Part shown: positions 1 to 64,000 of the stretch, piece after piece
Numbering within the stretch: position 1 is the first letter of the stretch
Layout of the letters: the number at the start of each line of letters is the position of its first letter
Virus record (IMG/VR): IMGVR_UViG_3300024239_000013
Coordinates: 248,001-312,000 of that record
Strand: one strand, 5' to 3'
Length of the DNA stretch: 64,000 bases
Notes under the pieces: generated by a model
The model's input: the letters and a program-made list of their open reading frames with translations, nothing else
What the model was told of the DNA's origin: nothing
Databases searched by the model: none
Translations under genes and position numbers: made by a program

Positions 1-138
1 ATCACCTAAAACCTCTCCCTTATTAGTAAGAAGGAGCATTTTAAGTTGACCTATACAAATCTCTATTGGATCTGTAATTTCTAACTGGTACGGATTGTAA
101 TTTGGATCTAGTGGATCTCTGTTATAAATCTCTCTCAT
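1..138 (-). CDS. gp25-like baseplate wedge protein (5' part, runs off window start)
   Basis: Not in ORF track. Manual translation from ATG at 138: MREIYNRDPLDPNYNPYQLEITDPIEICIGQLKMLLLTNKGEVLGD. LLTxKGExLGD resembles the gp25/GPW motif; late motif 19 nt upstream. Confidence 0.65.
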   Translation of the reverse strand, partial: MREIYNRDPLDPNYNPYQLEITDPIEICIGQLKMLLLTNKGEVLGD

Positions 139-157
139 AGGAAAATTAATTTCCTAT

Positions 158-165
158 TATATATC
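158..165 (-). promoter_or_regulatory. late promoter motif GATATATA (representative copy)
   Basis: GATATATA also at 3671, 15694, 17514, 24465, 30086, 33533, 36307, 45096, 49186, 51478, 62195; GATAAATA at 8182, 16874, 58777; all just upstream of minus-strand starts. Confidence 0.75.
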
Positions 166-272
166 CATAATCAAAGAGAGGTCAAAAGAGGGGAAATTAT
201 ATAAATATCTGGATAATATTTCTTTTTTTATTTTCATACTTATCATAATACCATATGACCCCTGTGTATTTT

Positions 273-1049
273 TCAATTCCACTGTAAGAAATAAGATGGA
301 GTATTCTCACCATTGATCATGTCCATTACTTCCTGAAGCTCATTTGCTCCTTGGCTTCCGATTTCACTGGCGTTTATTTGAACTCCTCCCGGAAGATTAT
401 AAGTGAAAACACTCAACATCTGTGATAAGGCAATTTTACATTTGGCTATACAATATCTAACGAAGAGCTCATCATCGTATAAATATTCATCCAATATAGC
501 TACGTGACATCTTACTGATACATCAACTCCGCCTACACTGAATCCTTGAGCCATTTGACCCTTTCCTGATCTATTTGGATCTCTCCCTAATATTGTTAAA
601 AATTTAGTGTTCTTATTATATTTAAAAGCATATGTATTTAAAAGATAGGCTTTAGCCAAGTCGAAATATGAATACATAACTGTTCTATAAACTAAGTTAT
701 CTCCTACAAAAGGTGACAATAAAAGTTCGGAACCTAATAATTTAGAATCACCAAAATCTCTATCTGGGTTTCCTGATATACCATATCCACCAAGTTCTCT
801 AACCTCATAAACACTAATTATCGATTTCGGAAGCTTTATCTGTCTAGTTCTTTTAAATTCTTGATGTTGGAAAAGTTTATTTTCCAGAACAAATATTCTT
901 TCCTCTACCGCATATTGGTAATTATCATAAAACCAAGCCTTTGCCCTGTCTATAATTCTCTCAATCTCTGCGACATTTAGATTGTAAGGTAAAGCACAAC
1001 TAAAAGAAAGTGAATCTTGTATTTCCTGTATTAACTCTTCCTGTGTCAT
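273..1049 (-). CDS. neck protein, T4 gp13-like
   Basis: 258 aa; C-terminal LPGGVQINASEI..QG..EL motif typical of gp13. Confidence 0.65.
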   Translation of the reverse strand: MTQEELIQEIQDSLSFSCALPYNLNVAEIERIIDRAKAWFYDNYQYAVEERIFVLENKLFQHQEFKRTRQIKLPKSIISVYEVRELGGYGISGNPDRDFGDSKLLGSELLLSPFVGDNLVYRTVMYSYFDLAKAYLLNTYAFKYNKNTKFLTILGRDPNRSGKGQMAQGFSVGGVDVSVRCHVAILDEYLYDDELFVRYCIAKCKIALSQMLSVFTYNLPGGVQINASEIGSQGANELQEVMDMINGENTPSYFLQWN

Positions 1050-1065
1050 TTGTTATTAATTTTTT

Positions 1066-2472
1066 TTAGTAATTCATATTACCGAATCTTTGATCTTTGT
1101 ATTTATCATTTAGATCTTTTAATCTTTTATCAGTAACGAATCTTATCATTCTCTGGTCTTCAAGATTTTTAACTTTCATGGTCTCTTTACTAACATCTGC
1201 ATTTTCTCCAATGTTACCAGCTCTAAGAACTCCTCCTTCAATTTTACAGTTTATATTTTTTCCCTGACAGTCTATAAAGCAATCTTTAAGTTCATTCGAA
1301 TAATCAACAATAGTAGATTTAACCTTTGAAGATATAACTTTTGTCCCTGAAAAAATATAGGAATCTTCAACTGAGGATTTCTTAATTTCACAGTTGTATA
1401 TGTTACAATTTCTAATTATTGCATTTTTAATATCACAAAGGATTAAATCTATTCCTTCTATTTCAAAAGAGTTCCTAAATCTGGCTTCCTTTACCTGATA
1501 TCTTCCTGTTGTAGTATCATAATTAAAATAGCAAGATGTAATATTACCCTCTATAATAAGATCGAATATTTTATCTCTTATTGCAGGAAAGTAAGTTTTT
1601 ACATTCTCGTCCCACCCCTTTAGATCTATAAATATATGGAAGTCTGGATAATTTCTAAAGAAAAAATCTGGATTTGAAAAAGATCTTACAACTTTAGAAT
1701 ACTTATTCATCATTTTCTGAAGTTCTGCTAAATCATCTTTACTATATCCAGATATTCTATGACTAAGTATGTCGTATAAATAGAGTATAATATAATCTAT
1801 TATCTCTCTTATTTCTTTTATTTTTTTCTGATAATCTCTGTTACCTAAGTATCTAAATTCAATATAACCTTTAGGAATTTTGGTAAAATTAACTCCATAA
1901 TATTTGTCATCCGGAACTCTATACATTTTAGGATCTATTGTTTGTATATTTTCTAATATAGAAAATCTATTTCTCGGAACTACTTTTTTTATAGATTTTG
2001 CATAGACATTTTTTTCCCTATTCCCGAATCTAGAATAAATAAATCCTTCATCCAATCCTAAGATAAACTTAAGCTTGTCCAAAGTTTCTATTTTATCCTT
2101 TACGTCTCTCCTGTTTTTATCGAAGCTCACAGAAAATTGGAATGCACATCTATCCGTTGTCCATCCATTTTCGTCTATCCAATTTAAAACTTTAATTAAA
2201 ATTGGTATTGCTTCATTATAAGGAAGTGGTCCTGTTATAAACTCCATCATTTTACTTCCACCTGAATAATCGGGTTCGAGTTTAAAGTTATCTGAATCAA
2301 CAGGTACATTAGAGTGATATTTCTCAGAAACCACCACTTTCTTTTTTAAAAGTTTTGCCAATGACTCCGCAGCCTGACCTTTTAAAAGATCTGTATAGAA
2401 TTCAAATTCAAATCCTATTACTGAAGAGCCAAGGGCATTTATTTTATCAAAATGTGTTCTATTATCTGACAT
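1066..2472 (-). CDS. amidoligase-like (COOH-NH2 ligase fold) protein with C-terminal beta-helix-like repeats
   Basis: IGFEFEF, EPDYSGG, MEFITGP, YYGVNF and YIEFRYLG motifs; short I/C/S/N repeats at C-terminus. Confidence 0.6.
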   Translation of the reverse strand: MSDNRTHFDKINALGSSVIGFEFEFYTDLLKGQAAESLAKLLKKKVVVSEKYHSNVPVDSDNFKLEPDYSGGSKMMEFITGPLPYNEAIPILIKVLNWIDENGWTTDRCAFQFSVSFDKNRRDVKDKIETLDKLKFILGLDEGFIYSRFGNREKNVYAKSIKKVVPRNRFSILENIQTIDPKMYRVPDDKYYGVNFTKIPKGYIEFRYLGNRDYQKKIKEIREIIDYIILYLYDILSHRISGYSKDDLAELQKMMNKYSKVVRSFSNPDFFFRNYPDFHIFIDLKGWDENVKTYFPAIRDKIFDLIIEGNITSCYFNYDTTTGRYQVKEARFRNSFEIEGIDLILCDIKNAIIRNCNIYNCEIKKSSVEDSYIFSGTKVISSKVKSTIVDYSNELKDCFIDCQGKNINCKIEGGVLRAGNIGENADVSKETMKVKNLEDQRMIRFVTDKRLKDLNDKYKDQRFGNMNY

Positions 2473-3628
2473 CTATTAGTTCAACATATATTTTTCCTGA
2501 TATAGTGTCTACCTCATAAGGAAGAACTCTCAGGTCATCTCCAGGTTTGATATTAGCAGCTTTTTTCCCGAGTTTATCTTGAGGAACGAGAGCCATTAAA
2601 CCAAATTCAGTAAGCTCTACTAAAGCTCCATTTTTTCTTTTATGTTTAACTTTAGCATCTATAGCTTCACAGGTTCCTTCATTAACTTGTGATTCTAATT
2701 TTTGTATAATTATATTTCTTTCTAGAGGCTTATCTAAGGTTAAAGTTAATCTATTATTATCCTTTATCTCCTTAACATAAAATTCTACTTCAGATCCAGG
2801 AGAAAGAGTTGACAAAGAATCTTCTTCCGAAAATTCCGTTTTATGAATCAATCCGGTATAAACACTGTCCCATTCTACAAAAACTCCAAAATCACTGGTT
2901 CCTGTTACATATCCTTTATATTTTTTAGTAAGATCCAATTCCTGTATTTTGGAATCCATTATCTTATTAAGATATTTTTTATACGAAACGATAAAGATAT
3001 CCTTAGCTTCCACATAACCTTCAATCATAACATGAAGTTCTTTTCCGATGTATGATTCAAAATCTGTTATTTTATTAGCAGCTGCTAGTGATCCAGGTAA
3101 GAAACATTTAATTCCAGATAGTTCAGCAATATATCCTCCCTTATTAACACTGATTATTTTAACTTTATATGCACTGCTTTCCTTCTTAATTTGCTCAAAA
3201 AGTTCAGCTCTTAAAGTATGAATATAATATTCTATAACTGATCCTAAATAGTTACCGTTAGATTTTCTAACTCTAGCTTTAAGTTCAGCTCCAGGATTAA
3301 ACGAAAGATTTATAATATTAAGTCTTTCTGCGTCTCTCTTTTCCTTTTTAATATCTATATAAATAGTCTGACCTGATGCTGTCTGAGCTAATGCTTCATC
3401 CTCTTTCAGTTGTACTATTTTACAAAGATAAACAGATCCATCTACTAGATCTTTAGGTTCGAGTTCATAATCTGAAGAACCATAAGAATCAAAGTATAAT
3501 TCTGCTAATTCCTGAGCATAGGGTTCGTGACAAAAAATCTTATTACCCTTTGCTGATTTAATTTTGTTATTGACTGTTAGCCTGCTAGGTACGTCCCATT
3601 CAAAAGTGTCGAAATGATTCGAATTCAT
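2462..3628 (-). CDS. rpsA: ribosomal protein S1-like protein (about 4 S1 domains)
   Basis: KGGYIAELSGIKCFLPGS and GYVTGTSDFGVFVE..TGLIHKTE match bS1 domains 2 and 3; fourth repeat GALVEL..ALVP. Confidence 0.75.
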   Translation of the reverse strand: MNSNHFDTFEWDVPSRLTVNNKIKSAKGNKIFCHEPYAQELAELYFDSYGSSDYELEPKDLVDGSVYLCKIVQLKEDEALAQTASGQTIYIDIKKEKRDAERLNIINLSFNPGAELKARVRKSNGNYLGSVIEYYIHTLRAELFEQIKKESSAYKVKIISVNKGGYIAELSGIKCFLPGSLAAANKITDFESYIGKELHVMIEGYVEAKDIFIVSYKKYLNKIMDSKIQELDLTKKYKGYVTGTSDFGVFVEWDSVYTGLIHKTEFSEEDSLSTLSPGSEVEFYVKEIKDNNRLTLTLDKPLERNIIIQKLESQVNEGTCEAIDAKVKHKRKNGALVELTEFGLMALVPQDKLGKKAANIKPGDDLRVLPYEVDTISGKIYVELIDVR

Positions 3629-3663
3629 ATTTTTTTTAGTTTAAAGTGATTAAAAGTATCTTT

Positions 3664-3692
3664 ATTATACTATATATCATACATTGAGTTCC
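3664..3692 (-). promoter_or_regulatory. middle-type promoter GGAAC-N18-TATAAT with nested late motif (S1 operon)
   Basis: Exact 18-nt spacer; GATATATA at 3671-3678 lies inside the spacer. Confidence 0.65.
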
Positions 3693-3711
3693 TTTGTAAA
3701 GAAGTTTTTTA

Positions 3712-5148
3712 CTAAAAAACCAGAGGGACAAATCCTATCATTGATGTAGGTCCTTTAGCGGTAGGGATACCTCCACGGTATATAAATTTAAGTTCTAATA
3801 AATGCATAGCAAAGGAAAATGCTATAGCAGTCGAAACTAATTTACTAGCTATTGGAATCTCCCCGGTTTTTTTAAATCTTTTTCCGGTGTTAAAAGATCT
3901 TCTTAAATAGTTTGCGAGATTTTTCTGACTTCCATAATATACTGGAATATATTTACCTCCCTGAGGTTGTACTATAAGTGCAGGAAATACAGGGGGATTT
4001 GACGAAAGAGGTTGATCCAAGGTTGATTTCCAATAATCTATTATTCCCCTTGCCATAATATGATATGGGTCATTTTCTTCAACTGGATCTTCTTGGGGTT
4101 TTTCTGAATTGGCTATCTCTTCTATCCATTTAATTCTAAGATTTCTATATCTTTCATTTTCTTCATCATACTCTTTTCTTTTGGATTCTATAGATAAATT
4201 AAAAAATGTAGGGACACCTTCATAATCAAAAAGATTTGCATTAATATACGAATTTAATAAGGAAGATTCTGGATACTCATCAGACAAAACACTTATAACT
4301 TTTTTTATAGAAATTTCGTTGTTGGGAAATACTGTTTCCTTTATTGTGCTACTTAAATCATAATCAGACTTCCCTATGATTTTTTTAAAAAAATCAGAAT
4401 CATTAGAAGGTGAATATGAAAATTTTACGATAAAGTCTTTTGTTAAATAATCCGGTACTCTTTCTGGGTTGGTTGAATTATCTACCTGTAAAATTCTCTC
4501 CGTTATATTAATATCATCCAGATTCTTAGATACATCTATTAAATTTAGAGTAGATTCTTTGGATCCGCTTTCTTCTATAAGGACTCTAGCAATTTCTTTT
4601 AAAACATCAGAACCCCAATCTGAATATGTTCCATATTTTAAGGAATACAGCCATTCTATATAAGAAACTGAATTATATCTGGAAAATTGTGATATTAATT
4701 TTCTTGACAATTCCTTAATTGTTTGACTTCTATCTTTTGGGAATCCGGGGAACTGTGAAAAAAATTGTGAATATTTAAAAGGTTCGATGTCTTCCTCGTT
4801 TAGATCTGTCCAATCTCTGAAGTCTAGTTCTATTTGATCTATTGCTCCTTCAACACTAGTTTCCGGCAACTTTTCTTCTAGGTCTGCATACATCGGGTCG
4901 GATTCTTTCTCCTCTAGTGTTGGAGACGTTTCACTTTCTAACATTTTAAATGCCCTTGCAAAGGACGAAACTAAAATATCTGAAGATCCTTTTTTATGCA
5001 CATTACCAAAAGGCGACTGAGCCTTATCGACGGTTGCTTTTAAATATTGATCGCTTATAAAATTAGCAAAATCTTCAGAATCTTTTATATCTTGAGATTC
5101 TAATTTTTTACTAACGTTATCTATAAATGATTTCCAATCTGCTGGCAT
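3712..5148 (-). CDS. hypothetical protein (probable baseplate/virion)
   Basis: 478 aa ORF directly downstream of the spike gene. Confidence 0.45.
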   Translation of the reverse strand: MPADWKSFIDNVSKKLESQDIKDSEDFANFISDQYLKATVDKAQSPFGNVHKKGSSDILVSSFARAFKMLESETSPTLEEKESDPMYADLEEKLPETSVEGAIDQIELDFRDWTDLNEEDIEPFKYSQFFSQFPGFPKDRSQTIKELSRKLISQFSRYNSVSYIEWLYSLKYGTYSDWGSDVLKEIARVLIEESGSKESTLNLIDVSKNLDDINITERILQVDNSTNPERVPDYLTKDFIVKFSYSPSNDSDFFKKIIGKSDYDLSSTIKETVFPNNEISIKKVISVLSDEYPESSLLNSYINANLFDYEGVPTFFNLSIESKRKEYDEENERYRNLRIKWIEEIANSEKPQEDPVEENDPYHIMARGIIDYWKSTLDQPLSSNPPVFPALIVQPQGGKYIPVYYGSQKNLANYLRRSFNTGKRFKKTGEIPIASKLVSTAIAFSFAMHLLELKFIYRGGIPTAKGPTSMIGFVPLVF

Positions 5149-5151
5149 TTT

Positions 5152-5853
5152 TTATTTAGTTTTAGATACATTACTAAGATGTTCATTTTCTACCATTTTC
5201 TGTATAGGGATACCAGAAGGACCGACACCAGTTGGGTGAGTATGTGAATTAAAAAGTTTCATAAACTTATCACCTAGAATTATTTTTTCCATGGCTTTTT
5301 CACCAAGTTCTATATTTTCTGATTTAATTATAACCTTTTGCTTCCCACCATTTTTCTCCATTCTAATCTCGTCATCATTCATCTTAAGTTTAATTCTAAG
5401 TTTCTCTTTATCCTTTCCTGCATTTTGTGTATCTATCTGAATTGTTGCGTCGCCTAATTGGAATAATAATCCATTTTTTCTGGTGTATCCTATTTTTAAA
5501 ATCCCAGGTTCCGCCTCAGAATCATACACTAGGGCATGAGTTCCTTCATAAGAATTTTCTTGTTTCAGTTCATCCAAGAGTGCCTTGTCAAATTCCTTTA
5601 TGAAGTGATAAGACAATTTATAATAATTATTATGTTCGAAGTGAACTGCAACTATAGTACCTAAACGTGGTATAGATATGTTACCCCCTCCGTAATCCCC
5701 ACCAAAAGACATACCAGCAATTTGCTCAGCCCAAGGTAAATCTTCTACTGGAATACCATCAAAAAATCCAAAAACATCAATTTTAGCTCTCCCCTGATAA
5801 AGAGGATCTTTTATATCAACTATTCTACCTAGATATGTTTTTTCACTTGGCAT
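5152..5853 (-). CDS. baseplate spike, gp5 N-terminal OB-fold/gpV-like
   Basis: GRIVDIKDPLYQGRAKI..DLPWA, IPRLGTIVAVHF, C-terminal HTHPTGVGPSG apex motif; no lysozyme domain. Confidence 0.75.
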   Translation of the reverse strand: MPSEKTYLGRIVDIKDPLYQGRAKIDVFGFFDGIPVEDLPWAEQIAGMSFGGDYGGGNISIPRLGTIVAVHFEHNNYYKLSYHFIKEFDKALLDELKQENSYEGTHALVYDSEAEPGILKIGYTRKNGLLFQLGDATIQIDTQNAGKDKEKLRIKLKMNDDEIRMEKNGGKQKVIIKSENIELGEKAMEKIILGDKFMKLFNSHTHPTGVGPSGIPIQKMVENEHLSNVSKTK

Positions 5854-5858
5854 AATTA

Positions 5859-8159
5859 TTAAAATTCAGTTTCGGGAGTATTAAATCCTCCAGTACTTAT
5901 ATTGTATTTATTTTTAGGTTTTAGATTTCCCAGATTTTTAGGTTTGTCCATAATAAAATCTCCACTAGTTGGTGGGTAGATTCTACCGATATCTCCTCTA
6001 CTTTTTTTATCTATGGGTTTTTTATAGACTGGTAAAGGTTTTTGCTCAAATGAATTAGACTGATCTCTTAATTCTCCTCCAGAATTTATTATTCTTTTCT
6101 CAGGATAAACCATTTCTCCTAGATTATTTATATCTATAGATTTACCTTCGTCTTCATATACCCTATCTTTAGCTAAGAATTGGTAACTTGGCGTTTCTTT
6201 ATAAACATCTATATTATTCGGAAGCTGTTTAGTTTCTTCGGACTTACCATAAACGGAATCATTAAAAGAAGGATATTTTCTATTAGGGACACCAAGATCT
6301 TCTCCAGGTACCTTAGAATAAACATCATCATTTAAACCTCGATAAACTCTTTCAGGTAAACCTAAATCCTTGCCTGGAACGTTCTCATAAACATCACCAG
6401 ATGGTGCAGGATAGACTCTTCCAGACACACCCAAATCCTTGCCTGGAACGTTCTCATAAACATCTTCAGACGTTGAAGGATAGATTCTTTCAGGAGATCC
6501 TAGATCTTTCCCAGGAACATCAGAATATACGTCTCCCGTTGGAGTTTTATAAACTCTATCAGGAACACCTAGATCTTTCCCGGGAACATCAGAATATACG
6601 TCTCCAGTTGGAGTTTTATAAACTCTATCAGGAACACCTAGATCTTCACCAGGAACTTTGCTATATTCGTCTCCCGTTGGAGTTTTATAAACCCTTTCTG
6701 GAGGTCCTCCTAGTCCATTAGTTTTCGGATTTGGTAATTTAGATTTATTAAATCCACCATCAATACCACCTAAGCTATTTAAAAAATTCTGAGCATTATT
6801 ATACGAAAAATTAGAAGTCATCTGTGCTGGATTGAAACTATAAGAATTACCAAGAACTAAGCTATCTAATCCTCCTATATTAGGTTGAACTAAATTATTA
6901 ACCCCCTCGTTAATTAAATCATTAAGCGAATTACTCACAAAATTGGTTAAAAGTTCTCCTCCTAATGAAAGGATATCATTTGTATCTCTAGGATTTTTTT
7001 GAACCGATGATCTTGAAGAATCCCAGCTATCTCCAAGAATTAGAGGTTTTCCGTCTTGCCTGATATTAGGATATTGAGTTCTCATTCTAACCTTACCAAC
7101 ATGTATTTTAAATTTCTGTGTTACTGGTTCTGCGCTAATACCAACATTAATACTATTTGGTATAGGAGTACTTTCGGTAAAATCAAATTCGCAATTTCTA
7201 CACTCAAAAACAATCATTGGTTTTATTCCTGTTTGATCTTGTTGATTTTTAAGCAAAGAAAGATCATTATCTAAACCAGATTGATTTATTATATTACCTA
7301 CGAATGAATTAAAACTACTTGCAGGATTTATATTAGAATTACCGGATTTAAAATTTTTATCTTGATCTCCAATTATGGTATTAACCACACCTAAATTACT
7401 ACCTGGATTGTTACCAGACCCAAGTAAAGTAGAAAGATTATCAATTGCTGTAAGTGCTGCAGAAGAACCTAACAATCTAGAGGTCTTAAAAAAATTACGT
7501 ATCTCTGAAACAAAAATGTACATAGTAAATTTTCTAAGATTTCTTGGAAGCAATTCTCTCATATTATCGTAATCAAAAGTAGCTTGATTATAAAGATCTG
7601 CTAATGCAGTCATTCTTAGATTTAAAGATTCAAGTGTAGTAAATTCGAGTACCTTTCCTGCGGTTCTTTGCGGATTAAAAGCATTCTCTGAAGGATTTGA
7701 TTGATATCCGGGTCTAGAAACTTTAGCCAATTCGTCTAATCCATTTATCGATTGTATAAACCAGGGGGAATTTGATAAAAGATCGCTGAGTATTACCTTA
7801 AATTGTCTAAGCATATCTGATCTTTTCCCACCATAAAGGAAATCGGATTCTCTCTGTTCTAAATAACTTGCTGCAGAATAATAAGCAACCTTACCATTAG
7901 GTGATGGATTTATATAGTCATATTGTCTTTGTCCAAATGGATTTTCGCTAAAAAAGCTATTTCCTGATCCGTGATAATAGCTATCATCTTTAAAAAGTGG
8001 ACTTGGGGGAAGCCCGTCGTCAGCATTTATTGGAAGGGTTCCGAAATCAAAAACAAGTTTAAATCCAAGATATGTTGGATCCTCATAATTTCCTTGTTTT
8101 GATAGTTTAAATCCTTTTAAAAATAAACTTCTATGTTTGTCTGTTGCTCCTAATGACAT
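5859..8159 (-). CDS. baseplate/tail-tube-initiator-like protein with 23-aa tandem repeats
   Basis: 766 aa in baseplate cluster; repeats PDRVYKTPTGDVYSDVPGKDLGV; own late motif. Confidence 0.45.
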   Translation of the reverse strand: MSLGATDKHRSLFLKGFKLSKQGNYEDPTYLGFKLVFDFGTLPINADDGLPPSPLFKDDSYYHGSGNSFFSENPFGQRQYDYINPSPNGKVAYYSAASYLEQRESDFLYGGKRSDMLRQFKVILSDLLSNSPWFIQSINGLDELAKVSRPGYQSNPSENAFNPQRTAGKVLEFTTLESLNLRMTALADLYNQATFDYDNMRELLPRNLRKFTMYIFVSEIRNFFKTSRLLGSSAALTAIDNLSTLLGSGNNPGSNLGVVNTIIGDQDKNFKSGNSNINPASSFNSFVGNIINQSGLDNDLSLLKNQQDQTGIKPMIVFECRNCEFDFTESTPIPNSINVGISAEPVTQKFKIHVGKVRMRTQYPNIRQDGKPLILGDSWDSSRSSVQKNPRDTNDILSLGGELLTNFVSNSLNDLINEGVNNLVQPNIGGLDSLVLGNSYSFNPAQMTSNFSYNNAQNFLNSLGGIDGGFNKSKLPNPKTNGLGGPPERVYKTPTGDEYSKVPGEDLGVPDRVYKTPTGDVYSDVPGKDLGVPDRVYKTPTGDVYSDVPGKDLGSPERIYPSTSEDVYENVPGKDLGVSGRVYPAPSGDVYENVPGKDLGLPERVYRGLNDDVYSKVPGEDLGVPNRKYPSFNDSVYGKSEETKQLPNNIDVYKETPSYQFLAKDRVYEDEGKSIDINNLGEMVYPEKRIINSGGELRDQSNSFEQKPLPVYKKPIDKKSRGDIGRIYPPTSGDFIMDKPKNLGNLKPKNKYNISTGGFNTPETEF
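6270..6701 (-). repeat. 69-bp (23-aa) coding tandem repeat, 6 full copies plus a degenerate one
   Basis: Near-identical units such as ggagttttataaactctatcaggaacacctagatct seen directly. Confidence 0.9.
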
Positions 8160-8196
8160 CTGAGTTCTATAATATTTACTATATTTATCCTACATT

Positions 8197-9750
8197 TTAA
8201 AATTGTCTATTTTGGATCGATATCGGGAAAGCTTTAGGTATAGCCCCAGATTCATTAGCGACCCAAGTTCTTTTAGATAAAATAAGTATGTGTTTCATAC
8301 CACCTGCTGTTTCTGACCAGGTAACATGCATACCCATAACCACATACAACCCAGAAAGGAATTCATCCCTTGTTGGAATTAGATCAGTGTTTGTTTTTCT
8401 GTTTGGTATTTTTCCAACATTCTGTTGTCTAACTCCACCATCAAAAACATAAATTTCTACAGGTACTACTTGACCTCTATAGATACCGGGAAAATAGCCA
8501 TTCAATTCAACCTCCAATGTCATCTTAGTGACGTCATTAATATTTATTATATTTTGATATTTTGAATGATAATAGTTCTTATGAACTCCCTCTCCATTTT
8601 GAGGATCAGTATTTAGAATTCCTATCCATTCCCTTCTAGTTTCTAACTTATAATCATTACTTCTTGCCCTACCTTTTTGTAAAATACCACTAGATGGAAC
8701 GTTATCAGTTGTAAGTGATTCTATCTCGTAGCTTATGTATTTTTTTGAAGGGTCATCGGTTTCTAAATTTTCATCATAGAACCCTATGTTTGTAATATAC
8801 CCCATTTCGTTGCTGTTTATACCAGCTCTAGAAGTTAATGTATATCCGTTTATCATAAAAGGGTTTACTGCAGCTCCTATTACATTAGTCAAAAGTAAAG
8901 GGAGGCTAACTGGATCTCTAGTAGGGGTTCCAGGAAACATAGTATCAGCCTTTCCTCCTAAGTTGGTGTACCCTGGTACTATTACTATTTCTTCCTTGGT
9001 ATCTCCAGAAAAAGAAAATTGATTTCCTAAATTTGCAAAATTTAGATTATAATAACTGTCTATCCAGCAATCATAAAAACTGGATTCGTCATCCTTGTAT
9101 GATCTAATTGAAACTTCTTGTATAAAATCATAATAAGAGTAATTTGGACATATCCATGTCATCGAATCTTCAGTGTTTTTCTCGTTTGTAGAAAATCCTA
9201 AGTTTAATTCCTGAGAAACCTCTAATAATACATCAACAGAACTCATCGATTTGAAGGACTTTATCTTCGGTGTATATAAACCAGGAATATAACATTCAGC
9301 GACAACAAAAAATTTAAAATAAGATCCATTTGGGTCTGTTCCATCATTTGAATATCTACTAGAAACATCACCATCAACGGAAAGGATCTTGAAATCCATT
9401 CTGAATGGTTTATAGAAATCTCCAGGAGCTCTCATGTAAACCGAAACTATATCTCCGTCTTTTGGATAATTTACTGAAATAAAAGCTGTTTCTGCAGCAC
9501 TAAAAGTAAAATTAATAACAGGTAAAAATCCACTAAGATTTAAGCTAAAGTTTATTAAATATGTTGTAACATTATAACCATTAATTGAGATATAAGGGGA
9601 AACCACACCAGTTGCTTTCTCGTCAATTGATCCCATATTTCTCTTAGTTTCGATGCTTTCTGATCCGTTTGCAGCATCGATCTTAATAAGTTCATCAAGT
9701 TTTATATTATTTAGAGCTAGTGTTCCAAATTTTATATCATCTACAGTCAT
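8197..9750 (-). CDS. baseplate hub-like protein (gp27/gpD-like)
   Basis: Size and position; C-terminal GIYRGQVV...LSGLYVVMGMH pattern typical of hub proteins. Confidence 0.5.
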   Translation of the reverse strand: MTVDDIKFGTLALNNIKLDELIKIDAANGSESIETKRNMGSIDEKATGVVSPYISINGYNVTTYLINFSLNLSGFLPVINFTFSAAETAFISVNYPKDGDIVSVYMRAPGDFYKPFRMDFKILSVDGDVSSRYSNDGTDPNGSYFKFFVVAECYIPGLYTPKIKSFKSMSSVDVLLEVSQELNLGFSTNEKNTEDSMTWICPNYSYYDFIQEVSIRSYKDDESSFYDCWIDSYYNLNFANLGNQFSFSGDTKEEIVIVPGYTNLGGKADTMFPGTPTRDPVSLPLLLTNVIGAAVNPFMINGYTLTSRAGINSNEMGYITNIGFYDENLETDDPSKKYISYEIESLTTDNVPSSGILQKGRARSNDYKLETRREWIGILNTDPQNGEGVHKNYYHSKYQNIININDVTKMTLEVELNGYFPGIYRGQVVPVEIYVFDGGVRQQNVGKIPNRKTNTDLIPTRDEFLSGLYVVMGMHVTWSETAGGMKHILILSKRTWVANESGAIPKAFPISIQNRQF

Positions 9751-9763
9751 AATAAATTATAAA

Positions 9764-10354
9764 TTATACGGGTTTATTGAATCCCCCTCCACCTGCGCTA
9801 GGAGCAAATATTAAGAATCCATCTTTCTTTTCTATCGATTTATCGTTAGGTTGAGCTACATTAGGTGCCAATATCATAGAAGGCTGGTTCTTAATTTTGG
9901 ATTCTAAGAATTTTTTTCTACCTTCACTAACTTTGAATTTTTTCTGCTCCTGATTTTCTCTGAAAACCTGGTTCGGATTAGTATTAGTGTTTGATGATGA
10001 TGTTCTTTGGTTCTCATTTTTTTTAGACATAAAGCTTTCTTCCACAGTAGAAGAAGTTGGAATTAATAATACATTTCCCTCCATTAAAGAGAAAGGATTG
10101 CTGATATTATTCATTTTAAGAAGTGATCCTACTGAAGAATGGTCACCTAACTTTATAGCAGCTATTAAATCAGGCCTCATTTGATAGTATTCAGTAACAA
10201 GAAATACACTATCTACAGAAACTTTTACTGCATTATAAGTAATAGATGATTTAGTCAAGTCCCAAATACCATAGTTTCCACTAGATTCTAATGTTTTGTC
10301 AGGATTGAATATGTTCTTATTCCTATATAAGGTATCTATTTTAAAATATCCCAT
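9764..10354 (-). CDS. baseplate wedge gp53/LysM-like protein
   Basis: MRPDLIA...LLKMNNISNPFSLMEGNVLLIP motif. Confidence 0.6.
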   Translation of the reverse strand: MGYFKIDTLYRNKNIFNPDKTLESSGNYGIWDLTKSSITYNAVKVSVDSVFLVTEYYQMRPDLIAAIKLGDHSSVGSLLKMNNISNPFSLMEGNVLLIPTSSTVEESFMSKKNENQRTSSSNTNTNPNQVFRENQEQKKFKVSEGRKKFLESKIKNQPSMILAPNVAQPNDKSIEKKDGFLIFAPSAGGGGFNKPV

Positions 10355-10366
10355 TGTCTATTAATA

Positions 10367-12226
10367 TTATTGTTGTCCAGGAGCTTTTTGATCAGGTAAA
10401 TCTGCTCCGTAAGGATTAAGTGTCAATGTATCCTTAATAACTTCTTCACTCAATATATTACCAGCAGTATCAGCATAAGCATCATAACTTTGTAAAGAAG
10501 ATGAAGTTTCTAATGAGCTTTGATATAATCTACCATCACCTCTATTAAATATACTTTCTATTTCACCTCTTTCTCTGGATCTGGCATGTTTTAATGTAAA
10601 AGTAGCCTTTATCGTCGTAGGAAAATCGTCAGGACCTAAAGCATCTCCGAATTCTATTTTTAAATCATCACAGATCAAATTACCTATCATTGCTATAGGA
10701 TTACATGGATTTCCTATTGTTAAATGCCATTCTCCTATAGGAGTCCCTGTTAATAAACTTGAAGATGCCTGGATCTTTTCGATATAATCTGCTGTTACTA
10801 CGTTCTGTAAAATTCTACGAAGTGCACCAGGAAACTTTTTACTAAGATCTCTTATTTTATTAATATCTACTGTGGCTCCGTCTTTATTTGTTAATTGTAA
10901 TATCTGTGCTCTCAATTCAGCTAGATCTGAATTTTCCGTTGATGTTGAAGCCCCTGGGGATATTTCTCCAGTTATTTGTGCTCCTTGAGCGGATTTTGTC
11001 GCTTGTCCCTGTGCATTTAATATTTTTTCGCCATAAGTTAAAATAAAATTAAGCGGATCCTTATAGAATTGTAAAAGCCCTTCCTCTCCTCCAGGAAATC
11101 CCACTGCAGGGAATTCGCTATTGTATTTAATATCAGGACTTAAAAAATTACCATAGTTTGTTCCGATTGATAGTAAATTTCCCATTATATCCAGCATAGC
11201 AGCCTTAGTATTAACTTCACCGACTGATGTTAAATCATATTCAAATACAACATTCAGATTTTCCCACGTAAACTTAAGTCCAGATTTTCTTACATAGGTA
11301 TCTTTAATAACATCCATAGGAACCCATTGATATTTACTCAAAAGACCAAAATTTCCTTCAGTAGCTCTGTCCCTCAATCCACTGTACCTTCTACTTTCTA
11401 CTGTTGTGTTATTGGGGTCTGCATAAATAGCTGCATTTTCCCCTATAGACTGCAAAGCTAAAGAAAGGTCATCCGTACCTGTAACAACCCTAGCTGCTTC
11501 TGAGAACCATTTATAAGGTAAATCCCCATAGAAACCCTTTGATGTTGCTTCCTGCGTAATGACATCTGCTTGGGTATCTTGATCCCATTCTAGTCCGGTT
11601 GTAAATTGGATTAAACTACTAAGTACATTACCGGTATTTCCACCAAACCAGGTAACAGCTTGTGCTACTGGTCTTCCTGCACCTTTAGTAAGGTAAGCTT
11701 CTGATGTCTTAACCGATTCGGGTACTGATAAATTATCGAGAACTGGAGTTGGAAACCTTCTTAAGGTTATCATGTAATTATTAGGTATCGTTCCATAATA
11801 CTTACAATATAAAAAATCTTTCCAGTAATAAGGAGCAGAAAGTCCCCCGATAATACTTTTTTCGAATTTAGAAACAAATCCGGATAACCTTCCTTCATTG
11901 TTACCGATTATAGATTCCAGATCAGAGGTCTCTCTTACTAGATATCCTGCTGAAGGATTTTTTGATTTTAGTGAGGATACTCTTCTATTATATTCGGCAT
12001 TTTCCGATTTATAATAGGAATCCACAAAGTCATTTTCATTATTTCCTAATGAATAAAATAAGAACTGTCCATACGCATTTGGAGTTCTTTTTGCAGCTTC
12101 GTAGAAAAGACTTCTGGCTGTAGGTCCCTTAAATGGATTATTTGATCCTAGATTGCTATATCGTTTTACAATCGTAGAAACATTTTTTCTTAAAAGAGTT
12201 TCTTGTAAACTTGGTCCTGGAATCAT
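10367..12226 (-). CDS. probable baseplate/tail-tube-associated structural protein
   Basis: 619 aa; C-terminal WHLTIGNP..IGNLIC..GPDDFP..ATFTLK tube-like region; baseplate cluster. Confidence 0.45.
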   Translation of the reverse strand: MIPGPSLQETLLRKNVSTIVKRYSNLGSNNPFKGPTARSLFYEAAKRTPNAYGQFLFYSLGNNENDFVDSYYKSENAEYNRRVSSLKSKNPSAGYLVRETSDLESIIGNNEGRLSGFVSKFEKSIIGGLSAPYYWKDFLYCKYYGTIPNNYMITLRRFPTPVLDNLSVPESVKTSEAYLTKGAGRPVAQAVTWFGGNTGNVLSSLIQFTTGLEWDQDTQADVITQEATSKGFYGDLPYKWFSEAARVVTGTDDLSLALQSIGENAAIYADPNNTTVESRRYSGLRDRATEGNFGLLSKYQWVPMDVIKDTYVRKSGLKFTWENLNVVFEYDLTSVGEVNTKAAMLDIMGNLLSIGTNYGNFLSPDIKYNSEFPAVGFPGGEEGLLQFYKDPLNFILTYGEKILNAQGQATKSAQGAQITGEISPGASTSTENSDLAELRAQILQLTNKDGATVDINKIRDLSKKFPGALRRILQNVVTADYIEKIQASSSLLTGTPIGEWHLTIGNPCNPIAMIGNLICDDLKIEFGDALGPDDFPTTIKATFTLKHARSRERGEIESIFNRGDGRLYQSSLETSSSLQSYDAYADTAGNILSEEVIKDTLTLNPYGADLPDQKAPGQQ

Positions 12227-12244
12227 TTAGTACACATTCTTTTT

Positions 12245-12592
12245 TTAAAGAGTGTGTATGGTATATCCAAATTCTTCGGAATGCTCGTCTAAGAAGGTCT
12301 CAAAATTTTCTAAAAAATCCGGAGAAATGTTCTTATAGCAAACTAGTATACCATCACACTTCGTACTATATATTCCTTGTAGTATTTTCTTGCGAATAGT
12401 GTAGTTTATTATAAATTCAGATTCATTAGATAAATTGTCGATATCATATCCAAGTTCTCTTATTATTTTAGAAATATCTACTACATAAAAATCTGAGCCA
12501 TGAGTTGATCTTTTCTTGGCTTCTTTTGGTGAATATCGGGATATGTAGAATTTTACAATAATTTTATTATGCATCGGATTCATTAGATTCAA
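12245..12592 (-). CDS. hypothetical protein
   Basis: ORF in operon with neighbours; start uncertain. Confidence 0.5.
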   Translation of the reverse strand: MNLMNPMHNKIIVKFYISRYSPKEAKKRSTHGSDFYVVDISKIIRELGYDIDNLSNESEFIINYTIRKKILQGIYSTKCDGILVCYKNISPDFLENFETFLDEHSEEFGYTIHTL

Positions 12593-12863
12593 GACTATCC
12601 CAATTTTTATTTAGTAAAAAGGATTTAAGTGATGAATATTCAGTGGATTCGTTTCTATAAAAAAAGACATCATTAGAATCTGGTTCTTTACCAAATTTTT
12701 CTTTTTCTTGCTTTATAAGGTCGTTTTTAACAGCCTGAAGATGTTTTCTGTGTCTATTCTTTCCATATTCTACAGTTTCTTCAAGTTTAAGATTTTTTGA
12801 TTTTATGTCACCCAAAAGGCCCATTTTCCTTAAAATTTTTCTTCTTTCTTTTCTATTACTCAT
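12567..12863 (-). CDS. hypothetical basic protein
   Basis: 98 aa; starts MSNRKERRK. Confidence 0.55.
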   Translation of the reverse strand: MSNRKERRKILRKMGLLGDIKSKNLKLEETVEYGKNRHRKHLQAVKNDLIKQEKEKFGKEPDSNDVFFYRNESTEYSSLKSFLLNKNWDSLESNESDA

Positions 12864-12873
12864 AATAAATATA

Positions 12874-13455
12874 TTAGATATCTATACTAAATCCTTTATT
12901 TTTACCGAAAACTGAATCATCCCTGTTATAGAGATCCATTCCTACAACAAATTTAAAAAGCTTAAGGAATAGAGAAGGTATAAAAACATCCTTAACTTTA
13001 ACCACATCATTAGCAGGGATAAATTGGAAAGTTGACGATAACTCTTTATCTGAACCGTCCGTAATTGGCTCATTTCTTTTCATATCACTAACATCTATAG
13101 CAAAACAAGGATATTCCTTATCAATAAATTTAGAAGCGGTAACGGTACCTAAGAAATACCATTTATTATTATCCTGAATATCATACCCGGATTCCTCTTT
13201 TAGTTCTCTTTTTGCTGTTTGTAGATAGTCAGGATCTTCATCTTCTGAAGTTCCAGTAATTAAAGTTATCGAATATCCACCTTCTCTAAATGGGTTTTTT
13301 TCTTTTAGTACACCTAACATCAGAGGTAACCCGTTATCATCCTTTATGAAAGGTAACAAGATAACAGTTTCAGTATTCGAGCATATTCCGATACTATTTT
13401 CTCTTTCAACGACATTAAAATTAGGAGAACTGTATAAAATTTTTTCGTTATTCAT
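12874..13455 (-). CDS. Nudix hydrolase
   Basis: GTSEDEDPDYLQTAKRELKEESGY Nudix box. Confidence 0.8.
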   Translation of the reverse strand: MNNEKILYSSPNFNVVERENSIGICSNTETVILLPFIKDDNGLPLMLGVLKEKNPFREGGYSITLITGTSEDEDPDYLQTAKRELKEESGYDIQDNNKWYFLGTVTASKFIDKEYPCFAIDVSDMKRNEPITDGSDKELSSTFQFIPANDVVKVKDVFIPSLFLKLFKFVVGMDLYNRDDSVFGKNKGFSIDI

Positions 13456-14071
13456 TATTCTTAGAATTTTTTCCTATAGTTGATTTTTCTAAAACAAGAT
13501 TCTTTTCTGATTCTACTTTTTTATTTACAGAATAATAAGTTTTTTTTATAGAATCTGCCAGAGAAGATTTGATATCTTCAATATCAATACCATCTAAAAC
13601 AAAATTTATAATCTCACTATCTGCATCATCAAAAGAACTAGATAAAACTCCATATAGCTCTTTTGGAGGTAGATTTAACTTTAATTTTATAGAAACCTCT
13701 ACAATGTTTTCTTTTTGTTTTTTTAACAGCTTATATATCGGAGAATCCGTATCAACAAATAACTGAGGATCCTTATAAACTACCTCAGTAACAGATGATG
13801 TTTTTGACTGCGGGATCGCTTTTATAATATCAGATTCTCTGTGATCTATTTGTTTTAATTTTGGTTGGGCTGGAAAATAAGTCATATACTCTTCCAAAAG
13901 TTCTAAATTAATTCTCTTTCCACTTTCAAATTCAACAAAAACGCTCTCGCCGACTTTATTGACTCTTTTGAATGATTCTATCGATAAACTATCGTCTCCT
14001 TTTATCCATTGGAACTCCATATTAGAATACATACTACTAAGTTCTTCGAGATTAACTTTTTTATTTTCCAT
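13448..14071 (-). CDS. hypothetical protein
   Basis: ORF track gives 14122; ATG at 14071 (MENKKV) has the typical A-rich leader. Confidence 0.5.
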   Translation of the reverse strand: MENKKVNLEELSSMYSNMEFQWIKGDDSLSIESFKRVNKVGESVFVEFESGKRINLELLEEYMTYFPAQPKLKQIDHRESDIIKAIPQSKTSSVTEVVYKDPQLFVDTDSPIYKLLKKQKENIVEVSIKLKLNLPPKELYGVLSSSFDDADSEIINFVLDGIDIEDIKSSLADSIKKTYYSVNKKVESEKNLVLEKSTIGKNSKNNE

Positions 14072-14194
14072 TTTTTTATTTTTTTTATTTTTACCGAATA
14101 AAAGACCAATGAAATTAGGCATCTTTATACAATTTTACGTTTAGTATATGATTTTTTCCTACTATTAATAAATATATTTTAATAAAAAAATAAA

Positions 14195-14224
14195 ACCATC
14201 CAAGATTGTAGAATCCGGGATGGT
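14195..14224 (-). terminator. intrinsic terminator
   Basis: ACCATCCCGGATT-CTAC-AATCTTGGATGGT followed by a T-rich tract on minus strand. Confidence 0.65.
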
Positions 14225-14250
14225 CTTTTGTTTCGTATATGTTAAAATAT

Positions 14251-15207
14251 TTAATCCTTATTTTTAGAAACTTCCCTTATTTTTTTATCTGATATGAAGA
14301 AGCGTAAAAGTTTTTTTAATTTTTTTACATATTTTTCATCTTTCTTGCTTCTTTCTTGCTTTTCTTTTTCGTCCAAATCATTATATTTCCAATCTTCTCT
14401 ATTTTCAACTTCTAGGAAGTGGTTATATAATCTTTCTTCATCTTCACTATTTTCTATACCTAAAGATTTTTTAAGAAGATAGTTTAAATAATCGTTTTTA
14501 TTTATATCCTGGATATCTGATTCTATTTCCTCCTCTTCAAAACCATCTATATTAAAATTCAAGATTGTTTTACCTCTTTCGCTATTTATTGAAACTGAAG
14601 GATAAACGTCAGATTTTTTTCTAAATATTTCAAAATTACCTATGAATTGATCTGGAGATTTTTTTCTTATGTCCACCTGCATATCATTCATAAGAGATAT
14701 TTCATATTTCCCATCTTCGCATTTTTTCAAATCTTTAACTTCGCACGGAACTCCGAGTATTTCCATTATAAAATAAACATCATCCTTAACTGTGTCCAAT
14801 TGTCTAGTTTTATATGTCTCGTTATCTATTTTAGAATTAATGTAATCTTCTATAAAATCTTCTAGTATTTCTCTATTGGATCTTTTATTTAGCCATCTTT
14901 GATTAGGATCAATTTTTATAGAATATTGATTTTCCTGGATTTTATTAATCTTGATAGAATCTTTGGGCAGATTTATTTTTTTGTCCATTTTACCAAATCT
15001 ATTACAGAAAGAAATTGTAACGTTATTATCATCTTGTGAAGTAATCAATAACTTACCAACAGGGGGTATAGATTCATTCCCACTAAAATTTTCGGCGAAT
15101 ATTTCATATCCGTCTTCTATTATATTTTTAATTTCGTCAATTTCATAATTAAAAGACTCAGACTCCTTTATCATGAATTCTCTAAAATTTAGTATTCTGT
15201 TATTCAT
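14251..15207 (-). CDS. putative internal head protein (CTS-like leader)
   Basis: N-terminus MNNRILNFREFMIKES. Confidence 0.45.
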   Translation of the reverse strand: MNNRILNFREFMIKESESFNYEIDEIKNIIEDGYEIFAENFSGNESIPPVGKLLITSQDDNNVTISFCNRFGKMDKKINLPKDSIKINKIQENQYSIKIDPNQRWLNKRSNREILEDFIEDYINSKIDNETYKTRQLDTVKDDVYFIMEILGVPCEVKDLKKCEDGKYEISLMNDMQVDIRKKSPDQFIGNFEIFRKKSDVYPSVSINSERGKTILNFNIDGFEEEEIESDIQDINKNDYLNYLLKKSLGIENSEDEERLYNHFLEVENREDWKYNDLDEKEKQERSKKDEKYVKKLKKLLRFFISDKKIREVSKNKD

Positions 15208-15227
15208 ATTATCTACAGTCTAGCATA

Positions 15228-15677
15228 TTATTTTTCACCAAAATAAACAGTAATATCAAAGTTTCTTGGGTCTGTTGACTTATTCATATTTATTTCTAAT
15301 TTTTCAGGATAAGTTGGGATTGGTGAATCACTTACTTCATTTTTCAACTGGCTGTAGTCTATGGTTTTACCTGGAATTAAGTCTATATCAAATTCTTTAA
15401 TTCCATTTGGATAATCATCAACCTCAAATTCAAGCTCTATTGAATTTAAAGAGAATATGATTCCGTCGATTCCTCCCTTCTTTACAATTAGATCTACTGA
15501 ATACTCAATAAAAGCTTTACAGTCGTTTATTTCTTCATATTCTTCTGGTCTATCATATAAATCTATATCAACGTACTTTAACTCCCACCCAAAAGAATAG
15601 TCATTGATTCCGCCTCCTATTTTCTTTCCATTTGAATTGTTTTCTGAAAAAGCAGTATAATCGTATATTTTCGACAT
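15228..15677 (-). CDS. hypothetical acidic protein, possible head protein
   Basis: MSKIYDYTAFSEN leader; late motif at 15694. Confidence 0.45.
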   Translation of the reverse strand: MSKIYDYTAFSENNSNGKKIGGGINDYSFGWELKYVDIDLYDRPEEYEEINDCKAFIEYSVDLIVKKGGIDGIIFSLNSIELEFEVDDYPNGIKEFDIDLIPGKTIDYSQLKNEVSDSPIPTYPEKLEINMNKSTDPRNFDITVYFGEK

Positions 15678-15759
15678 TTTATTTTTTTTATTCTATATAT
15701 CCAAAGTAATATTTTTAGATTTAAAATATATAGATAGAGCATTTTAAAAAAATTGTATC

Positions 15760-16482
15760 ATGAAGCAAATAAGTCCAGTATGGTTTATAAAGAAACCACT
15801 AGATCAAGAACACAAGGAATACGTACTTTTAGATTATCTTAAAAAATTAAGTAGAAAATTAGATAAAGAAAATTGTTATTCCATACTAAGAGAAATCTCC
15901 AACAAAATAAAAATAATAAACGAATTTAAAGAATCTAAGATTATAAGTGAATTTCTAATAAATAATCTTAAGAAGGAAGATAAAAAAATAGCTAAAGAGT
16001 TTATATATGATAATTTAGACGAATCTGATAAATTATTATTGGAAAAAATATTAGAAAGTTCTCTAGAAATACTATACGAATATTTAGGTATTTGTTTAGA
16101 TATGATAAAAGAAGAAGAATCTAAAATAAGGATATTTAAAATAGACCCACCATCAGGAGTAGAAGATAGACAAAAATCTGGTATAGTAATAGTTAGAAAT
16201 ATGATAACAGATAGAATTATACCATATTATTGGCAGGATTCGGTTACTCTAAAAACAAAGGAAGGAGATAAAGAAATTTTTATATTAAAAAAAATTCATA
16301 TAAAAAACCAAACATTCTCCTTAAATTATGAGTACATTTATCACGAGATATTGGAAAAATTCAGTAAAAGTTCCAAGAGATTGTCCCCTGATTTACACAT
16401 AATTGAAATATATGAGAATTTTGAAGAAGACTCTGGTATTTATAAATTAGCAAAAGAAAAATTTATAGAAATGTTATCATAA
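15760..16482 (+). CDS. hypothetical protein (only convincing plus-strand gene)
   Basis: 240 aa ORF filling the gap between minus genes; ends at a bidirectional terminator. Confidence 0.7.
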   Translation: MKQISPVWFIKKPLDQEHKEYVLLDYLKKLSRKLDKENCYSILREISNKIKIINEFKESKIISEFLINNLKKEDKKIAKEFIYDNLDESDKLLLEKILESSLEILYEYLGICLDMIKEEESKIRIFKIDPPSGVEDRQKSGIVIVRNMITDRIIPYYWQDSVTLKTKEGDKEIFILKKIHIKNQTFSLNYEYIYHEILEKFSKSSKRLSPDLHIIEIYENFEEDSGIYKLAKEKFIEMLS

Positions 16483-16514
16483 AAAAAGAGAGCTAATTTT
16501 TAGCTCTCTTTTTT
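16482..16514. terminator. bidirectional intrinsic terminator
   Basis: aaaaaagagagctaa-ttt-ttagctctctttttt between convergent genes. Confidence 0.85.
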
Positions 16515-16515
16515 A

Positions 16516-16851
16516 TTAAAAATCATTTAGTTTTTTAATACTGAATTGTTCGGATTCACTAGTATCCATATTGAATATTCCACCTGATGCCGAAGCGTCA
16601 GCCATACCAGTAGTATCTCCTACATTCATTCTATATCCAGGTACTTCTATTTTAGACTGCTTACCAAAAACTGAATCAGCATAACCTACATAGTCGTAAG
16701 CATGTTGTCTAGTAATTTCAGATAGTCCAGTTTTTTCTGGTTGATGAGTTTGGTTTTCTTTTGAAAATGGTTTATATTCATTATCGTGGACTTTACCTAA
16801 AAATTGTTCATAGTCCAATATTTCTCTTTTTGCAACGTTTTGTTGGTTCAT
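16516..16851 (-). CDS. small putative head protein
   Basis: ILDYEQF near N-terminus and IKKLNDF at C-terminus; GATAAATA motif upstream. Confidence 0.45.
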   Translation of the reverse strand: MNQQNVAKREILDYEQFLGKVHDNEYKPFSKENQTHQPEKTGLSEITRQHAYDYVGYADSVFGKQSKIEVPGYRMNVGDTTGMADASASGGIFNMDTSESEQFSIKKLNDF

Positions 16852-16872
16852 GATCGATTTATTAATATTTTA

Positions 16873-17493
16873 TTATTTATCACTCTTACCAAAGAGTCCT
16901 TCCCAAAAAGATCCAAAAGAATTGGATTTTGTTTTTTCAGGATATTCTTTTACTAGCTGTTGCGATAGAGCATCCTTCATTTTTTCTTTACTTTCATCGT
17001 CAAGCTTATTGATAACATCTTTACCTACTGGTTCTTCTCCTAAAACTTTCAGAAAAAACTTAGTTAAATTTTCCTTACCCATTCTTTCCTGTAAACTTTC
17101 TCTTATTATGGAAGCTAACCATCCGTTAGGCATTATACCAAATGGAGTATAAAGGGAATCGAAACCTTTTCTTTGGATATATTCTTGTACGGCTTGAGCT
17201 AAACGAGGAGCTAAAAATTGAGCATTAGCATTTTTACCGGTTAATAATCCTGGGATTTCTTTAATCTCTATGGCGTCTACAACTTCTTGAATTATAGTAG
17301 AGGCTTCACTATTTTCAGAGATCCCTAATTTCTCCAGAAGCGAAGCTGCAAGTTTTTGTTTAACGGTTTTAACAAAACCTGCTCCTAATAAAGGAAGCAT
17401 CCTACCAAATATTGAGTTCATATCGGATATAAGATCTTCATTAACCTCATTTGAATCGTATGAAAAATCTTCAAAACTTTTTATCTTTGACAT
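16873..17493 (-). CDS. putative internal head protein
   Basis: MSKIKSFEDF...VNED leader; late motif at 17514. Confidence 0.5.
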   Translation of the reverse strand: MSKIKSFEDFSYDSNEVNEDLISDMNSIFGRMLPLLGAGFVKTVKQKLAASLLEKLGISENSEASTIIQEVVDAIEIKEIPGLLTGKNANAQFLAPRLAQAVQEYIQRKGFDSLYTPFGIMPNGWLASIIRESLQERMGKENLTKFFLKVLGEEPVGKDVINKLDDESKEKMKDALSQQLVKEYPEKTKSNSFGSFWEGLFGKSDK

Positions 17494-17546
17494 TTTTGGA
17501 TTTTATTTTAGTGTATATATCCAATAAAAATAAAAATATTCGAAGA

Positions 17547-18953
17547 TTAGGCTATAGCTAAAAATAATTCAACAGCCTTTTGTCTATAAGTTAATTTATC
17601 CTTTTTTATTTCTGGATTTTTGAGAGCCTCTTTTTTTCTATTTATTATTGATTCTGGTAACATAGGACCAAAAGTATCTTTTAATATCTTTTTGTCCTTT
17701 CTCCATTCTAGAGGAAGATGCATTGCAAATCTAACAATTTCTAAATTTAAAAACGGATTTCTTAATTCCAATGTATGAGCCATTGACATCTTATCAAGTC
17801 TTGGTAAATGATAGAAAGTAAGTTCTTCAAAAATATCAGATTTTTGTGAATCGTATTCATGAATTCTTGAATACCCTCCAAATAACTCATCTGCTCCATC
17901 TCCACTTAATACTATTCTATAATCAGTATTATTACGAATTGATTCGAATAAATGATATTGGGGTATAACAGATCCCAAATCTATCGGGCTTTCGTTCCAT
18001 TGTGCATATATAAGACCATTTTTTGCAGGATCCATATCATAGCTAAGGAAATTTACAGGAGTGTCTAAATGAGCTCTTAAATCGTTTATAAAGGGAGTTT
18101 CCCCATTTTCTATACTAAACCAAGTAACCTTTGCATCTAACTCTTTTAAAATAGCAGCAATTATAGAAGAATCCAATCCTCCGGAAACTAAAAGGGATAT
18201 CGGATAATTTCTAGATACCAATCTATTCTTAACACTTTCAAACATCTTATCCCAAAGCCAATCGACGTATGAGTCATAATCAGCACCTTCCAATTCAGGA
18301 ATTGGAAGATCCCATAATCTATAATAGTCCTTGTAGGTTTGTTCAAATCCGGGTGATTGCATATTATGATAATAAATTGTATTAGGAAGAACTCTTTTTA
18401 TATTTTTATATGCTGTTCTCGTATCCGTATTATATCCCCATTTTCTAACTGAGCTTATAAAAATTTCATCTATATCAGAAAAATTAGTATAAAGTCCTTT
18501 TATCTCAGAGCAGATTTCTCCCAATTCATTTTTATATAAAGATTTCTTTCCAAGAGGATCTGTAAAATATATAACGTCTCCGTTTTTTGAATTGTAGACC
18601 ACAATAGACCAAAAACCATCCCATTTTACAATGTGAGGAACATACATAGCAACAAAAAATTCTAAATTACCTCCTTTATAATTTTTAAAAAGATCACATA
18701 GGTATTCAGTATCAGATTCAAATATATTCGAATCATAATTAAAAATTTCACCATTAAACATCAGATAAATACCGTCGTTTATTTCTATTGGTTGGTTCCA
18801 ATTATCACCGTCTAAAGTTTGTATAGGTAATCTATGATGACATAGCGTTATGTCACCAAATGACTCTGTTGATCTTTCTATTCCCCTGTGTTTAATAGAG
18901 TCTAATATTCTATCATCAGAATTTCCTCTTGTAGTAAGTAATATTCCACACAT
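17547..18953 (-). CDS. asnB: asparagine synthetase B-like glutamine amidotransferase
   Basis: MCGI, HHRL, FNGEIFN, SGGLDSS, SGDGADELFGGY, ELRNPFL. Confidence 0.85.
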   Translation of the reverse strand: MCGILLTTRGNSDDRILDSIKHRGIERSTESFGDITLCHHRLPIQTLDGDNWNQPIEINDGIYLMFNGEIFNYDSNIFESDTEYLCDLFKNYKGGNLEFFVAMYVPHIVKWDGFWSIVVYNSKNGDVIYFTDPLGKKSLYKNELGEICSEIKGLYTNFSDIDEIFISSVRKWGYNTDTRTAYKNIKRVLPNTIYYHNMQSPGFEQTYKDYYRLWDLPIPELEGADYDSYVDWLWDKMFESVKNRLVSRNYPISLLVSGGLDSSIIAAILKELDAKVTWFSIENGETPFINDLRAHLDTPVNFLSYDMDPAKNGLIYAQWNESPIDLGSVIPQYHLFESIRNNTDYRIVLSGDGADELFGGYSRIHEYDSQKSDIFEELTFYHLPRLDKMSMAHTLELRNPFLNLEIVRFAMHLPLEWRKDKKILKDTFGPMLPESIINRKKEALKNPEIKKDKLTYRQKAVELFLAIA

Positions 18954-18955
18954 AA

Positions 18956-19537
18956 TTATTTAGATAAAATTTTTTTAAAGTTTTTTGTTATGTTTTGTAT
19001 CGAGGTCTCATCAAAATTATTTAGAAATCTATGTATTTTAGCTATTTCATATTTTTCAAAAACAGAAATGACCTTTAAATATGATTCAATTTCTCTAGAA
19101 TCTCCATCGATTCTATCCCATTGATCTTTATTCCTGTTATTTTTATTTGGATTGTCTCCATATAGGAATATAATCTCGATATTTTCCATTAGATTGAAAT
19201 CCTTAATTAGCTTAATTTGATCCTCCATTTCAGATTCAGATATTCTTCCTTCCATTATTCCCCAAGCAAGTACAGTAAGAATACCTCTATCGTGAATAAA
19301 AGAAAAAACATTTCCATTAGACTCAATAGGAACTAAATCCTTAAAAAGCTGCATTAACATAAGTTCTTTCCCCATAGAAAAAGCATGAGCTTCTTTACTA
19401 TTTTGACTTTCTAGACCAAGTCTAGAAAAATAGCCAGCAAAGGAAAATTGATACCTTTGGATGTTGAATTTCTCCGATATTAATTTGGAGATGAATGTTT
19501 TTCCAGAATTTCTAGGACCTTCAAATACGTATACCAT
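18956..19537 (-). CDS. P-loop nucleoside monophosphate kinase (thymidylate kinase-like)
   Basis: VFEGPRNSGKT and IHDRG; ATG at 19537 preferred over TTG 19552, which lies inside the promoter motif. Confidence 0.65.
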   Translation of the reverse strand: MVYVFEGPRNSGKTFISKLISEKFNIQRYQFSFAGYFSRLGLESQNSKEAHAFSMGKELMLMQLFKDLVPIESNGNVFSFIHDRGILTVLAWGIMEGRISESEMEDQIKLIKDFNLMENIEIIFLYGDNPNKNNRNKDQWDRIDGDSREIESYLKVISVFEKYEIAKIHRFLNNFDETSIQNITKNFKKILSK

Positions 19538-19541
19538 GTAT

Positions 19542-19570
19542 TTTATATCCAAAAAATACTAAATGTTTTC
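19542..19570 (-). promoter_or_regulatory. middle-type promoter GAAAA-N18-TATAAA (kinase-asnB)
   Basis: Variant -35; 4 nt before ATG. Confidence 0.5.
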
Positions 19571-19601
19571 AAAATAGTTATAAAAATTGACTTAAAATAA
19601 A

Positions 19602-19633
19602 AAAAAAAGAGGGATTTAATTCCCTCTTTTTTT
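19602..19633. terminator. intrinsic terminator
   Basis: aaaaaaagaggga-tttaat-tccctcttttttt. Confidence 0.8.
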
Positions 19634-19636
19634 ATT

Positions 19637-22120
19637 TTAATTTTTGAATTCCTTACATTTGAAAGGTGATGTTTGTGGTACCTGTTCGAATGTGTTTGCA
19701 TTCATTCTCTTTAGATGAGTTTTTATACTTGGATATATGTCTGCACCTATATAGTAACAGTTTTTGGCAAGAGATTTTCTTATAGGTGAATCTGGATTTA
19801 CGTCAGAAAGTATTCTAAGACCAGCTAAGTCTTCGCTAACTTCACCATTTTTATTAACTTTCCTCTCTGCTATCTTTTTGGAAGGTGCTGTTATTATGGT
19901 AGATTTTTCAAACCCTAATAAATTACCGGTATCTTCATCTTCATTAGTAGCTGAAAACATTTGGTCTCTATTTATTCTTTTAGCGGTAGCTTCACCCAAT
20001 AAATTATCATGAATCCATTTAACACAGCTGATGAATTTATTACCATCGAAAGATATTGCGTTTGCTATCATCACTAAGAAGTTATTTATAGCAACAAAAT
20101 CTTCTTTACCTAAATCTGGATTTTTTTCAGCAGTCTGTAATGCAATTTTAAATGCTTTTGCTATATCGCCTTTAAGGTCGTCATATTCTATGAAAGGTAT
20201 ACTCTTATTCTTAATAGAAGCACTCATCATTTCATAAGAAGAGCTTAGATCTAATTCATCATTCTGTGAATTTTCTCTGAGTAATGATTTTATACCTTCG
20301 TATCTATATTCAGGTCTAATCATACCAAAAGTTTTCCACCCTTTTAAATAATTCTCTATAAAATCAACCGAATCATCATTACCTAAATTTTTTATCCCTC
20401 TGGCATCTGCCCATTTATTCCAGTTACATGGATTTTTTAGAGAACTTGAAGATAGATTTAGATTATAAACACCTCCAGAAAAAAAGAAATATGAGTATTC
20501 TTCAATATCTTTTTCTTTCACTATCTTTTCTATACTGTCGTTCCAAGCTTTAATAAACTGTGGGCTATATGAAGATTTTAAAGATCCATCAGATTTAAGG
20601 AAATCCTCTTCCTCAACTTTTAGGTTATAAACAGACCTTAAATTTTTTGATAGGGTCTTAATTCCTGAAGAAGATCCTCCTCTACTTGGGGATTCGTAAG
20701 TTTCACCCTTATCTGAGACATTTCCTCCTAAATTTTTATATTGAGTATTAAGCTCTTTTTCGAAATCTGAATTATTTATGACTATTTTACTTTCATATAA
20801 CTTACTAAAATCATCTAGACTAACTACTGGACTATATCCCTCATTCATCTTGTTTCTTATAATATCCAAAGATCTTTGTATCGATTTCTTATCCTTATCA
20901 GAAACCCAATCAGAAGAAAGAATATCATCTAAAAGAACCTTATCTATTTCACCATTGTTGTTTTTATTTCCTATTATTTTCTGAAGAGTAGAAACTACAG
21001 CAGTTGTTGCTGGACCATATTTACCATTAGGACCGCCTTTAGATTTTATCAATTTAGAAGCAGAAGGAATCCCATTTACAAGTGCATTTTGAACGGCATA
21101 AATAAGTCCGCTTCCTTTTATTTTTTTATCCGAATCTGAGTCACCTCTTTTAAGTGGAAATACTGATTTAACTATCTGATTTTCTTCAGCTATTTTATCT
21201 TCTTTTATCTCCTTTGTTGTTATAGTATATTGTGCTTTAGCTCTAGTCAAAAGATCCAGTGCAGCATTAGTAAGATCTGTCACATCAGAATATGATGTAT
21301 AGACTTCTTCATCATCTTCTAAATTCTGTAAAGATCTATTAGCAGTTTGAATTAATGTTTTATTGAAATCCTCCTGGTATTTCTCAACTTGTTTCTCCAA
21401 CTCCTCTAGTGCTTTTCTGTCTCTTTCTCCAAATCCACCTCTGGTGGTATCCAAAACTTTTCTTTTCTCGTCAAGATCGATGAATGTTCTTTTCCAATCT
21501 CTACCATAACCATTTCTTTGGTCCTTTCCCTCTGCAGAAGTTATGAGATTATATAGAAGTTTTTTGAGATTCTCTATTCTTCCTTTATAACCGGTAAACA
21601 TGGATTCTAATATAGGATTACCCAGGAATAATTCAGATTCGTCTACTTTCTTACTTTTTAATTCCTTCTCTGCTTCTTTTGCTATATTATCTAAAGTGTT
21701 TTGTAATTTTACTGGAGACTTTCTAAAACTTTTTAAAATAACCTCGTCCTTATCTTTACCGATCTCAGAAGCTCTCTTTAGCGCTTCTGCAAGCTTTTTA
21801 AGAGCTTCCAAATAAAGTCTCTTAGTTTCAGCGTATTTAGAATTTAGCAAATCATTATCGTCTGCATAATCCAAAAGTTTAGCAGTTAACTCTTTAACAT
21901 TCTTAGAATTACTAATATCTGAAAGTTTTACTCTCATAACATCAGGATTTCTATCTCTGGCAGGAGCCAAATCAAAAGTCAATATTTTGAAAGCATCTAG
22001 AGCATTATCAGATATCTTATTTAAAAGTGCATCTACTTTTTCGTTCTCCAAAATTACTTCATAGTGCTCATTAAATAAAGATTTTGCTACTGGATTATTT
22101 AAGTATGGATTTTTTCTCAT
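19637..22120 (-). CDS. large coiled-coil virion protein with peptidoglycan-binding-like domain
   Basis: LKRGDS..IYAVQNAL..NGKYGPATTAVVSTLQK resembles PG_binding_1; several (I/L/M)xE sites. Confidence 0.5.
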   Translation of the reverse strand: MRKNPYLNNPVAKSLFNEHYEVILENEKVDALLNKISDNALDAFKILTFDLAPARDRNPDVMRVKLSDISNSKNVKELTAKLLDYADDNDLLNSKYAETKRLYLEALKKLAEALKRASEIGKDKDEVILKSFRKSPVKLQNTLDNIAKEAEKELKSKKVDESELFLGNPILESMFTGYKGRIENLKKLLYNLITSAEGKDQRNGYGRDWKRTFIDLDEKRKVLDTTRGGFGERDRKALEELEKQVEKYQEDFNKTLIQTANRSLQNLEDDEEVYTSYSDVTDLTNAALDLLTRAKAQYTITTKEIKEDKIAEENQIVKSVFPLKRGDSDSDKKIKGSGLIYAVQNALVNGIPSASKLIKSKGGPNGKYGPATTAVVSTLQKIIGNKNNNGEIDKVLLDDILSSDWVSDKDKKSIQRSLDIIRNKMNEGYSPVVSLDDFSKLYESKIVINNSDFEKELNTQYKNLGGNVSDKGETYESPSRGGSSSGIKTLSKNLRSVYNLKVEEEDFLKSDGSLKSSYSPQFIKAWNDSIEKIVKEKDIEEYSYFFFSGGVYNLNLSSSSLKNPCNWNKWADARGIKNLGNDDSVDFIENYLKGWKTFGMIRPEYRYEGIKSLLRENSQNDELDLSSSYEMMSASIKNKSIPFIEYDDLKGDIAKAFKIALQTAEKNPDLGKEDFVAINNFLVMIANAISFDGNKFISCVKWIHDNLLGEATAKRINRDQMFSATNEDEDTGNLLGFEKSTIITAPSKKIAERKVNKNGEVSEDLAGLRILSDVNPDSPIRKSLAKNCYYIGADIYPSIKTHLKRMNANTFEQVPQTSPFKCKEFKN

Positions 22121-22135
22121 TTTTGATTAATCTTT

Positions 22136-22405
22136 TTAGTATATATTAGTATTTCCTGCATCTGGATTTGCTCTAATTTCCGCAGCTAAAGTTTTAAGAA
22201 GATTTGATATCTGTAAGTAAACAACTGATTGTTTATTCAGAGATTCAATTTCAGAATTAACATTTCCTGGTTTTTTAGCTTTTTTAATTGCAGATATCTC
22301 AGAGAATTTTTTCGAAAGATCCAATTTCGTTTGTTCCATCTTAGATATTTCTGCTTCATTCATTTCAGAATATCCACCCATTTTAAATTCATTAAAACTA
22401 ATCAT
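22136..22405 (-). CDS. putative internal head protein
   Basis: MISFNEF...MNEA leader. Confidence 0.5.
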   Translation of the reverse strand: MISFNEFKMGGYSEMNEAEISKMEQTKLDLSKKFSEISAIKKAKKPGNVNSEIESLNKQSVVYLQISNLLKTLAAEIRANPDAGNTNIY

Positions 22406-23288
22406 GATTTCTTGCTACTGTTATTTTAGATCTGAGGTCTCTTATTTGACCCATATATTTTTCTCTAATTTCCTTTATTCTCTTAGCTGCTGATTCTCTA
22501 GTTTCTCCGTTCCCGGTTTTATTTGAAATTTCATTATTAAGAGCATCCCTTTCCAAATCCATCTGAACGTATAAAGAATCTCTTTCCTTTATAAGAGAGG
22601 AAGTTAGTTTTTTGATTTGTTCCTTGGTAAGAGATGAAATTTCTTTCGTAAACTCTGATATTGACATTGATGTATATCGATCGATAGAGCTATCATTTAA
22701 ACCAGAAGATTTCTTTTCGTCCTCCTTTGATTTAACTTCTCTACTAACCAAATCACCATAGTTTTTTTTGAATTCCAGATCTCTTTCCTTTGCTTTAAGA
22801 ACTGCCTTTTTGTATTTGTCATAAAGATCCTTAGATGTGGAAGAATCTGCTAATTCTTTAGACTTCTTATACATTTCCTCTGCAACTTCAGCATCGACTT
22901 TAGCTTTATTCACCTCCCAGAAATTTTGCAATTTAATGCTATCACTAATTACATCTTTAACAACCTTCATTAAATGATCTACTTTTTTAGCGTGAACCTT
23001 TTTAGAATTAGCTAAAACAGCATTATTTCTTTGGATATATCTTTCGGCTTTTTTTGCTTCTGCTGGGTCATTTTTAGATTGGGCTCTTTCCAATTCTAGT
23101 TTATCTATTTCAATTAAAACTTCCTCCCATTCATCAACAAATTCCAATTCTAGATTTTTATAGTCATTTAGGAGTCCTTGAAGTTTACTCATAGCTCCAC
23201 CAAAATTAGCACTAAACCAATCTTTAACTTTATCAAAAAAGTTTGCTTCATTTAGGGTTTCCCATTCTTTAAATTTAAGAGTCTTCAT
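22398..23288 (-). CDS. putative internal head protein, coiled-coil
   Basis: MKTLKFKEWETLNEA leader. Confidence 0.5.
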   Translation of the reverse strand: MKTLKFKEWETLNEANFFDKVKDWFSANFGGAMSKLQGLLNDYKNLELEFVDEWEEVLIEIDKLELERAQSKNDPAEAKKAERYIQRNNAVLANSKKVHAKKVDHLMKVVKDVISDSIKLQNFWEVNKAKVDAEVAEEMYKKSKELADSSTSKDLYDKYKKAVLKAKERDLEFKKNYGDLVSREVKSKEDEKKSSGLNDSSIDRYTSMSISEFTKEISSLTKEQIKKLTSSLIKERDSLYVQMDLERDALNNEISNKTGNGETRESAAKRIKEIREKYMGQIRDLRSKITVARNHD

Positions 23289-23289
23289 T

Positions 23290-24438
23290 TTAATCTATTA
23301 ATTTTGATTTAGCTTTTTTAATTCTTCCTACGTTAGCTGGAGAATTCTTATCTTTTTCTATACTAGCAAAAAGATCAGATACCACCTTTTTAGTTCCTGA
23401 ATTAGCATCATCTCCGTTAATAATCTCCTGATTTATTTTATTTGTTAACTTAGTAAAATCAGATTCTTTGGATAAAACCTTAGTTATCTCTGATTCAGTT
23501 TTACCTAGACCTCTAAATAGATGTAAGAGATTTTCCTTTGCATCTAAAGTAGAGCTCAGTTCAAGAAGATCCATTTTAAAAGTCTCTATGTACTTTAGTG
23601 ATATTGTTTTAGGGCTCTTAGCCATTTTAGATTCTAAAACATTCAATTTTCTCTCAATATCAGATCTTAAATCTGCTATTTCTTTTTCTAATTCATTTTT
23701 TCTTTGTATTAGGTCCTTACCCTTTCTACTCGAGATTTTTTTCTTCTCCTTTTCTAAATCTACAGATAGATCATTTTTAGGGGCTCTGTCCTCTAAATCT
23801 CTCTCAGTTTTAGCTTTTATATCATTAGCCTTTTCCTCTGCATCTCTCTTTGCATCTTCTATTTTTTCTTTATACTTTCTAATTTCAGTTTGGTCTTTAG
23901 ATCTTTCTGAAGCTAATTTATATTCTAGTTCTGCTATAGCAATTTCATCCTCTGCATATCCTGCAGCTAAATATTGTTTTCTTCTAGAATTATCATCAGT
24001 AAGTCTATAAGCAACATCTTTTGATTTTTTAATCTTTAATTTTTGAGCTTTCACATAAGCTTCAAATTCTTTAATTTTAGAATCTCTTTCTTTCTCTAAA
24101 GAATCTATTTTTTCTTTATTTCCGGATCTAGATAAGCTATCTATTTGAATATCTATTTTTTCTATATTCTTTTCAAACTCGTCTTTTTTTTCTATTAAAT
24201 CTAATTCTAAATCAAGAATAATTTTTCTAGCCTGATCAATCATACTTATTCTTGACATAGATCCAAGGAAAAATTTAGATAAGCTATTCTTTAAATTATT
24301 CATAAGATTCCCTTCATTAACCGAATGTATAGGTTCAACTCTTTCTAGGGAATTAAGCTCATTCAACAATTCAGGACTTACACTTTCCATCAAATCCCCA
24401 TATTTTTTGAATTCACTAAAAGATGGTATATTTTTCAT
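23290..24438 (-). CDS. putative internal head protein, coiled-coil
   Basis: MKNIPSFSEF..LMES..VNEG leader; late motif at 24465. Confidence 0.5.
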   Translation of the reverse strand: MKNIPSFSEFKKYGDLMESVSPELLNELNSLERVEPIHSVNEGNLMNNLKNSLSKFFLGSMSRISMIDQARKIILDLELDLIEKKDEFEKNIEKIDIQIDSLSRSGNKEKIDSLEKERDSKIKEFEAYVKAQKLKIKKSKDVAYRLTDDNSRRKQYLAAGYAEDEIAIAELEYKLASERSKDQTEIRKYKEKIEDAKRDAEEKANDIKAKTERDLEDRAPKNDLSVDLEKEKKKISSRKGKDLIQRKNELEKEIADLRSDIERKLNVLESKMAKSPKTISLKYIETFKMDLLELSSTLDAKENLLHLFRGLGKTESEITKVLSKESDFTKLTNKINQEIINGDDANSGTKKVVSDLFASIEKDKNSPANVGRIKKAKSKLID

Positions 24439-24502
24439 ATATAGACAATTATATTTTTCTATTCTATATATCCAATAAGATTTTTTATATGTTACCTAAA
24501 CT

Positions 24503-26239
24503 CTAATGAATTCCATATTTATAATTACCACAGTCCCATATTTTATAATATCCCATAGAATGCATAATATCATCAGCTTTTAAGTTTGGATCAAATCCAA
24601 GAGAAATCAATTTAGATTTTGTCCAGTTTAGTCGATTAGATTTTCTATCGTCAACAACCCAATAATATCCAGGAGTTGTTTTTCCGATATAAATAAATCC
24701 ACTTTTATAATAAGAAGTTTCTTTGTGATTGGGGGAGAAAGAAACATCGCAATAAGTAACTATAGATTTGGTAATATTATCTTTTATATACTTAATAATC
24801 CTAGAAACTCCACCAACTACAGTTGTATTAATAAGACTACAACTTCTGATTACCTCATATTCATATTTAGATTTTTTACTATCTATTAATTTTCTAGTTT
24901 TCGCTAAACTCATCAGAGAAACTAATACATTCTCGTAATATAATCCTATTATTATACTTGCTGGACAATATCCCTTGAGATGATTCTTCTGTGTAAAATG
25001 CTTATATTCACTTTTAGTGACCTGTTTTATTTCACACTTTCTGGCAAAAATTTTTCTTGAAATAGCACCAACTGCAGAAGATATCATAGACTTAACTATT
25101 TCTTTTTTATACCTCCAATCATCCTCCCATATATGATATAAACTAATACCTTTACTTGATAAAAATTCAGTTTTTTCTTGGTGATATTTAGAATTCTTAT
25201 ATATCTCAGAGTGCCAATAAAGTCCATTAAACTCAAAAGCAACGTTTATTTTTGGCAAATAGACGTCAACTTCAGAAAATTGTTTATTGTTTTTAAATAA
25301 ACTTCTATTATTAGATAATACCTCTCCAGGATATATTTCTTCTATATATTTTAGTAATTCCCTTTCCAAAACAGAAGATTTCATGTCTATTGGGTTACAA
25401 TATGGACATGGATCTATTCCATTTCTAAGTTTAGCATTTATAGTTGTTGAATGGAAACTAAAATCATGATTGCATCTTTCACAATTTAGATCAACCTTAG
25501 TTGTCGAATAACTAATCAATCCAATAGAATAAGAATCCAATTTACTAGAAAGTGTTTTTTGCTTAGTTATCGATGAAGACTCCGAAACTTTCTTAGCTAT
25601 TTCAGGATTTTTCATAGTATTCTCGTGTCCATACTTAAGAATATTGGTATTTCTTGACGACTCCGAATTAATAAAATCCAAGGTTCCATATTTTTCAATA
25701 CAGGTTTTAAGTCTTTTTTCAGAAATCTCCTTATTTTTTAAGGGAGAGTCTACACCATATTTTTCATTAAGGGTTTCCCTTATTTTTTCTTTTACTTCAT
25801 TGGATTTGAAATTATGATCAACCCCATATTTTGTTAACATAGTAGCTTCATATTTTTTTCTTTCTTCCGAACCTTTTTTGAAATACGAGTCTCCGTATTT
25901 TGACTTTATTGTATTTTTAAAACTATCGACTTTAATTTTTCTTTTACATTCAGAATTACCACATGTATTAAAGTAACCATCACTGAATCTATAGAATTTT
26001 TTAGGGTTTCCGCATATGCACTTTTCTACTAATTCCAAATTATTTATTATATGATATAATCTTTGTCCTATAGTAATGTCAAAATATACTTGATTTAGAA
26101 AATGTGTTACGTTCTCGATATCTGAAATTAATTCCTTATCGTTCCTTATTCTAGTGAATATGCCATTTAATGACATATTATTCGAAAGCTTATCGTTGAT
26201 GTCATTCGTTATTAATATCAGATTATTGCTAAGTTTCAT
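24503..26239 (-). mobile_element. free-standing homing endonuclease-like gene (KYG repeats, CxxC, PD-(D/E)xK/Vsr-like nuclease, GNAT/Mom-like C-terminus)
   Basis: EKYGV repeats, CERC/CPYC, EVDVYLP..AFEFNGLYWHS, HIWEDDW, ARKCEIK..YCD..IWDCG; sits downstream of the MCP terminator. Confidence 0.6.
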
Positions 26240-26276
26240 GTTTCGTAAAATTGCTTATATTGTTTAATATTATAGC

Positions 26277-26311
26277 AAAAAAAAGCTTTAGTTTTCACTA
26301 AAGCTTTTTTT
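26277..26311 (-). terminator. intrinsic terminator after major capsid gene
   Basis: aaaaaaagctttag-ttttca-ctaaagcttttttt. Confidence 0.85.
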
Positions 26312-26329
26312 ATTTATTTAATGTTTAGA

Positions 26330-28042
26330 TTATGCTAGACCTCCTGCAGGTACATTAACAAAGAATGTTAAGTACATAGTTTCAGGTAACATACCAGCTT
26401 CAACTAGAGCGTATCTAGATTTAACTGCTATTTTAGGTGACATAGTACCTTCAGAGATTGTCTGAATTGACTCTGCCATCATATAAGGCATGAATTTAAG
26501 ACCTGGTTCGTCGTCTCCACCTTTTCTACCAACTAATACTCTAGTATCTCCGTAGCTCATGTTTTGATCTACATAAACAGTCATACCAGCAAGAGATCCT
26601 ACCGGATATAATGTACCGTTATTTTGAGTTAGAGTGTTAGAGAAAGGAGCAAAAGTGAATTGAGAGATGTCTTGAAGTGCACTTGCAACTGCAGCGTTTG
26701 TTACGATGAAGTTAGCTGGACCTCTTCTACCTCTGTTAGCTACTACGTTAGCAGCTGCAAGAATTCTAGAGAATAATCTTCTTTGTAAAGTTGATAAGTT
26801 CTCGTAAGAAGTTGATGCAGGACCTGCTGGAATAGCCATAGCTACACCTTGATCTGATTTATTAACGTAAGCTGCTGTTGTACCAGTAGATCCGTTAAGT
26901 ACTAAGTTTAAGTTCAAGTTTTGGTTTTCAACGTTGTTGAATTGAACGTGGTTAGACCAACCTAGAGCAAATGCTCTTGAAAGGATGTGCTTGTTAATTG
27001 CTTGAGAAACCTCGTTAACTAATGCATTCTCGATCATTGAAATAACGTCGATACCGAATTGTTTGTTAAGGTCTTGGATTTGCTCAGTTGTAACTGAAGC
27101 AGCAACTTGGAAAGTCTCAGCTTCTACGAACTTAGTGAAAGTAGAAAGACCCATTGAGTTATAGTAAGTAGATTCAGCTACTCCTCTTAACATTGGGTTA
27201 TAAGTTTTAGTACCATCAACATAAGGTCCTTGCCAATCAGCATCGTTATTGAAACCAGCACCAGAGAATCCTTGGATGTGATCTTCTAAAGCTTTAACTA
27301 ATTGAGCAACGTATCCGTTAACTGAAGTAGAAGTACCAGTGTACATACCGCTAGTACCAACTTGTACTGAAGTACCGTTGACGATAGAAGCTATTGTATA
27401 GTTTTGAGTAACTCCAGCAACCTCGAAAATTGGGAAACCGTCAATTCTTGAAAGTCCAACGAAAGTTAAAGTTAAAGTACCACCGTTAACTACAGTGTAA
27501 GAAGTTCCTACTGTAAAAGTACCAGCTGTAGCACCAGTAGCACCAGCAGCAGATCCTTGATAAACAGGGAATTTAATCATTGATGGAGCTTTTGCTAAAG
27601 CATCTGCAGCAGAAGCATCTGAGCCAGTAGCACCAGCTAATTTACCACCTGCATATACATAATCTAGATAAGATAAGATACCAGTTGGTCCTGACATAGG
27701 AATAACAGGAACGATATCAAACCCGATTGTTTTAGCAGCTACTTGAATAGCTAAAGGTAACAATGATGGGAATTTATCTCCTGAACCTTGCCAAGATGCG
27801 TTATAGAAACCAGCATTAGCACCAGTTGATAATCCACCTGCTCCTGGGAATGATGGAGGGGTTACGTTACCCATACCATTTACAACACCTAAAGAGTTAT
27901 ATGCACCCGCAGATTCGTTTAATGAGTGATAGTGACAATATTTAGTTAACCACTCTTTTTTGCTTGAGTCAGTGATTCCTGCTTTACTCTCGATGATAGG
28001 AGACCAGGTTTCATAGATTTCTTGTTCGTTAATCAATTTCAT
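26330..28042 (-). CDS. gp23: major capsid protein, T4 gp23-like
   Basis: DIVPVIPMSGPTG, TEQIQDL, EVSQAINK, RGPANFIV, FMPY, PKIAVKSRYAL; strong codon bias; SLNES processing site. Confidence 0.92.
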   Translation of the reverse strand: MKLINEQEIYETWSPIIESKAGITDSSKKEWLTKYCHYHSLNESAGAYNSLGVVNGMGNVTPPSFPGAGGLSTGANAGFYNASWQGSGDKFPSLLPLAIQVAAKTIGFDIVPVIPMSGPTGILSYLDYVYAGGKLAGATGSDASAADALAKAPSMIKFPVYQGSAAGATGATAGTFTVGTSYTVVNGGTLTLTFVGLSRIDGFPIFEVAGVTQNYTIASIVNGTSVQVGTSGMYTGTSTSVNGYVAQLVKALEDHIQGFSGAGFNNDADWQGPYVDGTKTYNPMLRGVAESTYYNSMGLSTFTKFVEAETFQVAASVTTEQIQDLNKQFGIDVISMIENALVNEVSQAINKHILSRAFALGWSNHVQFNNVENQNLNLNLVLNGSTGTTAAYVNKSDQGVAMAIPAGPASTSYENLSTLQRRLFSRILAAANVVANRGRRGPANFIVTNAAVASALQDISQFTFAPFSNTLTQNNGTLYPVGSLAGMTVYVDQNMSYGDTRVLVGRKGGDDEPGLKFMPYMMAESIQTISEGTMSPKIAVKSRYALVEAGMLPETMYLTFFVNVPAGGLA

Positions 28043-28071
28043 GATTTTATTTACTTTTTTTTAATTTTAAT

Positions 28072-30060
28072 TTACCTTTTTGAGAATTTTTGCTCTAGTG
28101 CTGAAGCTATATAATTCATATAATCATTTGAATAAGCTTTTGGAGCATCGTCTTGAGCTAGATTTTCATTCTCGTTTAGTTTTTGAACACCAACTGGTTT
28201 AGTCCCTAGCTGTCTAGTAGACCAGAAGTTTTTGATCTGGTAAGGTGTATCTAATCTATAGAAGTTACTTTGAGCAATGATAGATTGCTGGTGGCCTTCG
28301 TTAAGAGATTCCCAAACCTGAACATATTCTTCAGGCATCTCGTCGATAAACTTAAGTCCTGTTTTGTTAGTGTTCTCGTTAAGAGTTTCTTCTGCCTTCT
28401 GTGTGTCGGCTGGTGCTTCTACAAATCTAGAAGCTTCGTTTATATTTGATTCAGTTTTTTGTGTTTTAACTGATTCTATCAAATTGTCAATTTTTGTTGA
28501 AAGATTATCATAATCTCCAGCAAATCCAGATTCATTTAAACCTGCTTTAGCTGAAAGATCTACGCTTTCTCTTAGTGATTCTTCTTTTTGCATAATTCCG
28601 TTATTAACGCTTTCTGCTATATATTCAGTATAAGATATTGATCTTTTAACTTTTTCTGCTAAATATTCAGAATAATCCAATCCTCTATTAAGATTTTCAG
28701 CTAAATAATCAGAATATTCGATTGATTTGTTTAAGTTTTCTGCTAAGTACTCAGTATATTCAATTCCATCATTTAGTTTTTCTGCTACGTATTCAGTGTA
28801 GGCAATACCTTTATCTAAGTTTTCTGCAATATATTCAGTGTAAGCAATACCTTTATCTACATTTTCTGCAAGATATTCAGCGTAGGCAATACCTTTATCT
28901 ACATTTTCTGCAAGATATTCAGAATATTGGATATTCTGATCAACTTTCTCTGCAAGATACTTAGAATATTCAATGGATTTATCTACATTTTCAGCAACAT
29001 ACTCAGAATAAGAAATGGATTTATCTACATTTTCAGCTAAATACTTAGAATAAGAAATATTCTTATCAAGATTTTCAGCTAAATATTTGCTGTAGCTGAT
29101 ACTAGAATCTAAATTCTCTGCAAGATATTCTCCGTACTTGATAGCATTATCTAAGTTTTCAGCAAGATATTCAGAATATTTTTCTAATTTTTTTACTCTT
29201 TCTTCTAGTGCTGAAGTATTAGAAGATTCATCAGATTCTGTCAATTTTTCTCTTTGGTCTTTAATTTCTGCTATTGAACTTTTCATAGCATCCATCTCTT
29301 TTTTTAAGAAAATCGAATATCGATTAAGTTCTTCTGCAGTAACAAGTTCTTTATTCTCCATGAGGATTGTTTTATTTTTGTCTATTTTTGATACGAGTTT
29401 GTTAAATTCTTCGTTATTTTCAACTTTATATATCTTTACTGAGGATTCATTTTCTAGGCCTAATGATTCATTCACACAAATTAAATCAGATAATACACTA
29501 GAATTTCTCATTTCGAAAAATTCTTCAAATGTATAACCTGCACTTTCATAAACTCTTTCAAGCTGTGCGTCTTGAAATCCAGGATCTGCAACTAGGTCGT
29601 AAGTAAATATCTTTTTAATTTGAACTTTCTTATCGTTACCTACCGCTCCTGCTGCTCTAGATGATATAGATAAAGGAACTCCAGCATCTACTAATTTCTT
29701 AGCAATCTGACCCGCTGGTGTATCTAGAAGTCTTACTTTAATTCTAATTTCTCTAGTATTCTTATCGTAAGTAAGATCCGTAATTATGTGGGATATGTTT
29801 TTTAAAGAAACGTCAAACTTTTCTGGGTGGTCTAATTCTCCAACCAGTCTTTTTTGAGCTATCTTATCTTTAAGATAATTTAAATGTGGAAGATATTCAG
29901 CTTCTTCATATATCCTATTGTTGTTGTTCTCTTTTCCGAAAACAGCAGCAATACCCTCAAGTACATATTCTTCAGAATCTGTTTTTTTAGATTCCAAAAC
30001 CGTTTCCTGTCTTTCTAGAATAAAAACTAAATCTTCGTTCAATTTTTGAGTTGTCGGCAT
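28072..30060 (-). CDS. gp21: prohead protease (gp21-like) fused to scaffold/core domain
   Basis: NNNNRIY, GELDHP, LLDTPAG, ISSRAAG, TYDLVADPGF, then 14 x 14-aa repeats. Confidence 0.88.
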   Translation of the reverse strand: MPTTQKLNEDLVFILERQETVLESKKTDSEEYVLEGIAAVFGKENNNNRIYEEAEYLPHLNYLKDKIAQKRLVGELDHPEKFDVSLKNISHIITDLTYDKNTREIRIKVRLLDTPAGQIAKKLVDAGVPLSISSRAAGAVGNDKKVQIKKIFTYDLVADPGFQDAQLERVYESAGYTFEEFFEMRNSSVLSDLICVNESLGLENESSVKIYKVENNEEFNKLVSKIDKNKTILMENKELVTAEELNRYSIFLKKEMDAMKSSIAEIKDQREKLTESDESSNTSALEERVKKLEKYSEYLAENLDNAIKYGEYLAENLDSSISYSKYLAENLDKNISYSKYLAENVDKSISYSEYVAENVDKSIEYSKYLAEKVDQNIQYSEYLAENVDKGIAYAEYLAENVDKGIAYTEYIAENLDKGIAYTEYVAEKLNDGIEYTEYLAENLNKSIEYSDYLAENLNRGLDYSEYLAEKVKRSISYTEYIAESVNNGIMQKEESLRESVDLSAKAGLNESGFAGDYDNLSTKIDNLIESVKTQKTESNINEASRFVEAPADTQKAEETLNENTNKTGLKFIDEMPEEYVQVWESLNEGHQQSIIAQSNFYRLDTPYQIKNFWSTRQLGTKPVGVQKLNENENLAQDDAPKAYSNDYMNYIASALEQKFSKR
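28610..29180 (-). repeat. 42-bp (14-aa) coding tandem repeat, 14 copies of Y-x-E-Y-L-A-E-N-L-D-K-x-I-x
   Basis: Counted directly in the translation. Confidence 0.92.
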
Positions 30061-30085
30061 TTTTCTATATTCTTTTTATCTTTCT

Positions 30086-30093
30086 TATATATC
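30086..30093 (-). promoter_or_regulatory. late promoter of protease-capsid operon
   Basis: GATATATA 25 nt upstream of ATG 30060. Confidence 0.75.
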
Positions 30094-30128
30094 AATAAAG
30101 ATTTTAATATTTTTAATCTTTTTTTATA

Positions 30129-32711
30129 TTATTCATATTTTATTCTATCTTCAACTTCAGTCGTAAACTTTTTAGCTATTTGGAAAGCTTCACCGTCGGT
30201 CACTCTATATTTTCTAACTCTATCCCCAGGGGATGCAAATTTATTTTTAAGTTTAACTTCTACTATATCTCCTCTGTTATCCTGTAGTGCTTTTGCGAAA
30301 GATATTGCCTTCCATCCTTCTACGCCTAGAACTTCTTTTTCCTTATCTGATAAGAACTTATCTATTAAGTTTATTCCACCAGTTACTGAATTGTCTCTTA
30401 TTATCGTAGAACTTCTTCTATCCTTAATTTTAACATCATTTGGATCAACCTTGATATAATAATCATCAGAAACCTTACCTTCTACTTTATCACCAGAAAC
30501 TTCTGGTTTTTTTTCATCGGTTTTTGGATTTACTACTGTTACGATATCAGATTCTCTTCCGTCTTTTTTATTATCAAGTTTGGCTTTTTTAAATTGATAT
30601 ACACCTCTCTTAGGATTGTTTATATCCTCATTTATGGTATTTGTCTGAACCGAAATCGATTCACCTCTTTTGGCTCCATAGTCACTTGGATCTATAGTAA
30701 AGTTAGTGAATTTTCCAGTTTTATATTTTCTTAATTCTGGATCTGCGTATTCTCTATCAGTAACCCAATATATTGCGACTTTTGCTGGTGTTGATAAATC
30801 GGCTGAAGATAGACTAACAATATCTCCTGATTTTTTATCCTCATTTATACCATAAATTCTATCGCTAAACGAAGAGAAGCTTGTAATGACATCATTTTCA
30901 TTAACAAGGTCCATGTATACTAAGCCACCGTCTTCTGATTCATTCTTTTTAGAACCATTTCCTGAATCTTCTTTAACTTCCTTAGGTATAAATATTTTAT
31001 CGATGTCATCTTTAGAAGTTGATCTTAATTCGTCATTATTCATAAGTCTACCAACAACATTTATTATATCACCTTCATCGTTCTGATAATAAAATTCATA
31101 ATTTTCTGGTGCACTATCATCTGAAATTATAAGTTGATCTGAAGAACTGTCCAAAGCTGTTTTAAAAACATCCCAATCACACATACCCTTAAATTTAAAG
31201 ATAGTTGCTAATTTAGATATTCCGTCAACATAAGATATTTTAAAATCAAGGTCTTCGTTATCGAAAACTCTAGCTATAGTATTTAGAGCACCTTCTTGGT
31301 CATTAACAATGTCGTTATTGTCCAATGCAATTAAAACAAGATCATGTTCTGCAAGTTGTTTCTGTGCTTCTTTAGAATTTATCTGAGTTAATATAAGTAT
31401 GGAGTAATTGTTCTTATCCGCTATTTTAATAAATTCTGCTGTTGTTCTCGTTTCATTGTTAAAAAGGAAACTAGTAACAGTGCCCCATCCTCCTCCTGCT
31501 GGCTGAGACCAACAAACTGTAATAGGTACTCCGATTGGGATTTTTTTAGAATCCATTTCCCTCTGTGCAAATGATTTAACCTCATTATATTTTGGAGCTT
31601 GCTTATCACTAAACCAATTCCAAGCTGATCCTATTACGTCAGTTAAAATAAGTATTTCACCAACAAAAGGAATAAGTTTAGCTCCTCCTTGAGCTGCTCC
31701 TCTTGTAAATCCTTTAGAAAATGCTTTTAAAGCACCCTTTGCTCCAACCTTACCTAATGTATAAGCTGATTTTGCTCCCTTTGCTCCTCTAACTATCGAA
31801 GATCCAATAGTTCTGGTGTTTTTAAGTAAAGCAACATCTTTAGCTCCTCCCCATAGACTTTTTATAGCAGAACCACCATAATTTTTTATCTTATCCATTA
31901 CACCAGGGGGAACCTGAGTTGCATTTTTTGGATTTATTCTAAATCCCGATATACTCTTAAGTAAAAGTGCTCCAGATAATGCTCCACCCGCAGCTTTTAA
32001 TGCTCCAAAAAGAGTGATACTAACCCCACCCATTACTGCTAATATTGATGCATCTTGTATAATTTTTTGAGTAAGACCTTCAGCAGTTTCATTTTCTGGA
32101 ATTTGACCACCGGGATACATCTCATTAACATCAAGAAGCATTATCTTTGATGCAGATTGAGATTTAGTGAAAGATTTCATTTTTACCGCCTTTAAGGTTT
32201 CCTGTATATCTTCTCCAGTATCTGGATCATTTCCACAGATAAAAATTGCCTTTTCCTTTCCATCTAATATTTCACCAGGACTTAAAGTTTCGTCTATTTT
32301 ACCTTCACTCTTTAATTTATTGTAAGCAAAATGGAATTTTATGGCTTCCCTAAATTTAGGATCATCATCAGCAGTATTAGTATCTTCATTCAATTTAGAA
32401 AAATTAGAAAAAGAAATTACTCCGTTATCTAAATCGTTCTCATCTAACGAAACGTTTATATCGTCTAAATTAAAATTATATTTTTCCTTGATGTATTCTG
32501 CAACATTAGAATATTTACTCATATCTTCAGAATCAGCGACCCAAGATCTAGGATTTTTATCAAGCCATTTTTGAAAATCCTCAGATTTTGCCCACCATTG
32601 AAAATCTTCAAAAGATGCACTTTCTGCTCCTTTCATATCAAGGGGAACTGTTAAGAATGGGAAATCGTCTCCGTTTTTATATTCTGTTTTTTTAGGTAGT
32701 AGTATAATCAT
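30129..32711 (-). CDS. large putative head/ejection protein with Gly/Ala-rich hydrophobic segments
   Basis: Internal ISFSNFSKLNED and ITSFSSF..INED motifs; ASILAVMGGVSITLFGAL and LIPFVGEILIL segments. Confidence 0.45.
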   Translation of the reverse strand: MIILLPKKTEYKNGDDFPFLTVPLDMKGAESASFEDFQWWAKSEDFQKWLDKNPRSWVADSEDMSKYSNVAEYIKEKYNFNLDDINVSLDENDLDNGVISFSNFSKLNEDTNTADDDPKFREAIKFHFAYNKLKSEGKIDETLSPGEILDGKEKAIFICGNDPDTGEDIQETLKAVKMKSFTKSQSASKIMLLDVNEMYPGGQIPENETAEGLTQKIIQDASILAVMGGVSITLFGALKAAGGALSGALLLKSISGFRINPKNATQVPPGVMDKIKNYGGSAIKSLWGGAKDVALLKNTRTIGSSIVRGAKGAKSAYTLGKVGAKGALKAFSKGFTRGAAQGGAKLIPFVGEILILTDVIGSAWNWFSDKQAPKYNEVKSFAQREMDSKKIPIGVPITVCWSQPAGGGWGTVTSFLFNNETRTTAEFIKIADKNNYSILILTQINSKEAQKQLAEHDLVLIALDNNDIVNDQEGALNTIARVFDNEDLDFKISYVDGISKLATIFKFKGMCDWDVFKTALDSSSDQLIISDDSAPENYEFYYQNDEGDIINVVGRLMNNDELRSTSKDDIDKIFIPKEVKEDSGNGSKKNESEDGGLVYMDLVNENDVITSFSSFSDRIYGINEDKKSGDIVSLSSADLSTPAKVAIYWVTDREYADPELRKYKTGKFTNFTIDPSDYGAKRGESISVQTNTINEDINNPKRGVYQFKKAKLDNKKDGRESDIVTVVNPKTDEKKPEVSGDKVEGKVSDDYYIKVDPNDVKIKDRRSSTIIRDNSVTGGINLIDKFLSDKEKEVLGVEGWKAISFAKALQDNRGDIVEVKLKNKFASPGDRVRKYRVTDGEAFQIAKKFTTEVEDRIKYE

Positions 32712-32713
32712 TT

Positions 32714-33514
32714 CTATTTTTCTGTGTAAATTTTATCGTATGATTTTGAAATAATATTTATCAATTTTTCTATATATCCTTCATTTCTAAGCTTTTTAAA
32801 TGCTAGGTTTCCTATAGACATTTCTCCTCCTTTTTCTAACCCCTCTCTTCTCATTTTAAATATTTTTTTCTTCATCGTAAGACATCTCTTATAAAGTTGT
32901 CTAGCATTTGAAGGTATCATCGAGTCAACAAGAAGTCTTGAATGTAATTGTTCTATGTCAGAAACTATGGAATTATATTTCTTTTCAACATCTCTCTCGT
33001 CTATTGAAGGTGGATTATATGATGGAGATTTTATCCATTCATTTTTTAAAAGAGAAAAGAGAGCAGATGCTGTATGTGGTTCTGATTCGTCCTGTACGTA
33101 AAGTTCAACGTCATAACCTCTAATAACGATATCATGTCTAAGATTCCACATGAATCTAATCCCACCTATGGCTTTTTTTAGTATTTGAGGATTGTCATCA
33201 TCAATACCTTTAAGGTTAACTATAATATGAACGTCAAGATCAGAAAAATCTGTGTAGTTGTAATTTGATAAAGATCCAGTTAATTGTATATCAACAATAT
33301 CCTTTTGTTTTAATACATCTTCATAATTAGAAAAAAATTCATTGGCTATCCTAAGTAGCTTTCTTCTAACTCTCTGGTCAAATACCCATTTATCCTTCTT
33401 CTTAGTCCAAAAAACTGGAGCCAACTCATCATGGTAGAAAGAATTTACCTTTCCTTCATTTAATGAATTGCTTCTTTTATTTAAAAATCTATTAAACTCT
33501 AATAATCTATCCAC
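32714..33514 (-). CDS. Pol-beta superfamily nucleotidyltransferase with CTS-like leader
   Basis: TGSLSNYNYTDFSDLDVHI (GS..DxD) and VELYVQD; GTG start; MDRLLEFNRF..LNEG. Confidence 0.75.
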   Translation of the reverse strand: MDRLLEFNRFLNKRSNSLNEGKVNSFYHDELAPVFWTKKKDKWVFDQRVRRKLLRIANEFFSNYEDVLKQKDIVDIQLTGSLSNYNYTDFSDLDVHIIVNLKGIDDDNPQILKKAIGGIRFMWNLRHDIVIRGYDVELYVQDESEPHTASALFSLLKNEWIKSPSYNPPSIDERDVEKKYNSIVSDIEQLHSRLLVDSMIPSNARQLYKRCLTMKKKIFKMRREGLEKGGEMSIGNLAFKKLRNEGYIEKLINIISKSYDKIYTEK

Positions 33515-33519
33515 AAAAA

Positions 33520-33553
33520 AAAAGCTTTTCTCTATATATCGAGAAAAGCTTTT
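33520..33553 (-). terminator. terminator hairpin whose loop is the late promoter motif
   Basis: AAAAGCTTTTCTC-GATATATA-GAGAAAAGCTTTT then T-run on minus strand. Confidence 0.8.
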
Positions 33554-33572
33554 AATGTATTTGATTTTTTTA

Positions 33573-34274
33573 CTAGAAGCAGATTTTTTTCATGATAAGC
33601 ATTAATGTTCTAACGTCGGACTCACAATATCTTGATATCTTCAAGTGATCTTTGTCCAACCAATACGTTTCATTTACTTTGGATCCATCAAGATCTCCTT
33701 TAGGAGATTCTATATTTAGGGAGCAGGCTAATAAATCTAAGCTAAGATATTTTTGTTGAACCCAGCTACCAAATGAAAATATCTCAGAGGTATCAACATA
33801 AGGGATTTCCCATGGTTTTTTGTCCCATACTTGTAAATTTCCTGATGGATTTATTCCATTGAATATCATTCTTTTACCAAGACATGGAACATCAAATCCC
33901 TTAATATTATGACCACACAATTTCCAATTTTTGGCCATTGCATTATTGAATATCTTGTTGGTTTTGTTTAGTATATCAACCTCATCGTCACCATAAAAAG
34001 ATTTAAACGACATTTCACCATCCGCACTAAAAGATCCAAAACTAACACATACAACTTTTGAAAATTCGGGTTCTAGAGATCCTTTTTGTAAAAATATTTC
34101 ACTGTCAGATGCTTTTTCTAGCTCTATATTAGATCCTCTATAATAATTTGCTCTCTTAGTCCAAAGAAGAGCAAGTCTAGGATTTAAATATTCCATGGAT
34201 GAGTAGGATTCGTATGCGCATGCTGTCTCTACATCAAAATAAAGTAGATTTTGTATTACTTCTTTTTTAAACAT
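33573..34274 (-). CDS. PolB-related 3'-5' exonuclease (DEDD)
   Basis: YFDVET, GHNIKGFDVP, YCESDV. Confidence 0.8.
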   Translation of the reverse strand: MFKKEVIQNLLYFDVETACAYESYSSMEYLNPRLALLWTKRANYYRGSNIELEKASDSEIFLQKGSLEPEFSKVVCVSFGSFSADGEMSFKSFYGDDEVDILNKTNKIFNNAMAKNWKLCGHNIKGFDVPCLGKRMIFNGINPSGNLQVWDKKPWEIPYVDTSEIFSFGSWVQQKYLSLDLLACSLNIESPKGDLDGSKVNETYWLDKDHLKISRYCESDVRTLMLIMKKICF

Positions 34275-34291
34275 AAAAAATTATTTTTAAG

Positions 34292-34299
34292 CAAATTTA
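34292..34299 (-). promoter_or_regulatory. Bacteroidota-type -7 element TAAATTTG (exonuclease)
   Basis: Matches TAnnTTTG; 17 nt before ATG. Confidence 0.55.
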
Positions 34300-34322
34300 A
34301 TAAAAATTCCCGAGAATAAAAA

Positions 34323-35225
34323 TTATTTTTTTAAAATTTTATTTATTATAGTAGGAGGAAGAGCTTTATAGGTTTTCATATATTTAATATATGATAGTTC
34401 TCTTTTAGGTGAATCTATTATAACATCACAATCTAAACCAAAAGTAGGTATTCTTCTGCTTAAAAATTGTACTGGATTTGGTGAAATAGAAATTCCGTTT
34501 TCATTTATTTCCTCAGATTCGGAATGTATATAAAAAGGTTTTTGACCGGGTCTCCATGTGGAAGCAGCTAAGAATAGTGCTTCTCTTATCGAGAGTCCAC
34601 CGTCATTAAATTGATGAGGAAGAGATCTGAAACAAAGAGGAATTCCAGATTCATAATATATTCCAGAAAGAAGATCAGTGATTGAAAATAAACTTGGCTT
34701 ATCGTCATTTGTTACACATAACTTCTGTCTAGTTCTATCAGATAACAATGAAAGTCTCTCGCAAAACAATTTCATCGTTTGTTTTCTGTTGCCATAAGCA
34801 GATCCAATTCTAACTATTATAGATGGATAATTAATGCCGAGAAGGTCTAGTATAGAACTCAATCGGTTTAAAAATAATACACTATTTTCTTTTACCGATT
34901 CTATTTGACTTCCTAAGAAATGTTCCTTCCCTACAAAAAAACAAATCTTTAGAGAATTCTTGTTAATTAATGAATTTATAGAATTTATTCTTGACGATAT
35001 CTCAGGATCCTCTTCCTCTATAACATCCAGGAAAAAAGATTCATGAAAATCAATTTCACCAACATCTAAACAAACAATATTTGCATGGATCCGTGAATTT
35101 ATTACACAAACATCCAATATTAACGAAAGTATATCCTTATAAGAGGTTATTGTAAAGTCCCCCTTTATATGTTCTCTTGGAATTCCAAGATATGAAATAT
35201 TCGGTTGATTATTTCCAGATAACAT
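34323..35225 (-). CDS. uvsE: UV damage endonuclease UvsE-like (divergent)
   Basis: IGSAYGNRK, TNDDK, HQFNDG, AASTW..PFYIHSE. Confidence 0.6.
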   Translation of the reverse strand: MLSGNNQPNISYLGIPREHIKGDFTITSYKDILSLILDVCVINSRIHANIVCLDVGEIDFHESFFLDVIEEEDPEISSRINSINSLINKNSLKICFFVGKEHFLGSQIESVKENSVLFLNRLSSILDLLGINYPSIIVRIGSAYGNRKQTMKLFCERLSLLSDRTRQKLCVTNDDKPSLFSITDLLSGIYYESGIPLCFRSLPHQFNDGGLSIREALFLAASTWRPGQKPFYIHSESEEINENGISISPNPVQFLSRRIPTFGLDCDVIIDSPKRELSYIKYMKTYKALPPTIINKILKK

Positions 35226-35237
35226 TTATTTTTTACT

Positions 35238-35266
35238 ATTGTATCTGAATAACAGTAAATAGTTTC
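35238..35266 (-). promoter_or_regulatory. middle-type promoter GAAAC-N18-TACAAT (uvsE)
   Basis: Read directly. Confidence 0.65.
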
Positions 35267-35271
35267 GCTAG

Positions 35272-35751
35272 TTATCCACCAGTAGTTTCCAAGCCAAGTT
35301 CGTTTGAGCTATATACAGTATCTGAATTGTAAGCAGATCCTGGTATTTCGTTATTTTTATATTTTGAAAGGGTTTCCATGTTACCGTGATCCCCACCTTC
35401 TGCAAATTTAACGGTGTCACTTTTAACCTCAATAACGCTTTCTGTTTTTTTACCGTCAGTATAAACTTGTATAAAATATCTATATTGCTGATTATCAGGA
35501 TTTCTAAAAGCTCTAACTATTACACCAATAACCTTCTTCTTTGAATTCAATGGCTGAGCAGTGATAACATCACCCAATTGAAATTGTGAACCCTTAACAG
35601 TTCTATCCACATTAGGATCTGGGCCAACGGAAACCGAAAGATCACTGAATGGCTTATAATTTATTTTAAATACACCATTGGCTCCGCCATATCCATAGCT
35701 GTCTCCAAATGCATTGCTATCAAATTCATTTATTGAGATTATGTGTTTCAT
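35272..35751 (-). CDS. hypothetical protein with CTS-like leader
   Basis: MKHIISINEF. Confidence 0.5.
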   Translation of the reverse strand: MKHIISINEFDSNAFGDSYGYGGANGVFKINYKPFSDLSVSVGPDPNVDRTVKGSQFQLGDVITAQPLNSKKKVIGVIVRAFRNPDNQQYRYFIQVYTDGKKTESVIEVKSDTVKFAEGGDHGNMETLSKYKNNEIPGSAYNSDTVYSSNELGLETTGG

Positions 35752-35752
35752 A

Positions 35753-36301
35753 TTAATTAATGTCGGGATTTTCCGAGTTATTTTGAAGCTTTATAACTTC
35801 TTTTATCTTAGAAGCTAATTCATATTGTTCATTGTCAATAGCCTTTTTGAACATAATCTCGAGTTTATTCTCATCGGAATCCTCAAATTTATTATTCTTA
35901 TATTGAGAATTTTCTATAGTTAGGACCCTTTGTGGAGAGTAGATGACTTCTAGTGTAGAATCTAGTACAATCTCTTCGAATTCCGCTTCTTCATCATCAT
36001 ATTGTTCCATCAGCTGGTTTAATGATTCTTCGGTCCATTCTGCATTGTTCCAGAAAATCATCCAATACCCATAAATTAATTCGGAAAGATCATTTTCTAT
36101 GACGTATTTTAATAGGCATTTTAGCTCATTTTTTATATCTGATTTGGTTATACCGGTATCAAAAGATTTTCTCTTAATTCCAGGTATAGCAGAGGTTCCG
36201 TCTCCGACACCTTTTTTAAAGCAAGTATTTACCGCATAAATAGAATCCCAGTCTAGACTAGAAATTACTTTTTCGATTAATTTATTGTTGGGCTTTTTCA
36301 T
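35753..36301 (-). CDS. hypothetical protein with C-terminal UVR (UvrB/C) motif
   Basis: LEIMFKKAIDNEQYELASKIKEVI. Confidence 0.6.
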   Translation of the reverse strand: MKKPNNKLIEKVISSLDWDSIYAVNTCFKKGVGDGTSAIPGIKRKSFDTGITKSDIKNELKCLLKYVIENDLSELIYGYWMIFWNNAEWTEESLNQLMEQYDDEEAEFEEIVLDSTLEVIYSPQRVLTIENSQYKNNKFEDSDENKLEIMFKKAIDNEQYELASKIKEVIKLQNNSENPDIN

Positions 36302-36317
36302 TTTTTTATATATCCTT

Positions 36318-36731
36318 TTATCTTCCTATTTGCTCTGCTATATCGGATATCCATTTCTGGTATCTTTCTGGATAGAAACTTTTTAACTGTAAAAGATCTT
36401 TTTTTGTAATTTTGTATTTTTCCCTTATTAAATCTTCAATATCAGGTAATTCTTTTACTGAATCTATCTTCTCCTTTTCTAATTTTTTAGTTTTTGTATA
36501 TATCCAAGTTGGAGGTTTGCTGTATCTGTGAGATAGATTGTCTCTCCACCAATCTACTACCGGAGGGGAGACAACCTTTAATTTATTGAATTGATTAGCC
36601 TGTATGGGAAATTGTATCGACATGATTCGATTGACCATAAAAAAATTCTTAGACTTATCAAATTTACCTACAGTTTTCCAAACTTTATCGTCACTTGAAA
36701 ATATATTTTTTATTAAAGTAAATAATTCCAT
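36318..36731 (-). CDS. clamp loader small subunit gp62-like (tentative)
   Basis: FFMVNRIMS resembles gp62 motif; same operon as gp44. Confidence 0.4.
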   Translation of the reverse strand: MELFTLIKNIFSSDDKVWKTVGKFDKSKNFFMVNRIMSIQFPIQANQFNKLKVVSPPVVDWWRDNLSHRYSKPPTWIYTKTKKLEKEKIDSVKELPDIEDLIREKYKITKKDLLQLKSFYPERYQKWISDIAEQIGR

Positions 36732-36736
36732 TGTTA

Positions 36737-37885
36737 TTAATTTAGAAAATTTTCAAAAGGATCAAATCCTTTAGGTTGGTATCCACTAGTTACCCATTCG
36801 GTTCCTTCTAATATTTTTATTCTATCTAGAGTTACTGATCTTTTTTCAATATTAGATCCTCTCTCAATCTCACTTAAACAACCTTTAGCTACAAAATCTG
36901 GTATCATACTTCGATCCAACCACATCAATTTAAAGTTCCTAATTATATTAGATTTAACTTTTACCCTGTTTTCTGTACTATCTACGCCTTTAGAAGTTCG
37001 AATTACAATACCACTAAGCCAATCCAGGAAATTCTCGCTATCTTCGGAATTTAACAAATAGCTAAAACTCTTATCAGACCATTCTGATTCTAGGAATGCA
37101 CCGTAAACAGCTTCTGCTTTTTTTTGTGTGAAATTGACAATCTTATTGTTATTGGTATAAGACCATACACTAGGTACAGAATCTCCTTTATCCCCGATTA
37201 AAATTTTATTAAATATGAAAGGTCTACTTTCAATTTCCTCTATCTGAACTTTCTTAAGAAAATCTTTAAACCTTTCCTTTTCTGGGGAAATTGCAGAAGC
37301 CATATTAAAAATATCAATAGACTCGTTTTTATCCAGCCAATCCTCTTTCCATCCTTTAGGAACCGAAATCACATTTTTCTTAGAGTTATTGTTCCATATC
37401 GTAGTCCACGATTTATTAGAAATTTTTGCTAATTGGTGCAAATCCTTATCACCAGTTATGATTATGCAATTTTCTCCTGCTTCGTTAAAGTGATCTGACC
37501 AGTACATAAGTAAATCGTCACCCTCTGCACCTTCGGTTTTAGAAAAAATGAATCCCATTTTTTCTAATTGGGCACCAAAAGATTGCATGAGATCAAAAAA
37601 TATAGTCCAGTCTACTGCTTCATCTTTTACTCTTCCTGATTTATACCCCCCGTCCTCTATTTCAATATCCTTCCTCCAGCTTCTACTATCAGAAGTAAAA
37701 ATTAATCTTCCCCCTTGTGGGATCATTTTCAGGGAGGAGCAAAGATCGGTAGAAACTTTTCGGATAAATGCAGCTTGTTCAGATTTATCTTTTAAGATTT
37801 TACCAGGATCTACATTTCCATACCCACCAAATATTCCAAAGGTTTTATGAAATATATAATTCCCGTCTATTAATATATTAACCAT
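36737..37885 (-). CDS. rnh: 5'-3' exonuclease / T4 RNase H-like
   Basis: LIDGN, DSRSWRK, EGDD, TGDKDLHQL, GDKGDSVP. Confidence 0.85.
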   Translation of the reverse strand: MVNILIDGNYIFHKTFGIFGGYGNVDPGKILKDKSEQAAFIRKVSTDLCSSLKMIPQGGRLIFTSDSRSWRKDIEIEDGGYKSGRVKDEAVDWTIFFDLMQSFGAQLEKMGFIFSKTEGAEGDDLLMYWSDHFNEAGENCIIITGDKDLHQLAKISNKSWTTIWNNNSKKNVISVPKGWKEDWLDKNESIDIFNMASAISPEKERFKDFLKKVQIEEIESRPFIFNKILIGDKGDSVPSVWSYTNNNKIVNFTQKKAEAVYGAFLESEWSDKSFSYLLNSEDSENFLDWLSGIVIRTSKGVDSTENRVKVKSNIIRNFKLMWLDRSMIPDFVAKGCLSEIERGSNIEKRSVTLDRIKILEGTEWVTSGYQPKGFDPFENFLN

Positions 37886-37893
37886 TTCTTTTA

Positions 37894-38415
37894 TTATATT
37901 TTATATTTATTAACATCTGCCCATTCAACATCTAATTTAAAATTAGGGTCGGTTATTTTATAATCGAAATCAGTAAAGTTTTCAAAATCCTTTTTATCTG
38001 ATTCCAATCTTCTATTTACAGTATCAGCATCTTTCCTATCGGATAATCTTTTTTTTCTTATCTCCTCGTCTATATCAAAATAAACTATAAAAGACTCCTT
38101 TCTATCTTCAGGTTTTAATCTCATGATCCCGGATGGTGTCATTATAAATAAATTGGATTTAGAAAATTCTTCAATAGTTGTTCCGTATAACCATCCATTA
38201 AAAATTACATATTCATAAAATAAATCTTTAGCTATAAAATGATGGTTAGCAGAGTCCATAGATATAAAATGATAATCCTTCCCATCAACCTCACCAATTC
38301 TAGGAGGTCTTGTGGTATGGGATATACAATAGACAAATCCAGATTCCTCCAGAATTTCTCTAGCATAATCTTTTCCTGAAGCTCCTTTACCCACTAATAT
38401 AATTCTTTTCATCAA
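37894..38415 (-). CDS. gmk: guanylate kinase
   Basis: GKGASGKD, SHTTRPPRIGEVDGKDYHF, WLYGT. Confidence 0.88.
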   Translation of the reverse strand: MMKRIILVGKGASGKDYAREILEESGFVYCISHTTRPPRIGEVDGKDYHFISMDSANHHFIAKDLFYEYVIFNGWLYGTTIEEFSKSNLFIMTPSGIMRLKPEDRKESFIVYFDIDEEIRKKRLSDRKDADTVNRRLESDKKDFENFTDFDYKITDPNFKLDVEWADVNKYKI

Positions 38416-39356
38416 TCTATCATTTTTTGTATCTGATAAACTAAGGATAAAAGGGAAACCATCGGATCTATTACCTGTGTTCTTTGAGCTTGATGTTCGG
38501 CCACTAGTATTATAACACCAGGTATTATTTTTTTATGCTCAGGCTTATTGTCGATTATCCATTTTATGAATTCATCTCCTAATGCAGACATTACATCATC
38601 TACCTTACCTTGATATTCACCAACTATAGATTGATAATTCTTGATAGGATCCTTCGAATTTAATATGAGATCGTAAAGAGTCTCGTAAGACCAGCCTAGT
38701 TCCTTCATTTTATTCTGATCTACGGTTTTAACTCCTTCGATAGTCCAACTTTGAATTTTATTTAAAGCTGATCTAAAATCAGGATAATAATTTCTCTGGA
38801 ATTCTAAAAGTGATTCGCTATCGATAGAAATATTCAATTTGCTAAGAATTAAACTAATTCTTTTATTCCATTCTTCTTTTAGTTGGTTTTCTTCTTCAGT
38901 TGTTGCTGGAGTAAAATCTATAACTTCGAATCTACTTTTTATAGCATCTGGGATTTTGTTGATATAGTTACATGTGGATATGAATCTGGTATTTCCAGCA
39001 AATTTCTCGATAGTTCCTCTTAAAGCTTTATGAAACTGATCTGAAACCCCATCAAACTCATCCAATATTACCACTTTTTTTGAAGACTTACCATCCAATA
39101 CAGATATTGTTGAGCAGAAATCATTTATCTTAACTCTAAGGGTTTCTACTGAACTCTCATCTGATCCATTTATGAATATATGGGGATAAGGCGCAGCTAA
39201 AATTTTAGCCAGAGTTGTCTTCCCACACCCCGGAGGTCCACTAAGAAGTACATTTTGATTTAATCCATTTTCAAACACTCTTGAAATTCTTTGAGGCAAT
39301 ATCATATGTCTCAATTCTTTCGGTCTAAGCTTTTCTGTTAATAATTCTTGTATCAT
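38412..39356 (-). CDS. gp44: clamp loader AAA+ subunit, gp44/RFC-like
   Basis: EKLRP, GPPGCGKTT, ILDEFD, SRF, PDFR. Confidence 0.88.
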   Translation of the reverse strand: MIQELLTEKLRPKELRHMILPQRISRVFENGLNQNVLLSGPPGCGKTTLAKILAAPYPHIFINGSDESSVETLRVKINDFCSTISVLDGKSSKKVVILDEFDGVSDQFHKALRGTIEKFAGNTRFISTCNYINKIPDAIKSRFEVIDFTPATTEEENQLKEEWNKRISLILSKLNISIDSESLLEFQRNYYPDFRSALNKIQSWTIEGVKTVDQNKMKELGWSYETLYDLILNSKDPIKNYQSIVGEYQGKVDDVMSALGDEFIKWIIDNKPEHKKIIPGVIILVAEHQAQRTQVIDPMVSLLSLVYQIQKMID

Positions 39357-39360
39357 ACTA

Positions 39361-39389
39361 ATTCTAGTGAATAAATTAATTCTTGTTTC
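39361..39389 (-). promoter_or_regulatory. middle-type promoter GAAAC-N18-TAGAAT (clamp loader operon)
   Basis: Fills the 33-nt intergenic gap. Confidence 0.7.
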
Positions 39390-40721
39390 TTAAAATTTAT
39401 TAGAAAAGTCATCTGAAGTTGTCTTGTCGGATCTTATCTCTATAAATCTTGGTAAAAATAAAGATCTGTTTCCGTGTTTATCCTCTATAGTTACGTTATA
39501 TTGGACAGCAGCAATTTTTCCAATATGAGAATCTGGATCTTCACTTAGTGTTTTTAAATCATTGTCAGTAAATCCGGCTCCGACTTTAACATTAAGAGTC
39601 CCACTTGAATCTGTTAAGATAAATCCACCAATAAATCCTTCTCTCTTTCCCTCTCCTGGATACCATCCAGTTATAAGAAGATCGCAATCATTAACCTCTT
39701 TAAATTTTATCCAAGACTTAGATCTTTTACATTCATAAACAACATCAGCTTTACAAATAACTCCCTCCCCACCTTCATCGACAATCTTTTTATAAATAGA
39801 CGAAACTTCACTGGCATCTTTAAGCTCCCACATTTTAGCTAATTTAACCGGGGATTCTTCTGAAATCGAGGATAAAACTTTTTCTAACGTATCTCTTCTT
39901 ATTTTGTAATTAATAACTCCAGAGCCAGTATCTAGAGTAGATGCTTCCTCCAGATCAAAAATATTAAAAAGAAGTCCCTTTTCTATAGATGAATCAACTT
40001 TACCCTTAAGTATCTGAGTAACCTTGCCACTGACTGATTTTCTATTCAAATCCGTTAATTCGCCATCGAAAAACCAATCACCCTTCAATCCGCTATTTAT
40101 CATACACGTTTTAAGATCGAAAGTTATTTTAGGAAAACAAGAGGAATCAAGTTCATTAAATGCTCTAGTAAAGTAGGAAAATTCACCATTCTTATAAAGT
40201 GCTATTACTCTCACTCCATCATATTTCTCCTCACAATATACTTTTCCCCATTTTTCTATGTTATCGTGATCATCTGTTGCCAGCATAAGAGAAGGATCGG
40301 GGATTAATTCTCTCTTAAGTGCTTTATTGATAAGTTTTGCACCTATACCTATGTTCATTCTTTTGGTTAATATTTTCATAAGTACAGTTCTGAGTTCCAA
40401 ATCCTCAGCATCATCTTCAGATATTCTCTGTGAGATGATATTTTGAGCTCTACCTCTAAGTATATCGTTTGCTGCAGGGGCTTTTTTAAGCTCTTCTACA
40501 AGGGCTTTAAATTCATCCCAATGATTAGGATTACTTTCACTTAAAGATTCGTTAAAAGATATCTTATGAAGTTTTGTGGTAATAAATGGGTTATAACAGA
40601 CGTCTAGAATATAAGAGAATTTGTCTGTTAAGTTTTCTTCGATTAATTTTTGTTTTGCCTTTTGAGATCCCTCTCCTGTAAGATTTTCTAGATTTTTAAA
40701 AATTCTTAATTCTTGTATCAT
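39390..40721 (-). CDS. ATP-dependent DNA ligase
   Basis: EKYDGVR, FDGEL, EGVICK, KRSKSWIKFK, SLFLPRF. Confidence 0.92.
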   Translation of the reverse strand: MIQELRIFKNLENLTGEGSQKAKQKLIEENLTDKFSYILDVCYNPFITTKLHKISFNESLSESNPNHWDEFKALVEELKKAPAANDILRGRAQNIISQRISEDDAEDLELRTVLMKILTKRMNIGIGAKLINKALKRELIPDPSLMLATDDHDNIEKWGKVYCEEKYDGVRVIALYKNGEFSYFTRAFNELDSSCFPKITFDLKTCMINSGLKGDWFFDGELTDLNRKSVSGKVTQILKGKVDSSIEKGLLFNIFDLEEASTLDTGSGVINYKIRRDTLEKVLSSISEESPVKLAKMWELKDASEVSSIYKKIVDEGGEGVICKADVVYECKRSKSWIKFKEVNDCDLLITGWYPGEGKREGFIGGFILTDSSGTLNVKVGAGFTDNDLKTLSEDPDSHIGKIAAVQYNVTIEDKHGNRSLFLPRFIEIRSDKTTSDDFSNKF

Positions 40722-40738
40722 ATTGATTTATTTTTTCA

Positions 40739-40746
40739 CAAATATA
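40739..40746 (-). promoter_or_regulatory. Bacteroidota-type -7 element TATATTTG (ligase)
   Basis: Matches TAnnTTTG; 17 nt before ATG. Confidence 0.55.
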
Positions 40747-40770
40747 ATACAAAAATTCGAACTGAAAAAA

Positions 40771-41742
40771 TTATAAATTGAAATATTTACTATTATAGAC
40801 ATCTTCTATCCCGACCGAAACCGCACCTACACTAGAGCATGCGATAGATCCAGCTATATTACATAATTTTAAAGATTCTTTTATATCCAACCCAGAAGAA
40901 AAACATAAAGATATCATAGCGGTAACGGTATCACCAGCACCCGAAACGTCGGAAATTTTCACAGGATATGAAGGAGAGTGATATGATTCATTAGCAGTGA
41001 TGAAAATTACCCCATTTTCTGATAAGGTGACTAGTATAGATTCTATACCTAATTTAGATATAATATTCCTTCCCTCATAAACTATGGAATCGAAATCATT
41101 GGGACTCAATTTTTTATTGATTAAACTACAAAACTCTAAGAAATTGGGTTTAATCAAAGTACAACCGCTATATGAATCAAAATTTTTTAATTTAGGGTCT
41201 ACTAATACTGGCTTATTTTTTTCCTTGCAAATTTTTATAATTCCCTTTATAAGTACAGAGGTTAATAATCCTTTATTATAGTCCTCCATAATAACACAAT
41301 CATAAAAATCTATAACGGATTCTATTTTTGATAATATAATAGATTCTAAATTACTATCAATATCAATTATATCCTCATTATCAACTCTTAATAATTGATG
41401 AGAATTTGAAATGTATCTTGATTTAGTAGTTGTCTTTATTCCCGACCTTTTTATAAGAAGGCTGAGATCAGATTTTTCTGAAACCAAACTTTCTACCTTA
41501 TCTCCATTAAGATCATTTCCTATAACAGAAATAATATCGCTATATCCACCTAAAGAATGAATGTTTAGAAAAACATTACCTGCCCCTCCTAAATAGTAAT
41601 TTTCAGATTTATTTAATAATACCGGTACTGGAGCTTCTGGGGATATTCTAGATACGATTCCATTTACATAATGGTCTAGCATGATATCTCCAATGACCAA
41701 TATTTTAAGTCTGGAAAAAATATCCCTGATGTCTAGATTCAT
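40771..41742 (-). CDS. rfaE: heptose-7-phosphate kinase (RfaE/HldE kinase domain, PfkB family)
   Basis: GDIMLDHY..RISPEAPVPV, GGAGNV, DYNKG, VDPK, DVSGAGDT. Confidence 0.85.
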   Translation of the reverse strand: MNLDIRDIFSRLKILVIGDIMLDHYVNGIVSRISPEAPVPVLLNKSENYYLGGAGNVFLNIHSLGGYSDIISVIGNDLNGDKVESLVSEKSDLSLLIKRSGIKTTTKSRYISNSHQLLRVDNEDIIDIDSNLESIILSKIESVIDFYDCVIMEDYNKGLLTSVLIKGIIKICKEKNKPVLVDPKLKNFDSYSGCTLIKPNFLEFCSLINKKLSPNDFDSIVYEGRNIISKLGIESILVTLSENGVIFITANESYHSPSYPVKISDVSGAGDTVTAMISLCFSSGLDIKESLKLCNIAGSIACSSVGAVSVGIEDVYNSKYFNL

Positions 41743-41774
41743 TTGAGATTGAGTTTTTTAGAGATTATTTATTA

Positions 41775-43442
41775 TTATAGTGTCACTTCCGGAGTTTCTT
41801 CATCTGTTCCCCCTTCTGCTGGTGTTGTTCCCTCGGTCGGTGAAACTTCTTCACCAGTAGCGGATTCTGCTCCAGCTTCTCCTGATTCTGCTTCATTTTT
41901 TTTAGCAGCTTTAGCTTCCTTTTCTTTATAGATTTTATTCATTTTTATTTCGTCTGGATTCATTCCAAGAAATCTCTGGATTAAGAAATCATTATCGAAA
42001 TAAGATTTTTCCTCTTCTCCGACTTTAACTTTAAGTTCAGCTAATCCCTTAATAAATTCACTTCTTTTTGTAAATGACGTCATCTGTACAGATTCCTCAA
42101 ATTCATTATCTCTATAAAAATTTAAACCAAGATTTGATTTAAAGCTTTTATCTTTAGATAATTCAGGATGATCTAAGCACATCTGAATATAAAGAGGTTT
42201 TACTAGGATCTCCTGGAATATCGATCTAAGTCTTCTAAGGAATTTTTCAAATCTTATTTCGTCTCTTTCTAGCTGATCTATAGCTATTTGATAATTGGCA
42301 GGTGTTCCATTTTTAGAGGCAAATCTAGCATAAGGTATTTTAGAATCCATTTTAAGTTTATTGAAGAAAAATAAAACACTCTCCATCACATTAAAATCTG
42401 GTCCAGATGGGTTTAACGATTCTATCTGTGGGGACTGCCCATCTTTCTCGGGAAACAGATAATTCTTATAGAACTGAACTTTAGGTCTACCGTTAATCGT
42501 CAATTCTCCAGAAGCATCATTGATAGAAATATCCTCTTTATAGTTAGACATCAGTTGTCCCAATGTTTGCATAGCTTTTTGTGAAGATTGACTTCCTATA
42601 GGTATAATAAATTTAAGTCTATATGAAGCATTCATAACATTCCATATAACTCTGGAGTTTTCCATTATTCTTAGAATATTATAAGATCTCACCAATCTTT
42701 CTACGTAACTTACTCTTGAAATACTATTTCCCTTTGCATAAGAAATATAGATAACCTGTTCGTTAGTGAGTTTTCGGGTCATCTGTGGATTTTTTGGATA
42801 TTGTAGCCAAAATTGAACATATTCGCTTTCTCCAACCTTTTCAACTACAGGTTGCAAAGAAGCAGGATCTAATTCTTTAAATCCTATAATCTCTTTCCCC
42901 TTGTTATCATAAATTATTTCAAAAGCTAAAAACCCATCTATGAGAAACTGTCTAAAATACTGCCACCCCAAAACACTATTCTGAAATCCAAAAACATTAT
43001 ATATTCTATTATAATGTTTGAACATTTTTTCCTTCATTTTTTCCTTCAGATCCATGTTGATAAATGAGGGTTGTGCAAAATAATTTCTATCGTCGTAATT
43101 TATTGCCTCGTCACTAATAGTATCCAATATAAATTCTATCTCACCATTCAAAGAAAACTTTCTGAGATAATTTCTCTTATCGTTATAGTCTCTATCGAAA
43201 TATGCAATATATTTTCTTACCTTTGTATCCTGGTAAGAAGCTGTCCAATAAAAAGCATCATTTTGGGTAAATCCTGTTCCCTCTTGACTGGAGAAGAATC
43301 CCTCAGTTTTCCCAATGGCCTGTGAATTTCTCACAACCATATCGTCATACTGCATACCAAATTTTGATATATTCCCTAGATTTTTTAATATATTACCTAG
43401 TGCGGATTGGTTTGGTTTTAAATAATCTAAAAATCCTGCCAT
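41775..43442 (-). CDS. gp20: portal protein gp20-like, copy 2
   Basis: FRQFLIDG, SYVERL, KIPYARF, RDEIRFEKFLRRLRSIF. Confidence 0.85.
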   Translation of the reverse strand: MAGFLDYLKPNQSALGNILKNLGNISKFGMQYDDMVVRNSQAIGKTEGFFSSQEGTGFTQNDAFYWTASYQDTKVRKYIAYFDRDYNDKRNYLRKFSLNGEIEFILDTISDEAINYDDRNYFAQPSFINMDLKEKMKEKMFKHYNRIYNVFGFQNSVLGWQYFRQFLIDGFLAFEIIYDNKGKEIIGFKELDPASLQPVVEKVGESEYVQFWLQYPKNPQMTRKLTNEQVIYISYAKGNSISRVSYVERLVRSYNILRIMENSRVIWNVMNASYRLKFIIPIGSQSSQKAMQTLGQLMSNYKEDISINDASGELTINGRPKVQFYKNYLFPEKDGQSPQIESLNPSGPDFNVMESVLFFFNKLKMDSKIPYARFASKNGTPANYQIAIDQLERDEIRFEKFLRRLRSIFQEILVKPLYIQMCLDHPELSKDKSFKSNLGLNFYRDNEFEESVQMTSFTKRSEFIKGLAELKVKVGEEEKSYFDNDFLIQRFLGMNPDEIKMNKIYKEKEAKAAKKNEAESGEAGAESATGEEVSPTEGTTPAEGGTDEETPEVTL

Positions 43443-43446
43443 TTTA

Positions 43447-45036
43447 TTATAATGTTACTTCCGGGGTTTCTTCACCTTCACCCTTATTTTCGGCTTTCTT
43501 TTTTTCCCTTTCCTTTCTTTCTAAAGCTTCTTTATTTGCAACTATATCTTGTTTAGAAATACCTAAGTAGTTTTCTATAAGAAAAGCATTAGAAAAATAC
43601 GGTTCTTCATTATCTCCTAAAATTCCACTCATGGATAGAATTGCTTCTTTCTTCTTTTCTATTGTTGCTATTTCCTGATTTATTTTAAATGGATTATCAG
43701 AGAAATAATCTAAACCTAATTGGCTTTTAAATAAGAAATCATCTTCAAGATTAGGATATTTCTTAACCATTTGTATCCAAAGTGGTTTTATTAGAATCTC
43801 CTGGAAAGTAGATCTTAGTCTAGATATGAATTTTGAAAATCTTATTTCTTCCTTATCCAGTCCCTCTGCACCATTTGAATAAGGAGACGTACTTCCTCCA
43901 TCTGGATTATGAAACCTAGAAGGAGGTACTTTAGATTCTAATATAAACTTATCGAAAAAATAACTCAAAGGTTGAGGATCGTTTAAATTAGGACCCTCCG
44001 TATTTATAGGTTCTATAGTAGGTGTACCATTTACACCAGAAGGCATCAGATAGTTTTTGTAGAATTGTATCTTTGGTCTACCGTCTATTGTCAATTCACC
44101 ACTTTCATCATTAAGTTCTATATCCTCCTTATAAATGCTCATTAGTTCGCCTAGAGTTTGCATTCCTTTTTGCTGGGATTTAGATCCTATCGGAACTGTC
44201 ATTTTCAGCTTAAATGAAGCGTTCATAACGGACCAAATAACTCTAGTATATTCCATGATTCGTAGAATATTATAGGGTCTTATAAGTCTCTCTATATAGC
44301 TTATTCTTGATATAGCATTACCCTTCGCATAAGAAATATAAATTATCTGTGGATCATATAAAACTCTTTTTCTTTTAGGATCTTGTGGATATTGTGTCCA
44401 TGTATTTATAAAAGTCCCATCTATTTGTTTTTCTACACTAGGAACTAGGGTTACCGCATCTAATTCTTTAAATCCTATTATATTTTCTCCTCTATCATCA
44501 TAGATTATCTCAAATGCTAAGAAACCATCTATTATAAATTGTCTGAAATATTGCCAGGCTGTTATATCGTCCGAAAATCCCCAGATGTCATATAATTTTT
44601 TATATGATTCATAAAGTTCATCCTTTAATTTTTCATTTATATCAGTAATATCAATAAAGTCGGGATAAGCAAAGAAATTTGAAGGATCATAGGATATCGA
44701 CTCGTCACATATAGTATCTAGGACCCATTCAATCTCAGGATTAAGTGAGAATTTTCTTAAGAAATCTCTTTTCCCTTTATAGTCCTTATCGAAATATCCG
44801 ATAAACTGTTTAGTAGTTATATCCTGCTTTGCTAAAGTCCATAACATACTTTCGTCCTCCACGTTGGACTTATTCTTGTTTAAGAAGTTTGCTTCGGTTA
44901 CACCTACAGCCTGTGAATTTCTGATGACCATGTCATCATACTTCATACCAAAGGTACTTATCTTCCTAACAGAGTCTCGGATTCTCTGTATAACAGGAGT
45001 CTGTGATGGATTATTATTATCTACAAAGCCAGCCAT
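43447..45036 (-). CDS. gp20: portal protein gp20-like, copy 1
   Basis: FRQFIIDG, SYIERL, KVPPSRF, KEEIRFSKFISRLRSTF. Confidence 0.85.
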   Translation of the reverse strand: MAGFVDNNNPSQTPVIQRIRDSVRKISTFGMKYDDMVIRNSQAVGVTEANFLNKNKSNVEDESMLWTLAKQDITTKQFIGYFDKDYKGKRDFLRKFSLNPEIEWVLDTICDESISYDPSNFFAYPDFIDITDINEKLKDELYESYKKLYDIWGFSDDITAWQYFRQFIIDGFLAFEIIYDDRGENIIGFKELDAVTLVPSVEKQIDGTFINTWTQYPQDPKRKRVLYDPQIIYISYAKGNAISRISYIERLIRPYNILRIMEYTRVIWSVMNASFKLKMTVPIGSKSQQKGMQTLGELMSIYKEDIELNDESGELTIDGRPKIQFYKNYLMPSGVNGTPTIEPINTEGPNLNDPQPLSYFFDKFILESKVPPSRFHNPDGGSTSPYSNGAEGLDKEEIRFSKFISRLRSTFQEILIKPLWIQMVKKYPNLEDDFLFKSQLGLDYFSDNPFKINQEIATIEKKKEAILSMSGILGDNEEPYFSNAFLIENYLGISKQDIVANKEALERKEREKKKAENKGEGEETPEVTL

Positions 45037-45069
45037 TTAAATAATACTTTATTAATTTTATCGAATTTC

Positions 45070-45672
45070 TTAAATTAATTTCGATCTATATTCATTATAT
45101 ATCCCCTGTATGGATAACCCCTCTATCATATTAAAACTAAGATAAGGAATTTTTGGCCAATCCTCCATGGAAATAACCTTAACATTTTTTATGAATTTAT
45201 ATTTAAATCCAAAATAGGAATTTAAATATCCAGTACCTTTAAGAATATTCTTTAGCACAGGGTCCTTTAAATTCACTGGAACTTTGGTCGATCCTCTTTC
45301 GTATGAATTCTTATTAGCTAATAATTGTTCATAGAAATTATCATATATTCTTTCTATTATATCAACTCTTATTATATTCGGTACAGTTATTAAATCTATA
45401 CCTTTTATTACAGTTCCAGATTCTAATGTGTTGAAAACATCGGTACAAATAACAAGAGGCATTCGATCTACGAAAGGCCTTTTTTTGCTAATTTCAGAAT
45501 CCGTTAAATACCTAAAAGAGTAAATCTCTCCTGGGATGAATGGAGGAATGAAAGATATATCTGGTGAATCGTTCTTAAAATATTTACTTAAGAACAGATC
45601 ATTAGTTGAAGTGAATATGTTTCCCGAACTAGTTTCATCTTCTTTGTATTTAAGAACTAAATCTTTATACAT
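45070..45672 (-). CDS. DNA end protector gp2-like (tentative)
   Basis: PGEIYSFRY..DRMPLV pattern; adjacent to gp4. Confidence 0.5.
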   Translation of the reverse strand: MYKDLVLKYKEDETSSGNIFTSTNDLFLSKYFKNDSPDISFIPPFIPGEIYSFRYLTDSEISKKRPFVDRMPLVICTDVFNTLESGTVIKGIDLITVPNIIRVDIIERIYDNFYEQLLANKNSYERGSTKVPVNLKDPVLKNILKGTGYLNSYFGFKYKFIKNVKVISMEDWPKIPYLSFNMIEGLSIQGIYNEYRSKLI

Positions 45673-46157
45673 TATTTACTTTTAAATAGGAAATTTTCAT
45701 CAATAACACCAAATTTATAGCCCCTTTTTTCAGCCCATATTTTTGCAGCTTTGAATTTTGCTTGGTTTGTTATCCAGATCTGCATATTTCTATTATATGA
45801 TTTTAACTTTGCAACCGTCATCTTACCCTCATAAATTGGTTTTTTCGTTTGATTCTCTGGTTTTATTTCAATTATCCATTCTTGAGCATCTCCAGATTCC
45901 TTTACAACCTTGATATAAAAATCTACATTATATTTATGCTCTTTTTTATCTAATGGATTATAATACTCGATAGCAATTGGTTCGGAACTCCACTTTACTA
46001 TAGAATCATTTGTATCACAATACGTACAAAAACGATACTCCCAAGAGGATCTATATATGATGTTATGAATATCTCCTATATACTTTTCAGGATTTCTGGG
46101 TTCGTATTTACCGGATTTATATTCACCGTTTGGTTTTATCTTCTTTATATCAGGCAT
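45672..46157 (-). CDS. gp4: head completion nuclease, gp4-like (TnsA-like)
   Basis: GKYEPRNPEKYIGD, YRSSWE, WSSE, YNVDF, EIKP, NQAKFKAA. Confidence 0.85.
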   Translation of the reverse strand: MPDIKKIKPNGEYKSGKYEPRNPEKYIGDIHNIIYRSSWEYRFCTYCDTNDSIVKWSSEPIAIEYYNPLDKKEHKYNVDFYIKVVKESGDAQEWIIEIKPENQTKKPIYEGKMTVAKLKSYNRNMQIWITNQAKFKAAKIWAEKRGYKFGVIDENFLFKSK

Positions 46158-46163
46158 ATGGTA

Positions 46164-46523
46164 TTAAATATTATATGAATTATCATCACCAGTGATATAG
46201 CTAAATGGTATAGTTTTAGGATTTTTAGGGGGATGTAATTTTTTCCATCCCTTAGCAAATCCATTTTTAGCAATCTGTGTAAAATAAGCAAATGGATTAT
46301 TAGACTTTTCAGGATTGAATCGATTCCAATATTTACAGAGATCTTCCATAGCAAAGGCCATACAATCTTCTTTATCTTCTGGATCTTTATATGACATTTT
46401 CTTAGCTATACCGTTTATCATTAAGGTAAACATTTCTATAGTTTCCGGTGTCAGCTTACCGGCTTTCTTTGATTCTATTACAGCAAGCATAAGCTCACTA
46501 TTTTTAACATATTCTTTTGCCAT
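46164..46523 (-). CDS. gp55: late-transcription sigma factor, T4 gp55-like (short)
   Basis: YVKNSEL, FNPEKSNNPFAYFTQIAKN; start reassigned to ATG 46523 because the longer ORF crosses a terminator and promoter. Confidence 0.8.
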   Translation of the reverse strand: MAKEYVKNSELMLAVIESKKAGKLTPETIEMFTLMINGIAKKMSYKDPEDKEDCMAFAMEDLCKYWNRFNPEKSNNPFAYFTQIAKNGFAKGWKKLHPPKNPKTIPFSYITGDDNSYNI

Positions 46524-46549
46524 TAATTGTTTAATTAGTTTGGATTTAT

Positions 46550-46578
46550 ATTCTAGTATAAAAAATGGTAAATATTTC
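46550..46578 (-). promoter_or_regulatory. middle-type promoter GAAAT-N18-TAGAAT (late sigma gene)
   Basis: Between terminator and ATG 46523. Confidence 0.65.
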
Positions 46579-46580
46579 AT

Positions 46581-46617
46581 AAAAAAAGAATGTAGCTTTT
46601 TGGTTACATTCTTTTTT
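46581..46617 (-). terminator. intrinsic terminator
   Basis: aaaaaagaatgta ... tacattctttttt inverted repeat. Confidence 0.75.
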
Positions 46618-46775
46618 ATTTTTATTCCTTTCTTCTCCGGTTTCGTCTGCATCCGAATCGTCTTTTATTTCTTTTCCATCTGGTGCCTTACTTAATTTTC
46701 CTTCCGAAGATTGAACGAAGGGTTCACCCGGTTTATTTTGATCTTCCGATTTTGGAGCAAAATAAAAGTTACGAC

Positions 46776-49163
46776 TTAGTTTTTTTTTAAAGTTTCAGAT
46801 TCGGTTAAATTCCCATCATTTTCAACTTTACCCTCTCTAAGATTATATCCAATTTCATATTTTTCCCCATCTGCATCTTCTGCATCAAAATTAGTTTTAT
46901 CTTTGGTTTTAGGTGAATCAGCTAAAAGTTTTTCTCCTTCCACTTTACCCTTTTCTTTTTTATTGTTTCCTGGGGCTTTTGCAAGATCGTCATTACCATC
47001 TTTCTTCTTAGCTTCGTTCATAGTAATATTATACCCATGAAGAGAATCTAATTCCATTTCTATGGAATCTTGTTCTCCCTTAGGAGCTTTAGAAAAACTG
47101 TGGCTATCTGCAAAATTCTTTAAAAGAGTTTTTTGCTCTTCTATGCTTAGGTCTGATTTATTAAGATTATTTGACTCTTTAACTTCTTCTGCTTCCTCCT
47201 CCTCTTTAGCATCTTTTTCATTTTTATCTGCAGCTTGACTTAAAGCTTCTTCCAAATCAGAAATTTCATTAACTAGGAAATCTTCGGTTTTTCCGTTGTC
47301 TAAAAGTATAGTATATCTTCCAGATGTCCCATCTACTGAAATTATCTTACCGGTTTCTCCTGATTCTTTAACTTTTATAAAATCTCCAATATTGAATTTT
47401 TCATCTTCTGATATATTAATTTTGTCAGCAAATGAAATTTCTTCTTCTATTTTAGATATTTCAGTGTTTATTTGGTTCCATTTTTCTCTTAGAACATTTA
47501 GTTCGTTTTCTAATGCAGATTTAGCAGTTAGAATTTCATTAGAGCTTTTATATAAAGGTGAAGATTCTAATAAAGAATTTATTTTATTAATCTCATTCTC
47601 AACTTTAGAAATATTTTCTAAAACTTTATTTCTATCATTTACCATGATAGATTTTAGTTTATTTTCGCCTTCCAAGAACTCAGTTAACCCTTCCGAAATA
47701 TCATATTTTAAATAAGACTTAACCATAGAAACTGCTTGAGTTCCACTAACTTTGAAAATTGAATTTTCATTCATAGTTTGGTTAATCTTTTGTAAATAGA
47801 TCTGATTATTCCACTTGAACATATTTACACCAACTCCTTCATAGATATTAGAATTTATACTTTTTGCAAAATCTAACTCAACTATATCTGAATAGTTATT
47901 GTATAAGAACATTGTATCATTAACAACTTCTGATTCATTTACTCCAAAATAAGAGCTAGACTCTAATCCTAATATTTTAGCAAGTCCAATATTATCTGAA
48001 AATCTTAATTTATCTTTTCCTAAATAAACTGCTACATTTTCTCCCTCTTCTACTAGTTTAACTATTTTTTTACCAAATCTAATGGAAATACCATTCTCAT
48101 TAATAGTAACATGTGGTTTTTTAGTAATCTCCACTAATTTAAGATAATCTGAAGGTAATTCAGAAACCTGTTTTTCTGTTAATTTAACTAATTCTTTTTC
48201 TGATGCTTCGAATACAGAATTTCCTATATGGAAGAAAGTTCTTCCATTTTCAAATAAAATAGGCGAGTAAACTCTAGAAACGCTAGATTCACCCTGAGCT
48301 TTTATTGGAATTTCCAAGAATCTATTATCCTCTTTCTCGTTTATATTTAGAAAATTTATTAAATTTCTAACAACTGGATTGAAACTATATTTAGAAATAT
48401 CTCTAACTAATAAACCATTTGACTTTTCTTCTGAAACCAACCAAGAATTTAAAGTTTCAGAAAGTTCAGAATAGAATGCATAGCTTCCACTATTTTTGAT
48501 AGATTCTAAAACTTTAGAAACCTCAATTTCTCTAGAATATTTTTTAGCTTTATTCTTTAACTCTTCTGCTATACCTCTAACTGAATTTTCCCAATTAAAA
48601 GATTCTAATTCAGCAATAAAATTATTCACTACAACAAACTCAGGAAGATTCTTATTTAAAATAAGATTCTGATATTGTTCAAAAAGTACTTTTGCTTTAG
48701 GATACTCACAGATAGAAGATTCTTTCAACTTGGAAATTGCCTCCATAACTCCCAAGTTTTTAATTCCTTGAGATTCAATAAATGAAATAGCAGATCCGTC
48801 TTTATCTTCTAAACTAGATATACTCTCTAATAGTTTTTCAGATTTGGCATCGTCCATTTCATTACCAGGAAGATATGATCCTGAATTTGATGATGTGTTT
48901 TTACCTAATCCTGACCAAGATTCCATAAGTGCTTCTGCTGCTCTTTTAGATACCTCAGCTTCTTCCTTTCTTATTGCTTCAATGTGATTGACAATACTAG
49001 GAGATTCGTTTTGTGTCATTTCTGAATTATTATGTTCGTTGATAGAAGCTATTAATTGATCTTTAGAAACGGATTCGCCTCTAAGAAAACTCTCACATAG
49101 TGATTTTACCTCTGGAGATTTTGTTACCTCTTTTAATTTTTTTACTTGGTTTATAAAGTCCAT
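46776..49163 (-). CDS. large acidic virion/prohead-core-like protein with KOW-like domain; possible -1 frameshift extension
   Basis: 795 aa; many (I/L/M/V)xE sites; FNIGDFIKV..GKIISVD; late motif at 49186. Confidence 0.5.
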   Translation of the reverse strand: MDFINQVKKLKEVTKSPEVKSLCESFLRGESVSKDQLIASINEHNNSEMTQNESPSIVNHIEAIRKEEAEVSKRAAEALMESWSGLGKNTSSNSGSYLPGNEMDDAKSEKLLESISSLEDKDGSAISFIESQGIKNLGVMEAISKLKESSICEYPKAKVLFEQYQNLILNKNLPEFVVVNNFIAELESFNWENSVRGIAEELKNKAKKYSREIEVSKVLESIKNSGSYAFYSELSETLNSWLVSEEKSNGLLVRDISKYSFNPVVRNLINFLNINEKEDNRFLEIPIKAQGESSVSRVYSPILFENGRTFFHIGNSVFEASEKELVKLTEKQVSELPSDYLKLVEITKKPHVTINENGISIRFGKKIVKLVEEGENVAVYLGKDKLRFSDNIGLAKILGLESSSYFGVNESEVVNDTMFLYNNYSDIVELDFAKSINSNIYEGVGVNMFKWNNQIYLQKINQTMNENSIFKVSGTQAVSMVKSYLKYDISEGLTEFLEGENKLKSIMVNDRNKVLENISKVENEINKINSLLESSPLYKSSNEILTAKSALENELNVLREKWNQINTEISKIEEEISFADKINISEDEKFNIGDFIKVKESGETGKIISVDGTSGRYTILLDNGKTEDFLVNEISDLEEALSQAADKNEKDAKEEEEAEEVKESNNLNKSDLSIEEQKTLLKNFADSHSFSKAPKGEQDSIEMELDSLHGYNITMNEAKKKDGNDDLAKAPGNNKKEKGKVEGEKLLADSPKTKDKTNFDAEDADGEKYEIGYNLREGKVENDGNLTESETLKKN

Positions 49164-49247
49164 TTTTTACTTTTTTTTTACTGTTTATATATCCAACTAA
49201 GGACAAGAAACTTTTACTATATATTTTACGATATAATCTTTTTTTTC

Positions 49248-49742
49248 TTAATGACATACTAATATTTCCAATTTAACTGTTATATCAGTACTTGGATTAT
49301 AAAATGATATTCCACCATCACCAATATTACCGGAAACTGTTCCAGGTTTAGATAGATTCCATCCAAGATATTCTGAATTTATAGTAGAAACTTTAGGTCC
49401 GGAAAGCACCATCAATTCACCCATATTATTAATATTTCCCTGATATGTCCAATTTATGTATTTTCTAGATTCTACGACCGTGCTCGGGTATACTGCTTTT
49501 ACTGCTATGAATGAAACATATCCATTTTCATCTGCAATATCACTTTGACTCAATAGAGATCTACTACCAGGTCTTAAAGTTACTCTAGATCTAGAAAATT
49601 TATTCACGGGTATACTCAAATCACTCAAAGAAAGGTATTTTATGGGATTCATAGAATTGCCATCATCTAATACTAAGTCTTCTTTATAAAATCTAAGTCC
49701 TTCTGTTACGTCATAAGGACAATTGATAGGTTGTGTTGCCAT
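49248..49742 (-). CDS. hypothetical virion protein (paralog of 49744-50418)
   Basis: Shared VSxIxxKAxY, MGExMxLSG and F.NP motifs. Confidence 0.55.
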   Translation of the reverse strand: MATQPINCPYDVTEGLRFYKEDLVLDDGNSMNPIKYLSLSDLSIPVNKFSRSRVTLRPGSRSLLSQSDIADENGYVSFIAVKAVYPSTVVESRKYINWTYQGNINNMGELMVLSGPKVSTINSEYLGWNLSKPGTVSGNIGDGGISFYNPSTDITVKLEILVCH

Positions 49743-49743
49743 T

Positions 49744-50418
49744 TTAATTTGCTGTTATTACTATTAATTTTACCTCTGAAGATGTTGGGTTAGTAAAAAT
49801 AAAACCACCCATCGAAGAATCCGAATTTTCGCTGTGGTCATACGTAGAAAATGGATCTACGTCCCATCCCATCCAAGATGAATTATTTTTAATTGCACCA
49901 GAAAGAATCATAATTTCACCCATTACATTTCTCTGATTTGCCTTATAGTCCCAAAATAATATCTTATCCTCTTCGGGGGTTCCTGGTAGATATTCGGCTT
50001 TAGCTATTATAAGGGAAACTTCTCCGTTTGTGCTGGTAAATGAAGAAGGGTCCAAATTAGCTGATGTTTTTGGCGATATAACAAAGGTTTGCTTTTGGTA
50101 ATTAGAAAATTCTTGAAGTGGATGAAAAAAATCAATCACACTAAGCTTATCCAATATTTTATCCTGGAAAACAACATCAAAAGCTCTGTTTATGAACTTT
50201 ATTTGATTAGGATCGTTGAATCTTTTAAATGTAGCTTCTATTACTTCCATCTGTGGTATAGATCTAGCTATATTTTGATATTCTATATCAAAAGAAGCAG
50301 TATCACCAGAAGGTGATATCGAGAACTGTGAATTCCCACCTAATATTGAATTAGAACTACTTTGTATCGAATTCCCTCCATCGAAATTTTCATTGTTTAA
50401 TATTTCTGTATCTGACAC
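49744..50418 (-). CDS. hypothetical virion protein (paralog of 49248-49742)
   Basis: Same shared motifs; GTG start. Confidence 0.55.
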   Translation of the reverse strand: MSDTEILNNENFDGGNSIQSSSNSILGGNSQFSISPSGDTASFDIEYQNIARSIPQMEVIEATFKRFNDPNQIKFINRAFDVVFQDKILDKLSVIDFFHPLQEFSNYQKQTFVISPKTSANLDPSSFTSTNGEVSLIIAKAEYLPGTPEEDKILFWDYKANQRNVMGEIMILSGAIKNNSSWMGWDVDPFSTYDHSENSDSSMGGFIFTNPTSSEVKLIVITAN

Positions 50419-50435
50419 TTTTACTTGTGATATTT

Positions 50436-51140
50436 TTATAGTTTGGTTGGATCTATATCCTGATGTATTCTATTTCTATTTACGTGTTTTAATTTCTCAT
50501 CATATTCTGAATTAGAGTTACTAGAATCTGATAAATCTAATATCTGGATCTCATCAGTATTATTAGTTTCAGATCCCAATCCATCAACAAAAAATTCAGA
50601 TTCTTCCTCTTTTTTTTCAAAATCCATCAATTCCTCATTTATTTTAGAATTAGTATCAGAATCGTTATTATCTGATTGTGTTCTACTATTTCCAATTTCA
50701 ACTTCTTCTTCCGGTTTTATGTAGTCAACTAGGGATTTAATAAAACCCAAAGCAATGACAGGAAGAACTGCTCCACTTATAATAGACAATACTCTTTTCT
50801 GATAGATTTTCTCTTCCTCGTCAAGACCAAATAATTCAGACCAACCCTGAAAATCTTGTAGATGAGTATATGCATAGAAAGTATTACCCATTGCTTGCAT
50901 AAGGGTTAATATAATAAATAAGCTCCAAACCATTCCCTTGTTCATTTTATCTAAGGAAATTAAAGATGCTAATGATGCAGCCGCACCAATCTCAAAGGCA
51001 ATAGCCAAACTAACTGCTAGCCAAGTGGGATTGGAGAGTTTAAAGAAATCTATAACGTGAATGGTCGATATAACCGAAACCATCAGATATAAACTAACAA
51101 ATGTACCTATTATAAAATAACTTACTGTTTTTTTGCTCAT
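50436..51140 (-). CDS. multi-pass membrane protein with acidic tail
   Basis: Four hydrophobic helices in the first ~140 aa. Confidence 0.65.
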   Translation of the reverse strand: MSKKTVSYFIIGTFVSLYLMVSVISTIHVIDFFKLSNPTWLAVSLAIAFEIGAAASLASLISLDKMNKGMVWSLFIILTLMQAMGNTFYAYTHLQDFQGWSELFGLDEEEKIYQKRVLSIISGAVLPVIALGFIKSLVDYIKPEEEVEIGNSRTQSDNNDSDTNSKINEELMDFEKKEEESEFFVDGLGSETNNTDEIQILDLSDSSNSNSEYDEKLKHVNRNRIHQDIDPTKL

Positions 51141-51154
51141 TATTATCGATTCTG

Positions 51155-51457
51155 TTATTTTTTAAGACTTTCAAGTTTTTTTATTTCTAAATCAATTTCA
51201 CTCTGTCTGTTCACGTCTAATATTTTTCTATCCGTAGATTGAATCATTCTTTTTTCAACTTTAAGACCTTCTATTTCGATCATATTTTTTAATTCCTGTT
51301 TATTCGCTACAGAATCAAGAATAGCTGATTGTATTTTAGATTGTTTAGCTAATTTTTCAATATCACTATTAGCTCCACACTGTTTAACGAAAAGAACAGC
51401 TAAAAACACAAGTACAATAACTTCAAAATTAGATTTGATTTTCTCGATTATTTTCAT
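51155..51457 (-). CDS. single-TM coiled-coil protein (spanin/lipoprotein-like)
   Basis: Start reassigned to ATG 51457, downstream of terminator and late motif; VIVLVFLAVLFVKQC then coiled coil. Confidence 0.5.
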   Translation of the reverse strand: MKIIEKIKSNFEVIVLVFLAVLFVKQCGANSDIEKLAKQSKIQSAILDSVANKQELKNMIEIEGLKVEKRMIQSTDRKILDVNRQSEIDLEIKKLESLKK

Positions 51458-51502
51458 AATATTAATTTTTATTTTTTTATATATCCAAAAACAAACTCCA
51501 CA

Positions 51503-51535
51503 AAAAAACCAGTAATAAAAATCACTGGTTTTTTT
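51503..51535 (-). terminator. intrinsic terminator
   Basis: aaaaaaaccagt ... actggttttttt. Confidence 0.75.
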
Positions 51536-51554
51536 CATTTTTTTTATGTTTATA

Positions 51555-52112
51555 TTAACCTAGAGTAACTCCTTGCATAGCTGCAGCTAGTTGTTTTTCT
51601 AAATCTTTTACTAAAGCTGCATCTTCTTTTGCATCGGATAATGCTTGATCGAATGCTTTAAACAGTCTAAGAAAATCTTCAGCGCTCTTTAAACCAACAC
51701 CTTTGGATTTAGAAAGGAAATAGTGACTTGCTTCCAGAGGTAAAGCACTCATATAAATAGTATTGTCTTTAATTCCTTCTTTTCTGATCTTTTTAATCTG
51801 TTTATTAACTTCAACAACACCTAAAGCTTCAGTTGAATTCCATTCAGCCTTTTCCTGCATGAATTTTTCATATTCAGAGAAAAGATCTTGATTACAAGAA
51901 ATAGCATAAAGCTTTGTCTTAATCTCTTCTTTTTTAGCAGAAATTTCTTTATGTAATTGATCCACTTTTTCTTGATCAATTCCTATAGGTGAATCCAAAA
52001 TTGAATCTTGAGGAACAGTTGGACCATTAGTATTAAATTTGATTACATTCGATGCTAGAGGTTCGGTATTTCCAATCTCTATTTTTTGTGAATTCTTCTT
52101 AGTTGATGACAT
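51555..52112 (-). CDS. hypothetical protein
   Basis: 185 aa with own GAAAC-N18-TAGAAC motif and terminator. Confidence 0.6.
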   Translation of the reverse strand: MSSTKKNSQKIEIGNTEPLASNVIKFNTNGPTVPQDSILDSPIGIDQEKVDQLHKEISAKKEEIKTKLYAISCNQDLFSEYEKFMQEKAEWNSTEALGVVEVNKQIKKIRKEGIKDNTIYMSALPLEASHYFLSKSKGVGLKSAEDFLRLFKAFDQALSDAKEDAALVKDLEKQLAAAMQGVTLG

Positions 52113-52129
52113 ATTTTTTTAATTTTATA

Positions 52130-52158
52130 GTTCTAGTTATTTTTATTTGTTTTGTTTC
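52130..52158 (-). promoter_or_regulatory. middle-type promoter GAAAC-N18-TAGAAC
   Basis: Read directly. Confidence 0.65.
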
Positions 52159-52977
52159 TTATCTTATATCAAAAATATCAAAATTAGTTCTATTTTGTTC
52201 GAGATATGCTCTCAGAGGCTCTCTTAGATCTTTTGCCGGATATATTTTGGGATTTGAATTTGGTCCTATGTGACAAAGAAATCCACTTTCGGTTTCTATT
52301 CCAATTTCCTCCTCCAATATTAATCTATATAGACTTATTTGTATAGAATATAAGTTGTGCTCATTCTCCCATAAATGAGTAAAAGGTCTTAATAATCTTT
52401 TATACCTTCCTTCAGGATGATCATCATGCTTAAATACACCATTTGTTTTCCAGTCTCCTATAAGTAGAAATAATTTTTCTCTTTTCTGGTCCCAAAATAA
52501 AAATGGTTGGTCGACAGTTCCAGCAAGTCTCCACCTTCTAGAGAATATTTTGAGCTCAGAAGGAAGTGGTACCAATACATGAAATTTTCTATTGTAGAGT
52601 TCAATAAATTTATTTACTCTCAATGAATATTCATCATCAGGATCTATAGAAGGAATCTCTGGATTTTCACCACTCCAAAAATCCTCTATAAATTTATGAA
52701 CCTTCGTACCAAGTTCATTTGCTACATTTGCTTTATTTTTCCATTCATCTAATATAACCGAAACGTCGACTCCTCTTTCTGCTGCTTTTCTCTTAGACCA
52801 ATATTCTCTATTAAAAGGGGCCTTAAAATTTTTAATGTATGTTGTTACGGAATCGAATAATATACCATCATATCTATATGTATGCGTGGCTTCATCAAAA
52901 ACAAATTTAGGATCCTTCGAAAAAATAGCCAATTTGCTTTCTATATCTTTTTTTGTGCTTTCTATGTATTCCTTCAT
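52159..52977 (-). CDS. PD-(D/E)xK exonuclease
   Basis: SVTT, GTKVH, SE, AGTVD, DWKTN, YSIQISLY. Confidence 0.75.
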   Translation of the reverse strand: MKEYIESTKKDIESKLAIFSKDPKFVFDEATHTYRYDGILFDSVTTYIKNFKAPFNREYWSKRKAAERGVDVSVILDEWKNKANVANELGTKVHKFIEDFWSGENPEIPSIDPDDEYSLRVNKFIELYNRKFHVLVPLPSELKIFSRRWRLAGTVDQPFLFWDQKREKLFLLIGDWKTNGVFKHDDHPEGRYKRLLRPFTHLWENEHNLYSIQISLYRLILEEEIGIETESGFLCHIGPNSNPKIYPAKDLREPLRAYLEQNRTNFDIFDIR

Positions 52978-53420
52978 TAAACTAAATTAATAATTTTTAA
53001 GAGCCATTCCCACTTAATAGCAACAAAAACTATAAGTGAAACCTCAACAATAAATCTAAGAATCCACAATAGACTAATATATCTAAATAAGAATTGATAT
53101 ACTACTAAATATGATTCTTCATCGGTTCCTTTTACTGGCTCTATCCACATCGTAAGTAACTCCTCTAAATTAAGAGATTTGAAATACTCGTTAGTAGGCT
53201 TAATTTCACTTATAACAAAAGAAGGTCTAGCATCTTTAGGAAGATCTACAGAAAGAGTAACCTGTGGGGGAAGATTAACGACAGTGTATATTCTATTTAA
53301 ATAATCTCTTCTTAAATTTCTTCTTGCCCATATAGGAGAATCTGTCTCCTCTTTTTTTATGATTTTCACATATTCAAGATAGAGTAAAAATTCTTTTATA
53401 ACCTTAAAAATTCTAAACAT
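52977..53420 (-). CDS. hypothetical protein with C-terminal TM helix
   Basis: Hydrophobic C-terminus. Confidence 0.55.
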   Translation of the reverse strand: MFRIFKVIKEFLLYLEYVKIIKKEETDSPIWARRNLRRDYLNRIYTVVNLPPQVTLSVDLPKDARPSFVISEIKPTNEYFKSLNLEELLTMWIEPVKGTDEESYLVVYQFLFRYISLLWILRFIVEVSLIVFVAIKWEWLLKIINLV

Positions 53421-53432
53421 GATGGTTTATTT

Positions 53433-53461
53433 TTTATATCATCGTAAATCTTTATTGTTTC
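53433..53461 (-). promoter_or_regulatory. middle-type promoter GAAAC-N18-TATAAA
   Basis: -35 lies in the last codons of the ECF sigma gene. Confidence 0.6.
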
Positions 53462-54060
53462 TCGTCTATTTTTTTTCTGATTTTACTGCGAGCTCTTCTG
53501 ATCCTTGTAGCGATGGATCTTTTCTTTATCCCATATTTTTCTGCAATGTCCTTATATTTCATATTGTTTATCTCTCGGTCGATCATAATGTCTCTGTATA
53601 ACTCTGGGAGATCTCTAATCTCATCCAGAACGGATTCATAAAACTCATCAAAAGTAGATTCCTCCTTATAGAATGCATACAAAGGATCCTCTTCTAAAAC
53701 ATACTGTCCTCCTATCTCATTGGATTCGTTTTTTGAAGAAAGATATTCGAGTTCAGCATCAGTGTGATTGTGATATCTTTTTCTGGACTTCATTAAGAGG
53801 AGAGATTCATTTCTTGCTATATTATAACACCAAGTTGAAAAATTTCCTCTTTCATTGTTATACTGGTCTATTTTTATCCAAATTTTAGACATGGTATTAA
53901 TGAAAGCATCTTCAGCAAGTTCCTGTTCTTTTACAATCAAAAAACAATGGTTTAGTATACCAGGTCGGAGTCTCTCGAATAAAATTTTAAAATTCTTATC
54001 ATTTTTCACAGTTATGAAATCCTCAGCTATCTTTTGGATATTCTTTTCTTTTTGTTGCAT
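53452..54060 (-). CDS. ECF-type (sigma-70 group 4) sigma factor
   Basis: Region 2 AED...FSTWCYNIARN; region 4 LPELYR..MKYKDIAE..SIATRIRRAR. Confidence 0.85.
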   Translation of the reverse strand: MQQKEKNIQKIAEDFITVKNDKNFKILFERLRPGILNHCFLIVKEQELAEDAFINTMSKIWIKIDQYNNERGNFSTWCYNIARNESLLLMKSRKRYHNHTDAELEYLSSKNESNEIGGQYVLEEDPLYAFYKEESTFDEFYESVLDEIRDLPELYRDIMIDREINNMKYKDIAEKYGIKKRSIATRIRRARSKIRKKIDEKQ

Positions 54061-54063
54061 ATA

Positions 54064-54669
54064 TTAAAATTGGTTTTTTATTTTACTGTTTGAAAATTTT
54101 ACTATTTCTATATTGGCTTCTACCAAGAACGATAAAGATTCAGGTTTTCTATAAACCTCTGAAAAAATAACTCTCTTTATACCAGATTGGATTATTAGTT
54201 TAGAACACTCATAACAGGGAGAAAGAGTTACATATAAACTAGAACCCTCAGAACTCTGAGTTCCCTTCGCTAGCTTAGTTATCGCATTAGCTTCTGCGTG
54301 TAATACATAAGGAAGAGTTATATTATCCACATTTTCACAAATGTTCGGGAACCCTGTAGGAGATCCGTTATATCCGTCCGATATTATCGATTTGTCTTTA
54401 ACTATTAAACATCCAACTTTCATTCGATTGCAATGAGAATTTTTAGACCAAACCGAAGCCATTTCCAGGTAAATTGAATCTTTTTTATCCGTTACTTCCG
54501 AAAATTCACGATCGGACAATTCAGATTCAGAATAGAATACTTCTAATTTTTTATCTTCGTTAGTTTTAACCGACCAAAAGGGTAAAGACAGAAAATCATC
54601 CGTCATAAAAGACATGTCATCACAGACTCGTCTATTAACATTTTCTGTAATTTTTATAGATTTTAACAT
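54064..54669 (-). CDS. dCMP deaminase
   Basis: KVGCLIV, GYNG, HAEANAI, SPCYEC. Confidence 0.88.
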   Translation of the reverse strand: MLKSIKITENVNRRVCDDMSFMTDDFLSLPFWSVKTNEDKKLEVFYSESELSDREFSEVTDKKDSIYLEMASVWSKNSHCNRMKVGCLIVKDKSIISDGYNGSPTGFPNICENVDNITLPYVLHAEANAITKLAKGTQSSEGSSLYVTLSPCYECSKLIIQSGIKRVIFSEVYRKPESLSFLVEANIEIVKFSNSKIKNQF

Positions 54670-54689
54670 ACAACTACATTTGATTGGTG

Positions 54690-54697
54690 CAAATGTA
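54690..54697 (-). promoter_or_regulatory. Bacteroidota-type -7 element TACATTTG (dCMP deaminase-ECF sigma operon)
   Basis: Matches TAnnTTTG; 20 nt before ATG. Confidence 0.55.
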
Positions 54698-54737
54698 GAT
54701 CAAAATCTCGCTATAAAAAAATATTTTGTATTATTTT

Positions 54738-56255
54738 TTAGATTCTTCTCGAATCCGGTCTTAATACTCTGTCACCTGAGGTAACGTTTAAAGGTCCTTC
54801 TAGTAATAAAGCTATTCTAACTAAGGTAGCTTTCATTTCTTGTATATCTTTAGAACTTAAGCTTTCAGATTGATTATTACTTTTAGATGGATCCTTATCA
54901 TCAGATTTAGAAACTGTTTTTATATCATTAACTGGTTTCTGTAAATTATTATCAGGTAAACCTGTATCTGTAGTAGAATTTTCAATAACTGATGGGGATA
55001 ACTTGGACTGAGGTTTAGGGGAAAGACTAGTTATAGACTTCTTTATCTCGGGAGCTTTTATAGCTGGAATTTTAGTAGATAGTGAAGGTATTTTATTCTC
55101 TTTAAAAGTTGGAGTTATATTTTTAGATTGTAGAGGTTCTATCTTATTTAAAAATGAATCCTGTTTATTTTTACTGAACATACTTCCTACACTCTTAGCT
55201 AAACCAACTCCAGTACCCATTAAATTATTTTTATCTAAGCCCTTTAATAAAGATCCACCCTTTTGTATTAATTCCGAAGGATTATCTAGACCAAAATCTA
55301 AATTTTTTACTTTATTTAAAGTGTCAAAAGCACCAGATAATAGAGGGGATTCTTTTAGATTTAATTTTCCACTAAAATTTTTACCTATATTACTAACAAA
55401 ACCAGAAAGAGAATCGGGACTTAATATATTTTCTATCTTAGATGATATTGATTTATTTAAATTTCCCAATCCTTCCTTAAATATTGGATTTTTATCATCA
55501 AAATTCAAAAGTGATGACATTTCTTTTAGAGGGGATTCTATATTCTTCAAAAGATCTGTTGGAATTAGACCCTTTATATTATCCATCACGCTATTACCAG
55601 AATTCTTGGTAAAGGTTTCAAGTATGTCATTTATAGGATTTTCTGTGGTTTTTTTAGAGAACTCTGTTTTTATTAATTCTGGTAGTTTATCCCCCATTAA
55701 CGAGTTAAATGCTTCTTCAAGATTCTTAGATTCATTAGGTATACCCAACAAATCATTACCTTTTTTTAATAAGGTTTCCATAGAACCAGAAACGATTTCC
55801 GAAATTTTATCAGAATTTAACGGTTCGTCTGGTTTTTTAGCTATAATTTCTTTAGCTAAATTTGGAATATTTTTTATATCTGTTTTTATAACATTACTGA
55901 TATCCTTTAGACCAAGATTTTCTATCCCTTTGTAAACCCCCTTGAAATCTAGAGATTTTATATCATTAGAAAGTTCTTTAAAATCTAGAGTTTTCAGGTC
56001 AGTAGAAAGACCTTTAAAATCCAGCTCACCAATACTTTTAGTGAGCTGGTTAAATTCATTCTTTAGACTATTTAGATCTAGTCCGTTTATTTTTTCAACT
56101 ACCTTTACTATTTTATCCCCACTCTCTGAACTTTTTTCGTGGGATTCTATTAAATCATCTGTAGATGCTATATTTTTTCTAATGTCGCTAGAAAGTTTAT
56201 CAACGTTTCTAGACAAATCCAATAGAGAGGATATAAGTTTTTGATCTGTGGCCAT
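54738..56255 (-). CDS. tape-measure-like protein (short)
   Basis: Follows tube and chaperone genes; helical low-complexity sequence with 11-aa LDFKxLSxDxK repeats. Confidence 0.4.
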   Translation of the reverse strand: MATDQKLISSLLDLSRNVDKLSSDIRKNIASTDDLIESHEKSSESGDKIVKVVEKINGLDLNSLKNEFNQLTKSIGELDFKGLSTDLKTLDFKELSNDIKSLDFKGVYKGIENLGLKDISNVIKTDIKNIPNLAKEIIAKKPDEPLNSDKISEIVSGSMETLLKKGNDLLGIPNESKNLEEAFNSLMGDKLPELIKTEFSKKTTENPINDILETFTKNSGNSVMDNIKGLIPTDLLKNIESPLKEMSSLLNFDDKNPIFKEGLGNLNKSISSKIENILSPDSLSGFVSNIGKNFSGKLNLKESPLLSGAFDTLNKVKNLDFGLDNPSELIQKGGSLLKGLDKNNLMGTGVGLAKSVGSMFSKNKQDSFLNKIEPLQSKNITPTFKENKIPSLSTKIPAIKAPEIKKSITSLSPKPQSKLSPSVIENSTTDTGLPDNNLQKPVNDIKTVSKSDDKDPSKSNNQSESLSSKDIQEMKATLVRIALLLEGPLNVTSGDRVLRPDSRRI

Positions 56256-56271
56256 ATTGTATATATTTATT

Positions 56272-56508
56272 CTACTTTTTTAGATTAAATACTTGTTTCA
56301 CACCTCCTTCATTCTGTGCTTCTGCATTTTCAGCTTCTATGGTAGCATTTAATTTATTTAGCCATATCTGATATTCGTAGAAAGGTATGGATTCTAACCA
56401 TTCTGGGTCTATTCCATGTTCTCTCCACATTCTAAACTTAATATCAAAGAAGTTCTCTAAAGATATCTGAAATAACGAAAAGAGATCTAATCCCTCTGGG
56501 AAATGCAA
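56272..56508 (-). CDS. gp51-like / tail chaperone second ORF (possibly made by frameshift)
   Basis: SLENFF..LESIPFYE pattern; TTG start only; overlaps upstream gene in +1 frame. Confidence 0.5.
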   Translation of the reverse strand: MHFPEGLDLFSLFQISLENFFDIKFRMWREHGIDPEWLESIPFYEYQIWLNKLNATIEAENAEAQNEGGVKQVFNLKK

Positions 56509-57529
56509 GGTAAGCGGATACCTCTTCTTGTCCGCACAATTCGCACTTTTGTTTAACGGTTAATTCAGTTCCCAATTTTATTCTTTCGGAAAGCTCAAAA
56601 TATAAACTATATTCTTCTTTTGTCCAATAATCAGATTCCCTCATTTTGAACATTATTTTTTCAGTTGTTAAATCTCTCCACTCTTCAAATAGGAAAGGTG
56701 ATATTTTAAGGAATCCCTCATCTATTTCTATTCCTTTTTTAACTGAATCTGCCACAAACTTAGATATTGCTTTAGTAACTCCTATGCTAGGTATAAACAT
56801 TTCTATTTTTTTACCAATTCTCTTAACATCAAAAACAAAAGATCTAGTTTCCGGATTATAATATTCCATTATTTTTTCATCAAGTTCATATGAACTTAAA
56901 ACGCCGGTTCTTAATTCTATTCCATCCTTATATGGACACTGTGGATTATTACCACATTCCTTATTTAAAGGAAGAATTATCGAATTCTCTCCTTTTACAA
57001 AAGTAAGATCCCTGATTGCCATTATAACAAAAAATCTATCCTCCTGCTTAAGATCCATATATGAAACTACTCCTTCCCCTGGAAAATCGATTCTTAGACA
57101 TCTGTCCAAGATATAGCTAAGCTTATCTTCTACGTCAAGTCTATCTTCGTCATCAATAGTCGAGAAATGTCTTATCTCTCTTACCTCAGCAGATCTTATA
57201 GCTAATTTAGATCCATCGGGATAAAAAAGACCCATTGAAGGAAGTATTTCAACTGGAAGATTTTTCCAACCAGTATCAAAAGCTGGAGAAGCTGATTGTG
57301 CCTTACCAAAACTATTAACTAGTGGTTCCTCCGAATTTAAACTAGATTCTAGTTTTATCGGTTCCTTTCTGATTAGATTATCAGGGATGTTAATTTGTTT
57401 TGACTGATCTATTTCTACTCCAACTACTGAACTTTGCATATTTTCGTTAGAAGTTACCGGATCATCATAAACTATTCCTCCTGACAATTCCTTATTCTTT
57501 AGAATTTCTTCTGGTGATATGTTATCCAT
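56444..57529 (-). CDS. gp26-like baseplate hub / tail assembly chaperone
   Basis: LPSMGLFY, EDRFF..IRDLT, CxxC motifs. Confidence 0.6.
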   Translation of the reverse strand: MDNISPEEILKNKELSGGIVYDDPVTSNENMQSSVVGVEIDQSKQINIPDNLIRKEPIKLESSLNSEEPLVNSFGKAQSASPAFDTGWKNLPVEILPSMGLFYPDGSKLAIRSAEVREIRHFSTIDDEDRLDVEDKLSYILDRCLRIDFPGEGVVSYMDLKQEDRFFVIMAIRDLTFVKGENSIILPLNKECGNNPQCPYKDGIELRTGVLSSYELDEKIMEYYNPETRSFVFDVKRIGKKIEMFIPSIGVTKAISKFVADSVKKGIEIDEGFLKISPFLFEEWRDLTTEKIMFKMRESDYWTKEEYSLYFELSERIKLGTELTVKQKCELCGQEEVSAYLAFPRGIRSLFVISDIFRELL

Positions 57530-57562
57530 AATTTTTTATTTATTCATTATATAACCAAAAAC

Positions 57563-57594
57563 AAAAAAAGAGACCAAAATTGATCTCTTTTTTT
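57563..57594 (-). terminator. intrinsic terminator after tube genes
   Basis: aaaaaaagaga ... tctcttttttt. Confidence 0.7.
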
Positions 57595-57619
57595 TATATA
57601 ATTTAAAAAAATTATCAAA

Positions 57620-58195
57620 TTACAAGAAAAGGTCTTCCCAATAATCACAAACCCAACTAGTTGTTATTGTATAGATAGTTGCTTGTTCATAGTCTAGTTC
57701 CATGGGATTTATAGCTTCACTCAAGAAACATGAGGGTATTCTTATTCTCCTAAAAACATCCCCTCTTTTATTAAAGATTGATATTGAGATAGATCCTACA
57801 TAGTCTGCTTTTATCCCCATTGCACCTGTAAGAGGATTATAAATTAAATCTGACCATTGTCTAAGTATTTTATAAACGCTCATCGAATTAGCATCATTTA
57901 AGTTAACCTCAAATTCCATGGTCAATGTCATATCACTTTGAGAAGGTTCTCCCCCTGCATATCTTCTTGTTGCAAACTTATAGTTTTGGTTAATAGTCTG
58001 TGCAGGAGCAATATCAACAGCTAACCCTGTTATAGATTTAACTTGTTGTGCTAATATTCCCTCCCCATTAAATGCCGTTGTTGCATCTAAAATACCAGCA
58101 GGAGGATTTATAATAACTTCAAACTGGTTCAAAAATACCGGTTCATAGTTATTTATTGCTGCTTTAGAATTCGTAAAATGTGGTAATCCTGCCAT
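57620..58195 (-). CDS. gp19: tail tube protein gp19-like, copy 2
   Basis: Directly after sheath and tube 1; LRQWSDLIYNPLTG, DYWEDLFL. Confidence 0.8.
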   Translation of the reverse strand: MAGLPHFTNSKAAINNYEPVFLNQFEVIINPPAGILDATTAFNGEGILAQQVKSITGLAVDIAPAQTINQNYKFATRRYAGGEPSQSDMTLTMEFEVNLNDANSMSVYKILRQWSDLIYNPLTGAMGIKADYVGSISISIFNKRGDVFRRIRIPSCFLSEAINPMELDYEQATIYTITTSWVCDYWEDLFL

Positions 58196-58212
58196 TTATT
58201 ATTTTTAATTTT

Positions 58213-58767
58213 TTATAGGAATAAATCTTCCCAATAATCAACCGCCCAAGTCATATCGTCAATTTTATATAAATCGGTAGAGGTATAATTTAAATTCATA
58301 GGAGATATTGGTTTAGTAGGAAAGCAATCCTTACATGTTATTCTTCTAAAAACGTCTCCTTGTTTATTAAAAATCGATATAACTATAGTTCCCGTATAGT
58401 CGCTTTTAATGCCCATTGCACCAGTCAATGGATTATAAATCAAATCTGACCATTGTCTTAATGTTTTGAAAACATACATAGAGTTAGCATCATTAAGGTT
58501 TACAGTAAAACTTAAACTAACGTCCATAAATGTATTTTCGGGTTTAGCTCCAGCATAATTTCTTTTAGCAAATTTATACTTTTGGCTAGTTACTCCGGGA
58601 TTCTTATCTAAAGAAAGTCCGCTAACCTTAGTAACATGTTGGAGTAATATTTCACCACCAGCTACAGCAGCAGGAGGTATTATTGTTACCTCGAACTGGT
58701 TCAGATAAACAGGTTCAAATTTGTTTATAGCTGAAAGTGAATTTTGAAAATGTGATAGTCCTGCCAT
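58213..58767 (-). CDS. gp19: tail tube protein gp19-like, copy 1
   Basis: Follows sheath; same motifs as copy 2. Confidence 0.8.
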   Translation of the reverse strand: MAGLSHFQNSLSAINKFEPVYLNQFEVTIIPPAAVAGGEILLQHVTKVSGLSLDKNPGVTSQKYKFAKRNYAGAKPENTFMDVSLSFTVNLNDANSMYVFKTLRQWSDLIYNPLTGAMGIKSDYTGTIVISIFNKQGDVFRRITCKDCFPTKPISPMNLNYTSTDLYKIDDMTWAVDYWEDLFL

Positions 58768-58811
58768 AGTTAGTTATATTTATCTTTACTTATGAAAATC
58801 ATCAAATTACA

Positions 58812-61800
58812 TTATACAAATTGTATAAATCCTCCTGATGATATTCCTCCTGTTTTACTAACAGTAAGTCTGTTGATGAATTTTTGAATTCCTTTTGCAG
58901 GTTCAACAATAACATCAATTATACCCATATTCATATCTATGATTGAAGGGGTGTTATTAGAAGCATCCATAATAGTCTGATATGCATAAATACCTCCTCC
59001 TGCTCTAACTCCATCAAGATAATTATCAACTAAAGTTTTTATCTCAAGTCTGATTGTGTCTTCATTGAAATCAAAAAGATAATTAGCTAGAATTTCTTGT
59101 ACGTCAGTTTCGATACTAATTAAAAGATCTCTAACATGTATAAGATTAAAAGCAGAGTTAACTTGTTGATAAGCAGTTTGGTTACCATAGATGGCTACAC
59201 CAACCCCTCTTCTTTTTATAATTGGATTGATACCAAAAGGCTCTAAATTACCTCTATCTTCTTCATCGAAATCATATTCAACCCCTACTATATTAGATCC
59301 GCTTATTAAACCTCTTTTTTGACCAGCAATGATAGCATAAGGTTCTCCGTTAGAAAATTTTCTAAGGAAATTGTTAGAAACAAATGCTGCAGGAGGAACG
59401 TTTATATTTCTATTTCCCTCTCTTACTGTTATGTATGGAGCATAGAAACCACAGAATTTAGCTCCATCTTCTTCGCTAGGTAAGCTGAAAGTGTAGGTTG
59501 GATTTAATGATAAATTACCTCCTTCCGTAATATAAGCTGTATTTAGCTTAGGATATGGGTTTACAGAAGTAGGAGCATCGGTAAATCTAGGGTCTGTACT
59601 AGCTCTAAATTGTTCCATAGAAGGAGCATTTATAATAGCAAGTGCTTGTTGTCTTAGTTTAGCAAGTCTACTTAATTGATATTTAGAATTAGGTAGAATT
59701 TGACCAGAGAATGTGTCTACAATATATCTAAATGATATAACGTCTTTAGAGGATAAAGTTTTAGCTATGTTTGTGTTGTACATAACATCTAAAATCTCTG
59801 ATATTCTCGCGTCTGTTCCGTTAGGTCTATGCCAATCATTCATACTAAATCCTGAAAGATATGAGAAATCAAAAGATCTAGTAAATTGAGCAATAGATGC
59901 AAATTTTTGAACTCTGACCCCATTAGCAGTAGAATAGTATAATACAGGTCTTGAAGAAACTACTTTATAAATACCTGCTGTACTAGTTCTTGAAACTGAT
60001 GTAATTTTAGCTAATCTATTTTGTCTGTTTCCATTAACATTTTCACAAACATCCAAGTCTGTAGATACTACCAAGTCACCTACAGAAAATGGAACATTAC
60101 CGTTCAAATCTAATCCAATAGTGAACGTATTAACATCTATTCTTGTACAATCAATAAATTGATTAATGGAACCATTTTTAGAAACGATATCAAATTTCTG
60201 AGTGTCTACTGGATATCCAATATTATCTGAAGCATATGTCGTGCCAAAAGAAGGAACGTCTGTTATCGTAGCATCATCTAGATCTACATTGCTATAAGCC
60301 CTAGTATAAACTAGATTAAATTGGTCTCTATCTACTGTAGATTCAAACCCCAAATATCTAACTTGCGTTCCTGCAGAGTTAATCCAAGCAAGATCCCCTG
60401 TAGTAATTTCCGAATATTTATGATCCTGATAAAGTTGGGATGCATTATAAGCTAAGATTGCATTAGAAATACCCAAAGGTGCTCCAGGCCCAGTTATTCC
60501 ATTAGGTGTAAATATACTTTCTATATTAACATAATCCGAATTACCAAATTGATAAGCTTTAGCGTAGAACGGTTGGCTACTTCCCGATGCTCCTGTATTA
60601 TAAGAATTTAAATTATAAGTAGGGGTAACGGTTATACCCTGAGATCTATAGAAAGGAGTATCTAAAGGATGTGTGAAATAAATTCTAAGTGCTCCAGAAA
60701 CCTCCTTAGTTCCAGTAACTTTAAGTTTAACTATACTTGCTTCAGAGAATTGATTTATTAATGCACCTGTTAATCCCCCAGTGTATCCTGAAACTACTCC
60801 TAGTATAAATTTCTGATCGTTTGAAGAGGTAACACTTAAGAAACTTTTAAGTTCAGCAACATCTGTATTATTTTGGATGTAACCTGCGGTAACACCATAA
60901 GTAGTTTTAGTTTGCAAATAATGTAAACCACTATCATAAGCAGAAGGATCATAGATTTCAAAAGAATCAGAAACGATCCCTGCAGTAGCTCCTTCGGAAC
61001 CGGTTAAAGTAAATAAAGTACCAACTTTAGTTCCTGTAGTAAATACAGTTGCTCCAGTTGGACTAGTAAATCCAGTAGCACCAGTTACACCAACTACTTT
61101 TTGAGAGTATAAGTAATCTGCAACTAAAACCTGGTCATAACTTAAGAAATTGATCTTTGGTGTTTTAAGGTCTCTGTCTCCTGTTAATTCATCAATTAAG
61201 TGGTTACCAACTAAATCTATTCTAGATGTATTTTGACAAATGCTATCAAATGCTTGTTCATCAATAGCACAGAATAACCCAGTTGACGGAGTATTATTAT
61301 TAACTAGTGTTTGTATATACTGATTAACTCCATTTAAATCAACGAAATCTGGAATTATACATCCAGTAACATTCGTAACAATAGAAACATCAGGATCGTT
61401 TAGAAATTGATCAATTCTATCTTTTATAAATCCATTATTGGTAAAATATTTACTCCATTTCGGATCTATTGAAAGTGCTTGATAATTTGTCCAGTTACCA
61501 TAAACTGCTATAACATCAATAAAATAATCAGATATGTAATCATAAGGGTGCATGAAACTAGGAACATTATCAGCACCATACCAATCTATTGCGAAAATAT
61601 CATAACCTTTAAGCGGCTTATTAGAATCTGTAGATTTTCTAACTATTACGCTCATAGGTGATTTACCGAGATTCGTTAAATTAAACAATTTACCTTGGTC
61701 TTCTACGCTTAGTGTTGCAAGGAAATAATTTGGATCTGCAAACCAGAATCTCTCCTTATTATAATAAGAAGAATAAAGTCTGCTTGTTACAACACCATTA

Positions 61801-62165
61801 TTTTCTTCAGTGTCAATTGAATATGATTGATATGTTGCTTTATCTGGGTTAGATGATTCTTCGTCGTCATTTAATCTTAATAGATTTAACGCAAAGACTG
61901 GTCCAGTATTTAGACATGTTAATATTGACCTTTGAAAGAAAGATCCTTTATTTTCTAGTGATCTATCGACGTCACCGAAAATAGATATAAGAGTTGTTAC
62001 GTCTGGAATATAGACTGGTGTATTGAACGGTCCCTTATTAGAGAATCCTACAACTAATCTGATAGTCTGAGATGTTAATATTACATTTTGAGTTGTCTCA
62101 AATTCCAATGTATAAACTCCAGATGCTCTAAATTGAGAGTAGTCTATTTTTACCTTATTTGCCAT
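58812..62165 (-). CDS. gp18: contractile tail sheath protein gp18-like
   Basis: GVYTLE, GPFNTP, VPPAAFV, INPI, GNQT, VRDLL, FDFN, NNTP. Confidence 0.9.
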   Translation of the reverse strand: MANKVKIDYSQFRASGVYTLEFETTQNVILTSQTIRLVVGFSNKGPFNTPVYIPDVTTLISIFGDVDRSLENKGSFFQRSILTCLNTGPVFALNLLRLNDDEESSNPDKATYQSYSIDTEENNGVVTSRLYSSYYNKERFWFADPNYFLATLSVEDQGKLFNLTNLGKSPMSVIVRKSTDSNKPLKGYDIFAIDWYGADNVPSFMHPYDYISDYFIDVIAVYGNWTNYQALSIDPKWSKYFTNNGFIKDRIDQFLNDPDVSIVTNVTGCIIPDFVDLNGVNQYIQTLVNNNTPSTGLFCAIDEQAFDSICQNTSRIDLVGNHLIDELTGDRDLKTPKINFLSYDQVLVADYLYSQKVVGVTGATGFTSPTGATVFTTGTKVGTLFTLTGSEGATAGIVSDSFEIYDPSAYDSGLHYLQTKTTYGVTAGYIQNNTDVAELKSFLSVTSSNDQKFILGVVSGYTGGLTGALINQFSEASIVKLKVTGTKEVSGALRIYFTHPLDTPFYRSQGITVTPTYNLNSYNTGASGSSQPFYAKAYQFGNSDYVNIESIFTPNGITGPGAPLGISNAILAYNASQLYQDHKYSEITTGDLAWINSAGTQVRYLGFESTVDRDQFNLVYTRAYSNVDLDDATITDVPSFGTTYASDNIGYPVDTQKFDIVSKNGSINQFIDCTRIDVNTFTIGLDLNGNVPFSVGDLVVSTDLDVCENVNGNRQNRLAKITSVSRTSTAGIYKVVSSRPVLYYSTANGVRVQKFASIAQFTRSFDFSYLSGFSMNDWHRPNGTDARISEILDVMYNTNIAKTLSSKDVISFRYIVDTFSGQILPNSKYQLSRLAKLRQQALAIINAPSMEQFRASTDPRFTDAPTSVNPYPKLNTAYITEGGNLSLNPTYTFSLPSEEDGAKFCGFYAPYITVREGNRNINVPPAAFVSNNFLRKFSNGEPYAIIAGQKRGLISGSNIVGVEYDFDEEDRGNLEPFGINPIIKRRGVGVAIYGNQTAYQQVNSAFNLIHVRDLLISIETDVQEILANYLFDFNEDTIRLEIKTLVDNYLDGVRAGGGIYAYQTIMDASNNTPSIIDMNMGIIDVIVEPAKGIQKFINRLTVSKTGGISSGGFIQFV

Positions 62166-62194
62166 TATTTTTCAAGATATTTTTGCTTCATGTC

Positions 62195-62202
62195 TATATA
62201 TC
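62195..62202 (-). promoter_or_regulatory. late promoter of sheath gene
   Basis: GATATATA 29 nt upstream of ATG 62165. Confidence 0.75.
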
Positions 62203-62247
62203 AAAAAAGAAAACGGAATTATTGGTAAGAGAGATTAAATGGATATA

Positions 62248-64000
62248 TTACATGAGTTTACTAAAGTCTCCATAGCTCCTTCCTTCCTTAGTAGAAGGTC
62301 CCCTTTGTTCCTCATCAAACGACATTCCATCTTCGAGTTTACCGATAATAATATCCTTGTATGGATTATCTTCCATCTCATCAAAAACTTCTCCAATCAA
62401 TTGATTGAAATCATATCCTTCGAAAAGACCAGAAAGATTTACTAAAGTCATTACAACATCGTCATGTCCACTTTGACTTGAGTATGTTCCTCTTGAATTT
62501 AATCCGAATGTAAAAAGCTCTGGTATGGTCCATTTCTTTTCATTGATTAGTATCTTGTCTGATTTAACTAAACTTCTGAGAACCTCACAGTATTTCATTT
62601 TGTTCTTTTCGTTGTATTTTATACCAGGTTTTAGAATCCTTGCACTTTCTGTGTGTTTGGTGAAGAGGAACATTTCATCGAAAAAGTCATCTCTTGATAT
62701 CAGTTTATCATATAAAAGTTCACCCTTGAAGTTCATTTCAAGTGCTATTTTAACTCTATCTACAGTGAAAACATCAGTACAAAGGAGTTGTAAGAGTTTA
62801 GTTAATTCTTCCAATTTTATTTCATTATCTCTAAATACACCAACCTGTACAAGACCGAAGAAATCAGATTCATCATCAAACTCTTCAATTCTTTCTATAA
62901 CAACTCTGGGTAAAGGAACAATCTTAAGTATATTAATTACGGTAAAGTCCCCACTCCCACCTGCGCTAAGATCTACAGATAAAACAAATTTTTTACCTGG
63001 TCGGTCGCATTTATCGAGATTAAATTTTGGATGCCATATCAGATTCTCGTAGTTTATTCCGCTATCATGTAAACACTCAATCTCTCTCCAGATGTACTCA
63101 ACCTCATTTTTTCTAATCTTTCTAAGCTCGCTAGAGCCTAATAATAAACTAGACGAACTTAAAAATTGATTCCCATATTCCTGATTAAAAAGTTCCTCGC
63201 TACCAAGGTTACCAATTTCTTTCTGTTTCCACTCTTCGTCTCTACCTGGAACCTGCCACCAATCAACACGGATTGGATTAAAGCTATTCTCCCCTGTTAG
63301 TGCTCCCTGGTATATCTCATAGAACTTATTCATTCCATTAGGAGTTGAAGTAATAATAATTCTGGAGACTTTAGACGAAGAAACAGTTGGGTATGTAGAT
63401 CTAAAGAAAGCTTCTATAAAGTTGGGATTAATGTGAGCAAATTCATCCATGTATAGAAAGTGTATCGTAAAACCAATACCCGACGTTTTTGTAGTTGTCT
63501 TAGCTAATACTCTGCATCCATTATCGAAACGCATTGACATCACGTTATTCACCATTATACCTGGTTTAAGGAAGAATGGCAGACCTTTTATTATGGATTT
63601 AATCTTATCCATTAATTCTTCTGCTGTATCCCCTACGTTCGCCAATATCATAGCGTTTTTATCATGATTGAAAAGAAGATACCAAACAAGTATTATAGAA
63701 GAAGTGATAGATTTACCAACTTGTCTGGGTGCTAGAAAAACATTAAATCTATTGCTCTGGTATTCTCTAAGAACCGATTCCTGATAGTCTCTAAGTCTAA
63801 TATATTCTAATCCAGTATCAGTCATTACTTTACAATATTTAGCAAAGTAGGTAACGTCCTCTGCACATTTTTTCATTTCAAGAATTTCCTCTTTGGTATA
63901 CTCCCAAAGAATATTTGCTCTTTTTAGTTCTGGATTATTATCATGAAATGGATTCTCGACACTTTTATAGTCAAGTCCTTCTTCATCAACTCTTCTTAAA
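62248..64000 (-). CDS. gp17: terminase large subunit gp17-like (5' end beyond window)
   Basis: PRQVGKS, YMDEFA, TSTPNG, QEY, VDLS, HDDVVM; frame open from 63999 (LRRVDEEG...) through ATG 63876. Confidence 0.92.
   Translation of the reverse strand, partial: LRRVDEEGLDYKSVENPFHDNNPELKRANILWEYTKEEILEMKKCAEDVTYFAKYCKVMTDTGLEYIRLRDYQESVLREYQSNRFNVFLAPRQVGKSITSSIILVWYLLFNHDKNAMILANVGDTAEELMDKIKSIIKGLPFFLKPGIMVNNVMSMRFDNGCRVLAKTTTKTSGIGFTIHFLYMDEFAHINPNFIEAFFRSTYPTVSSSKVSRIIITSTPNGMNKFYEIYQGALTGENSFNPIRVDWWQVPGRDEEWKQKEIGNLGSEELFNQEYGNQFLSSSSLLLGSSELRKIRKNEVEYIWREIECLHDSGINYENLIWHPKFNLDKCDRPGKKFVLSVDLSAGGSGDFTVINILKIVPLPRVVIERIEEFDDESDFFGLVQVGVFRDNEIKLEELTKLLQLLCTDVFTVDRVKIALEMNFKGELLYDKLISRDDFFDEMFLFTKHTESARILKPGIKYNEKNKMKYCEVLRSLVKSDKILINEKKWTIPELFTFGLNSRGTYSSQSGHDDVVMTLVNLSGLFEGYDFNQLIGEVFDEMEDNPYKDIIIGKLEDGMSFDEEQRGPSTKEGRSYGDFSKLM

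What the first reader, a model, noticed from the sequence alone, without database searches (positions are those of the whole stretch)
14251..35751. Family of about 10 proteins with a T4 CTS-like leader and (L/I/V/M)NE sites: candidate injected cargo
N-termini share hydrophobic-x-x-F/Y-x-E/D-F followed by xNE/xxES: MNNRILNFREFMIKES, MSKIYDYTAFSEN, MSKIKSFEDF..VNED, MISFNEF..MNEA, MKTLKFKEWETLNEA, MKNIPSFSEF..LMES, MDRLLEFNRF..LNEG, MKHIISINEF. Internal copies occur in the 860-aa and 827-aa proteins. MCP (SLNES) and protease (KLNED) carry the same site. Known: T4 internal proteins use the MKTYQEFIAE capsid-targeting sequence, cut by gp21 after Glu. Most genes follow late motifs and flank the capsid operon. 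Inference: a large set of uncharacterised proteins packaged and delivered at infection.
Basis: partly seen in the sequence, partly recalled or inferred. Interest (0 to 1): 0.75.

Follow-up and report, generated by a model that had tools for sequence, protein, structure and literature searches.

The report
T4-style capsid-loading tags, genome-wide
About one gene in ten of this 319-kb phage with a T4-like head starts with a short tag matching the phage T4 signal that loads proteins into the capsid and is then cut off, so its likely injected cargo can be read from sequence, although no virion has been examined.

Summary
The window lies in a 319,334-bp phage genome (31% GC, code 11) whose head genes are T4-like: gp23-family capsid protein, two gp20-family portals and a gp21-family (S77) protease.

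An N-terminal leader, h-x-x-[FY]-x-x-[FW], starts at residue 4-5 in about 44 of 447 ORFs (about 1-5 expected). It is usually followed by [LIVMF]-N-E. Eight of these genes are in the window; 36 lie elsewhere.

The core Ar-x-x-Ar-h-x-E is the T4 capsid-targeting sequence (MKTYQEFIAE). In T4, residues 4 and 7 target and residues 8 and 10 direct cleavage.

Mature parts are unrelated. They include CHAP and SLT wall hydrolases, adenylate kinase, an ATP-grasp enzyme and a 12-gene leucine-rich-repeat array.

The same site ends the capsid protein's propeptide and sits at residue 9 of the protease, where T4 gp21 has LIE-9.

New here: the protease carries a C-terminal extension of 14 tandem 14-residue repeats, each holding the same heptad (Y-x-x-Y-L-A-E).

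Leader genes share a GATATATA upstream motif with structural genes, and a gp55-type late sigma is encoded.

Packaging, cleavage and delivery remain inferred; nothing was measured on virions. Best reading: a greatly expanded T4-type cargo-loading system.

The parts
14251..15207 (-). 318-aa leader protein. Leader is residues 1-15 (nt 15163-15207): I5, F8, F11, then IKE-15|S.
   Evidence: no Pfam, PHROG or NCBIfam hit
15228..15677 (-). 149-aa leader protein. Leader is residues 1-12: I4, Y7, F10, then FSE-12|N. GATATATA lies 17 nt upstream (15694-15701).
16873..17493 (-). 206-aa leader protein. Leader is residues 1-19: I4, F7, F10, then VNE-19|D. GATATATA lies at 17514-17521.
   Evidence: orthologues in 46 related loci
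19637..22120 (-). 827-aa protein with LFNE-18|H near the N-terminus and MNE-427. It has no canonical leader. Possible protease substrate, function unknown.
   Evidence: no family hit; Atlas leads below threshold
22136..22405 (-). 89-aa leader protein. The leader starts at residue 2 (I2, F4, F7), followed by MNE-17|A. Orthologues keep F-x-x-F plus h-x-E-A/E.
22398..23288 (-). 296-aa leader protein: L4, F6, W9, then LNE-14|A. Highly charged; candidate core or scaffold component.
23290..24438 (-). 382-aa leader protein: I4, F7, F10. Sites are LME-18, LNE-27 and the clade-conserved VNE-42|G. GATATATA lies at 24465-24472. Highly charged.
26330..28042 (-). Major capsid protein, gp23 family. The propeptide (residues 1-43, nt 27914-28042) is homologous to the T4 gp23 propeptide and ends at SLNE-43|S, the last Glu before the conserved body. 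There is also LINE-6.
   Evidence: Pfam Gp23 E 1e-41; alignment to T4 gp23 residues 6-169; site invariant in relatives
28072..30060 (-). Prohead protease fused to a scaffold-like extension, 662 aa. The S77 domain is residues 34-145 (nt 29626-29961) and contains GELDHP and ISSRAAG. KLNE-9|D is at nt 30034-30042.
   Evidence: Pfam Peptidase_S77; phrog_207; hhalign to T4 gp21 prob 91%, E 1e-6; T4 gp21 has LLIE-9
28603..29196 (-). Fourteen tandem 14-residue repeats within the protease (residues about 289-486). Consensus: I-x-Y-[ST]-[EK]-Y-[LIV]-A-E-N-[LV]-D-K-x. Each unit contains the leader heptad Ar-x-x-Ar-h-x-E.
   Evidence: TRF period 42 nt; 12-14 copies in nearly all 76 orthologues; AF2 models the region as long helices at low confidence
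28171..28539 (-). Cluster of five h-N-E sites in the protease C-terminal part, at residues 510, 542, 562, 588 and 630. P1' is S, A, N, G, N.
   Evidence: this is the protein with the most hNE sites in the genome (7; Poisson p 2e-4 before correction)
30129..32711 (-). 860-aa protein with two internal leader copies. Copy 1: residues 98-109 (nt 32385-32420), ending LNE-109|D. Copy 2: residues 609-624 (nt 30840-30905 including the preceding VNE-605), ending INE-624|D. Probably cut into several pieces.
   Evidence: F101 0.93, E109 1.0, E605 0.90, F612 0.90, F615 1.0 conserved inside variable linkers; AF2 places both in low-pLDDT linkers as isolated short helices 101-108 and 612-621
32714..33514 (-). 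266-aa leader protein with a GTG start: L4, F7, F10, then LNE-20|G. The mature part is nucleotidyltransferase-like. GATATATA lies at 33533-33540.
   Evidence: weak NTP_transf_2; phrog_36119; 109 of 120 homologues keep the leader; h-x-E sits just before the conserved PFYHDEL
35272..35751 (-). 159-aa protein with a leader-like start: I4, I7, F10, with INE-9. This is the weakest member in the window.
   Evidence: orthologues in 56 loci
46164..46652 (-). T4 gp55-type late sigma factor, 162 aa. Context for the GATATATA motif.
   Evidence: tblastn with T4 gp55, E 5e-5; phrog_234 late sigma, E 3e-14
46776..49163 (-). 795-aa protein with 7 h-N-E sites, the first being SINE-43|H. Candidate further protease substrate. 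GATATATA lies at 49186-49193.
   Evidence: no family hit
41775..45036 (-). Two tandem gp20-family portal paralogues: 555 aa (41775-43442) and 529 aa (43447-45036).
   Evidence: Pfam Portal_T4 E 9e-64; paralogy

Best explanation
This is a T4-type prohead cargo-loading and maturation system, greatly expanded.

Proposed sequence of events:
1. Late in infection, transcripts from GATATATA-type promoters (a gp55-like sigma is encoded) produce about 40 proteins. Each begins with a 10-13-residue amphipathic leader, M-K-x-I-K-x-[FY]-x-x-F-[ILV]-N-E.
2. As in T4, the two aromatic residues would dock the protein onto the assembling scaffolding core.
3. That core is built by the protease-scaffold fusion protein. 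Its extension is a helix of about 200 residues made of 14 tandem copies of a unit carrying the same heptad (Y-x-x-Y-L-A-E).
4. After the gp23-type shell closes, the gp21-type serine protease cuts after Glu in h-x-E. This removes the 43-residue capsid propeptide, trims the protease itself (LNE-9 and five C-terminal sites), chops the scaffold repeats, and frees each cargo protein from its leader.
5. The cargo stays in the head with the DNA and is ejected into the next host. It includes CHAP and SLT wall hydrolases, an adenylate kinase, an ATP-grasp enzyme, a nucleotidyltransferase-like protein, about 12 leucine-rich-repeat proteins and many unknowns.

Shown here: the motifs, their statistics, their conservation, homology of the head module to T4, and the unrelatedness of the cargo.
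Inferred: docking, cleavage, retention in the head and ejection.
For: 1. Statistics. The leader occurs in 42-47 of 447 ORFs against about 1-5 expected and is anchored at residue 4-5. hNE follows in 29 of 47 against 2.4% expected. Controls in other AT-rich relatives give 1 of 117.

2. Selection acts on the protein, not the DNA. Synonymous codons at the conserved F, N, E and h positions mirror genome usage.

3. Identity with T4.
- ipII and ipIII begin MKTYQEFIAE, which is h-x-x-Ar-x-x-Ar-h-x-E.
- Residues 4 and 7 target; residues 8 and 10 direct processing; gp21 cuts after L/I-x-E (PMC9026906).
- T4 gp21 has LLIE-9, gp23 FGSFLTE-65 and gp24 MAKINE-6. Here the protease has KLNE-9 and the MCP has LINE-6 and SLNE-43.

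4. T4-type head genes.

5. Cargo is unrelated beyond the leader, apart from one tandem array.
- The ADK domain starts at residue 24-25, aligned to residue 2-3 of solved kinases, so the leader is a 22-residue add-on.
- Known domains all lie downstream of the leader.

6. Orthologues in 80 related loci and 120 database homologues keep the aromatic pair and an h-x-E just before the conserved body, while the linker between them varies. In the 860-aa family only the leader aromatics and the Glu residues are conserved within variable, low-pLDDT linkers.

7. P1' is S, A or G at 10 of 21 leader sites against 18 of 102 internal hNE (p 0.008).

8. Promoter motif.
- GATATATA is 18.6-fold enriched upstream of ORFs.
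- All 17 window copies are on the coding strand, against 7.8 expected.
- A relaxed form of the motif is linked to leader genes (odds ratio 7.7, p 9e-10; odds ratio 4.7 in relatives).
- GATATATA also sits upstream of the protease, portal and tail sheath genes.
- A gp55-type sigma is present.

9. The scaffold repeats carry the same heptad and are conserved at 12-14 copies. They are widespread in the protease-scaffold family.

10. The best PHROG hit of one SLT cargo is 'internal virion protein with endolysin domain' (weak, E 8e-5).
Against: - There are no virion data of any kind. Cleavage and packaging rest on analogy with T4.
- Forty-four tagged genes (10% of coding capacity) exceeds anything known for a short capsid-targeting sequence.
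- The set includes housekeeping-like enzymes (adenylate kinase, ATP-grasp) whose delivery has no obvious rationale.
- hNE is not depleted inside the mature cargo: 8 seen, 8 expected.
- Fifteen of 44 leader genes lack the upstream motif within 70 nt, and 3 lack a nearby h-x-E.
- Two or three members of the 44 look like false positives, for example a membrane protein at genome 112987.
- The loose form of the promoter motif is barely enriched in the window (77 against 58.6).
- The scaffold extension shows no significant similarity to T4 gp22, and its AF2 model is of low confidence (pLDDT 49).
- The sampled head regions of PTm1, MaF61 and LR756500 show neither the leader nor the repeats. PTm1 and MaF61 are the cultured relatives found, so no related experimental system supports the inference.
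Confidence: 0.65

Rival explanations
1. The leader and the cleavage sites are real, but most tagged proteins are assembly-core or scaffold components, or assembly factors. They would be degraded or expelled during maturation rather than kept and delivered to the host.
For: The 382-, 296- and 89-aa proteins next to the MCP gene are charged, conserved across the clade and have no enzymatic domain. In T4, core proteins gp22, gp67 and gp68 are also cut by gp21. The 382-aa propeptide has multiple sites.
Against: Many tagged proteins are complete enzymes or binding modules with only a short add-on leader (ADK, RimK-type ATP-grasp, CHAP, SLT, LRR array), which fits cargo rather than scaffold. There is no enrichment of internal hNE in them, so degradation into fragments is not predicted.
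Confidence: 0.15
2. The N-terminal motif serves a purpose unrelated to the capsid, and its likeness to the T4 signal is convergent. Possible purposes include a shared interaction or oligomerisation helix, a tag for regulated proteolysis, or a translation or folding aid for late proteins.
For: No direct link to the capsid was measured. Thirty-six of 44 genes lie far from the head module. Residues K, N, I, F and E are favoured by AT-rich codons. The sampled regions of relatives with the same head module (PTm1, LR756500, MaF61) lack the motif.
Against: - The same heptad and h-N-E site occur at the MCP propeptide boundary, at residue 9 of the protease, and 14 times in the protease extension.
- The conserved positions are those mapped functionally in T4.
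- The head module is homologous to T4.
- Composition does not explain it, given the controls (1 of 117) and the low internal rate.
Confidence: 0.12
3. The shared 5' ends reflect DNA-level spread of a promoter-plus-leader cassette by duplication and recombination, without selection on the peptide.
For: The 12-gene tandem array shares nearly identical upstream and leader DNA. T-even internal-protein loci are known for conserved leaders with swapped bodies (PMC3012670).
Against: Outside the array the leader-coding DNA differs freely at synonymous sites while the residues are kept. The leader is maintained in orthologues at 30-80% identity. Internal copies exist without promoters.
Confidence: 0.04
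4. Chance or compositional artefact.
For: Low GC (31%) enriches K, N, I, F, Y and E.
Against: 47 observed against 5.3 expected, with a positional peak. The matrix gives 42 against 0.2-0.8 in null windows. AT-rich controls give 1 of 117. The pattern is conserved in relatives.
Confidence: 0.01

Closest known systems
Phage T4 internal proteins IPI, IPII, IPIII (and Alt) with the capsid-targeting sequence, processed by gp21
   Same: - Short N-terminal propeptide with aromatic residues three apart, then hydrophobic-x-Glu.
- Unrelated mature bodies.
- Homologous gp23, gp20 and gp21 head genes.
- The protease carries the site at residue 9.
- The MCP propeptide ends in the same kind of site.

   Different: - About 44 tagged genes against 3-4 in T4.
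- The leader has three extra residues (M-K-x) before the core.
- Asn is preferred at P2.
- The cleavage site can lie up to about 30 residues after the aromatic pair.
- Cargo includes sizeable enzymes and an LRR gene array.
- Internal leader copies occur inside an 860-aa protein.
- Nothing has been shown experimentally.
T4 scaffolding core (gp22, gp67, gp68) and gp21 protease
   Same: The core is cut into short peptides after h-x-E, and the protease is itself trimmed. h-A-E sites resemble those of gp22.
   Different: Here the scaffold-like part is fused to the protease and consists of 14 tandem 14-residue repeats carrying the cargo-leader heptad. There is no significant sequence similarity to gp22.
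phiKZ, 201phi2-1 and SPN3US giant-phage ejection and inner-body proteins
   Same: Jumbo phages whose heads hold dozens of different proteins, cleaved after Glu by a gp21-related protease and thought to be ejected.
   Different: Those use S/A/G-x-E sites and mostly long propeptides of more than 100 residues with no shared short leader. Here the leaders are short and T4-like and P3 is hydrophobic. The head genes here are much closer to T4.
T7 gp16 and P22 ejection proteins (internal virion proteins, some with lytic transglycosylase domains)
   Same: Wall-degrading domains carried inside the head and ejected ahead of the DNA. One SLT cargo here weakly matches phrog_342, 'internal virion protein with endolysin domain'.
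   Different: Those systems have no leader-plus-protease loading mechanism, and the proteins are large and essential. Here the SLT and CHAP proteins are small (249-267 aa) and leader-tagged.

Membership tests
T4-type capsid-targeting-sequence cargo (internal proteins processed by a gp21-family protease) | The phage has the T4-type head module: gp23-family capsid protein, gp20-family portal and gp21-family (S77) prohead protease. | tested here: met
   Pfam Gp23 E 1e-41, Portal_T4 E 9e-64, Peptidase_S77 above cut-off; hhalign to T4 gp21 prob 91% with GEL[ND]HP and SSR motifs aligned; MCP N-terminus aligns to the gp23 propeptide.
T4-type capsid-targeting-sequence cargo (internal proteins processed by a gp21-family protease) | N-terminal propeptide of about 10-20 residues with the key CTS residues: aromatic at positions equivalent to 4 and 7, hydrophobic at 8, Glu at 10. 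| tested here: met
   Leader core [FY]-x-x-[FW]-[ILV]-x-E in 22 ORFs as a contiguous heptad (2.9 expected) and in about 44 with a spacer; T4 sequence verified; functional positions from PMC9026906.
T4-type capsid-targeting-sequence cargo (internal proteins processed by a gp21-family protease) | Members share only the leader; mature bodies are unrelated. | tested here: met
   All-against-all BLAST of mature parts: only the LRR array, one SLT pair and one further small pair (genome 75135 and 112987) are related; diverse Pfam domains.
T4-type capsid-targeting-sequence cargo (internal proteins processed by a gp21-family protease) | Late expression together with head genes. | tested here: inconclusive
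   Shared GATATATA motif with the protease, portal and sheath genes; its relaxed form is linked to leader genes (odds ratio 7.7); gp55-type sigma present. No time-resolved RNA data. Metatranscriptome contigs cover the MCP gene but prove nothing about timing.
T4-type capsid-targeting-sequence cargo (internal proteins processed by a gp21-family protease) | Cleavage C-terminal to Glu of the site by the prohead protease. | not testable with these tools
   Only indirect support: site conservation before the conserved body; small P1' residues; the same site in the MCP and the protease.
T4-type capsid-targeting-sequence cargo (internal proteins processed by a gp21-family protease) | Physical presence in the mature head and ejection into the host. 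| not testable with these tools
   No isolate and no proteome. The cultured relatives sampled (PTm1, MaF61; head regions only) show no such leader.
phiKZ-like giant-phage inner-body and ejection proteins | Cleavage motif S/A/G-x-E and mostly long (over 100 residues) propeptides. | tested here: not met
   P3 here is hydrophobic (L, I, V, M, F) and propeptides are 12-42 residues. Compare PMC9026906 and PMC5694885.
Sec, Tat or lipoprotein signal peptides | Hydrophobic core of about 10-15 residues after a basic N-region; lipobox Cys or twin-Arg. | tested here: not met
   Leaders are amphipathic and charged (consensus M-K-N-I-K-S-F-E-N-F-I-N-E), with no hydrophobic stretch, Cys or RR.

The most novel reading that the evidence does not exclude
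The capsid-targeting leader is a single copy of the scaffold's own repeat. On this reading the protease-scaffold protein forms a helical core from 14 tandem units that display Y-x-x-Y-L-A-E, and any protein carrying one such unit at its N-terminus (or internally, as in the 860-aa protein) co-assembles with the core and is released by the same cut that dismantles the scaffold. This would explain how T4-type targeting sequences are recognised. It would also make this clade's injected proteome of more than 40 proteins, including a diversifying array of 12 leucine-rich-repeat proteins, readable from sequence alone. That would be the largest such set known for any phage.
Probability: 0.3. Interest if true: 0.8.

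Novelty: new variant of a known kind. Interest (0 to 1): 0.68.

Why it matters
If the tags work as in T4, the proteins this uncultivated huge phage injects with its DNA can be listed from the genome. For giant phages this otherwise needs virion proteomics and genetics.

The list is unusual. It contains wall hydrolases for entry, nucleotide and peptide-ligase enzymes, a nucleotidyltransferase-like protein, a 12-member leucine-rich-repeat family that looks like a diversifying set of host-protein binders, and about 25 proteins of unknown function. These are natural candidates for early host take-over or counter-defence factors.

The heptad shared by cargo leaders and scaffold repeats offers a concrete, testable answer to an old question from T4: what the capsid-targeting sequence binds.

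It also suggests a portable tag for loading foreign proteins into large capsids of Bacteroidota phages.

Tried and rejected
- Complex prediction of the scaffold repeats (protease residues 286-490) with the leader-bearing adenylate kinase gave no answer (score 0.00, controls not run). This is not evidence either way.
- Profile comparison of the protease-scaffold alignment with T4 gp22 was not significant (prob 1.6%). The local resemblance E-[WY]-L-A-E-N ... D-K-G-I is anecdotal, so the extension is not filed as a gp22 homologue.
- I looked for depletion of h-N-E inside mature cargo and found none (8 against 8 expected).
- Megablast of the head region against deposited phages found nothing. By protein, the nearest are LR756500 and the Lak megaphages at about 45%.
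- The ribosomal protein S21 family is absent, so the genome lacks the defining bS21 gene of the freshwater bS21 phage clades of PMC9723584.
- Leader and scaffold repeats were sought in the sampled regions around the capsid genes of PTm1, LR756500 and MaF61. They are absent there.
- More distant protease-scaffold representatives were traced to contigs, but the contigs were too short to be useful. An IMG/VR scan with P0141 found nothing.
- Protein Atlas leads for the 860- and 827-aa proteins were below the noise level.
- Foldseek of the 860-aa model against the PDB gave no match better than E 0.17.
- The AF2 model of the protease-scaffold is of low confidence (pLDDT 49). I use it only for 'helical'.
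- Metatranscriptome contigs from wastewater cover the MCP gene nearly identically but give no direction, start sites or timing.
- Clustering of leader ORFs in the flanks of relatives added nothing.
- The apparent lack of relatives for the 318-aa gene may only reflect the 10-kb limit of the fetched flanks.
- No alternative genetic code is needed: coding density is 93% under code 11.

Full report
**What the window is.**
The 64-kb window is positions 248001-312000 of a single 319,334-bp virus record. The record has 31% GC, 447 ORFs of at least 50 aa covering 93% of the DNA under code 11, and 86% of genes on the minus strand.

The finding's region holds a T4-like head module.
- Capsid protein: gp23 family (26330-28042, Pfam Gp23 E 1e-41).
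- Prohead protease: S77 (gp21) family, carrying a long C-terminal extension (28072-30060).
- Portals: two gp20-family paralogues further on (41775-45036).

A profile of the protease aligns to T4 gp21 with 91% probability, matching GELDHP to GELNHP and ISSRAAG to VSSRGLG. The capsid protein's N-terminus aligns to the T4 gp23 propeptide.

The nearest deposited relatives by capsid protein are an uncultured 462-kb phage and the Lak megaphages, at about 45% identity. Next come phages of Tenacibaculum, Flavobacterium and Chryseobacterium. IMG/VR holds at least 179 closer relatives; the 80 kept have capsid proteins 72-91% identical.

**Checking the observation.**
All eight quoted N-termini are there. 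The motif is not confined to the region. Across the genome, [ILVM]-x-x-[FY]-x-x-[FW] begins within the first nine residues of 47 ORFs, against 5.3 expected from its internal frequency. Twenty-four start exactly at residue 4 and eight at residue 5. A position matrix built on non-redundant members finds 42-44 ORFs, against 0.2-3 in matched internal windows.

[ILVMF]-N-E follows within 20 residues in 29 of 47, against 2.4% expected. h-N-E is the only h-x-E triplet strongly over-represented in the first 30 residues (52 against 19).

The regex hits 1 of 117 ORFs in similarly AT-rich regions of PTm1, LR756500, MaF61 and T4, so composition is not the cause.

At the conserved positions, synonymous codons are used as in the rest of the genome: TTT/TTC 6:3, AAT/AAC 5:5, GAA/GAG 8:2, and five different codons for the hydrophobic residue. 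Selection is therefore on the peptide.

The final table has 44 ORFs, 10% of the coding capacity. Forty-one have an h-x-E within 40 residues and 30 have h-N-E. Two or three look like false positives.

**What the tagged proteins are.**
Beyond the leader they are unrelated, with three exceptions: one tandem array, one pair of SLT proteins, and a small pair at genome 75135 and 112987 that includes a likely false positive.

Recognisable bodies:
- a CHAP peptidase;
- two SLT lytic transglycosylases;
- a RimK-type ATP-grasp enzyme;
- an adenylate kinase;
- a DUF5661 protein;
- in the window, a nucleotidyltransferase-like protein.

In the adenylate kinase, residue 24-25 aligns with residue 2-3 of solved cellular kinases. 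The leader plus an 8-residue linker is therefore a clean 22-residue add-on.

The array lies at genome 38629-50802 on the plus strand. It comprises 12 paralogues with 21-residue Cys-containing leucine-rich repeats in variable number. Its profile matches the LRR domains of internalin-J (E 1e-25) and SspH/IpaH proteins, without their ligase domain.

The window members of 382, 296 and 89 aa lie directly after the capsid gene. They are highly charged, conserved in the clade, and may be core components.

**Link to the capsid machinery.**
- The capsid protein has LINE-6 and SLNE-43|S. The latter is the last Glu before the conserved body and is invariant in relatives. The 45%-identical LR756500 protein has a Glu in the corresponding N-terminal motif (HSLNE here, HELYE there; compared by eye).
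- The protease has KLNE-9|D. T4 gp21 has LLIE-9, gp23 has FGSFLTE-65|A, and gp24 has MAKINE-6.
- The protease is the ORF with the most h-N-E sites in the genome (7). Five of them cluster in residues 510-630.
- T4 ipII and ipIII begin MKTYQEFIAE (the string also appears in PMC8442874). This is h-x-x-Ar-x-x-Ar-h-x-E, with the initiator Met as the first hydrophobic residue.
- In T4, suppressor analysis showed that residues 4 and 7 carry targeting and residues 8 and 10 carry processing, and that gp21 cuts after L/I-x-E (PMC9026906). These are the positions conserved here.
- Because the aromatic pair and the cleavage site can be separated by 0-30 variable residues, the pair must be doing something other than defining the cut. 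Targeting fits that.

**Comparative evidence.**
In 80 related loci the orthologues of the 382-, 296- and 89-aa proteins keep the aromatic pair and an h-x-E followed by a small or acidic residue, while the residues between drift.

Among 120 database homologues of the 266-aa protein, 109 keep the leader. An h-x-E (P2 = N, L, F or S) always sits a few residues before the conserved PFYHDEL start of the body.

The 860-aa protein has two internal leader copies. Within otherwise variable and gapped linkers, the conserved columns are V98, S100, F101, F104 and E109, and E605, I609, F612, F615 and E624. An AF2 model (pLDDT 62) places both copies in low-confidence linkers between folded domains, as isolated short helices 101-108 and 612-621. 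That is what a polyprotein cut at accessible sites would look like.

P1' after leader h-N-E is S, A or G in 10 of 21 cases, against 18 of 102 for internal h-N-E (p 0.008).

A strict DNA pattern for F-x-x-F-h-N-E gives:
- 15 hits in each of two relatives of about 430 kb, against 0-2 in reversed controls;
- 7 hits in a third relative;
- control level in two others.

In one of the 430-kb genomes about 10 of the 15 hits are canonical N-termini, including the kinase and ATP-grasp orthologues.

Residues about 289-486 of the protease are 14 tandem copies of a 14-residue unit, I-x-Y-[ST]-[EK]-Y-[LIV]-A-E-N-[LV]-D-K-x. TRF finds a 42-nt period. Each unit contains Ar-x-x-Ar-h-x-E, the leader heptad and nearly the T4 string YQEFIAE.

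The genome has 76 such heptads in total: 22 at N-termini (2.9 expected), 14 in this protein and 40 elsewhere. Nearly all 76 orthologues have 12-14 copies at 14-residue spacing.

Among the 150 best representatives of a very large protease-scaffold family (3,969 at E below 1e-3), 125 have at least one such heptad and many have 5-16. AF2 models the region as two long helices, at low confidence.

I infer that this is the scaffolding part of the core, that the protease cuts it after each L-A-E, and, more speculatively, that cargo leaders are single-unit mimics of it. Similarity to T4 gp22 is not significant.

**Expression.**
GATATATA is the most enriched 8-mer upstream of ORFs: 38 of 55 genomic copies lie within 60 nt of a start, an 18.6-fold enrichment. 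The window has 17 copies, all on the coding strand, against 7.8 expected; none of 100 shuffles reached 17.

These copies lie 6-60 nt upstream of the 149-, 206-, 382- and 266-aa leader genes. They also lie upstream of the protease, 860-aa, 795-aa, second portal and tail-sheath genes.

A relaxed form of the motif precedes 29 of 44 leader genes, against 81 of 403 others (odds ratio 7.7). In relatives the odds ratio is 4.7. On its own, however, that relaxed form is barely enriched in the window.

There is no -35-like element, as with T4 late promoters. The window encodes a gp55-type late sigma at 46164-46652. Timing itself was not measured.

**Mechanism and confidence.**
I commit to a T4-type loading-and-maturation system (confidence 0.65). 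The steps are: leader-mediated docking on a protease-scaffold core; cleavage after Glu of h-x-E that matures the shell, dismantles the core and frees the cargo; then ejection of the cargo at the next infection. The SLT and CHAP enzymes would be suited to breaching the wall. The genome has other lysin candidates without leaders (one search list).

The main rival (0.15) keeps the biochemistry but makes many members core components that are not delivered. A capsid-unrelated role for the tag (0.12) is hard to square with the same motif in the capsid protein, the protease and the scaffold. DNA-level cassette spread (0.04) and chance (0.01) are largely excluded.

**Comparison and novelty.**
The system works like the T4 internal-protein system and meets every membership feature that sequence can test. 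Cleavage, packaging and ejection cannot be tested here.

It differs in several respects:
- scale, with about 44 members against 3-4;
- three extra N-terminal residues in the leader;
- a preference for Asn at P2;
- a variable spacer before the cleavage site;
- internal leader copies;
- the kinds of cargo;
- a protease-fused, repeat-built scaffold.

It is unlike the phiKZ and SPN3US systems, which use S/A-x-E sites and long propeptides.

I found no description of this in the searchable literature. I rate it a new variant of a known kind.

Noticed in passing
window 24503-26239 (-): A 578-aa HNH-type homing endonuclease (phrog_3339, E 6e-103) sits between the capsid gene and the 382-aa gene. Only 4 of 80 related loci have a homologue in the fetched flanks, so it looks like a recent mobile insertion. 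T4 and PTm1 also carry homing endonucleases right after their capsid genes.
   Followed up: partly
G000:C1:38629-50802 (+), outside the window: Tandem array of 12 paralogous leucine-rich-repeat proteins (231-320 aa) with variable repeat number and a conserved C-terminal domain. At least ten carry the leader MKRI.NYKTFINE|S. The profile matches internalin-J and SspH/IpaH LRR domains, with no ligase domain.
   Followed up: partly
window 41775-43442 and 43447-45036 (-): Two adjacent gp20-family portal paralogues (555 and 529 aa). Duplicated portals are unusual, and which one forms the portal vertex is unknown.
   Followed up: no
window 46164-46652 (-) and 53452-54060 (-): Two sigma factors: a T4 gp55-type late sigma (162 aa) and a separate 202-aa sigma with regions 2 and 4 (ECF-like).
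   Followed up: partly
window 17547-18953 (-) and 18956-19552 (-): An asparagine synthase (glutamine-hydrolysing type, 468 aa) and a P-loop kinase-like protein (198 aa) are embedded among head genes and conserved there in over 50 related loci.
   Followed up: no
window 46776-49163 (-): A 795-aa protein of unknown function has 7 h-N-E sites, second only to the protease, with the first at residue 43, and is preceded by GATATATA. It may be another processed head protein.
   Followed up: partly
G000:C1:108578-116792 (-), outside the window: A second multigene family: at least six small paralogues (104-161 aa) starting MEKEF[IV]PYE.AL.LKELGFDE. They are unrelated to the leader family.
   Followed up: no
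window 57620-58195 and 58213-58767 (-): Two adjacent small paralogues (191 and 184 aa) with near-identical N-termini (MAGL.HF.NS) lie next to the 1117-aa gene at 58812-62165. I read them as tail-tube and tail-sheath genes from position and size only; none was run through a family search.
   Followed up: no
window 22100-28060: Near-identical DNA occurs in subsurface, river and wastewater metagenomes. Wastewater metatranscriptome contigs cover the capsid gene at over 99% identity, so close relatives of this phage are widespread and probably active.
   Followed up: partly
window 15760-16482 (+): The only plus-strand gene in the region (240 aa, no family hit) is conserved in 42 related loci at this position, opposite in orientation to the surrounding late genes.
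   Followed up: no

What the first reader, a model, noticed from the sequence alone, without database searches (positions are those of the whole stretch)
32714..33514. Nucleotidyltransferase apparently tagged for capsid packaging
Intact GS/DxD/E Pol-beta motifs preceded by a CTS-like leader and LNE site, under a late promoter next to head genes. A late-made, injected NTase could act before any phage transcription (protein NMPylation, RNA/tRNA repair or anti-defence signalling), by analogy to T4's packaged Alt enzyme.
Basis: partly seen in the sequence, partly recalled or inferred. Interest (0 to 1): 0.65.

Follow-up and report, generated by a model that had tools for sequence, protein, structure and literature searches.

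The report
Phage nucleotidyltransferase with capsid-targeting leader
A 319-kb phage of Bacteroidota-type hosts makes, from a late promoter beside its head genes, a nucleotidyltransferase with a T4-style capsid-targeting leader and protease site; about 10% of the phage's proteins share that leader, and a relative of the enzyme has been found in purified virions of another phage.

Summary
The ORF is real: 32714-33514, minus strand, 266 aa, GTG start. It belongs to a large, almost purely viral family of Pol-beta nucleotidyltransferases (phrog_36119; 4300 clusters at 50% identity) and keeps G80-S81, D92-x-D94 and E137.

The "CTS-like leader" is not chance. About 27-50 of 422 ORFs in this genome start with the same leader (M-x-x-[IL]-x-x-[FY]-x-x-[FY]-[ILV]-N-E). 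It resembles T4 IPII/IPIII (MKTYQEFIAE) and sits in front of an [ILV]-x-E site. AlphaFold leaves residues 1-22 disordered; the core is confident.

The "late promoter" is not T4's TATAAATA. It is GATATATA, which also precedes the prohead protease/scaffold and tail sheath genes, and the phage encodes a gp55-like late sigma factor. At the NTase gene the motif lies in the loop of a terminator hairpin. Seven of eight related genomes keep this arrangement with different stem sequences.

Gene order is conserved: exonuclease, NTase, an 815-953-aa protein, S77 protease/scaffold, Gp23-type capsid protein.

A homologue, cyanophage S-CREM2 gp156, was detected by mass spectrometry in purified virions.

Packaging and delivery are therefore well supported but indirect. 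The substrate is unknown. I rate this a new variant of a known kind.

The parts
33520..33553 (-). Intrinsic terminator hairpin (13-bp stem, 8-nt loop, T-run) ending just before the GTG start. It closes the upstream repair/replication gene block.
   Evidence: scan; MFE -16.9 kcal/mol. Seven of 8 related genomes have a hairpin plus T-run at this place, with different stem sequences.
33533..33540 (-). GATATATA, the promoter-like element of this phage's late gene class. It forms the loop of the terminator hairpin, 18 nt before the start codon.
   Evidence: positional enrichment; association with leader-bearing ORFs, OR 7.2, p 9e-9; present before the NTase gene and before the protease gene in all 8 related genomes.
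33512..33514 (-). GTG start codon, conserved as GTG in all 8 related genomes. No Shine-Dalgarno sequence.
33455..33514 (-). N-terminal leader, residues 1-20: a CTS-like amphipathic segment (MDRLLEFNRF...) followed by a linker.
   Evidence: genome-wide leader family; T4 ipII/ipIII N-termini; pLDDT below 50 for residues 1-6 and 12-22; the leader is modular across the family.
33455..33463 (-). L18-N19-E20, the predicted prohead-protease cleavage site ([I/L]-x-E, cut after E). Mature protein would start at G21.
   Evidence: E20 nearly invariant, L/I/V at -2; [ILV]NE enriched 4.7-fold at residues 7-25; the same SLNEG occurs in the scaffold; HSLNESA in the capsid protein; gp21 specificity, PMC12991175.
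32717..33454 (-). NTase core, residues 21-266: Pol-beta palm (about residues 30-165) plus a C-terminal helical bundle (about 170-266).
   Evidence: family; AF2 mean pLDDT 88.4; Foldseek top hits are all two-domain NTases.
33233..33277 (-). Catalytic motif: G80-S81, then 10 residues, then D92-L-D94-V-H96.
33104..33106 (-). E137, the third active-site carboxylate.
   Evidence: E in most members; D or Q in a few diverse ones.
30129..32711 (-). 860-aa protein of unknown function. Its ATG is 2 nt after the NTase stop (TAG-AA-ATG). It always lies between the NTase and the protease gene in relatives.
28072..30060 (-). Prohead protease (Peptidase_S77, gp21-like) fused to a scaffold with 14 LAE-type repeats. 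It holds 35 [ILV]xE sites. GATATATA lies at 30086-30093.
26330..28042 (-). Major capsid protein. The family is called Gp23 in relatives.
46164..46652 (-). gp55-like late sigma factor, the likely reader of the GATATATA element.
   Evidence: 32% identity to S-CREM2 gp153, E 8.5e-10; phrog_234, E 2.8e-14.

Best explanation
The gene encodes a catalytically competent Pol-beta-superfamily nucleotidyltransferase made only late in infection, loaded into the prohead through an N-terminal capsid-targeting leader, trimmed by the prohead protease, and delivered into the next host with the DNA.

Shown from sequence:
(1) A terminator hairpin stops transcription coming from the upstream repair/replication genes.
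(2) Its loop is GATATATA. The same motif precedes the prohead protease/scaffold and tail sheath genes, and the phage has a gp55-like late sigma factor.
(3) The protein starts with a leader shared by roughly 10% of the phage's ORFs. It resembles the T4 IPII/IPIII CTS and is followed by an [ILV]-N-E site in a disordered segment.
(4) The phage has a gp21-type (S77) protease fused to a scaffold full of such sites.
(5) The NTase motifs are intact.

Inferred:
- Late transcripts start inside the 3' arm of the hairpin, so they do not terminate.
- The leader binds the scaffold core, and cleavage after E20 frees a 246-aa enzyme that stays in the head.
- After ejection the enzyme transfers an NMP, most likely AMP from ATP, to a host protein or RNA before phage genes are expressed.
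- An adenylate kinase carrying the same leader may be co-packaged and work with it.

The substrate is unknown.
For: ORF and motifs.

Family: phrog_36119 at E 1e-39; 4300 clusters at 50% identity; nearest Atlas clusters are 94-100% viral.

Structure: AF2 pLDDT 88.4, with residues 1-6 and 12-22 below 50. Foldseek's best hits are ANT(9), ANT(6), LinB, KNTase, CD-NTases and TENT5.

Leader:
- Genome-wide family: 22 regex hits against about 0.5 expected; PSSM bimodal.
- T4 ipII/ipIII read from NC_000866 begin MKTYQEFIAE. The homologue P0075 begins MLYRYNEFISE.
- The leader sits at the N-terminus of the whole protein even when the NTase domain is C-terminal (P0181, P0198, P0143, P0160). Other members lack it.
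- Other leader-bearing ORFs are a CHAP peptidase, two SLT transglycosylases, a 10-copy LRR-like paralogue set, an adenylate kinase and a RimK-type ATP-grasp enzyme. This is an ejection-protein or effector-like set.

Protease logic: S77 protease/scaffold with 35 [ILV]xE sites, including SLNEG. gp21 cuts after E in I/LxE (PMC12991175). The CTS concept is from PMC9958956.

Late promoter.

Synteny in 7 relatives.

Experimental support from relatives:
- S-CREM2 gp156, the family homologue, has 6 unique peptides in CsCl-purified virions (PMC10665884, Table 3).
- In S-CREM2, 4 of 5 ORFs with a CTS-like leader are virion proteins (Fisher p 0.013). The virion kinase ORF14 carries the leader as well.

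Fusions of the NTase module with M23 peptidase (twice), GNAT and adenylate kinase.
Against: - There is no direct evidence for this protein: no virion proteome, no mapped N-terminus, no transcript map.
- In T4-like phages the homologues lie among replication genes. S-CREM2 gp156 has only a short, non-canonical leader.
- The S-CREM2 authors themselves warn that abundant soluble proteins may co-purify with virions.
- The canonical leader glutamate is Lys in this protein.
- A leader on an adenylate kinase and on a RimK-like ligase is unexpected for capsid cargo. It could mean the leader serves another purpose.
- Structural matches to known NTases are weak (best E 4.9e-4, TM about 0.2-0.3), so the chemistry cannot be assigned.
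Confidence: 0.55

Rival explanations
1. A late cytoplasmic enzyme that is never packaged. The shared N-terminal leader serves another purpose, for example recruitment to an assembly site or chaperone, a stability or regulatory tag removed by the protease in the cell, or a translation-initiation feature. The NTase would act in the producing cell during late infection.
For: The leader also sits on housekeeping-type enzymes: adenylate kinase and a RimK-like ATP-grasp protein. Homologues in T4-like phages lie in replication or nucleotide-metabolism clusters. There are no direct virion data for this phage. The S-CREM2 authors note that co-purification is possible.
Against: - The leader resembles the experimentally defined T4 CTS.
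- It is tied to the promoter class of the head and tail genes.
- It precedes protease-type sites and is disordered.
- Leader-bearing CHAP and SLT enzymes and M23-NTase fusions look like ejection proteins.
- In S-CREM2, CTS-like leaders track virion presence.
- Conservation is at the amino-acid level (I/L/V, F/Y/W classes), not at the codon level.
Confidence: 0.25
2. Packaged or not, it is an RNA 3'-end nucleotidyltransferase (tRNA/mRNA tailing or repair, or a MenT/AbiEii-like tRNA-blocking enzyme) rather than a protein NMPylase.
For: Weak Pfam matches to the poly(A)-polymerase palm (MTPAP-like_central) recur across family members. TENT5/FAM46 are among the Foldseek hits. The C-terminal helices hold many conserved Lys/Arg (K215, K217, K220, R222, K240, R243). 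Jumbo phages commonly carry RNA-repair NTases (PMC7824862).
Against: No RlaP or CCA-adding family match at E 0.1 or better. No RNA ligase or kinase-phosphatase partner is nearby; the nearby ligase is an ATP-dependent DNA ligase. The best sequence match to a solved structure is the DrrA protein-AMPylase palm (E 0.0038). All matches are weak.
Confidence: 0.2
3. A small-molecule nucleotidyltransferase: either an antibiotic-type (ANT-like) modifier, or a synthase or decoy of nucleotide second messengers (CD-NTase-like) used against host defence signalling.
For: The top Foldseek hits are ANT(9), ANT(6), ANT(3'')(9), LinB and ANT(4'), followed by CdnC/CdnE/CdnD/CdnG. One cyanophage homologue is annotated as an aminoglycoside NTase. 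One adenylate kinase fusion suggests a link to the nucleotide pool.
Against: E-values are marginal and TM-scores 0.2-0.3. There is no sequence-family match to ANT or CD-NTase models. There are no Cap-effector or receptor genes nearby. A phage has no evident use for aminoglycoside resistance. The deposited annotation is untested.
Confidence: 0.12

Closest known systems
T4 internal proteins IPII/IPIII (CTS-targeted, gp21-processed, injected) and the packaged enzyme Alt
   Same: A short N-terminal amphipathic leader (T4: MKTYQEFIAE), followed by cleavage after Glu in I/LxE by an S77 protease. Late expression from a -10-only promoter read by a gp55-type sigma factor. A gp22-like scaffold core. Cargo that is not needed for assembly. 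As with Alt, the cargo here is an enzyme.
   Different: The leader is about 3 residues longer, with consensus ending F-[ILV]-N-E. In this protein the first Glu is replaced and the site lies at residue 20. The promoter is GATATATA, not TATAAATA. About 10% of ORFs carry the leader, against a handful in T4. The cargo is a Pol-beta NTase, not an ADP-ribosyltransferase. [quoted passage not shown]
Cyanophage S-CREM2 gp156 / S-CRM01 g125 (cluster C T4-like cyanophages), annotated hypothetical
   Same: Same protein family: about 32-35% identity to the window protein over about 90% of its length. gp156 was detected in purified virions, next to the virion-detected cytidylyltransferase gp154, which carries a CTS-like leader and a TATAAATA promoter.
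   Different: The gene lies after the late sigma gene, among replication genes, not beside head genes. The leader is short (MKKLISE...). It was never recognised as an NTase in that paper.
Aminoglycoside/lincosamide nucleotidyltransferases (ANT(9), ANT(6), AadA, ANT(4'), LinB)
   Same: Two-domain build: an N-terminal Pol-beta palm with GS...DxD and a C-terminal helical bundle. These are the best Foldseek matches (E 4.9e-4 to 0.04).
   Different: No sequence-family match. TM-scores are only 0.2-0.25. The family is viral-only. It has a conserved extra N-terminal element (YHDxLNPxFW) and an H after DxD.
Legionella DrrA/SidM N-terminal AMPylation domain (GlnE-like)
   Same: The best sequence-profile match among solved structures, across the alpha-helix/GS/DxD region (E 0.0038). 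It too is an NTase delivered into a target cell as an effector.
   Different: The match covers only about 70 residues and is borderline. DrrA is delivered by a bacterial type IV secretion system (my background knowledge), not by a phage capsid.
Ejection/inner-body proteins of giant phages (phiKZ, SPN3US) and phage 'polyvalent' injected proteins
   Same: Many head-internal proteins, including paralogue families and enzymes, are processed by the prohead protease and ejected (abstracts; PMC5512222). Family members fused to M23 peptidase or GNAT resemble polyvalent proteins.
   Different: I recall that those phages use long propeptides with S/A/G-x-E sites; I did not check this here. [quoted passage not shown]

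Membership tests
Pol-beta-like nucleotidyltransferase superfamily | hG[GS] motif followed 10-13 residues later by [DE]h[DE]h | tested here: met
   T-G80-S81, then 10 residues, then D92-L-D94-V. G80 is invariant; S81, D92 and D94 are at least 90% conserved in 50 sequences.
Pol-beta-like nucleotidyltransferase superfamily | Third carboxylate on a later beta-strand | tested here: met
   E137, in strand 134-142 of the model. Invariant in 20 close homologues; E, D or Q in diverse ones.
Pol-beta-like nucleotidyltransferase superfamily | alpha/beta palm fold recognised by structure comparison | tested here: met
   AF2 pLDDT 88.4. The first 17 listed Foldseek matches are all two-domain NTases, and nearly all of the listed ones are NTase-fold proteins. 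E-values are weak, however (best 4.9e-4), and TM-scores are 0.2-0.3.
Pfam NTP_transf_2 (PF01909) | Score above the gathering threshold (21 bits) | tested here: not met
   16.9 bits, E 0.0085 for this protein. Family members P0207, P0226, P0201, P0237 and P0222 do pass.
phrog_36119 (viral, function unknown) | Full-length profile match | tested here: met
   E 9.6e-40, residues 12-261 on profile positions 5-243 of 247.
T4-type CTS-targeted, protease-processed head cargo | Short N-terminal amphipathic leader resembling the CTS, shared among cargo proteins of the same phage | tested here: met
   27-51 ORFs; T4 sequences; the leader is modular and at the N-terminus of the whole protein.
T4-type CTS-targeted, protease-processed head cargo | [I/L]-x-E cleavage site after the leader, accessible to the protease | tested here: met
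   L18-N19-E20, conserved. It lies in a segment with pLDDT below 50. The motif class is enriched at N-termini and in the scaffold.
T4-type CTS-targeted, protease-processed head cargo | Phage encodes a gp21/S77 prohead protease and a scaffold core | tested here: met
   Peptidase_S77 E 1.3e-7, above its cut-off; phrog_207 E 8e-39.
T4-type CTS-targeted, protease-processed head cargo | Late expression | tested here: inconclusive
   The gene shares the conserved GATATATA element with the protease and tail sheath genes, and a gp55-like sigma factor is present. No transcript data could be obtained.
T4-type CTS-targeted, protease-processed head cargo | Physical presence of the processed protein in virions, and ejection | not testable with these tools
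   Only a homologue is documented: S-CREM2 gp156 in a virion proteome.
CD-NTase (CBASS) | Operon with Cap effector or regulator genes; membership of a CD-NTase clade | tested here: not met
   The neighbours are an exonuclease, an 860-aa unknown protein and the protease. Structural similarity is only weak (E 0.012-0.03).
MNT-HEPN toxin-antitoxin NTases | Minimal NTase with an adjacent HEPN partner | tested here: not met
   This is a two-domain protein of 266 aa, and no HEPN domain is found in the neighbours.
RlaP RNA-repair NTase | Match to the RlaP model and association with an RNA ligase | tested here: not met
   No RlaP hit at E 0.1 or better. The nearby ligase is an ATP-dependent DNA ligase.
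Aminoglycoside nucleotidyltransferases | Sequence-family membership and a substrate-binding pocket | tested here: inconclusive
   They are the best structural neighbours, but at TM 0.2-0.25. There is no Pfam match. The pocket was not analysed.

The most novel reading that the evidence does not exclude
The leader defines an 'injectome' of about 40-50 proteins in a Bacteroidota jumbo phage. It would include a Pol-beta nucleotidyltransferase, an adenylate kinase, a RimK-type ligase, peptidoglycan hydrolases and a 10-copy LRR-like family. Within it, the NTase would be a new class of phage-injected effector that nucleotidylates a host protein or RNA in the first seconds of infection, before any phage gene is expressed. 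This would extend the T4 CTS mechanism far beyond the T4 group and to a new chemistry.
Probability: 0.3. Interest if true: 0.85.

Novelty: new variant of a known kind. Interest (0 to 1): 0.66.

Why it matters
Proteins that a phage injects act before its genome is expressed. They decide whether the infection survives host defences. Only a few are known, such as T4 IPI and Alt, the N4 virion RNA polymerase, and the phiKZ-type ejection proteins.

If this leader works like the T4 CTS, a simple sequence rule predicts the whole injected set of a large, uncultured group of Bacteroidota phages. It would also point to new enzyme activities among them. A Pol-beta NTase is one; its family has thousands of viral members, and one member has already been seen in virions without being recognised.

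The rule is directly testable by virion mass spectrometry with N-terminus mapping.

The promoter-in-terminator-loop arrangement is also a compact way to separate early from late transcription.

Tried and rejected
- Sigma-70-type promoter scan: no enrichment, 48 sites against 55.9 expected.
- T4's TATAAATA: not enriched in this genome (98 copies against 119 expected) and absent upstream of the gene.
- Megablast of the 10-kb neighbourhood against phage records: no match.
- PDB profile searches: only borderline hits.
- The look-up of sequencing runs: no run on record as RNA holds the stretch. The holders are kept as contigs only, and the wastewater 'RNA-Seq' libraries may be DNA.
- The S-CRM01 genome paper (Dreher 2011), which has a virion proteome, is not held.
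- bS21 is absent from this genome, so it is not one of the bS21 phages of Chen et al..
- phmmer with this phage's RimK, CHAP, SLT and LRR-like proteins found no further fusions among the 150 representatives; only the one adenylate kinase fusion turned up.
Full report
**1. What is at the coordinates**

ORF 32714-33514 on the minus strand encodes 266 aa from a GTG start and ends in TAG. The stop lies 2 nt before the ATG of an 860-aa ORF (30129-32711). After that come a prohead protease (Peptidase_S77, gp21-like) fused to a repeat-rich scaffold (28072-30060) and the major capsid protein (26330-28042). Upstream lie a 3'-5' exonuclease, UvdE, a FEN-type 5'-3' exonuclease, guanylate kinase, a clamp loader, a DNA ligase and two portal paralogues.

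The window is part of a single 319,334-bp virus record with 31% GC and almost all genes on one strand. Its capsid protein is related to those of Lak phages and of Flavobacterium, Tenacibaculum and Chryseobacterium jumbo phages. This points to a Bacteroidota host.

**2. The enzyme**

Pfam gives only a sub-threshold NTP_transf_2 hit (16.9 bits). PHROGs places the protein in phrog_36119, function unknown, at E 1e-39.

The word search found 1401 relatives. The exhaustive profile search found 4300 clusters at 50% identity, 1767 of them at E 1e-30 or better. The nearest Atlas clusters are 94-100% viral.

- G80-S81, D92-x-D94, H96 and E137 are invariant in close relatives. G80 is invariant and S81, D92, D94 and H96 are at least 90% conserved in 50 diverse members.
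- With the 50-sequence alignment AlphaFold gives mean pLDDT 88.4 and pTM 0.75: a Pol-beta palm plus a C-terminal helical bundle.
- Foldseek's best matches are all two-domain NTases: ANT(9), ANT(6), ANT(3'')(9), LinB, ANT(4'), then CD-NTases and TENT5. E-values are marginal (best 4.9e-4) and TM-scores are 0.2-0.3.
- The best sequence-profile match to a solved structure is the AMPylation palm of Legionella DrrA (E 0.0038), followed by a minimal archaeal NTase.

The protein is therefore a divergent, probably active NTase without a close characterised relative. Its acceptor cannot be assigned.

**3. The leader**

The protein begins MDRLLEFNRFLNKRSNSLNE. In close homologues the pattern M-x-x-[VIL]-x-x-[FY]-x-x-[FY] and an [LIV]-x-E just before the conserved core are kept, while the rest of the N-terminus varies.

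The decisive point is that the leader is not private to this protein.

- A regex derived from it hits 22 of 422 ORFs of the genome, against about 0.5 expected (my estimate from residue frequencies). A position-anchored PSSM gives a bimodal result: 27 ORFs at 15 bits or more, the next at 5.2, and none of 1292 internal-Met windows at 8 or more.
- A relaxed core pattern is found in 12% of N-termini against 2.3% of internal windows.
- The consensus ends F-[ILV]-N-E. [ILV]NE is 4.7-fold enriched at residues 7-25, while [ILV]N[DQK] is not.
- T4 ipII and ipIII, read from NC_000866, begin MKTYQEFIAE, and ipI begins MKTFKEF. The homologue P0075 begins MLYRYNEFISE.
- In T4 the roughly 10-aa CTS directs proteins into the scaffold core (PMC9958956). 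gp21 cuts after Glu in I/LxE (PMC12991175).
- The protease-scaffold protein of this phage holds 35 [ILV]xE sites, 14 of them in a tandem array of LAE-type repeats, and one is SLNEG, the same pentapeptide as in the NTase. The capsid protein has HSLNESA near residue 43.
- AlphaFold leaves residues 1-6 and 12-22 below pLDDT 50. From about residue 30 on, nearly every 10-residue block is above 80 and most are above 90.
- Across the family the leader is modular. It is present in many members and absent in others (P0144, P0240). In multidomain members it sits at the N-terminus of the whole protein even when the NTase domain is C-terminal (P0181, P0198, P0143, P0160).

Other leader-bearing ORFs of this genome include a CHAP peptidase, two SLT transglycosylases, a 10-copy LRR-like paralogue array, a DUF5661 protein, an adenylate kinase and a RimK-type ATP-grasp enzyme.

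**4. The promoter**

There is no TATAAATA upstream, and that motif is not enriched in the genome. Instead GATATATA lies 18 nt before the GTG.

- Of its 55 genomic copies, 41 are within 60 nt upstream of a same-strand ORF start, mostly 16-31 nt away.
- ATATATA is the most enriched specific 7-mer in the -50..-9 windows: 45 observed against 3.7 expected.
- The motif precedes the prohead protease/scaffold gene, the tail sheath gene (identified) and other large ORFs. It is associated with leader-bearing ORFs (odds ratio 7.2, p 9e-9).
- The phage encodes a gp55-like late sigma factor at 46164-46652.

At the NTase gene the motif is the 8-nt loop of a 13-bp terminator hairpin followed by a T-run that abuts the GTG. 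In eight related genomes the NTase gene always starts with GTG and always has GATATATA upstream. In seven of them the motif lies in the loop of a hairpin plus T-run whose stem sequences differ, which is covariation. The protease gene always has GATATATA 21-30 nt upstream.

My inference is as follows. Transcripts coming from the upstream repair genes terminate at the hairpin. Late transcripts start inside its 3' arm and so lack the terminator. This restricts the NTase, and the tightly coupled 860-aa gene, to late expression.

**5. Context in relatives**

The order exonuclease, NTase, 815-953-aa protein, S77 protease/scaffold, Gp23-type capsid protein is conserved in all seven relatives examined, whose NTases are 55-79% identical to this one.

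In T4-like phages (S-CRM01, Cr30, DSL-LC03) the homologue lies among replication genes. T4's own internal-protein genes are likewise scattered among non-structural genes.

**6. Experimental anchor**

The homologue in cyanophage S-CREM2 maps to gp156, 126012-126725. Table 3 of PMC10665884 lists ORF156 among the proteins of CsCl-purified virions, with 6 unique peptides and 15.2% coverage. It lies just after the late sigma gene and beside the virion-detected cytidylyltransferase gp154, which begins MKNFSSFLTEA and has a terminator plus TATAAATA upstream.

In S-CREM2 the virion-associated SAM hydrolase, kinase, cytidylyltransferase and ORFs 13, 15 and 136 all carry CTS-like leaders. By regex, 4 of the 5 leader-bearing ORFs are virion proteins (p 0.013). 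In S-CRM01 the neighbours of the homologue (g127, g129, g130 kinase, g131) carry the same kind of leader.

The authors caution that abundant soluble proteins may co-purify with virions.

**7. Fusions**

The NTase module is fused to M23 peptidase (P0181, P0198), to GNAT (P0237) and to adenylate kinase (P0164) within proteins of 740-930 aa. These resemble injected 'polyvalent' proteins. [quoted passage not shown]

The single adenylate kinase fusion, together with the leader on this phage's own adenylate kinase, hints at a functional link. This is weak evidence.

**8. Verdict**

The interpretation that the NTase is tagged for the capsid is the best-supported reading (about 0.55). It rests on analogy and on a homologue's proteomic detection, not on data for this protein.

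The main rival (about 0.25) is that the leader has another role and the enzyme acts in the cytoplasm late in infection. The chemistry is open: protein AMPylation, RNA 3'-end addition or small-molecule nucleotidylation.

In kind this is a new variant of a known mechanism, namely CTS-directed and protease-processed head cargo. It has a new cargo class and an unusually large predicted cargo set.

**Limits**

- No RNA evidence was obtained.

Noticed in passing
Whole genome G000:C1 (window = C1:248001-312000). In the window: 16873-17493, 35272-35751, 23290-24438, 15228-15677, 14251-15207.: About 27-51 ORFs share the N-terminal leader M-x-x-[IL]-x-x-[FY]-x-x-[FY]-[ILV]-N-E. Identified ones: CHAP peptidase (C1:26833-27630), SLT transglycosylases (51328-52131, 82818-83567), adenylate kinase (185832-186452), RimK-type ATP-grasp (171110-172570) and a DUF5661 protein (36161-36991).
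   Followed up: partly
G000:C1:39510-48374, plus strand (outside the window): A tandem array of about 10 paralogous ORFs of 231-315 aa with weak LRR-like matches. All start MKRI[IVS]NYKTF[IV]NES and lie on the minority strand, each preceded by TATAATATAAAG- or TAGTATAAAT-like sequences.
   Followed up: partly
window 33520-33553 and the matching sites in L028, L040-L044: The promoter motif is embedded in the loop of an intrinsic terminator, and the stems covary between genomes. All eight NTase genes start with GTG directly after the T-run.
   Followed up: yes
window 28072-30060 (-): The prohead protease is fused to a scaffold that contains 14 tandem 14-residue repeats of the type Y-[ST]-E-Y-L-A-E-N-[LV]-D. 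Each repeat is a potential protease site.
   Followed up: partly
window 41775-43442 and 43447-45036 (-): Two adjacent portal-protein paralogues (phrog_213, Portal_T4). Both are also present in relative L028.
   Followed up: no
window 24503-26239 (-): A 578-aa ORF just downstream of the capsid gene matches PHROGs annotated as homing/HNH endonuclease (E 6e-103). The matching position holds a 497-aa DUF7487 protein in L026 and nothing in L028, which suggests a mobile insertion.
   Followed up: no
Proteins P0167, P0168, P0171, P0172, P0174 (family members from other contigs): Some members of the NTase family carry a different N-terminal leader, of the double-glycine type (…ELSDEELEQVVGGS…). This is reminiscent of bacteriocin/Nif11-type cleavable leaders. 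It is unexplained in a phage protein.
   Followed up: no
window 30129-32711 (-): The 860-aa protein translationally coupled to the NTase has no family match. It has a Gly/Ala-rich hydrophobic stretch (about residues 215-350) and several [ILV]NE sites. It is always found between the NTase and the protease gene, so it may itself be a head-internal or ejection protein.
   Followed up: no
window 46164-46652 (-): A gp55-like late sigma factor lies next to a head-closure protein (45672-46157).
   Followed up: yes
   Followed up: no
L001 (S-CRM01 g127-g131) and L038/W01 (S-CREM2 ORFs 6, 13, 14, 15, 136, 154): In T4-like cyanophages, virion-detected non-structural enzymes (SAM hydrolase, kinase, cytidylyltransferase) begin with T4-CTS-like leaders (MK-x-F-x-x-F-L-x-E). 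This link is not mentioned in the passages of the S-CREM2 paper that I read.
   Followed up: partly

What the first reader, a model, noticed from the sequence alone, without database searches (positions are those of the whole stretch)
33515..33553. Terminator whose 8-nt loop is exactly the late promoter
A perfect 13-bp stem AAAAGCTTTTCTC/GAGAAAAGCTTTT encloses GATATATA, then a T-run and the GTG start. One 39-nt element would stop early exonuclease transcripts, sequester the leader on any read-through, and launch late transcription. This suggests premature NTase expression is harmful.
Basis: partly seen in the sequence, partly recalled or inferred. Interest (0 to 1): 0.6.

Follow-up and report, generated by a model that had tools for sequence, protein, structure and literature searches.

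The report
Late promoter nested in terminator hairpin
A conserved RNA hairpin between an exonuclease gene and a nucleotidyltransferase gene of a 319-kb uncultivated phage carries the phage's late-promoter box in its loop, so the downstream gene is probably expressed only from its own late transcript; phage T4 is known to use the same trick.

Summary
On the minus strand, 33553-33520 is a perfect 13-bp stem with the 8-nt loop GATATATA, followed by a run of nine T and the GTG start of a Pol-beta-type nucleotidyltransferase (NTase).

- **Promoter box:** GATATATA is the most enriched 8-mer upstream of genes in this genome (37 observed, 1.6 expected). It precedes the tail sheath and the prohead protease/capsid operon. 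A T4 gp55-like late sigma factor is encoded in the window.
- **Upstream gene:** the exonuclease has its own conserved host-type (Bacteroidota TAnnTTTG) promoter.
- **Conservation:** 48 of 49 distinct relatives keep a hairpin around the invariant GATATATA, next to a GTG or TTG start. At least eight unrelated stem sequences occur, and G.U pairs favour the sense RNA.
- **T-run:** only some lineages keep it, so blocking NTase expression from read-through RNA is the conserved role. Termination is an added feature of this lineage.

This matches the T4 e, soc, 49 and I-TevI mechanism, in which a late promoter sits inside an inhibitory hairpin. A homing endonuclease gene elsewhere in this genome has the same design. 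It is a new member of a known kind. No transcript ends could be mapped, and harm from early NTase expression is untested.

The parts
33541..33553 (-). 5' arm of the hairpin (AAAAGCTTTTCTC). It is present only on transcripts that start upstream.
   Evidence: The arm covaries with the 3' arm in relatives.
33533..33540 (-). Loop, GATATATA: the inferred gp55-type late promoter box.
   Evidence: It is the top enriched 8-mer upstream of genes, 37 observed against 1.56 expected. It lies 18 nt before the start, which is the modal spacing. It is invariant in all relatives.
33520..33532 (-). 3' arm (GAGAAAAGCTTTT). The inferred late transcription start, about 33528-33526, lies inside it, so late mRNA lacks the 5' arm.
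   Evidence: The start site is inferred. Five genes have their ATG 4-6 nt after the box, and no gene has it at 7-15 nt. In T4 the late box sits about one helical turn upstream of the start (PMC2988020).
33515..33523 (-). Run of nine T: four pair in the stem and five are free. This is the U-tract of an intrinsic-terminator-like site and the U-rich leader of the late mRNA.
   Evidence: The T-run is 5-9 long in all relatives with this stem type, but absent in other stem classes.
33512..33514 (-). GTG start codon of the NTase gene.
   Evidence: The start is GTG or TTG in all but one of the 46 tabulated relatives, whereas 90% of this genome's genes start with ATG.
32714..33514 (-). 266-aa Pol-beta-superfamily nucleotidyltransferase of unknown substrate: the guarded gene.
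   Evidence: It has a GS...DLD motif and matches phrog_36119. NTP_transf_2 hits 12 of 18 family members. Atlas clusters carry PF01909. Fold hits are CD-NTases, ANT enzymes and TENTs at low TM-score.
30129..32711 (-). 860-aa ORF 2 nt downstream of the NTase gene, probably co-transcribed. No family match.
   Evidence: Homologues follow the NTase gene in relatives.
33573..34274 (-). Upstream gene: DnaQ/PolB-type 3'-5' exonuclease. Its stop codon (TAG) at 33575-33573 leaves 19 nt before the hairpin.
   Evidence: Pfam DNA_pol_B_exo2 and phrog_25228. It lies immediately upstream of the NTase gene in every locus that has the hairpin and holds enough upstream DNA to tell.
34292..34299 (-). Host-type (Bacteroidota) -7 box TAAATTTG, 17 nt before the exonuclease ATG, with a T-rich tract upstream.
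   Evidence: An exact TAnnTTTG box is conserved in 15 of 21 distinct relatives, with near-matches in four of the other six.
46164..46652 (-). gp55-like late sigma factor, the likely reader of GATATATA.
   Evidence: phrog_234 at E = 5e-15 and 3e-14.
30086..30093 (-). GATATATA box before the prohead protease/major capsid operon (reference late promoter).
62195..62202 (-). GATATATA box before the tail sheath gene (reference late promoter).
26278..26311 (-). A-tract/stem/T-tract terminator after the capsid gene, of the same build as the hairpin in question (reference terminator).
   Evidence: It is also hit weakly by the covariance model R1.

Best explanation
The element marks the boundary between an earlier, host-RNA-polymerase-driven unit (the exonuclease gene) and the late head-gene region. 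It works like the T4 gene e / soc / 49 / I-TevI control.

1. Transcripts that start at the host-type promoter of the exonuclease gene carry both arms, so the 13-bp hairpin forms.
2. In this lineage the hairpin plus nine U probably terminates most of these transcripts.
3. On any transcript that reads through, the hairpin covers positions -39 to -6 in front of a weak GUG start. The mRNA has no Shine-Dalgarno sequence, so the NTase is not translated.
4. Late in infection, RNA polymerase carrying the phage gp55-like sigma factor recognises GATATATA in the loop region of the duplex DNA. It starts about 6 nt downstream, inside the 3' arm.
5. That mRNA has a leader of about 13 nt, no 5' arm and no terminator hairpin, so it is open for translation.

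Shown by sequence and comparison: the structure, its conservation and covariation, the promoter-like statistics of the box, the two promoter classes, and the sigma factor gene.
Inferred: the transcription start site, the timing, termination and translational block.
For: - **Structure:**
- **The box behaves like a promoter:** it is 24-fold enriched upstream of genes, with no other conserved element around it. Spacing to the start codon is either 4-6 nt or 16-31 nt. It stands before the sheath gene and the protease/capsid operon. A gp55 homologue is present. The T4 late promoter is an 8-bp box without a -35 element (PMC2988020).
- **Earlier promoter upstream:** a T-tract plus TAnnTTTG promoter class serves 24 genes, 15 of them in the first 80 kb. 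No gene has both promoter types. The exonuclease gene has one, conserved in relatives.
- **Conservation:** 48 of 49 distinct NTase upstream regions fold a hairpin around the box, using at least 8 unrelated stem sequences. In several, the 3' arm abuts or includes the GTG/TTG start.
- **Controls:** median folding energy is -15.5 kcal/mol, against -5.5 for 32 GATATATA promoter regions of the same genome, the finding's own among them. None of 9 other sites in the related loci is strongly structured.
- **RNA level, sense strand:** the sense hairpin is more stable than the antisense one in 31 of 45 cases. There are 37 G.U pairs, and the model scores 67 bits (sense) against 46 bits (antisense). Within the closest stem family, 98.6% of cells pair, 3 pairs change on both sides, and 0 of 500 shuffles reach the covariation score.
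- **Natural variant:** locus L031 lost the NTase gene and the 3' arm together.
- **Same design elsewhere in this genome:** a homing endonuclease gene has it, which is the very gene class guarded this way in T4 (PMC2988022; PMC3014915).
- **Host translation:** Bacteroidota lack Shine-Dalgarno sequences, and translation there is tuned by structure within -20..+20 (PMC6847099). This genome also lacks them.
Against: - No transcript 5' or 3' ends were obtained.
- In this window the start codon itself is not inside the main stem. Its predicted pairing to an upstream ACA is no better than with shuffled flanks.
- The relatives are phylogenetically related, so the counts overstate independence.
- Within the closest family, 9 of 12 stem pairs never vary.
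- A GATATATA box also stands 5 nt before the first ORF of the block upstream (36307-36314). Some upstream transcripts may therefore be late as well.
- No gp45 sliding-clamp homologue was found with phrog_223.
Confidence: 0.65

Rival explanations
1. Plain compaction. The hairpin is only the intrinsic terminator of the exonuclease gene, and the next gene's promoter happens to sit in its loop to save space. There is no translational role.
For: The hairpin has the same A-tract/stem/T-tract build as about 20 other intergenic terminators of this genome. The gap is 58 nt here, against 84-90 nt where a terminator and a promoter-like box lie in series. More distant NTase homologues have a terminator followed by a T4-like late box in series. 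Start-codon pairing is not significant here.
Against: Many relatives keep the hairpin around the box but have no T-run. There the 3' arm abuts or contains the start codon, which a terminator does not explain. The second case in this genome, the homing endonuclease, also lacks a T-run. The non-ATG start is conserved.
Confidence: 0.2
2. DNA-level control. The inverted repeat is an operator for a dimeric repressor, or a cruciform, that occludes or exposes the late promoter.
For: A perfect 13-bp inverted repeat flanks a promoter box. The outer 8 bp of the stem are invariant within the closest family. T4 I-TevI does repress its own late promoter through an overlapping operator (PMC2988022).
Against: Stem sequences are unrelated between lineages, while pairing is kept. 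G.U pairs, which are mismatches in DNA, occur 37 times and favour the sense RNA. No DNA-binding domain was found in the neighbouring genes.
Confidence: 0.06
3. The hairpin is an RNA site for a protein or a nuclease, for example a 3'-end stabiliser of the exonuclease mRNA, a processing site or a translational repressor target. GATATATA would then be an RNA motif rather than a promoter.
For: The loop is invariant and the stem covaries. T4 has RNA-binding translational repressors such as RegA (PMC3014915).
Against: The same 8-mer stands unstructured at a fixed distance before about 35 other genes, on both strands. Some have the ATG only 4-6 nt after it, which fits a promoter and not an RNA site. 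A matching late sigma factor is encoded.
Confidence: 0.07

Closest known systems
Phage T4 inhibitory leader hairpins with an internal late promoter (genes e, soc, 49, I-TevI/II/III, segB; Aeromonas phage Aeh1 mobE)
   Same: A late gene lies downstream of an earlier unit on the same strand. A hairpin forms only on upstream-initiated RNA. The 8-bp late box lies within the hairpin region, so late RNA lacks the 5' arm. A gp55-type sigma factor is present. The same genome also uses the design for a homing endonuclease (PMC3014915, PMC2988022).
   Different: The box is GATATATA, not TATAAATA (6 of 8 positions identical). The host type has no Shine-Dalgarno sequence to sequester. The start codon is GTG or TTG. 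In this lineage the hairpin is followed by nine U and looks like a terminator, and the guarded gene is an NTase. Nothing has been tested experimentally.
Intrinsic (Rho-independent) terminators
   Same: A stem-loop directly followed by a U-tract, placed 19 nt after the stop codon of the upstream gene, with the same build as the terminator after the capsid gene.
   Different: The loop is an invariant promoter box. The stem has only 4 G-C pairs. Relatives keep the hairpin without the U-tract.
T4 late promoters read by gp55/gp33/gp45
   Same: A single AT-rich 8-bp box with no conserved upstream element and an A-rich downstream region. It stands before virion genes, and a gp55 homologue is encoded (PMC2988020).
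   Different: The consensus differs at two positions. gp45 was sought (phrog_223) and not found; gp33 was not sought. Start sites are not mapped.
Phage N4 virion-RNAP hairpin promoters (from my own knowledge)
   Same: A promoter associated with a DNA hairpin.
   Different: Here the same box works, by inference, at about 35 sites without any hairpin. The hairpin is therefore not the recognition element.

Membership tests
T4-type late promoter inside an inhibitory leader hairpin | The guarded late gene lies downstream of an earlier transcription unit on the same strand. | tested here: met
   The exonuclease gene has a host-type TAnnTTTG promoter, conserved in 15 of 21 relatives, and the NTase gene follows on the same strand. 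Timing is inferred from promoter type only.
T4-type late promoter inside an inhibitory leader hairpin | The late promoter is placed so that late transcripts lack the 5' arm. | tested here: met
   The box is the loop, and the inferred start lies in the 3' arm. This geometry holds in 48 of 49 relatives. The start site is not mapped.
T4-type late promoter inside an inhibitory leader hairpin | [quoted passage not shown] | tested here: inconclusive
   In this window the 3' arm covers -18 to -6, and there is no Shine-Dalgarno sequence in this genome. GTG pairing is not above shuffled controls. In several relatives the 3' arm contains or abuts the start codon.
T4-type late promoter inside an inhibitory leader hairpin | Translation from upstream-initiated RNA is repressed, and this is relieved on late RNA. 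| not testable with these tools
   This needs reporter or ribosome-profiling data.
T4-type (gp55) late promoter | A single conserved 8-bp AT-rich box near -10, with no -35 element. | tested here: met
   Only the 8-mer carries information; the flanks are weak. Enrichment is 24-fold upstream of genes.
T4-type (gp55) late promoter | It drives virion (late) genes. | tested here: met
   It stands before the tail sheath gene and the prohead protease/capsid operon.
T4-type (gp55) late promoter | A gp55-family sigma factor is encoded. | tested here: met
   phrog_234, E = 5e-15, at window 46164-46652.
T4-type (gp55) late promoter | The consensus is TATAAATA. | tested here: not met
   The box is GATATATA, identical at 6 of 8 positions. 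It works like a T4 late promoter but has a different consensus.
Intrinsic terminator | A stable stem-loop immediately followed by a U-tract, downstream of a stop codon. | tested here: met
   A 13-bp stem, -16.2 kcal/mol, nine U, 19 nt after the exonuclease stop codon.
Intrinsic terminator | RNA 3' ends map at the U-tract. | not testable with these tools
   No reads could be laid.
Operator palindrome of a dimeric repressor | The half-site sequence is conserved across relatives. | tested here: not met
   At least 8 unrelated stem sequences occur with pairing kept.

The most novel reading that the evidence does not exclude
The 39-nt element is truly three things at once, in one hairpin: an efficient intrinsic terminator, a translational gate and a gp55-type promoter. 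It would be conserved across a whole clade of uncultivated large phages of Bacteroidota-like hosts because the NTase it guards is a dose- and timing-critical enzyme that harms the infection if made early. I know of no described terminator with a late promoter in its loop. It would also define a new late-promoter consensus for the gp55 family.
Probability: 0.2. Interest if true: 0.65.

Novelty: new member of a known kind. Interest (0 to 1): 0.45.

Why it matters
- It extends a classic T4 control principle, a late promoter hidden inside an inhibitory hairpin, to a distant clade of uncultivated 300-kb-class phages related to Lak-type megaphages. Their host type has no Shine-Dalgarno sequences.
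- It gives a testable late-promoter consensus (GATATATA) and a host-type early promoter consensus for these phages.
- It marks one conserved NTase family as a gene whose expression is kept strictly late and low in many T4-like lineages, which is a lead to its function.
- The element is compact and could serve as a model for combined terminator/promoter insulators.

Tried and rejected
- **Read evidence:** There are therefore no transcript ends. After I sent no query built from those places to any search tool and left the UvdE-like ORF 34323-35225 alone. Disclosures: the whole window was among the local targets of my own covariance-model scans. Whole-genome local scripts read through those places. 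The output printed the exonuclease upstream gap, which overlaps the first 8 nt of them.
- **Outer helix:** pairing of an upstream ACA with the UGU of the start codon appears in many minimum-energy folds, but is no better than with shuffled 5' regions. Dropped.
- **Rfam:** no family covers the hairpin.
- **DNA search of cultured phages:** no match.
- **Literature search for GATATATA as a phage promoter:** nothing relevant.
- **gp45 clamp family phrog_223:** no hit in the genome. The tool itself warns that this does not show absence.
- **Second 'box in loop' candidate:** genome 82069-82100 has an AT-only stem and only a roughly 19-codon ORF behind it. Not counted.
- **NTase homologues in LR756501 and Maribacter phage Molly_1:** no such hairpin.
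- **Fold search of the NTase:** only superfamily-level matches at TM 0.2-0.25, so no substrate is assigned.
- **MAFFT alignments A1 and A3:** they put the two arms out of register. I used an Infernal-based alignment instead.

Full report
**What the window is.** The window is bases 248001-312000 of a single 319,334-bp virus record with 31% G+C and about 88% of its ORFs on the minus strand. Its gp23-type major capsid protein (26330-28042) is 44-45% identical to those of uncultured huge phages and the Lak megaphages. More distant relatives are phages of Flavobacterium, Tenacibaculum and Chryseobacterium. Near-identical DNA occurs in subsurface, wastewater and river metagenomes.

**The observation.** It is exactly as described. 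The minus strand has a perfect 13-bp stem (33553-33541 with 33532-33520) and the 8-nt loop GATATATA (33540-33533). Nine T follow in a row: four close the stem and five are free. Then comes GTG at 33514-33512. GTG is the only possible start of the 266-aa ORF, because an in-frame TAG lies in the loop. The upstream ORF (33573-34274) is a DnaQ/PolB-type 3'-5' exonuclease.

The downstream ORF has a GS...DLD motif. NTP_transf_2 matches 12 of 18 family members, and the fold hits are all Pol-beta-superfamily NTases, at low TM-score. 'NTase' is therefore fair, but the substrate is unknown.

**Is the loop a promoter, and a late one?** GATATATA is the most enriched 8-mer in the 50 nt before ORF starts, with 37 observed against 1.56 expected. 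Only the 8-mer carries information, there is no upstream element, and the downstream region is A-rich. Spacing to the start codon falls into two groups: 4-6 nt (five genes) and 16-31 nt, with none at 7-15 nt and one outlier at 42 nt. This fits a start site about 6 nt after the box, giving leaderless or normally led mRNAs.

The box stands before the tail sheath gene and before the prohead protease/capsid operon, which ends in a terminator. The window encodes a homologue of the T4 late sigma factor gp55 (46164-46652, E = 5e-15). T4 late promoters are likewise a lone 8-bp box about one helical turn upstream of the start, with no -35 element (PMC2988020). I conclude by inference that GATATATA is this phage's gp55-type late promoter. 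It matches TATAAATA at 6 of 8 positions.

**A second promoter class.** A second class has a T-tract followed by the Bacteroidota -7 box TAnnTTTG. It precedes 24 genes, 15 of them in the first 80 kb, and never the same genes as GATATATA (box as cited in PMC6847099).

The exonuclease gene has one, with its -7 box at 34299-34292, 17 nt before the ATG. An exact box is conserved before the exonuclease gene in 15 of 21 distinct relatives, with near-matches in four of the other six. Host-polymerase transcripts of the exonuclease gene therefore run straight into the hairpin.

The genome has no Shine-Dalgarno signal: 12 of 227 genes carry one, below the random rate. Its leaders are 54% A. Both fit a Bacteroidota-type host.

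**Comparative evidence.** I fetched 28 viral contigs through the exonuclease and 92 loci through the NTase. Wherever enough upstream DNA is held, the NTase gene with this element directly follows the exonuclease gene (38-80% exonuclease identity). The start is GTG or TTG in all but one of the 46 tabulated sequences.

In 48 of 49 distinct sequences a hairpin brackets the box. The stems belong to at least eight unrelated sequence families: the AAAGCTTT type of this window, a GGGATTATTTG type, an AAGCCGTTT type, a CACCCTAGG type whose 3' arm ends in the GTG itself, a CTGGATAT type whose 5' arm includes half of the box and whose 3' arm abuts TTG, and others.

The controls argue against chance:
- Median folding energy is -15.5 kcal/mol, against -5.5 for 32 GATATATA promoter regions of the same genome, the finding's own among them.
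- None of nine other GATATATA sites in the related loci is strongly structured.
- Within the closest family an Infernal alignment gives 98.6% paired cells, three pairs with changes on both sides plus U.G intermediates, and 0 of 500 shuffles reaching the covariation score. However, 9 of 12 pairs never vary.

The sense-strand hairpin is more stable than the antisense one in 31 of 45 cases, there are 37 G.U pairs, and the model scores 67 bits (sense) against 46 bits (antisense). This points to RNA on the coding strand rather than a DNA operator. The sequences are related, so these counts are not independent events. The complete turnover of stem sequence is the strongest argument.

**What is conserved and what is not.** The T-run (5-9 T) is kept in the three stem families in which the stem ends 3-6 nt before GTG. 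It is absent where the 3' arm reaches the start codon. The common denominator is a hairpin that needs sequence upstream of the late start site and that sits on the translation initiation region. Termination looks like an additional solution used in this lineage.

The hairpin here has the same A-tract/stem/T-tract build as about 20 other intergenic terminators of this genome, including the one after the capsid gene.

In more distant marine NTase homologues the same parts lie in series: a strong terminator, then a T4-like TAAATA box, then GTG after 5 nt. One relative, L031, lost the NTase gene and the 3' arm together but kept the box for a different gene.

**A second case in the same genome.** The only other strongly bracketed GATATATA promoter, at -26.8 kcal/mol and without a T-run, precedes a homing endonuclease gene that lies just after a phage-encoded tmRNA gene.

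**Comparison with what is known.** In T4, genes e, soc, 49, I-TevI/II/III and segB, and mobE of phage Aeh1, are late genes on longer early or middle transcripts. [quoted passage not shown] A late promoter within the hairpin region yields RNA that lacks the 5' strand and is translated (PMC3014915; PMC2988022). The present element fits this kind in geometry, in the sigma factor, and even in its use for a homing endonuclease.

It differs in four ways:
- the consensus of the box;
- the absence of a Shine-Dalgarno sequence to hide (in Bacteroidota, structure within -20..+20 tunes initiation; PMC6847099);
- the conserved weak start codon in a U-rich, non-optimal context;
- the terminator-like U-tract.

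In the T4 reviews I read, terminators and inhibitory hairpins are separate elements, and I found no described case of a late promoter in a terminator loop.

**Limits.**
- No transcript ends could be obtained. I built no search query from those places afterwards; the disclosures are under 'tried and rejected'.
- Pairing of the GTG itself in this window is not supported.
- Whether early NTase expression is harmful is untested. The precedents (lysozyme, homing endonucleases) make it a reasonable guess only.

**Verdict.** This is a real, conserved regulatory element. It is best read as a T4-style gate with the late promoter in the hairpin, which in this lineage is also shaped as a terminator. It is a new member of a known kind, of moderate interest.

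Noticed in passing
genome 166683-167158 (L124 2184-2659, minus strand), outside the window: The phage encodes a tmRNA (Rfam RF00023, 78.8 bits, E = 3.5e-30). ARAGORN did not call it. A homing endonuclease gene (phrog_314) follows directly, behind its own hairpin-bracketed GATATATA box.
   Followed up: partly
whole genome; in the window before the ORFs starting at 34274, 40721 and 54669: There is a second promoter class: a T-rich tract, about 10-24 nt, then TAnnTTTG (the Bacteroidota -7 box). It precedes 24 genes, mostly in the first 80 kb, and never a gene that has GATATATA. This suggests host-polymerase early genes and a Bacteroidota-type host.
   Followed up: partly
window 36307-36314 with ATG at 36301; genome 53188, 77577, 83580, 194331: Five genes have their ATG only 4-6 nt after GATATATA, and no gene has it at 7-15 nt. 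These are probably leaderless late mRNAs.
   Followed up: partly
window 24503-26239 (minus strand): A 578-aa HNH homing endonuclease (phrog_3339, E = 6e-103) sits directly after the major capsid gene and its terminator. This recalls T4 segD between genes 23 and 24.
   Followed up: no
genome about 40,000-47,500 (plus strand), outside the window: About ten tandem paralogous genes, spaced roughly 700-960 bp apart, each carry a nearly identical upstream region containing GAAGTATA and AATGATCT. This is a repeated gene family in the plus-strand block.
   Followed up: no
L031 3723-3784: A natural variant: the 5' arm and GATATATA are kept, but the 3' arm and the NTase gene are replaced by a different gene. 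The junction lies right after the box, which suggests that module exchange happens at the promoter.
   Followed up: partly
L069, L075-L077, L081, L084, L086, L090, L094, L095, L097, L108: In marine NTase homologues (44-50% identity) a strong terminator is followed by a T4-like TAAATA box and, mostly exactly 5 nt later, a GTG. This may be a leaderless GUG start.
   Followed up: no
genome 82069-82100 (L125 570-601, plus strand): An AT-only 10-bp inverted repeat has GATATATA in its 12-nt loop, but only a roughly 19-codon ORF behind it. Its meaning is unclear.
   Followed up: partly
They overlap the 3' end of the UvdE-like ORF 34323-35225 and 8 nt of the gap before the exonuclease gene. I left them out of all later queries.
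   Followed up: no
window 56256-56443 and 46653-46775: Two unusually long 'intergenic' gaps (188 and 123 nt) look coding-like in composition and may hide short ORFs or mis-set starts. One lies just upstream of the gp55-like gene.
   Followed up: no
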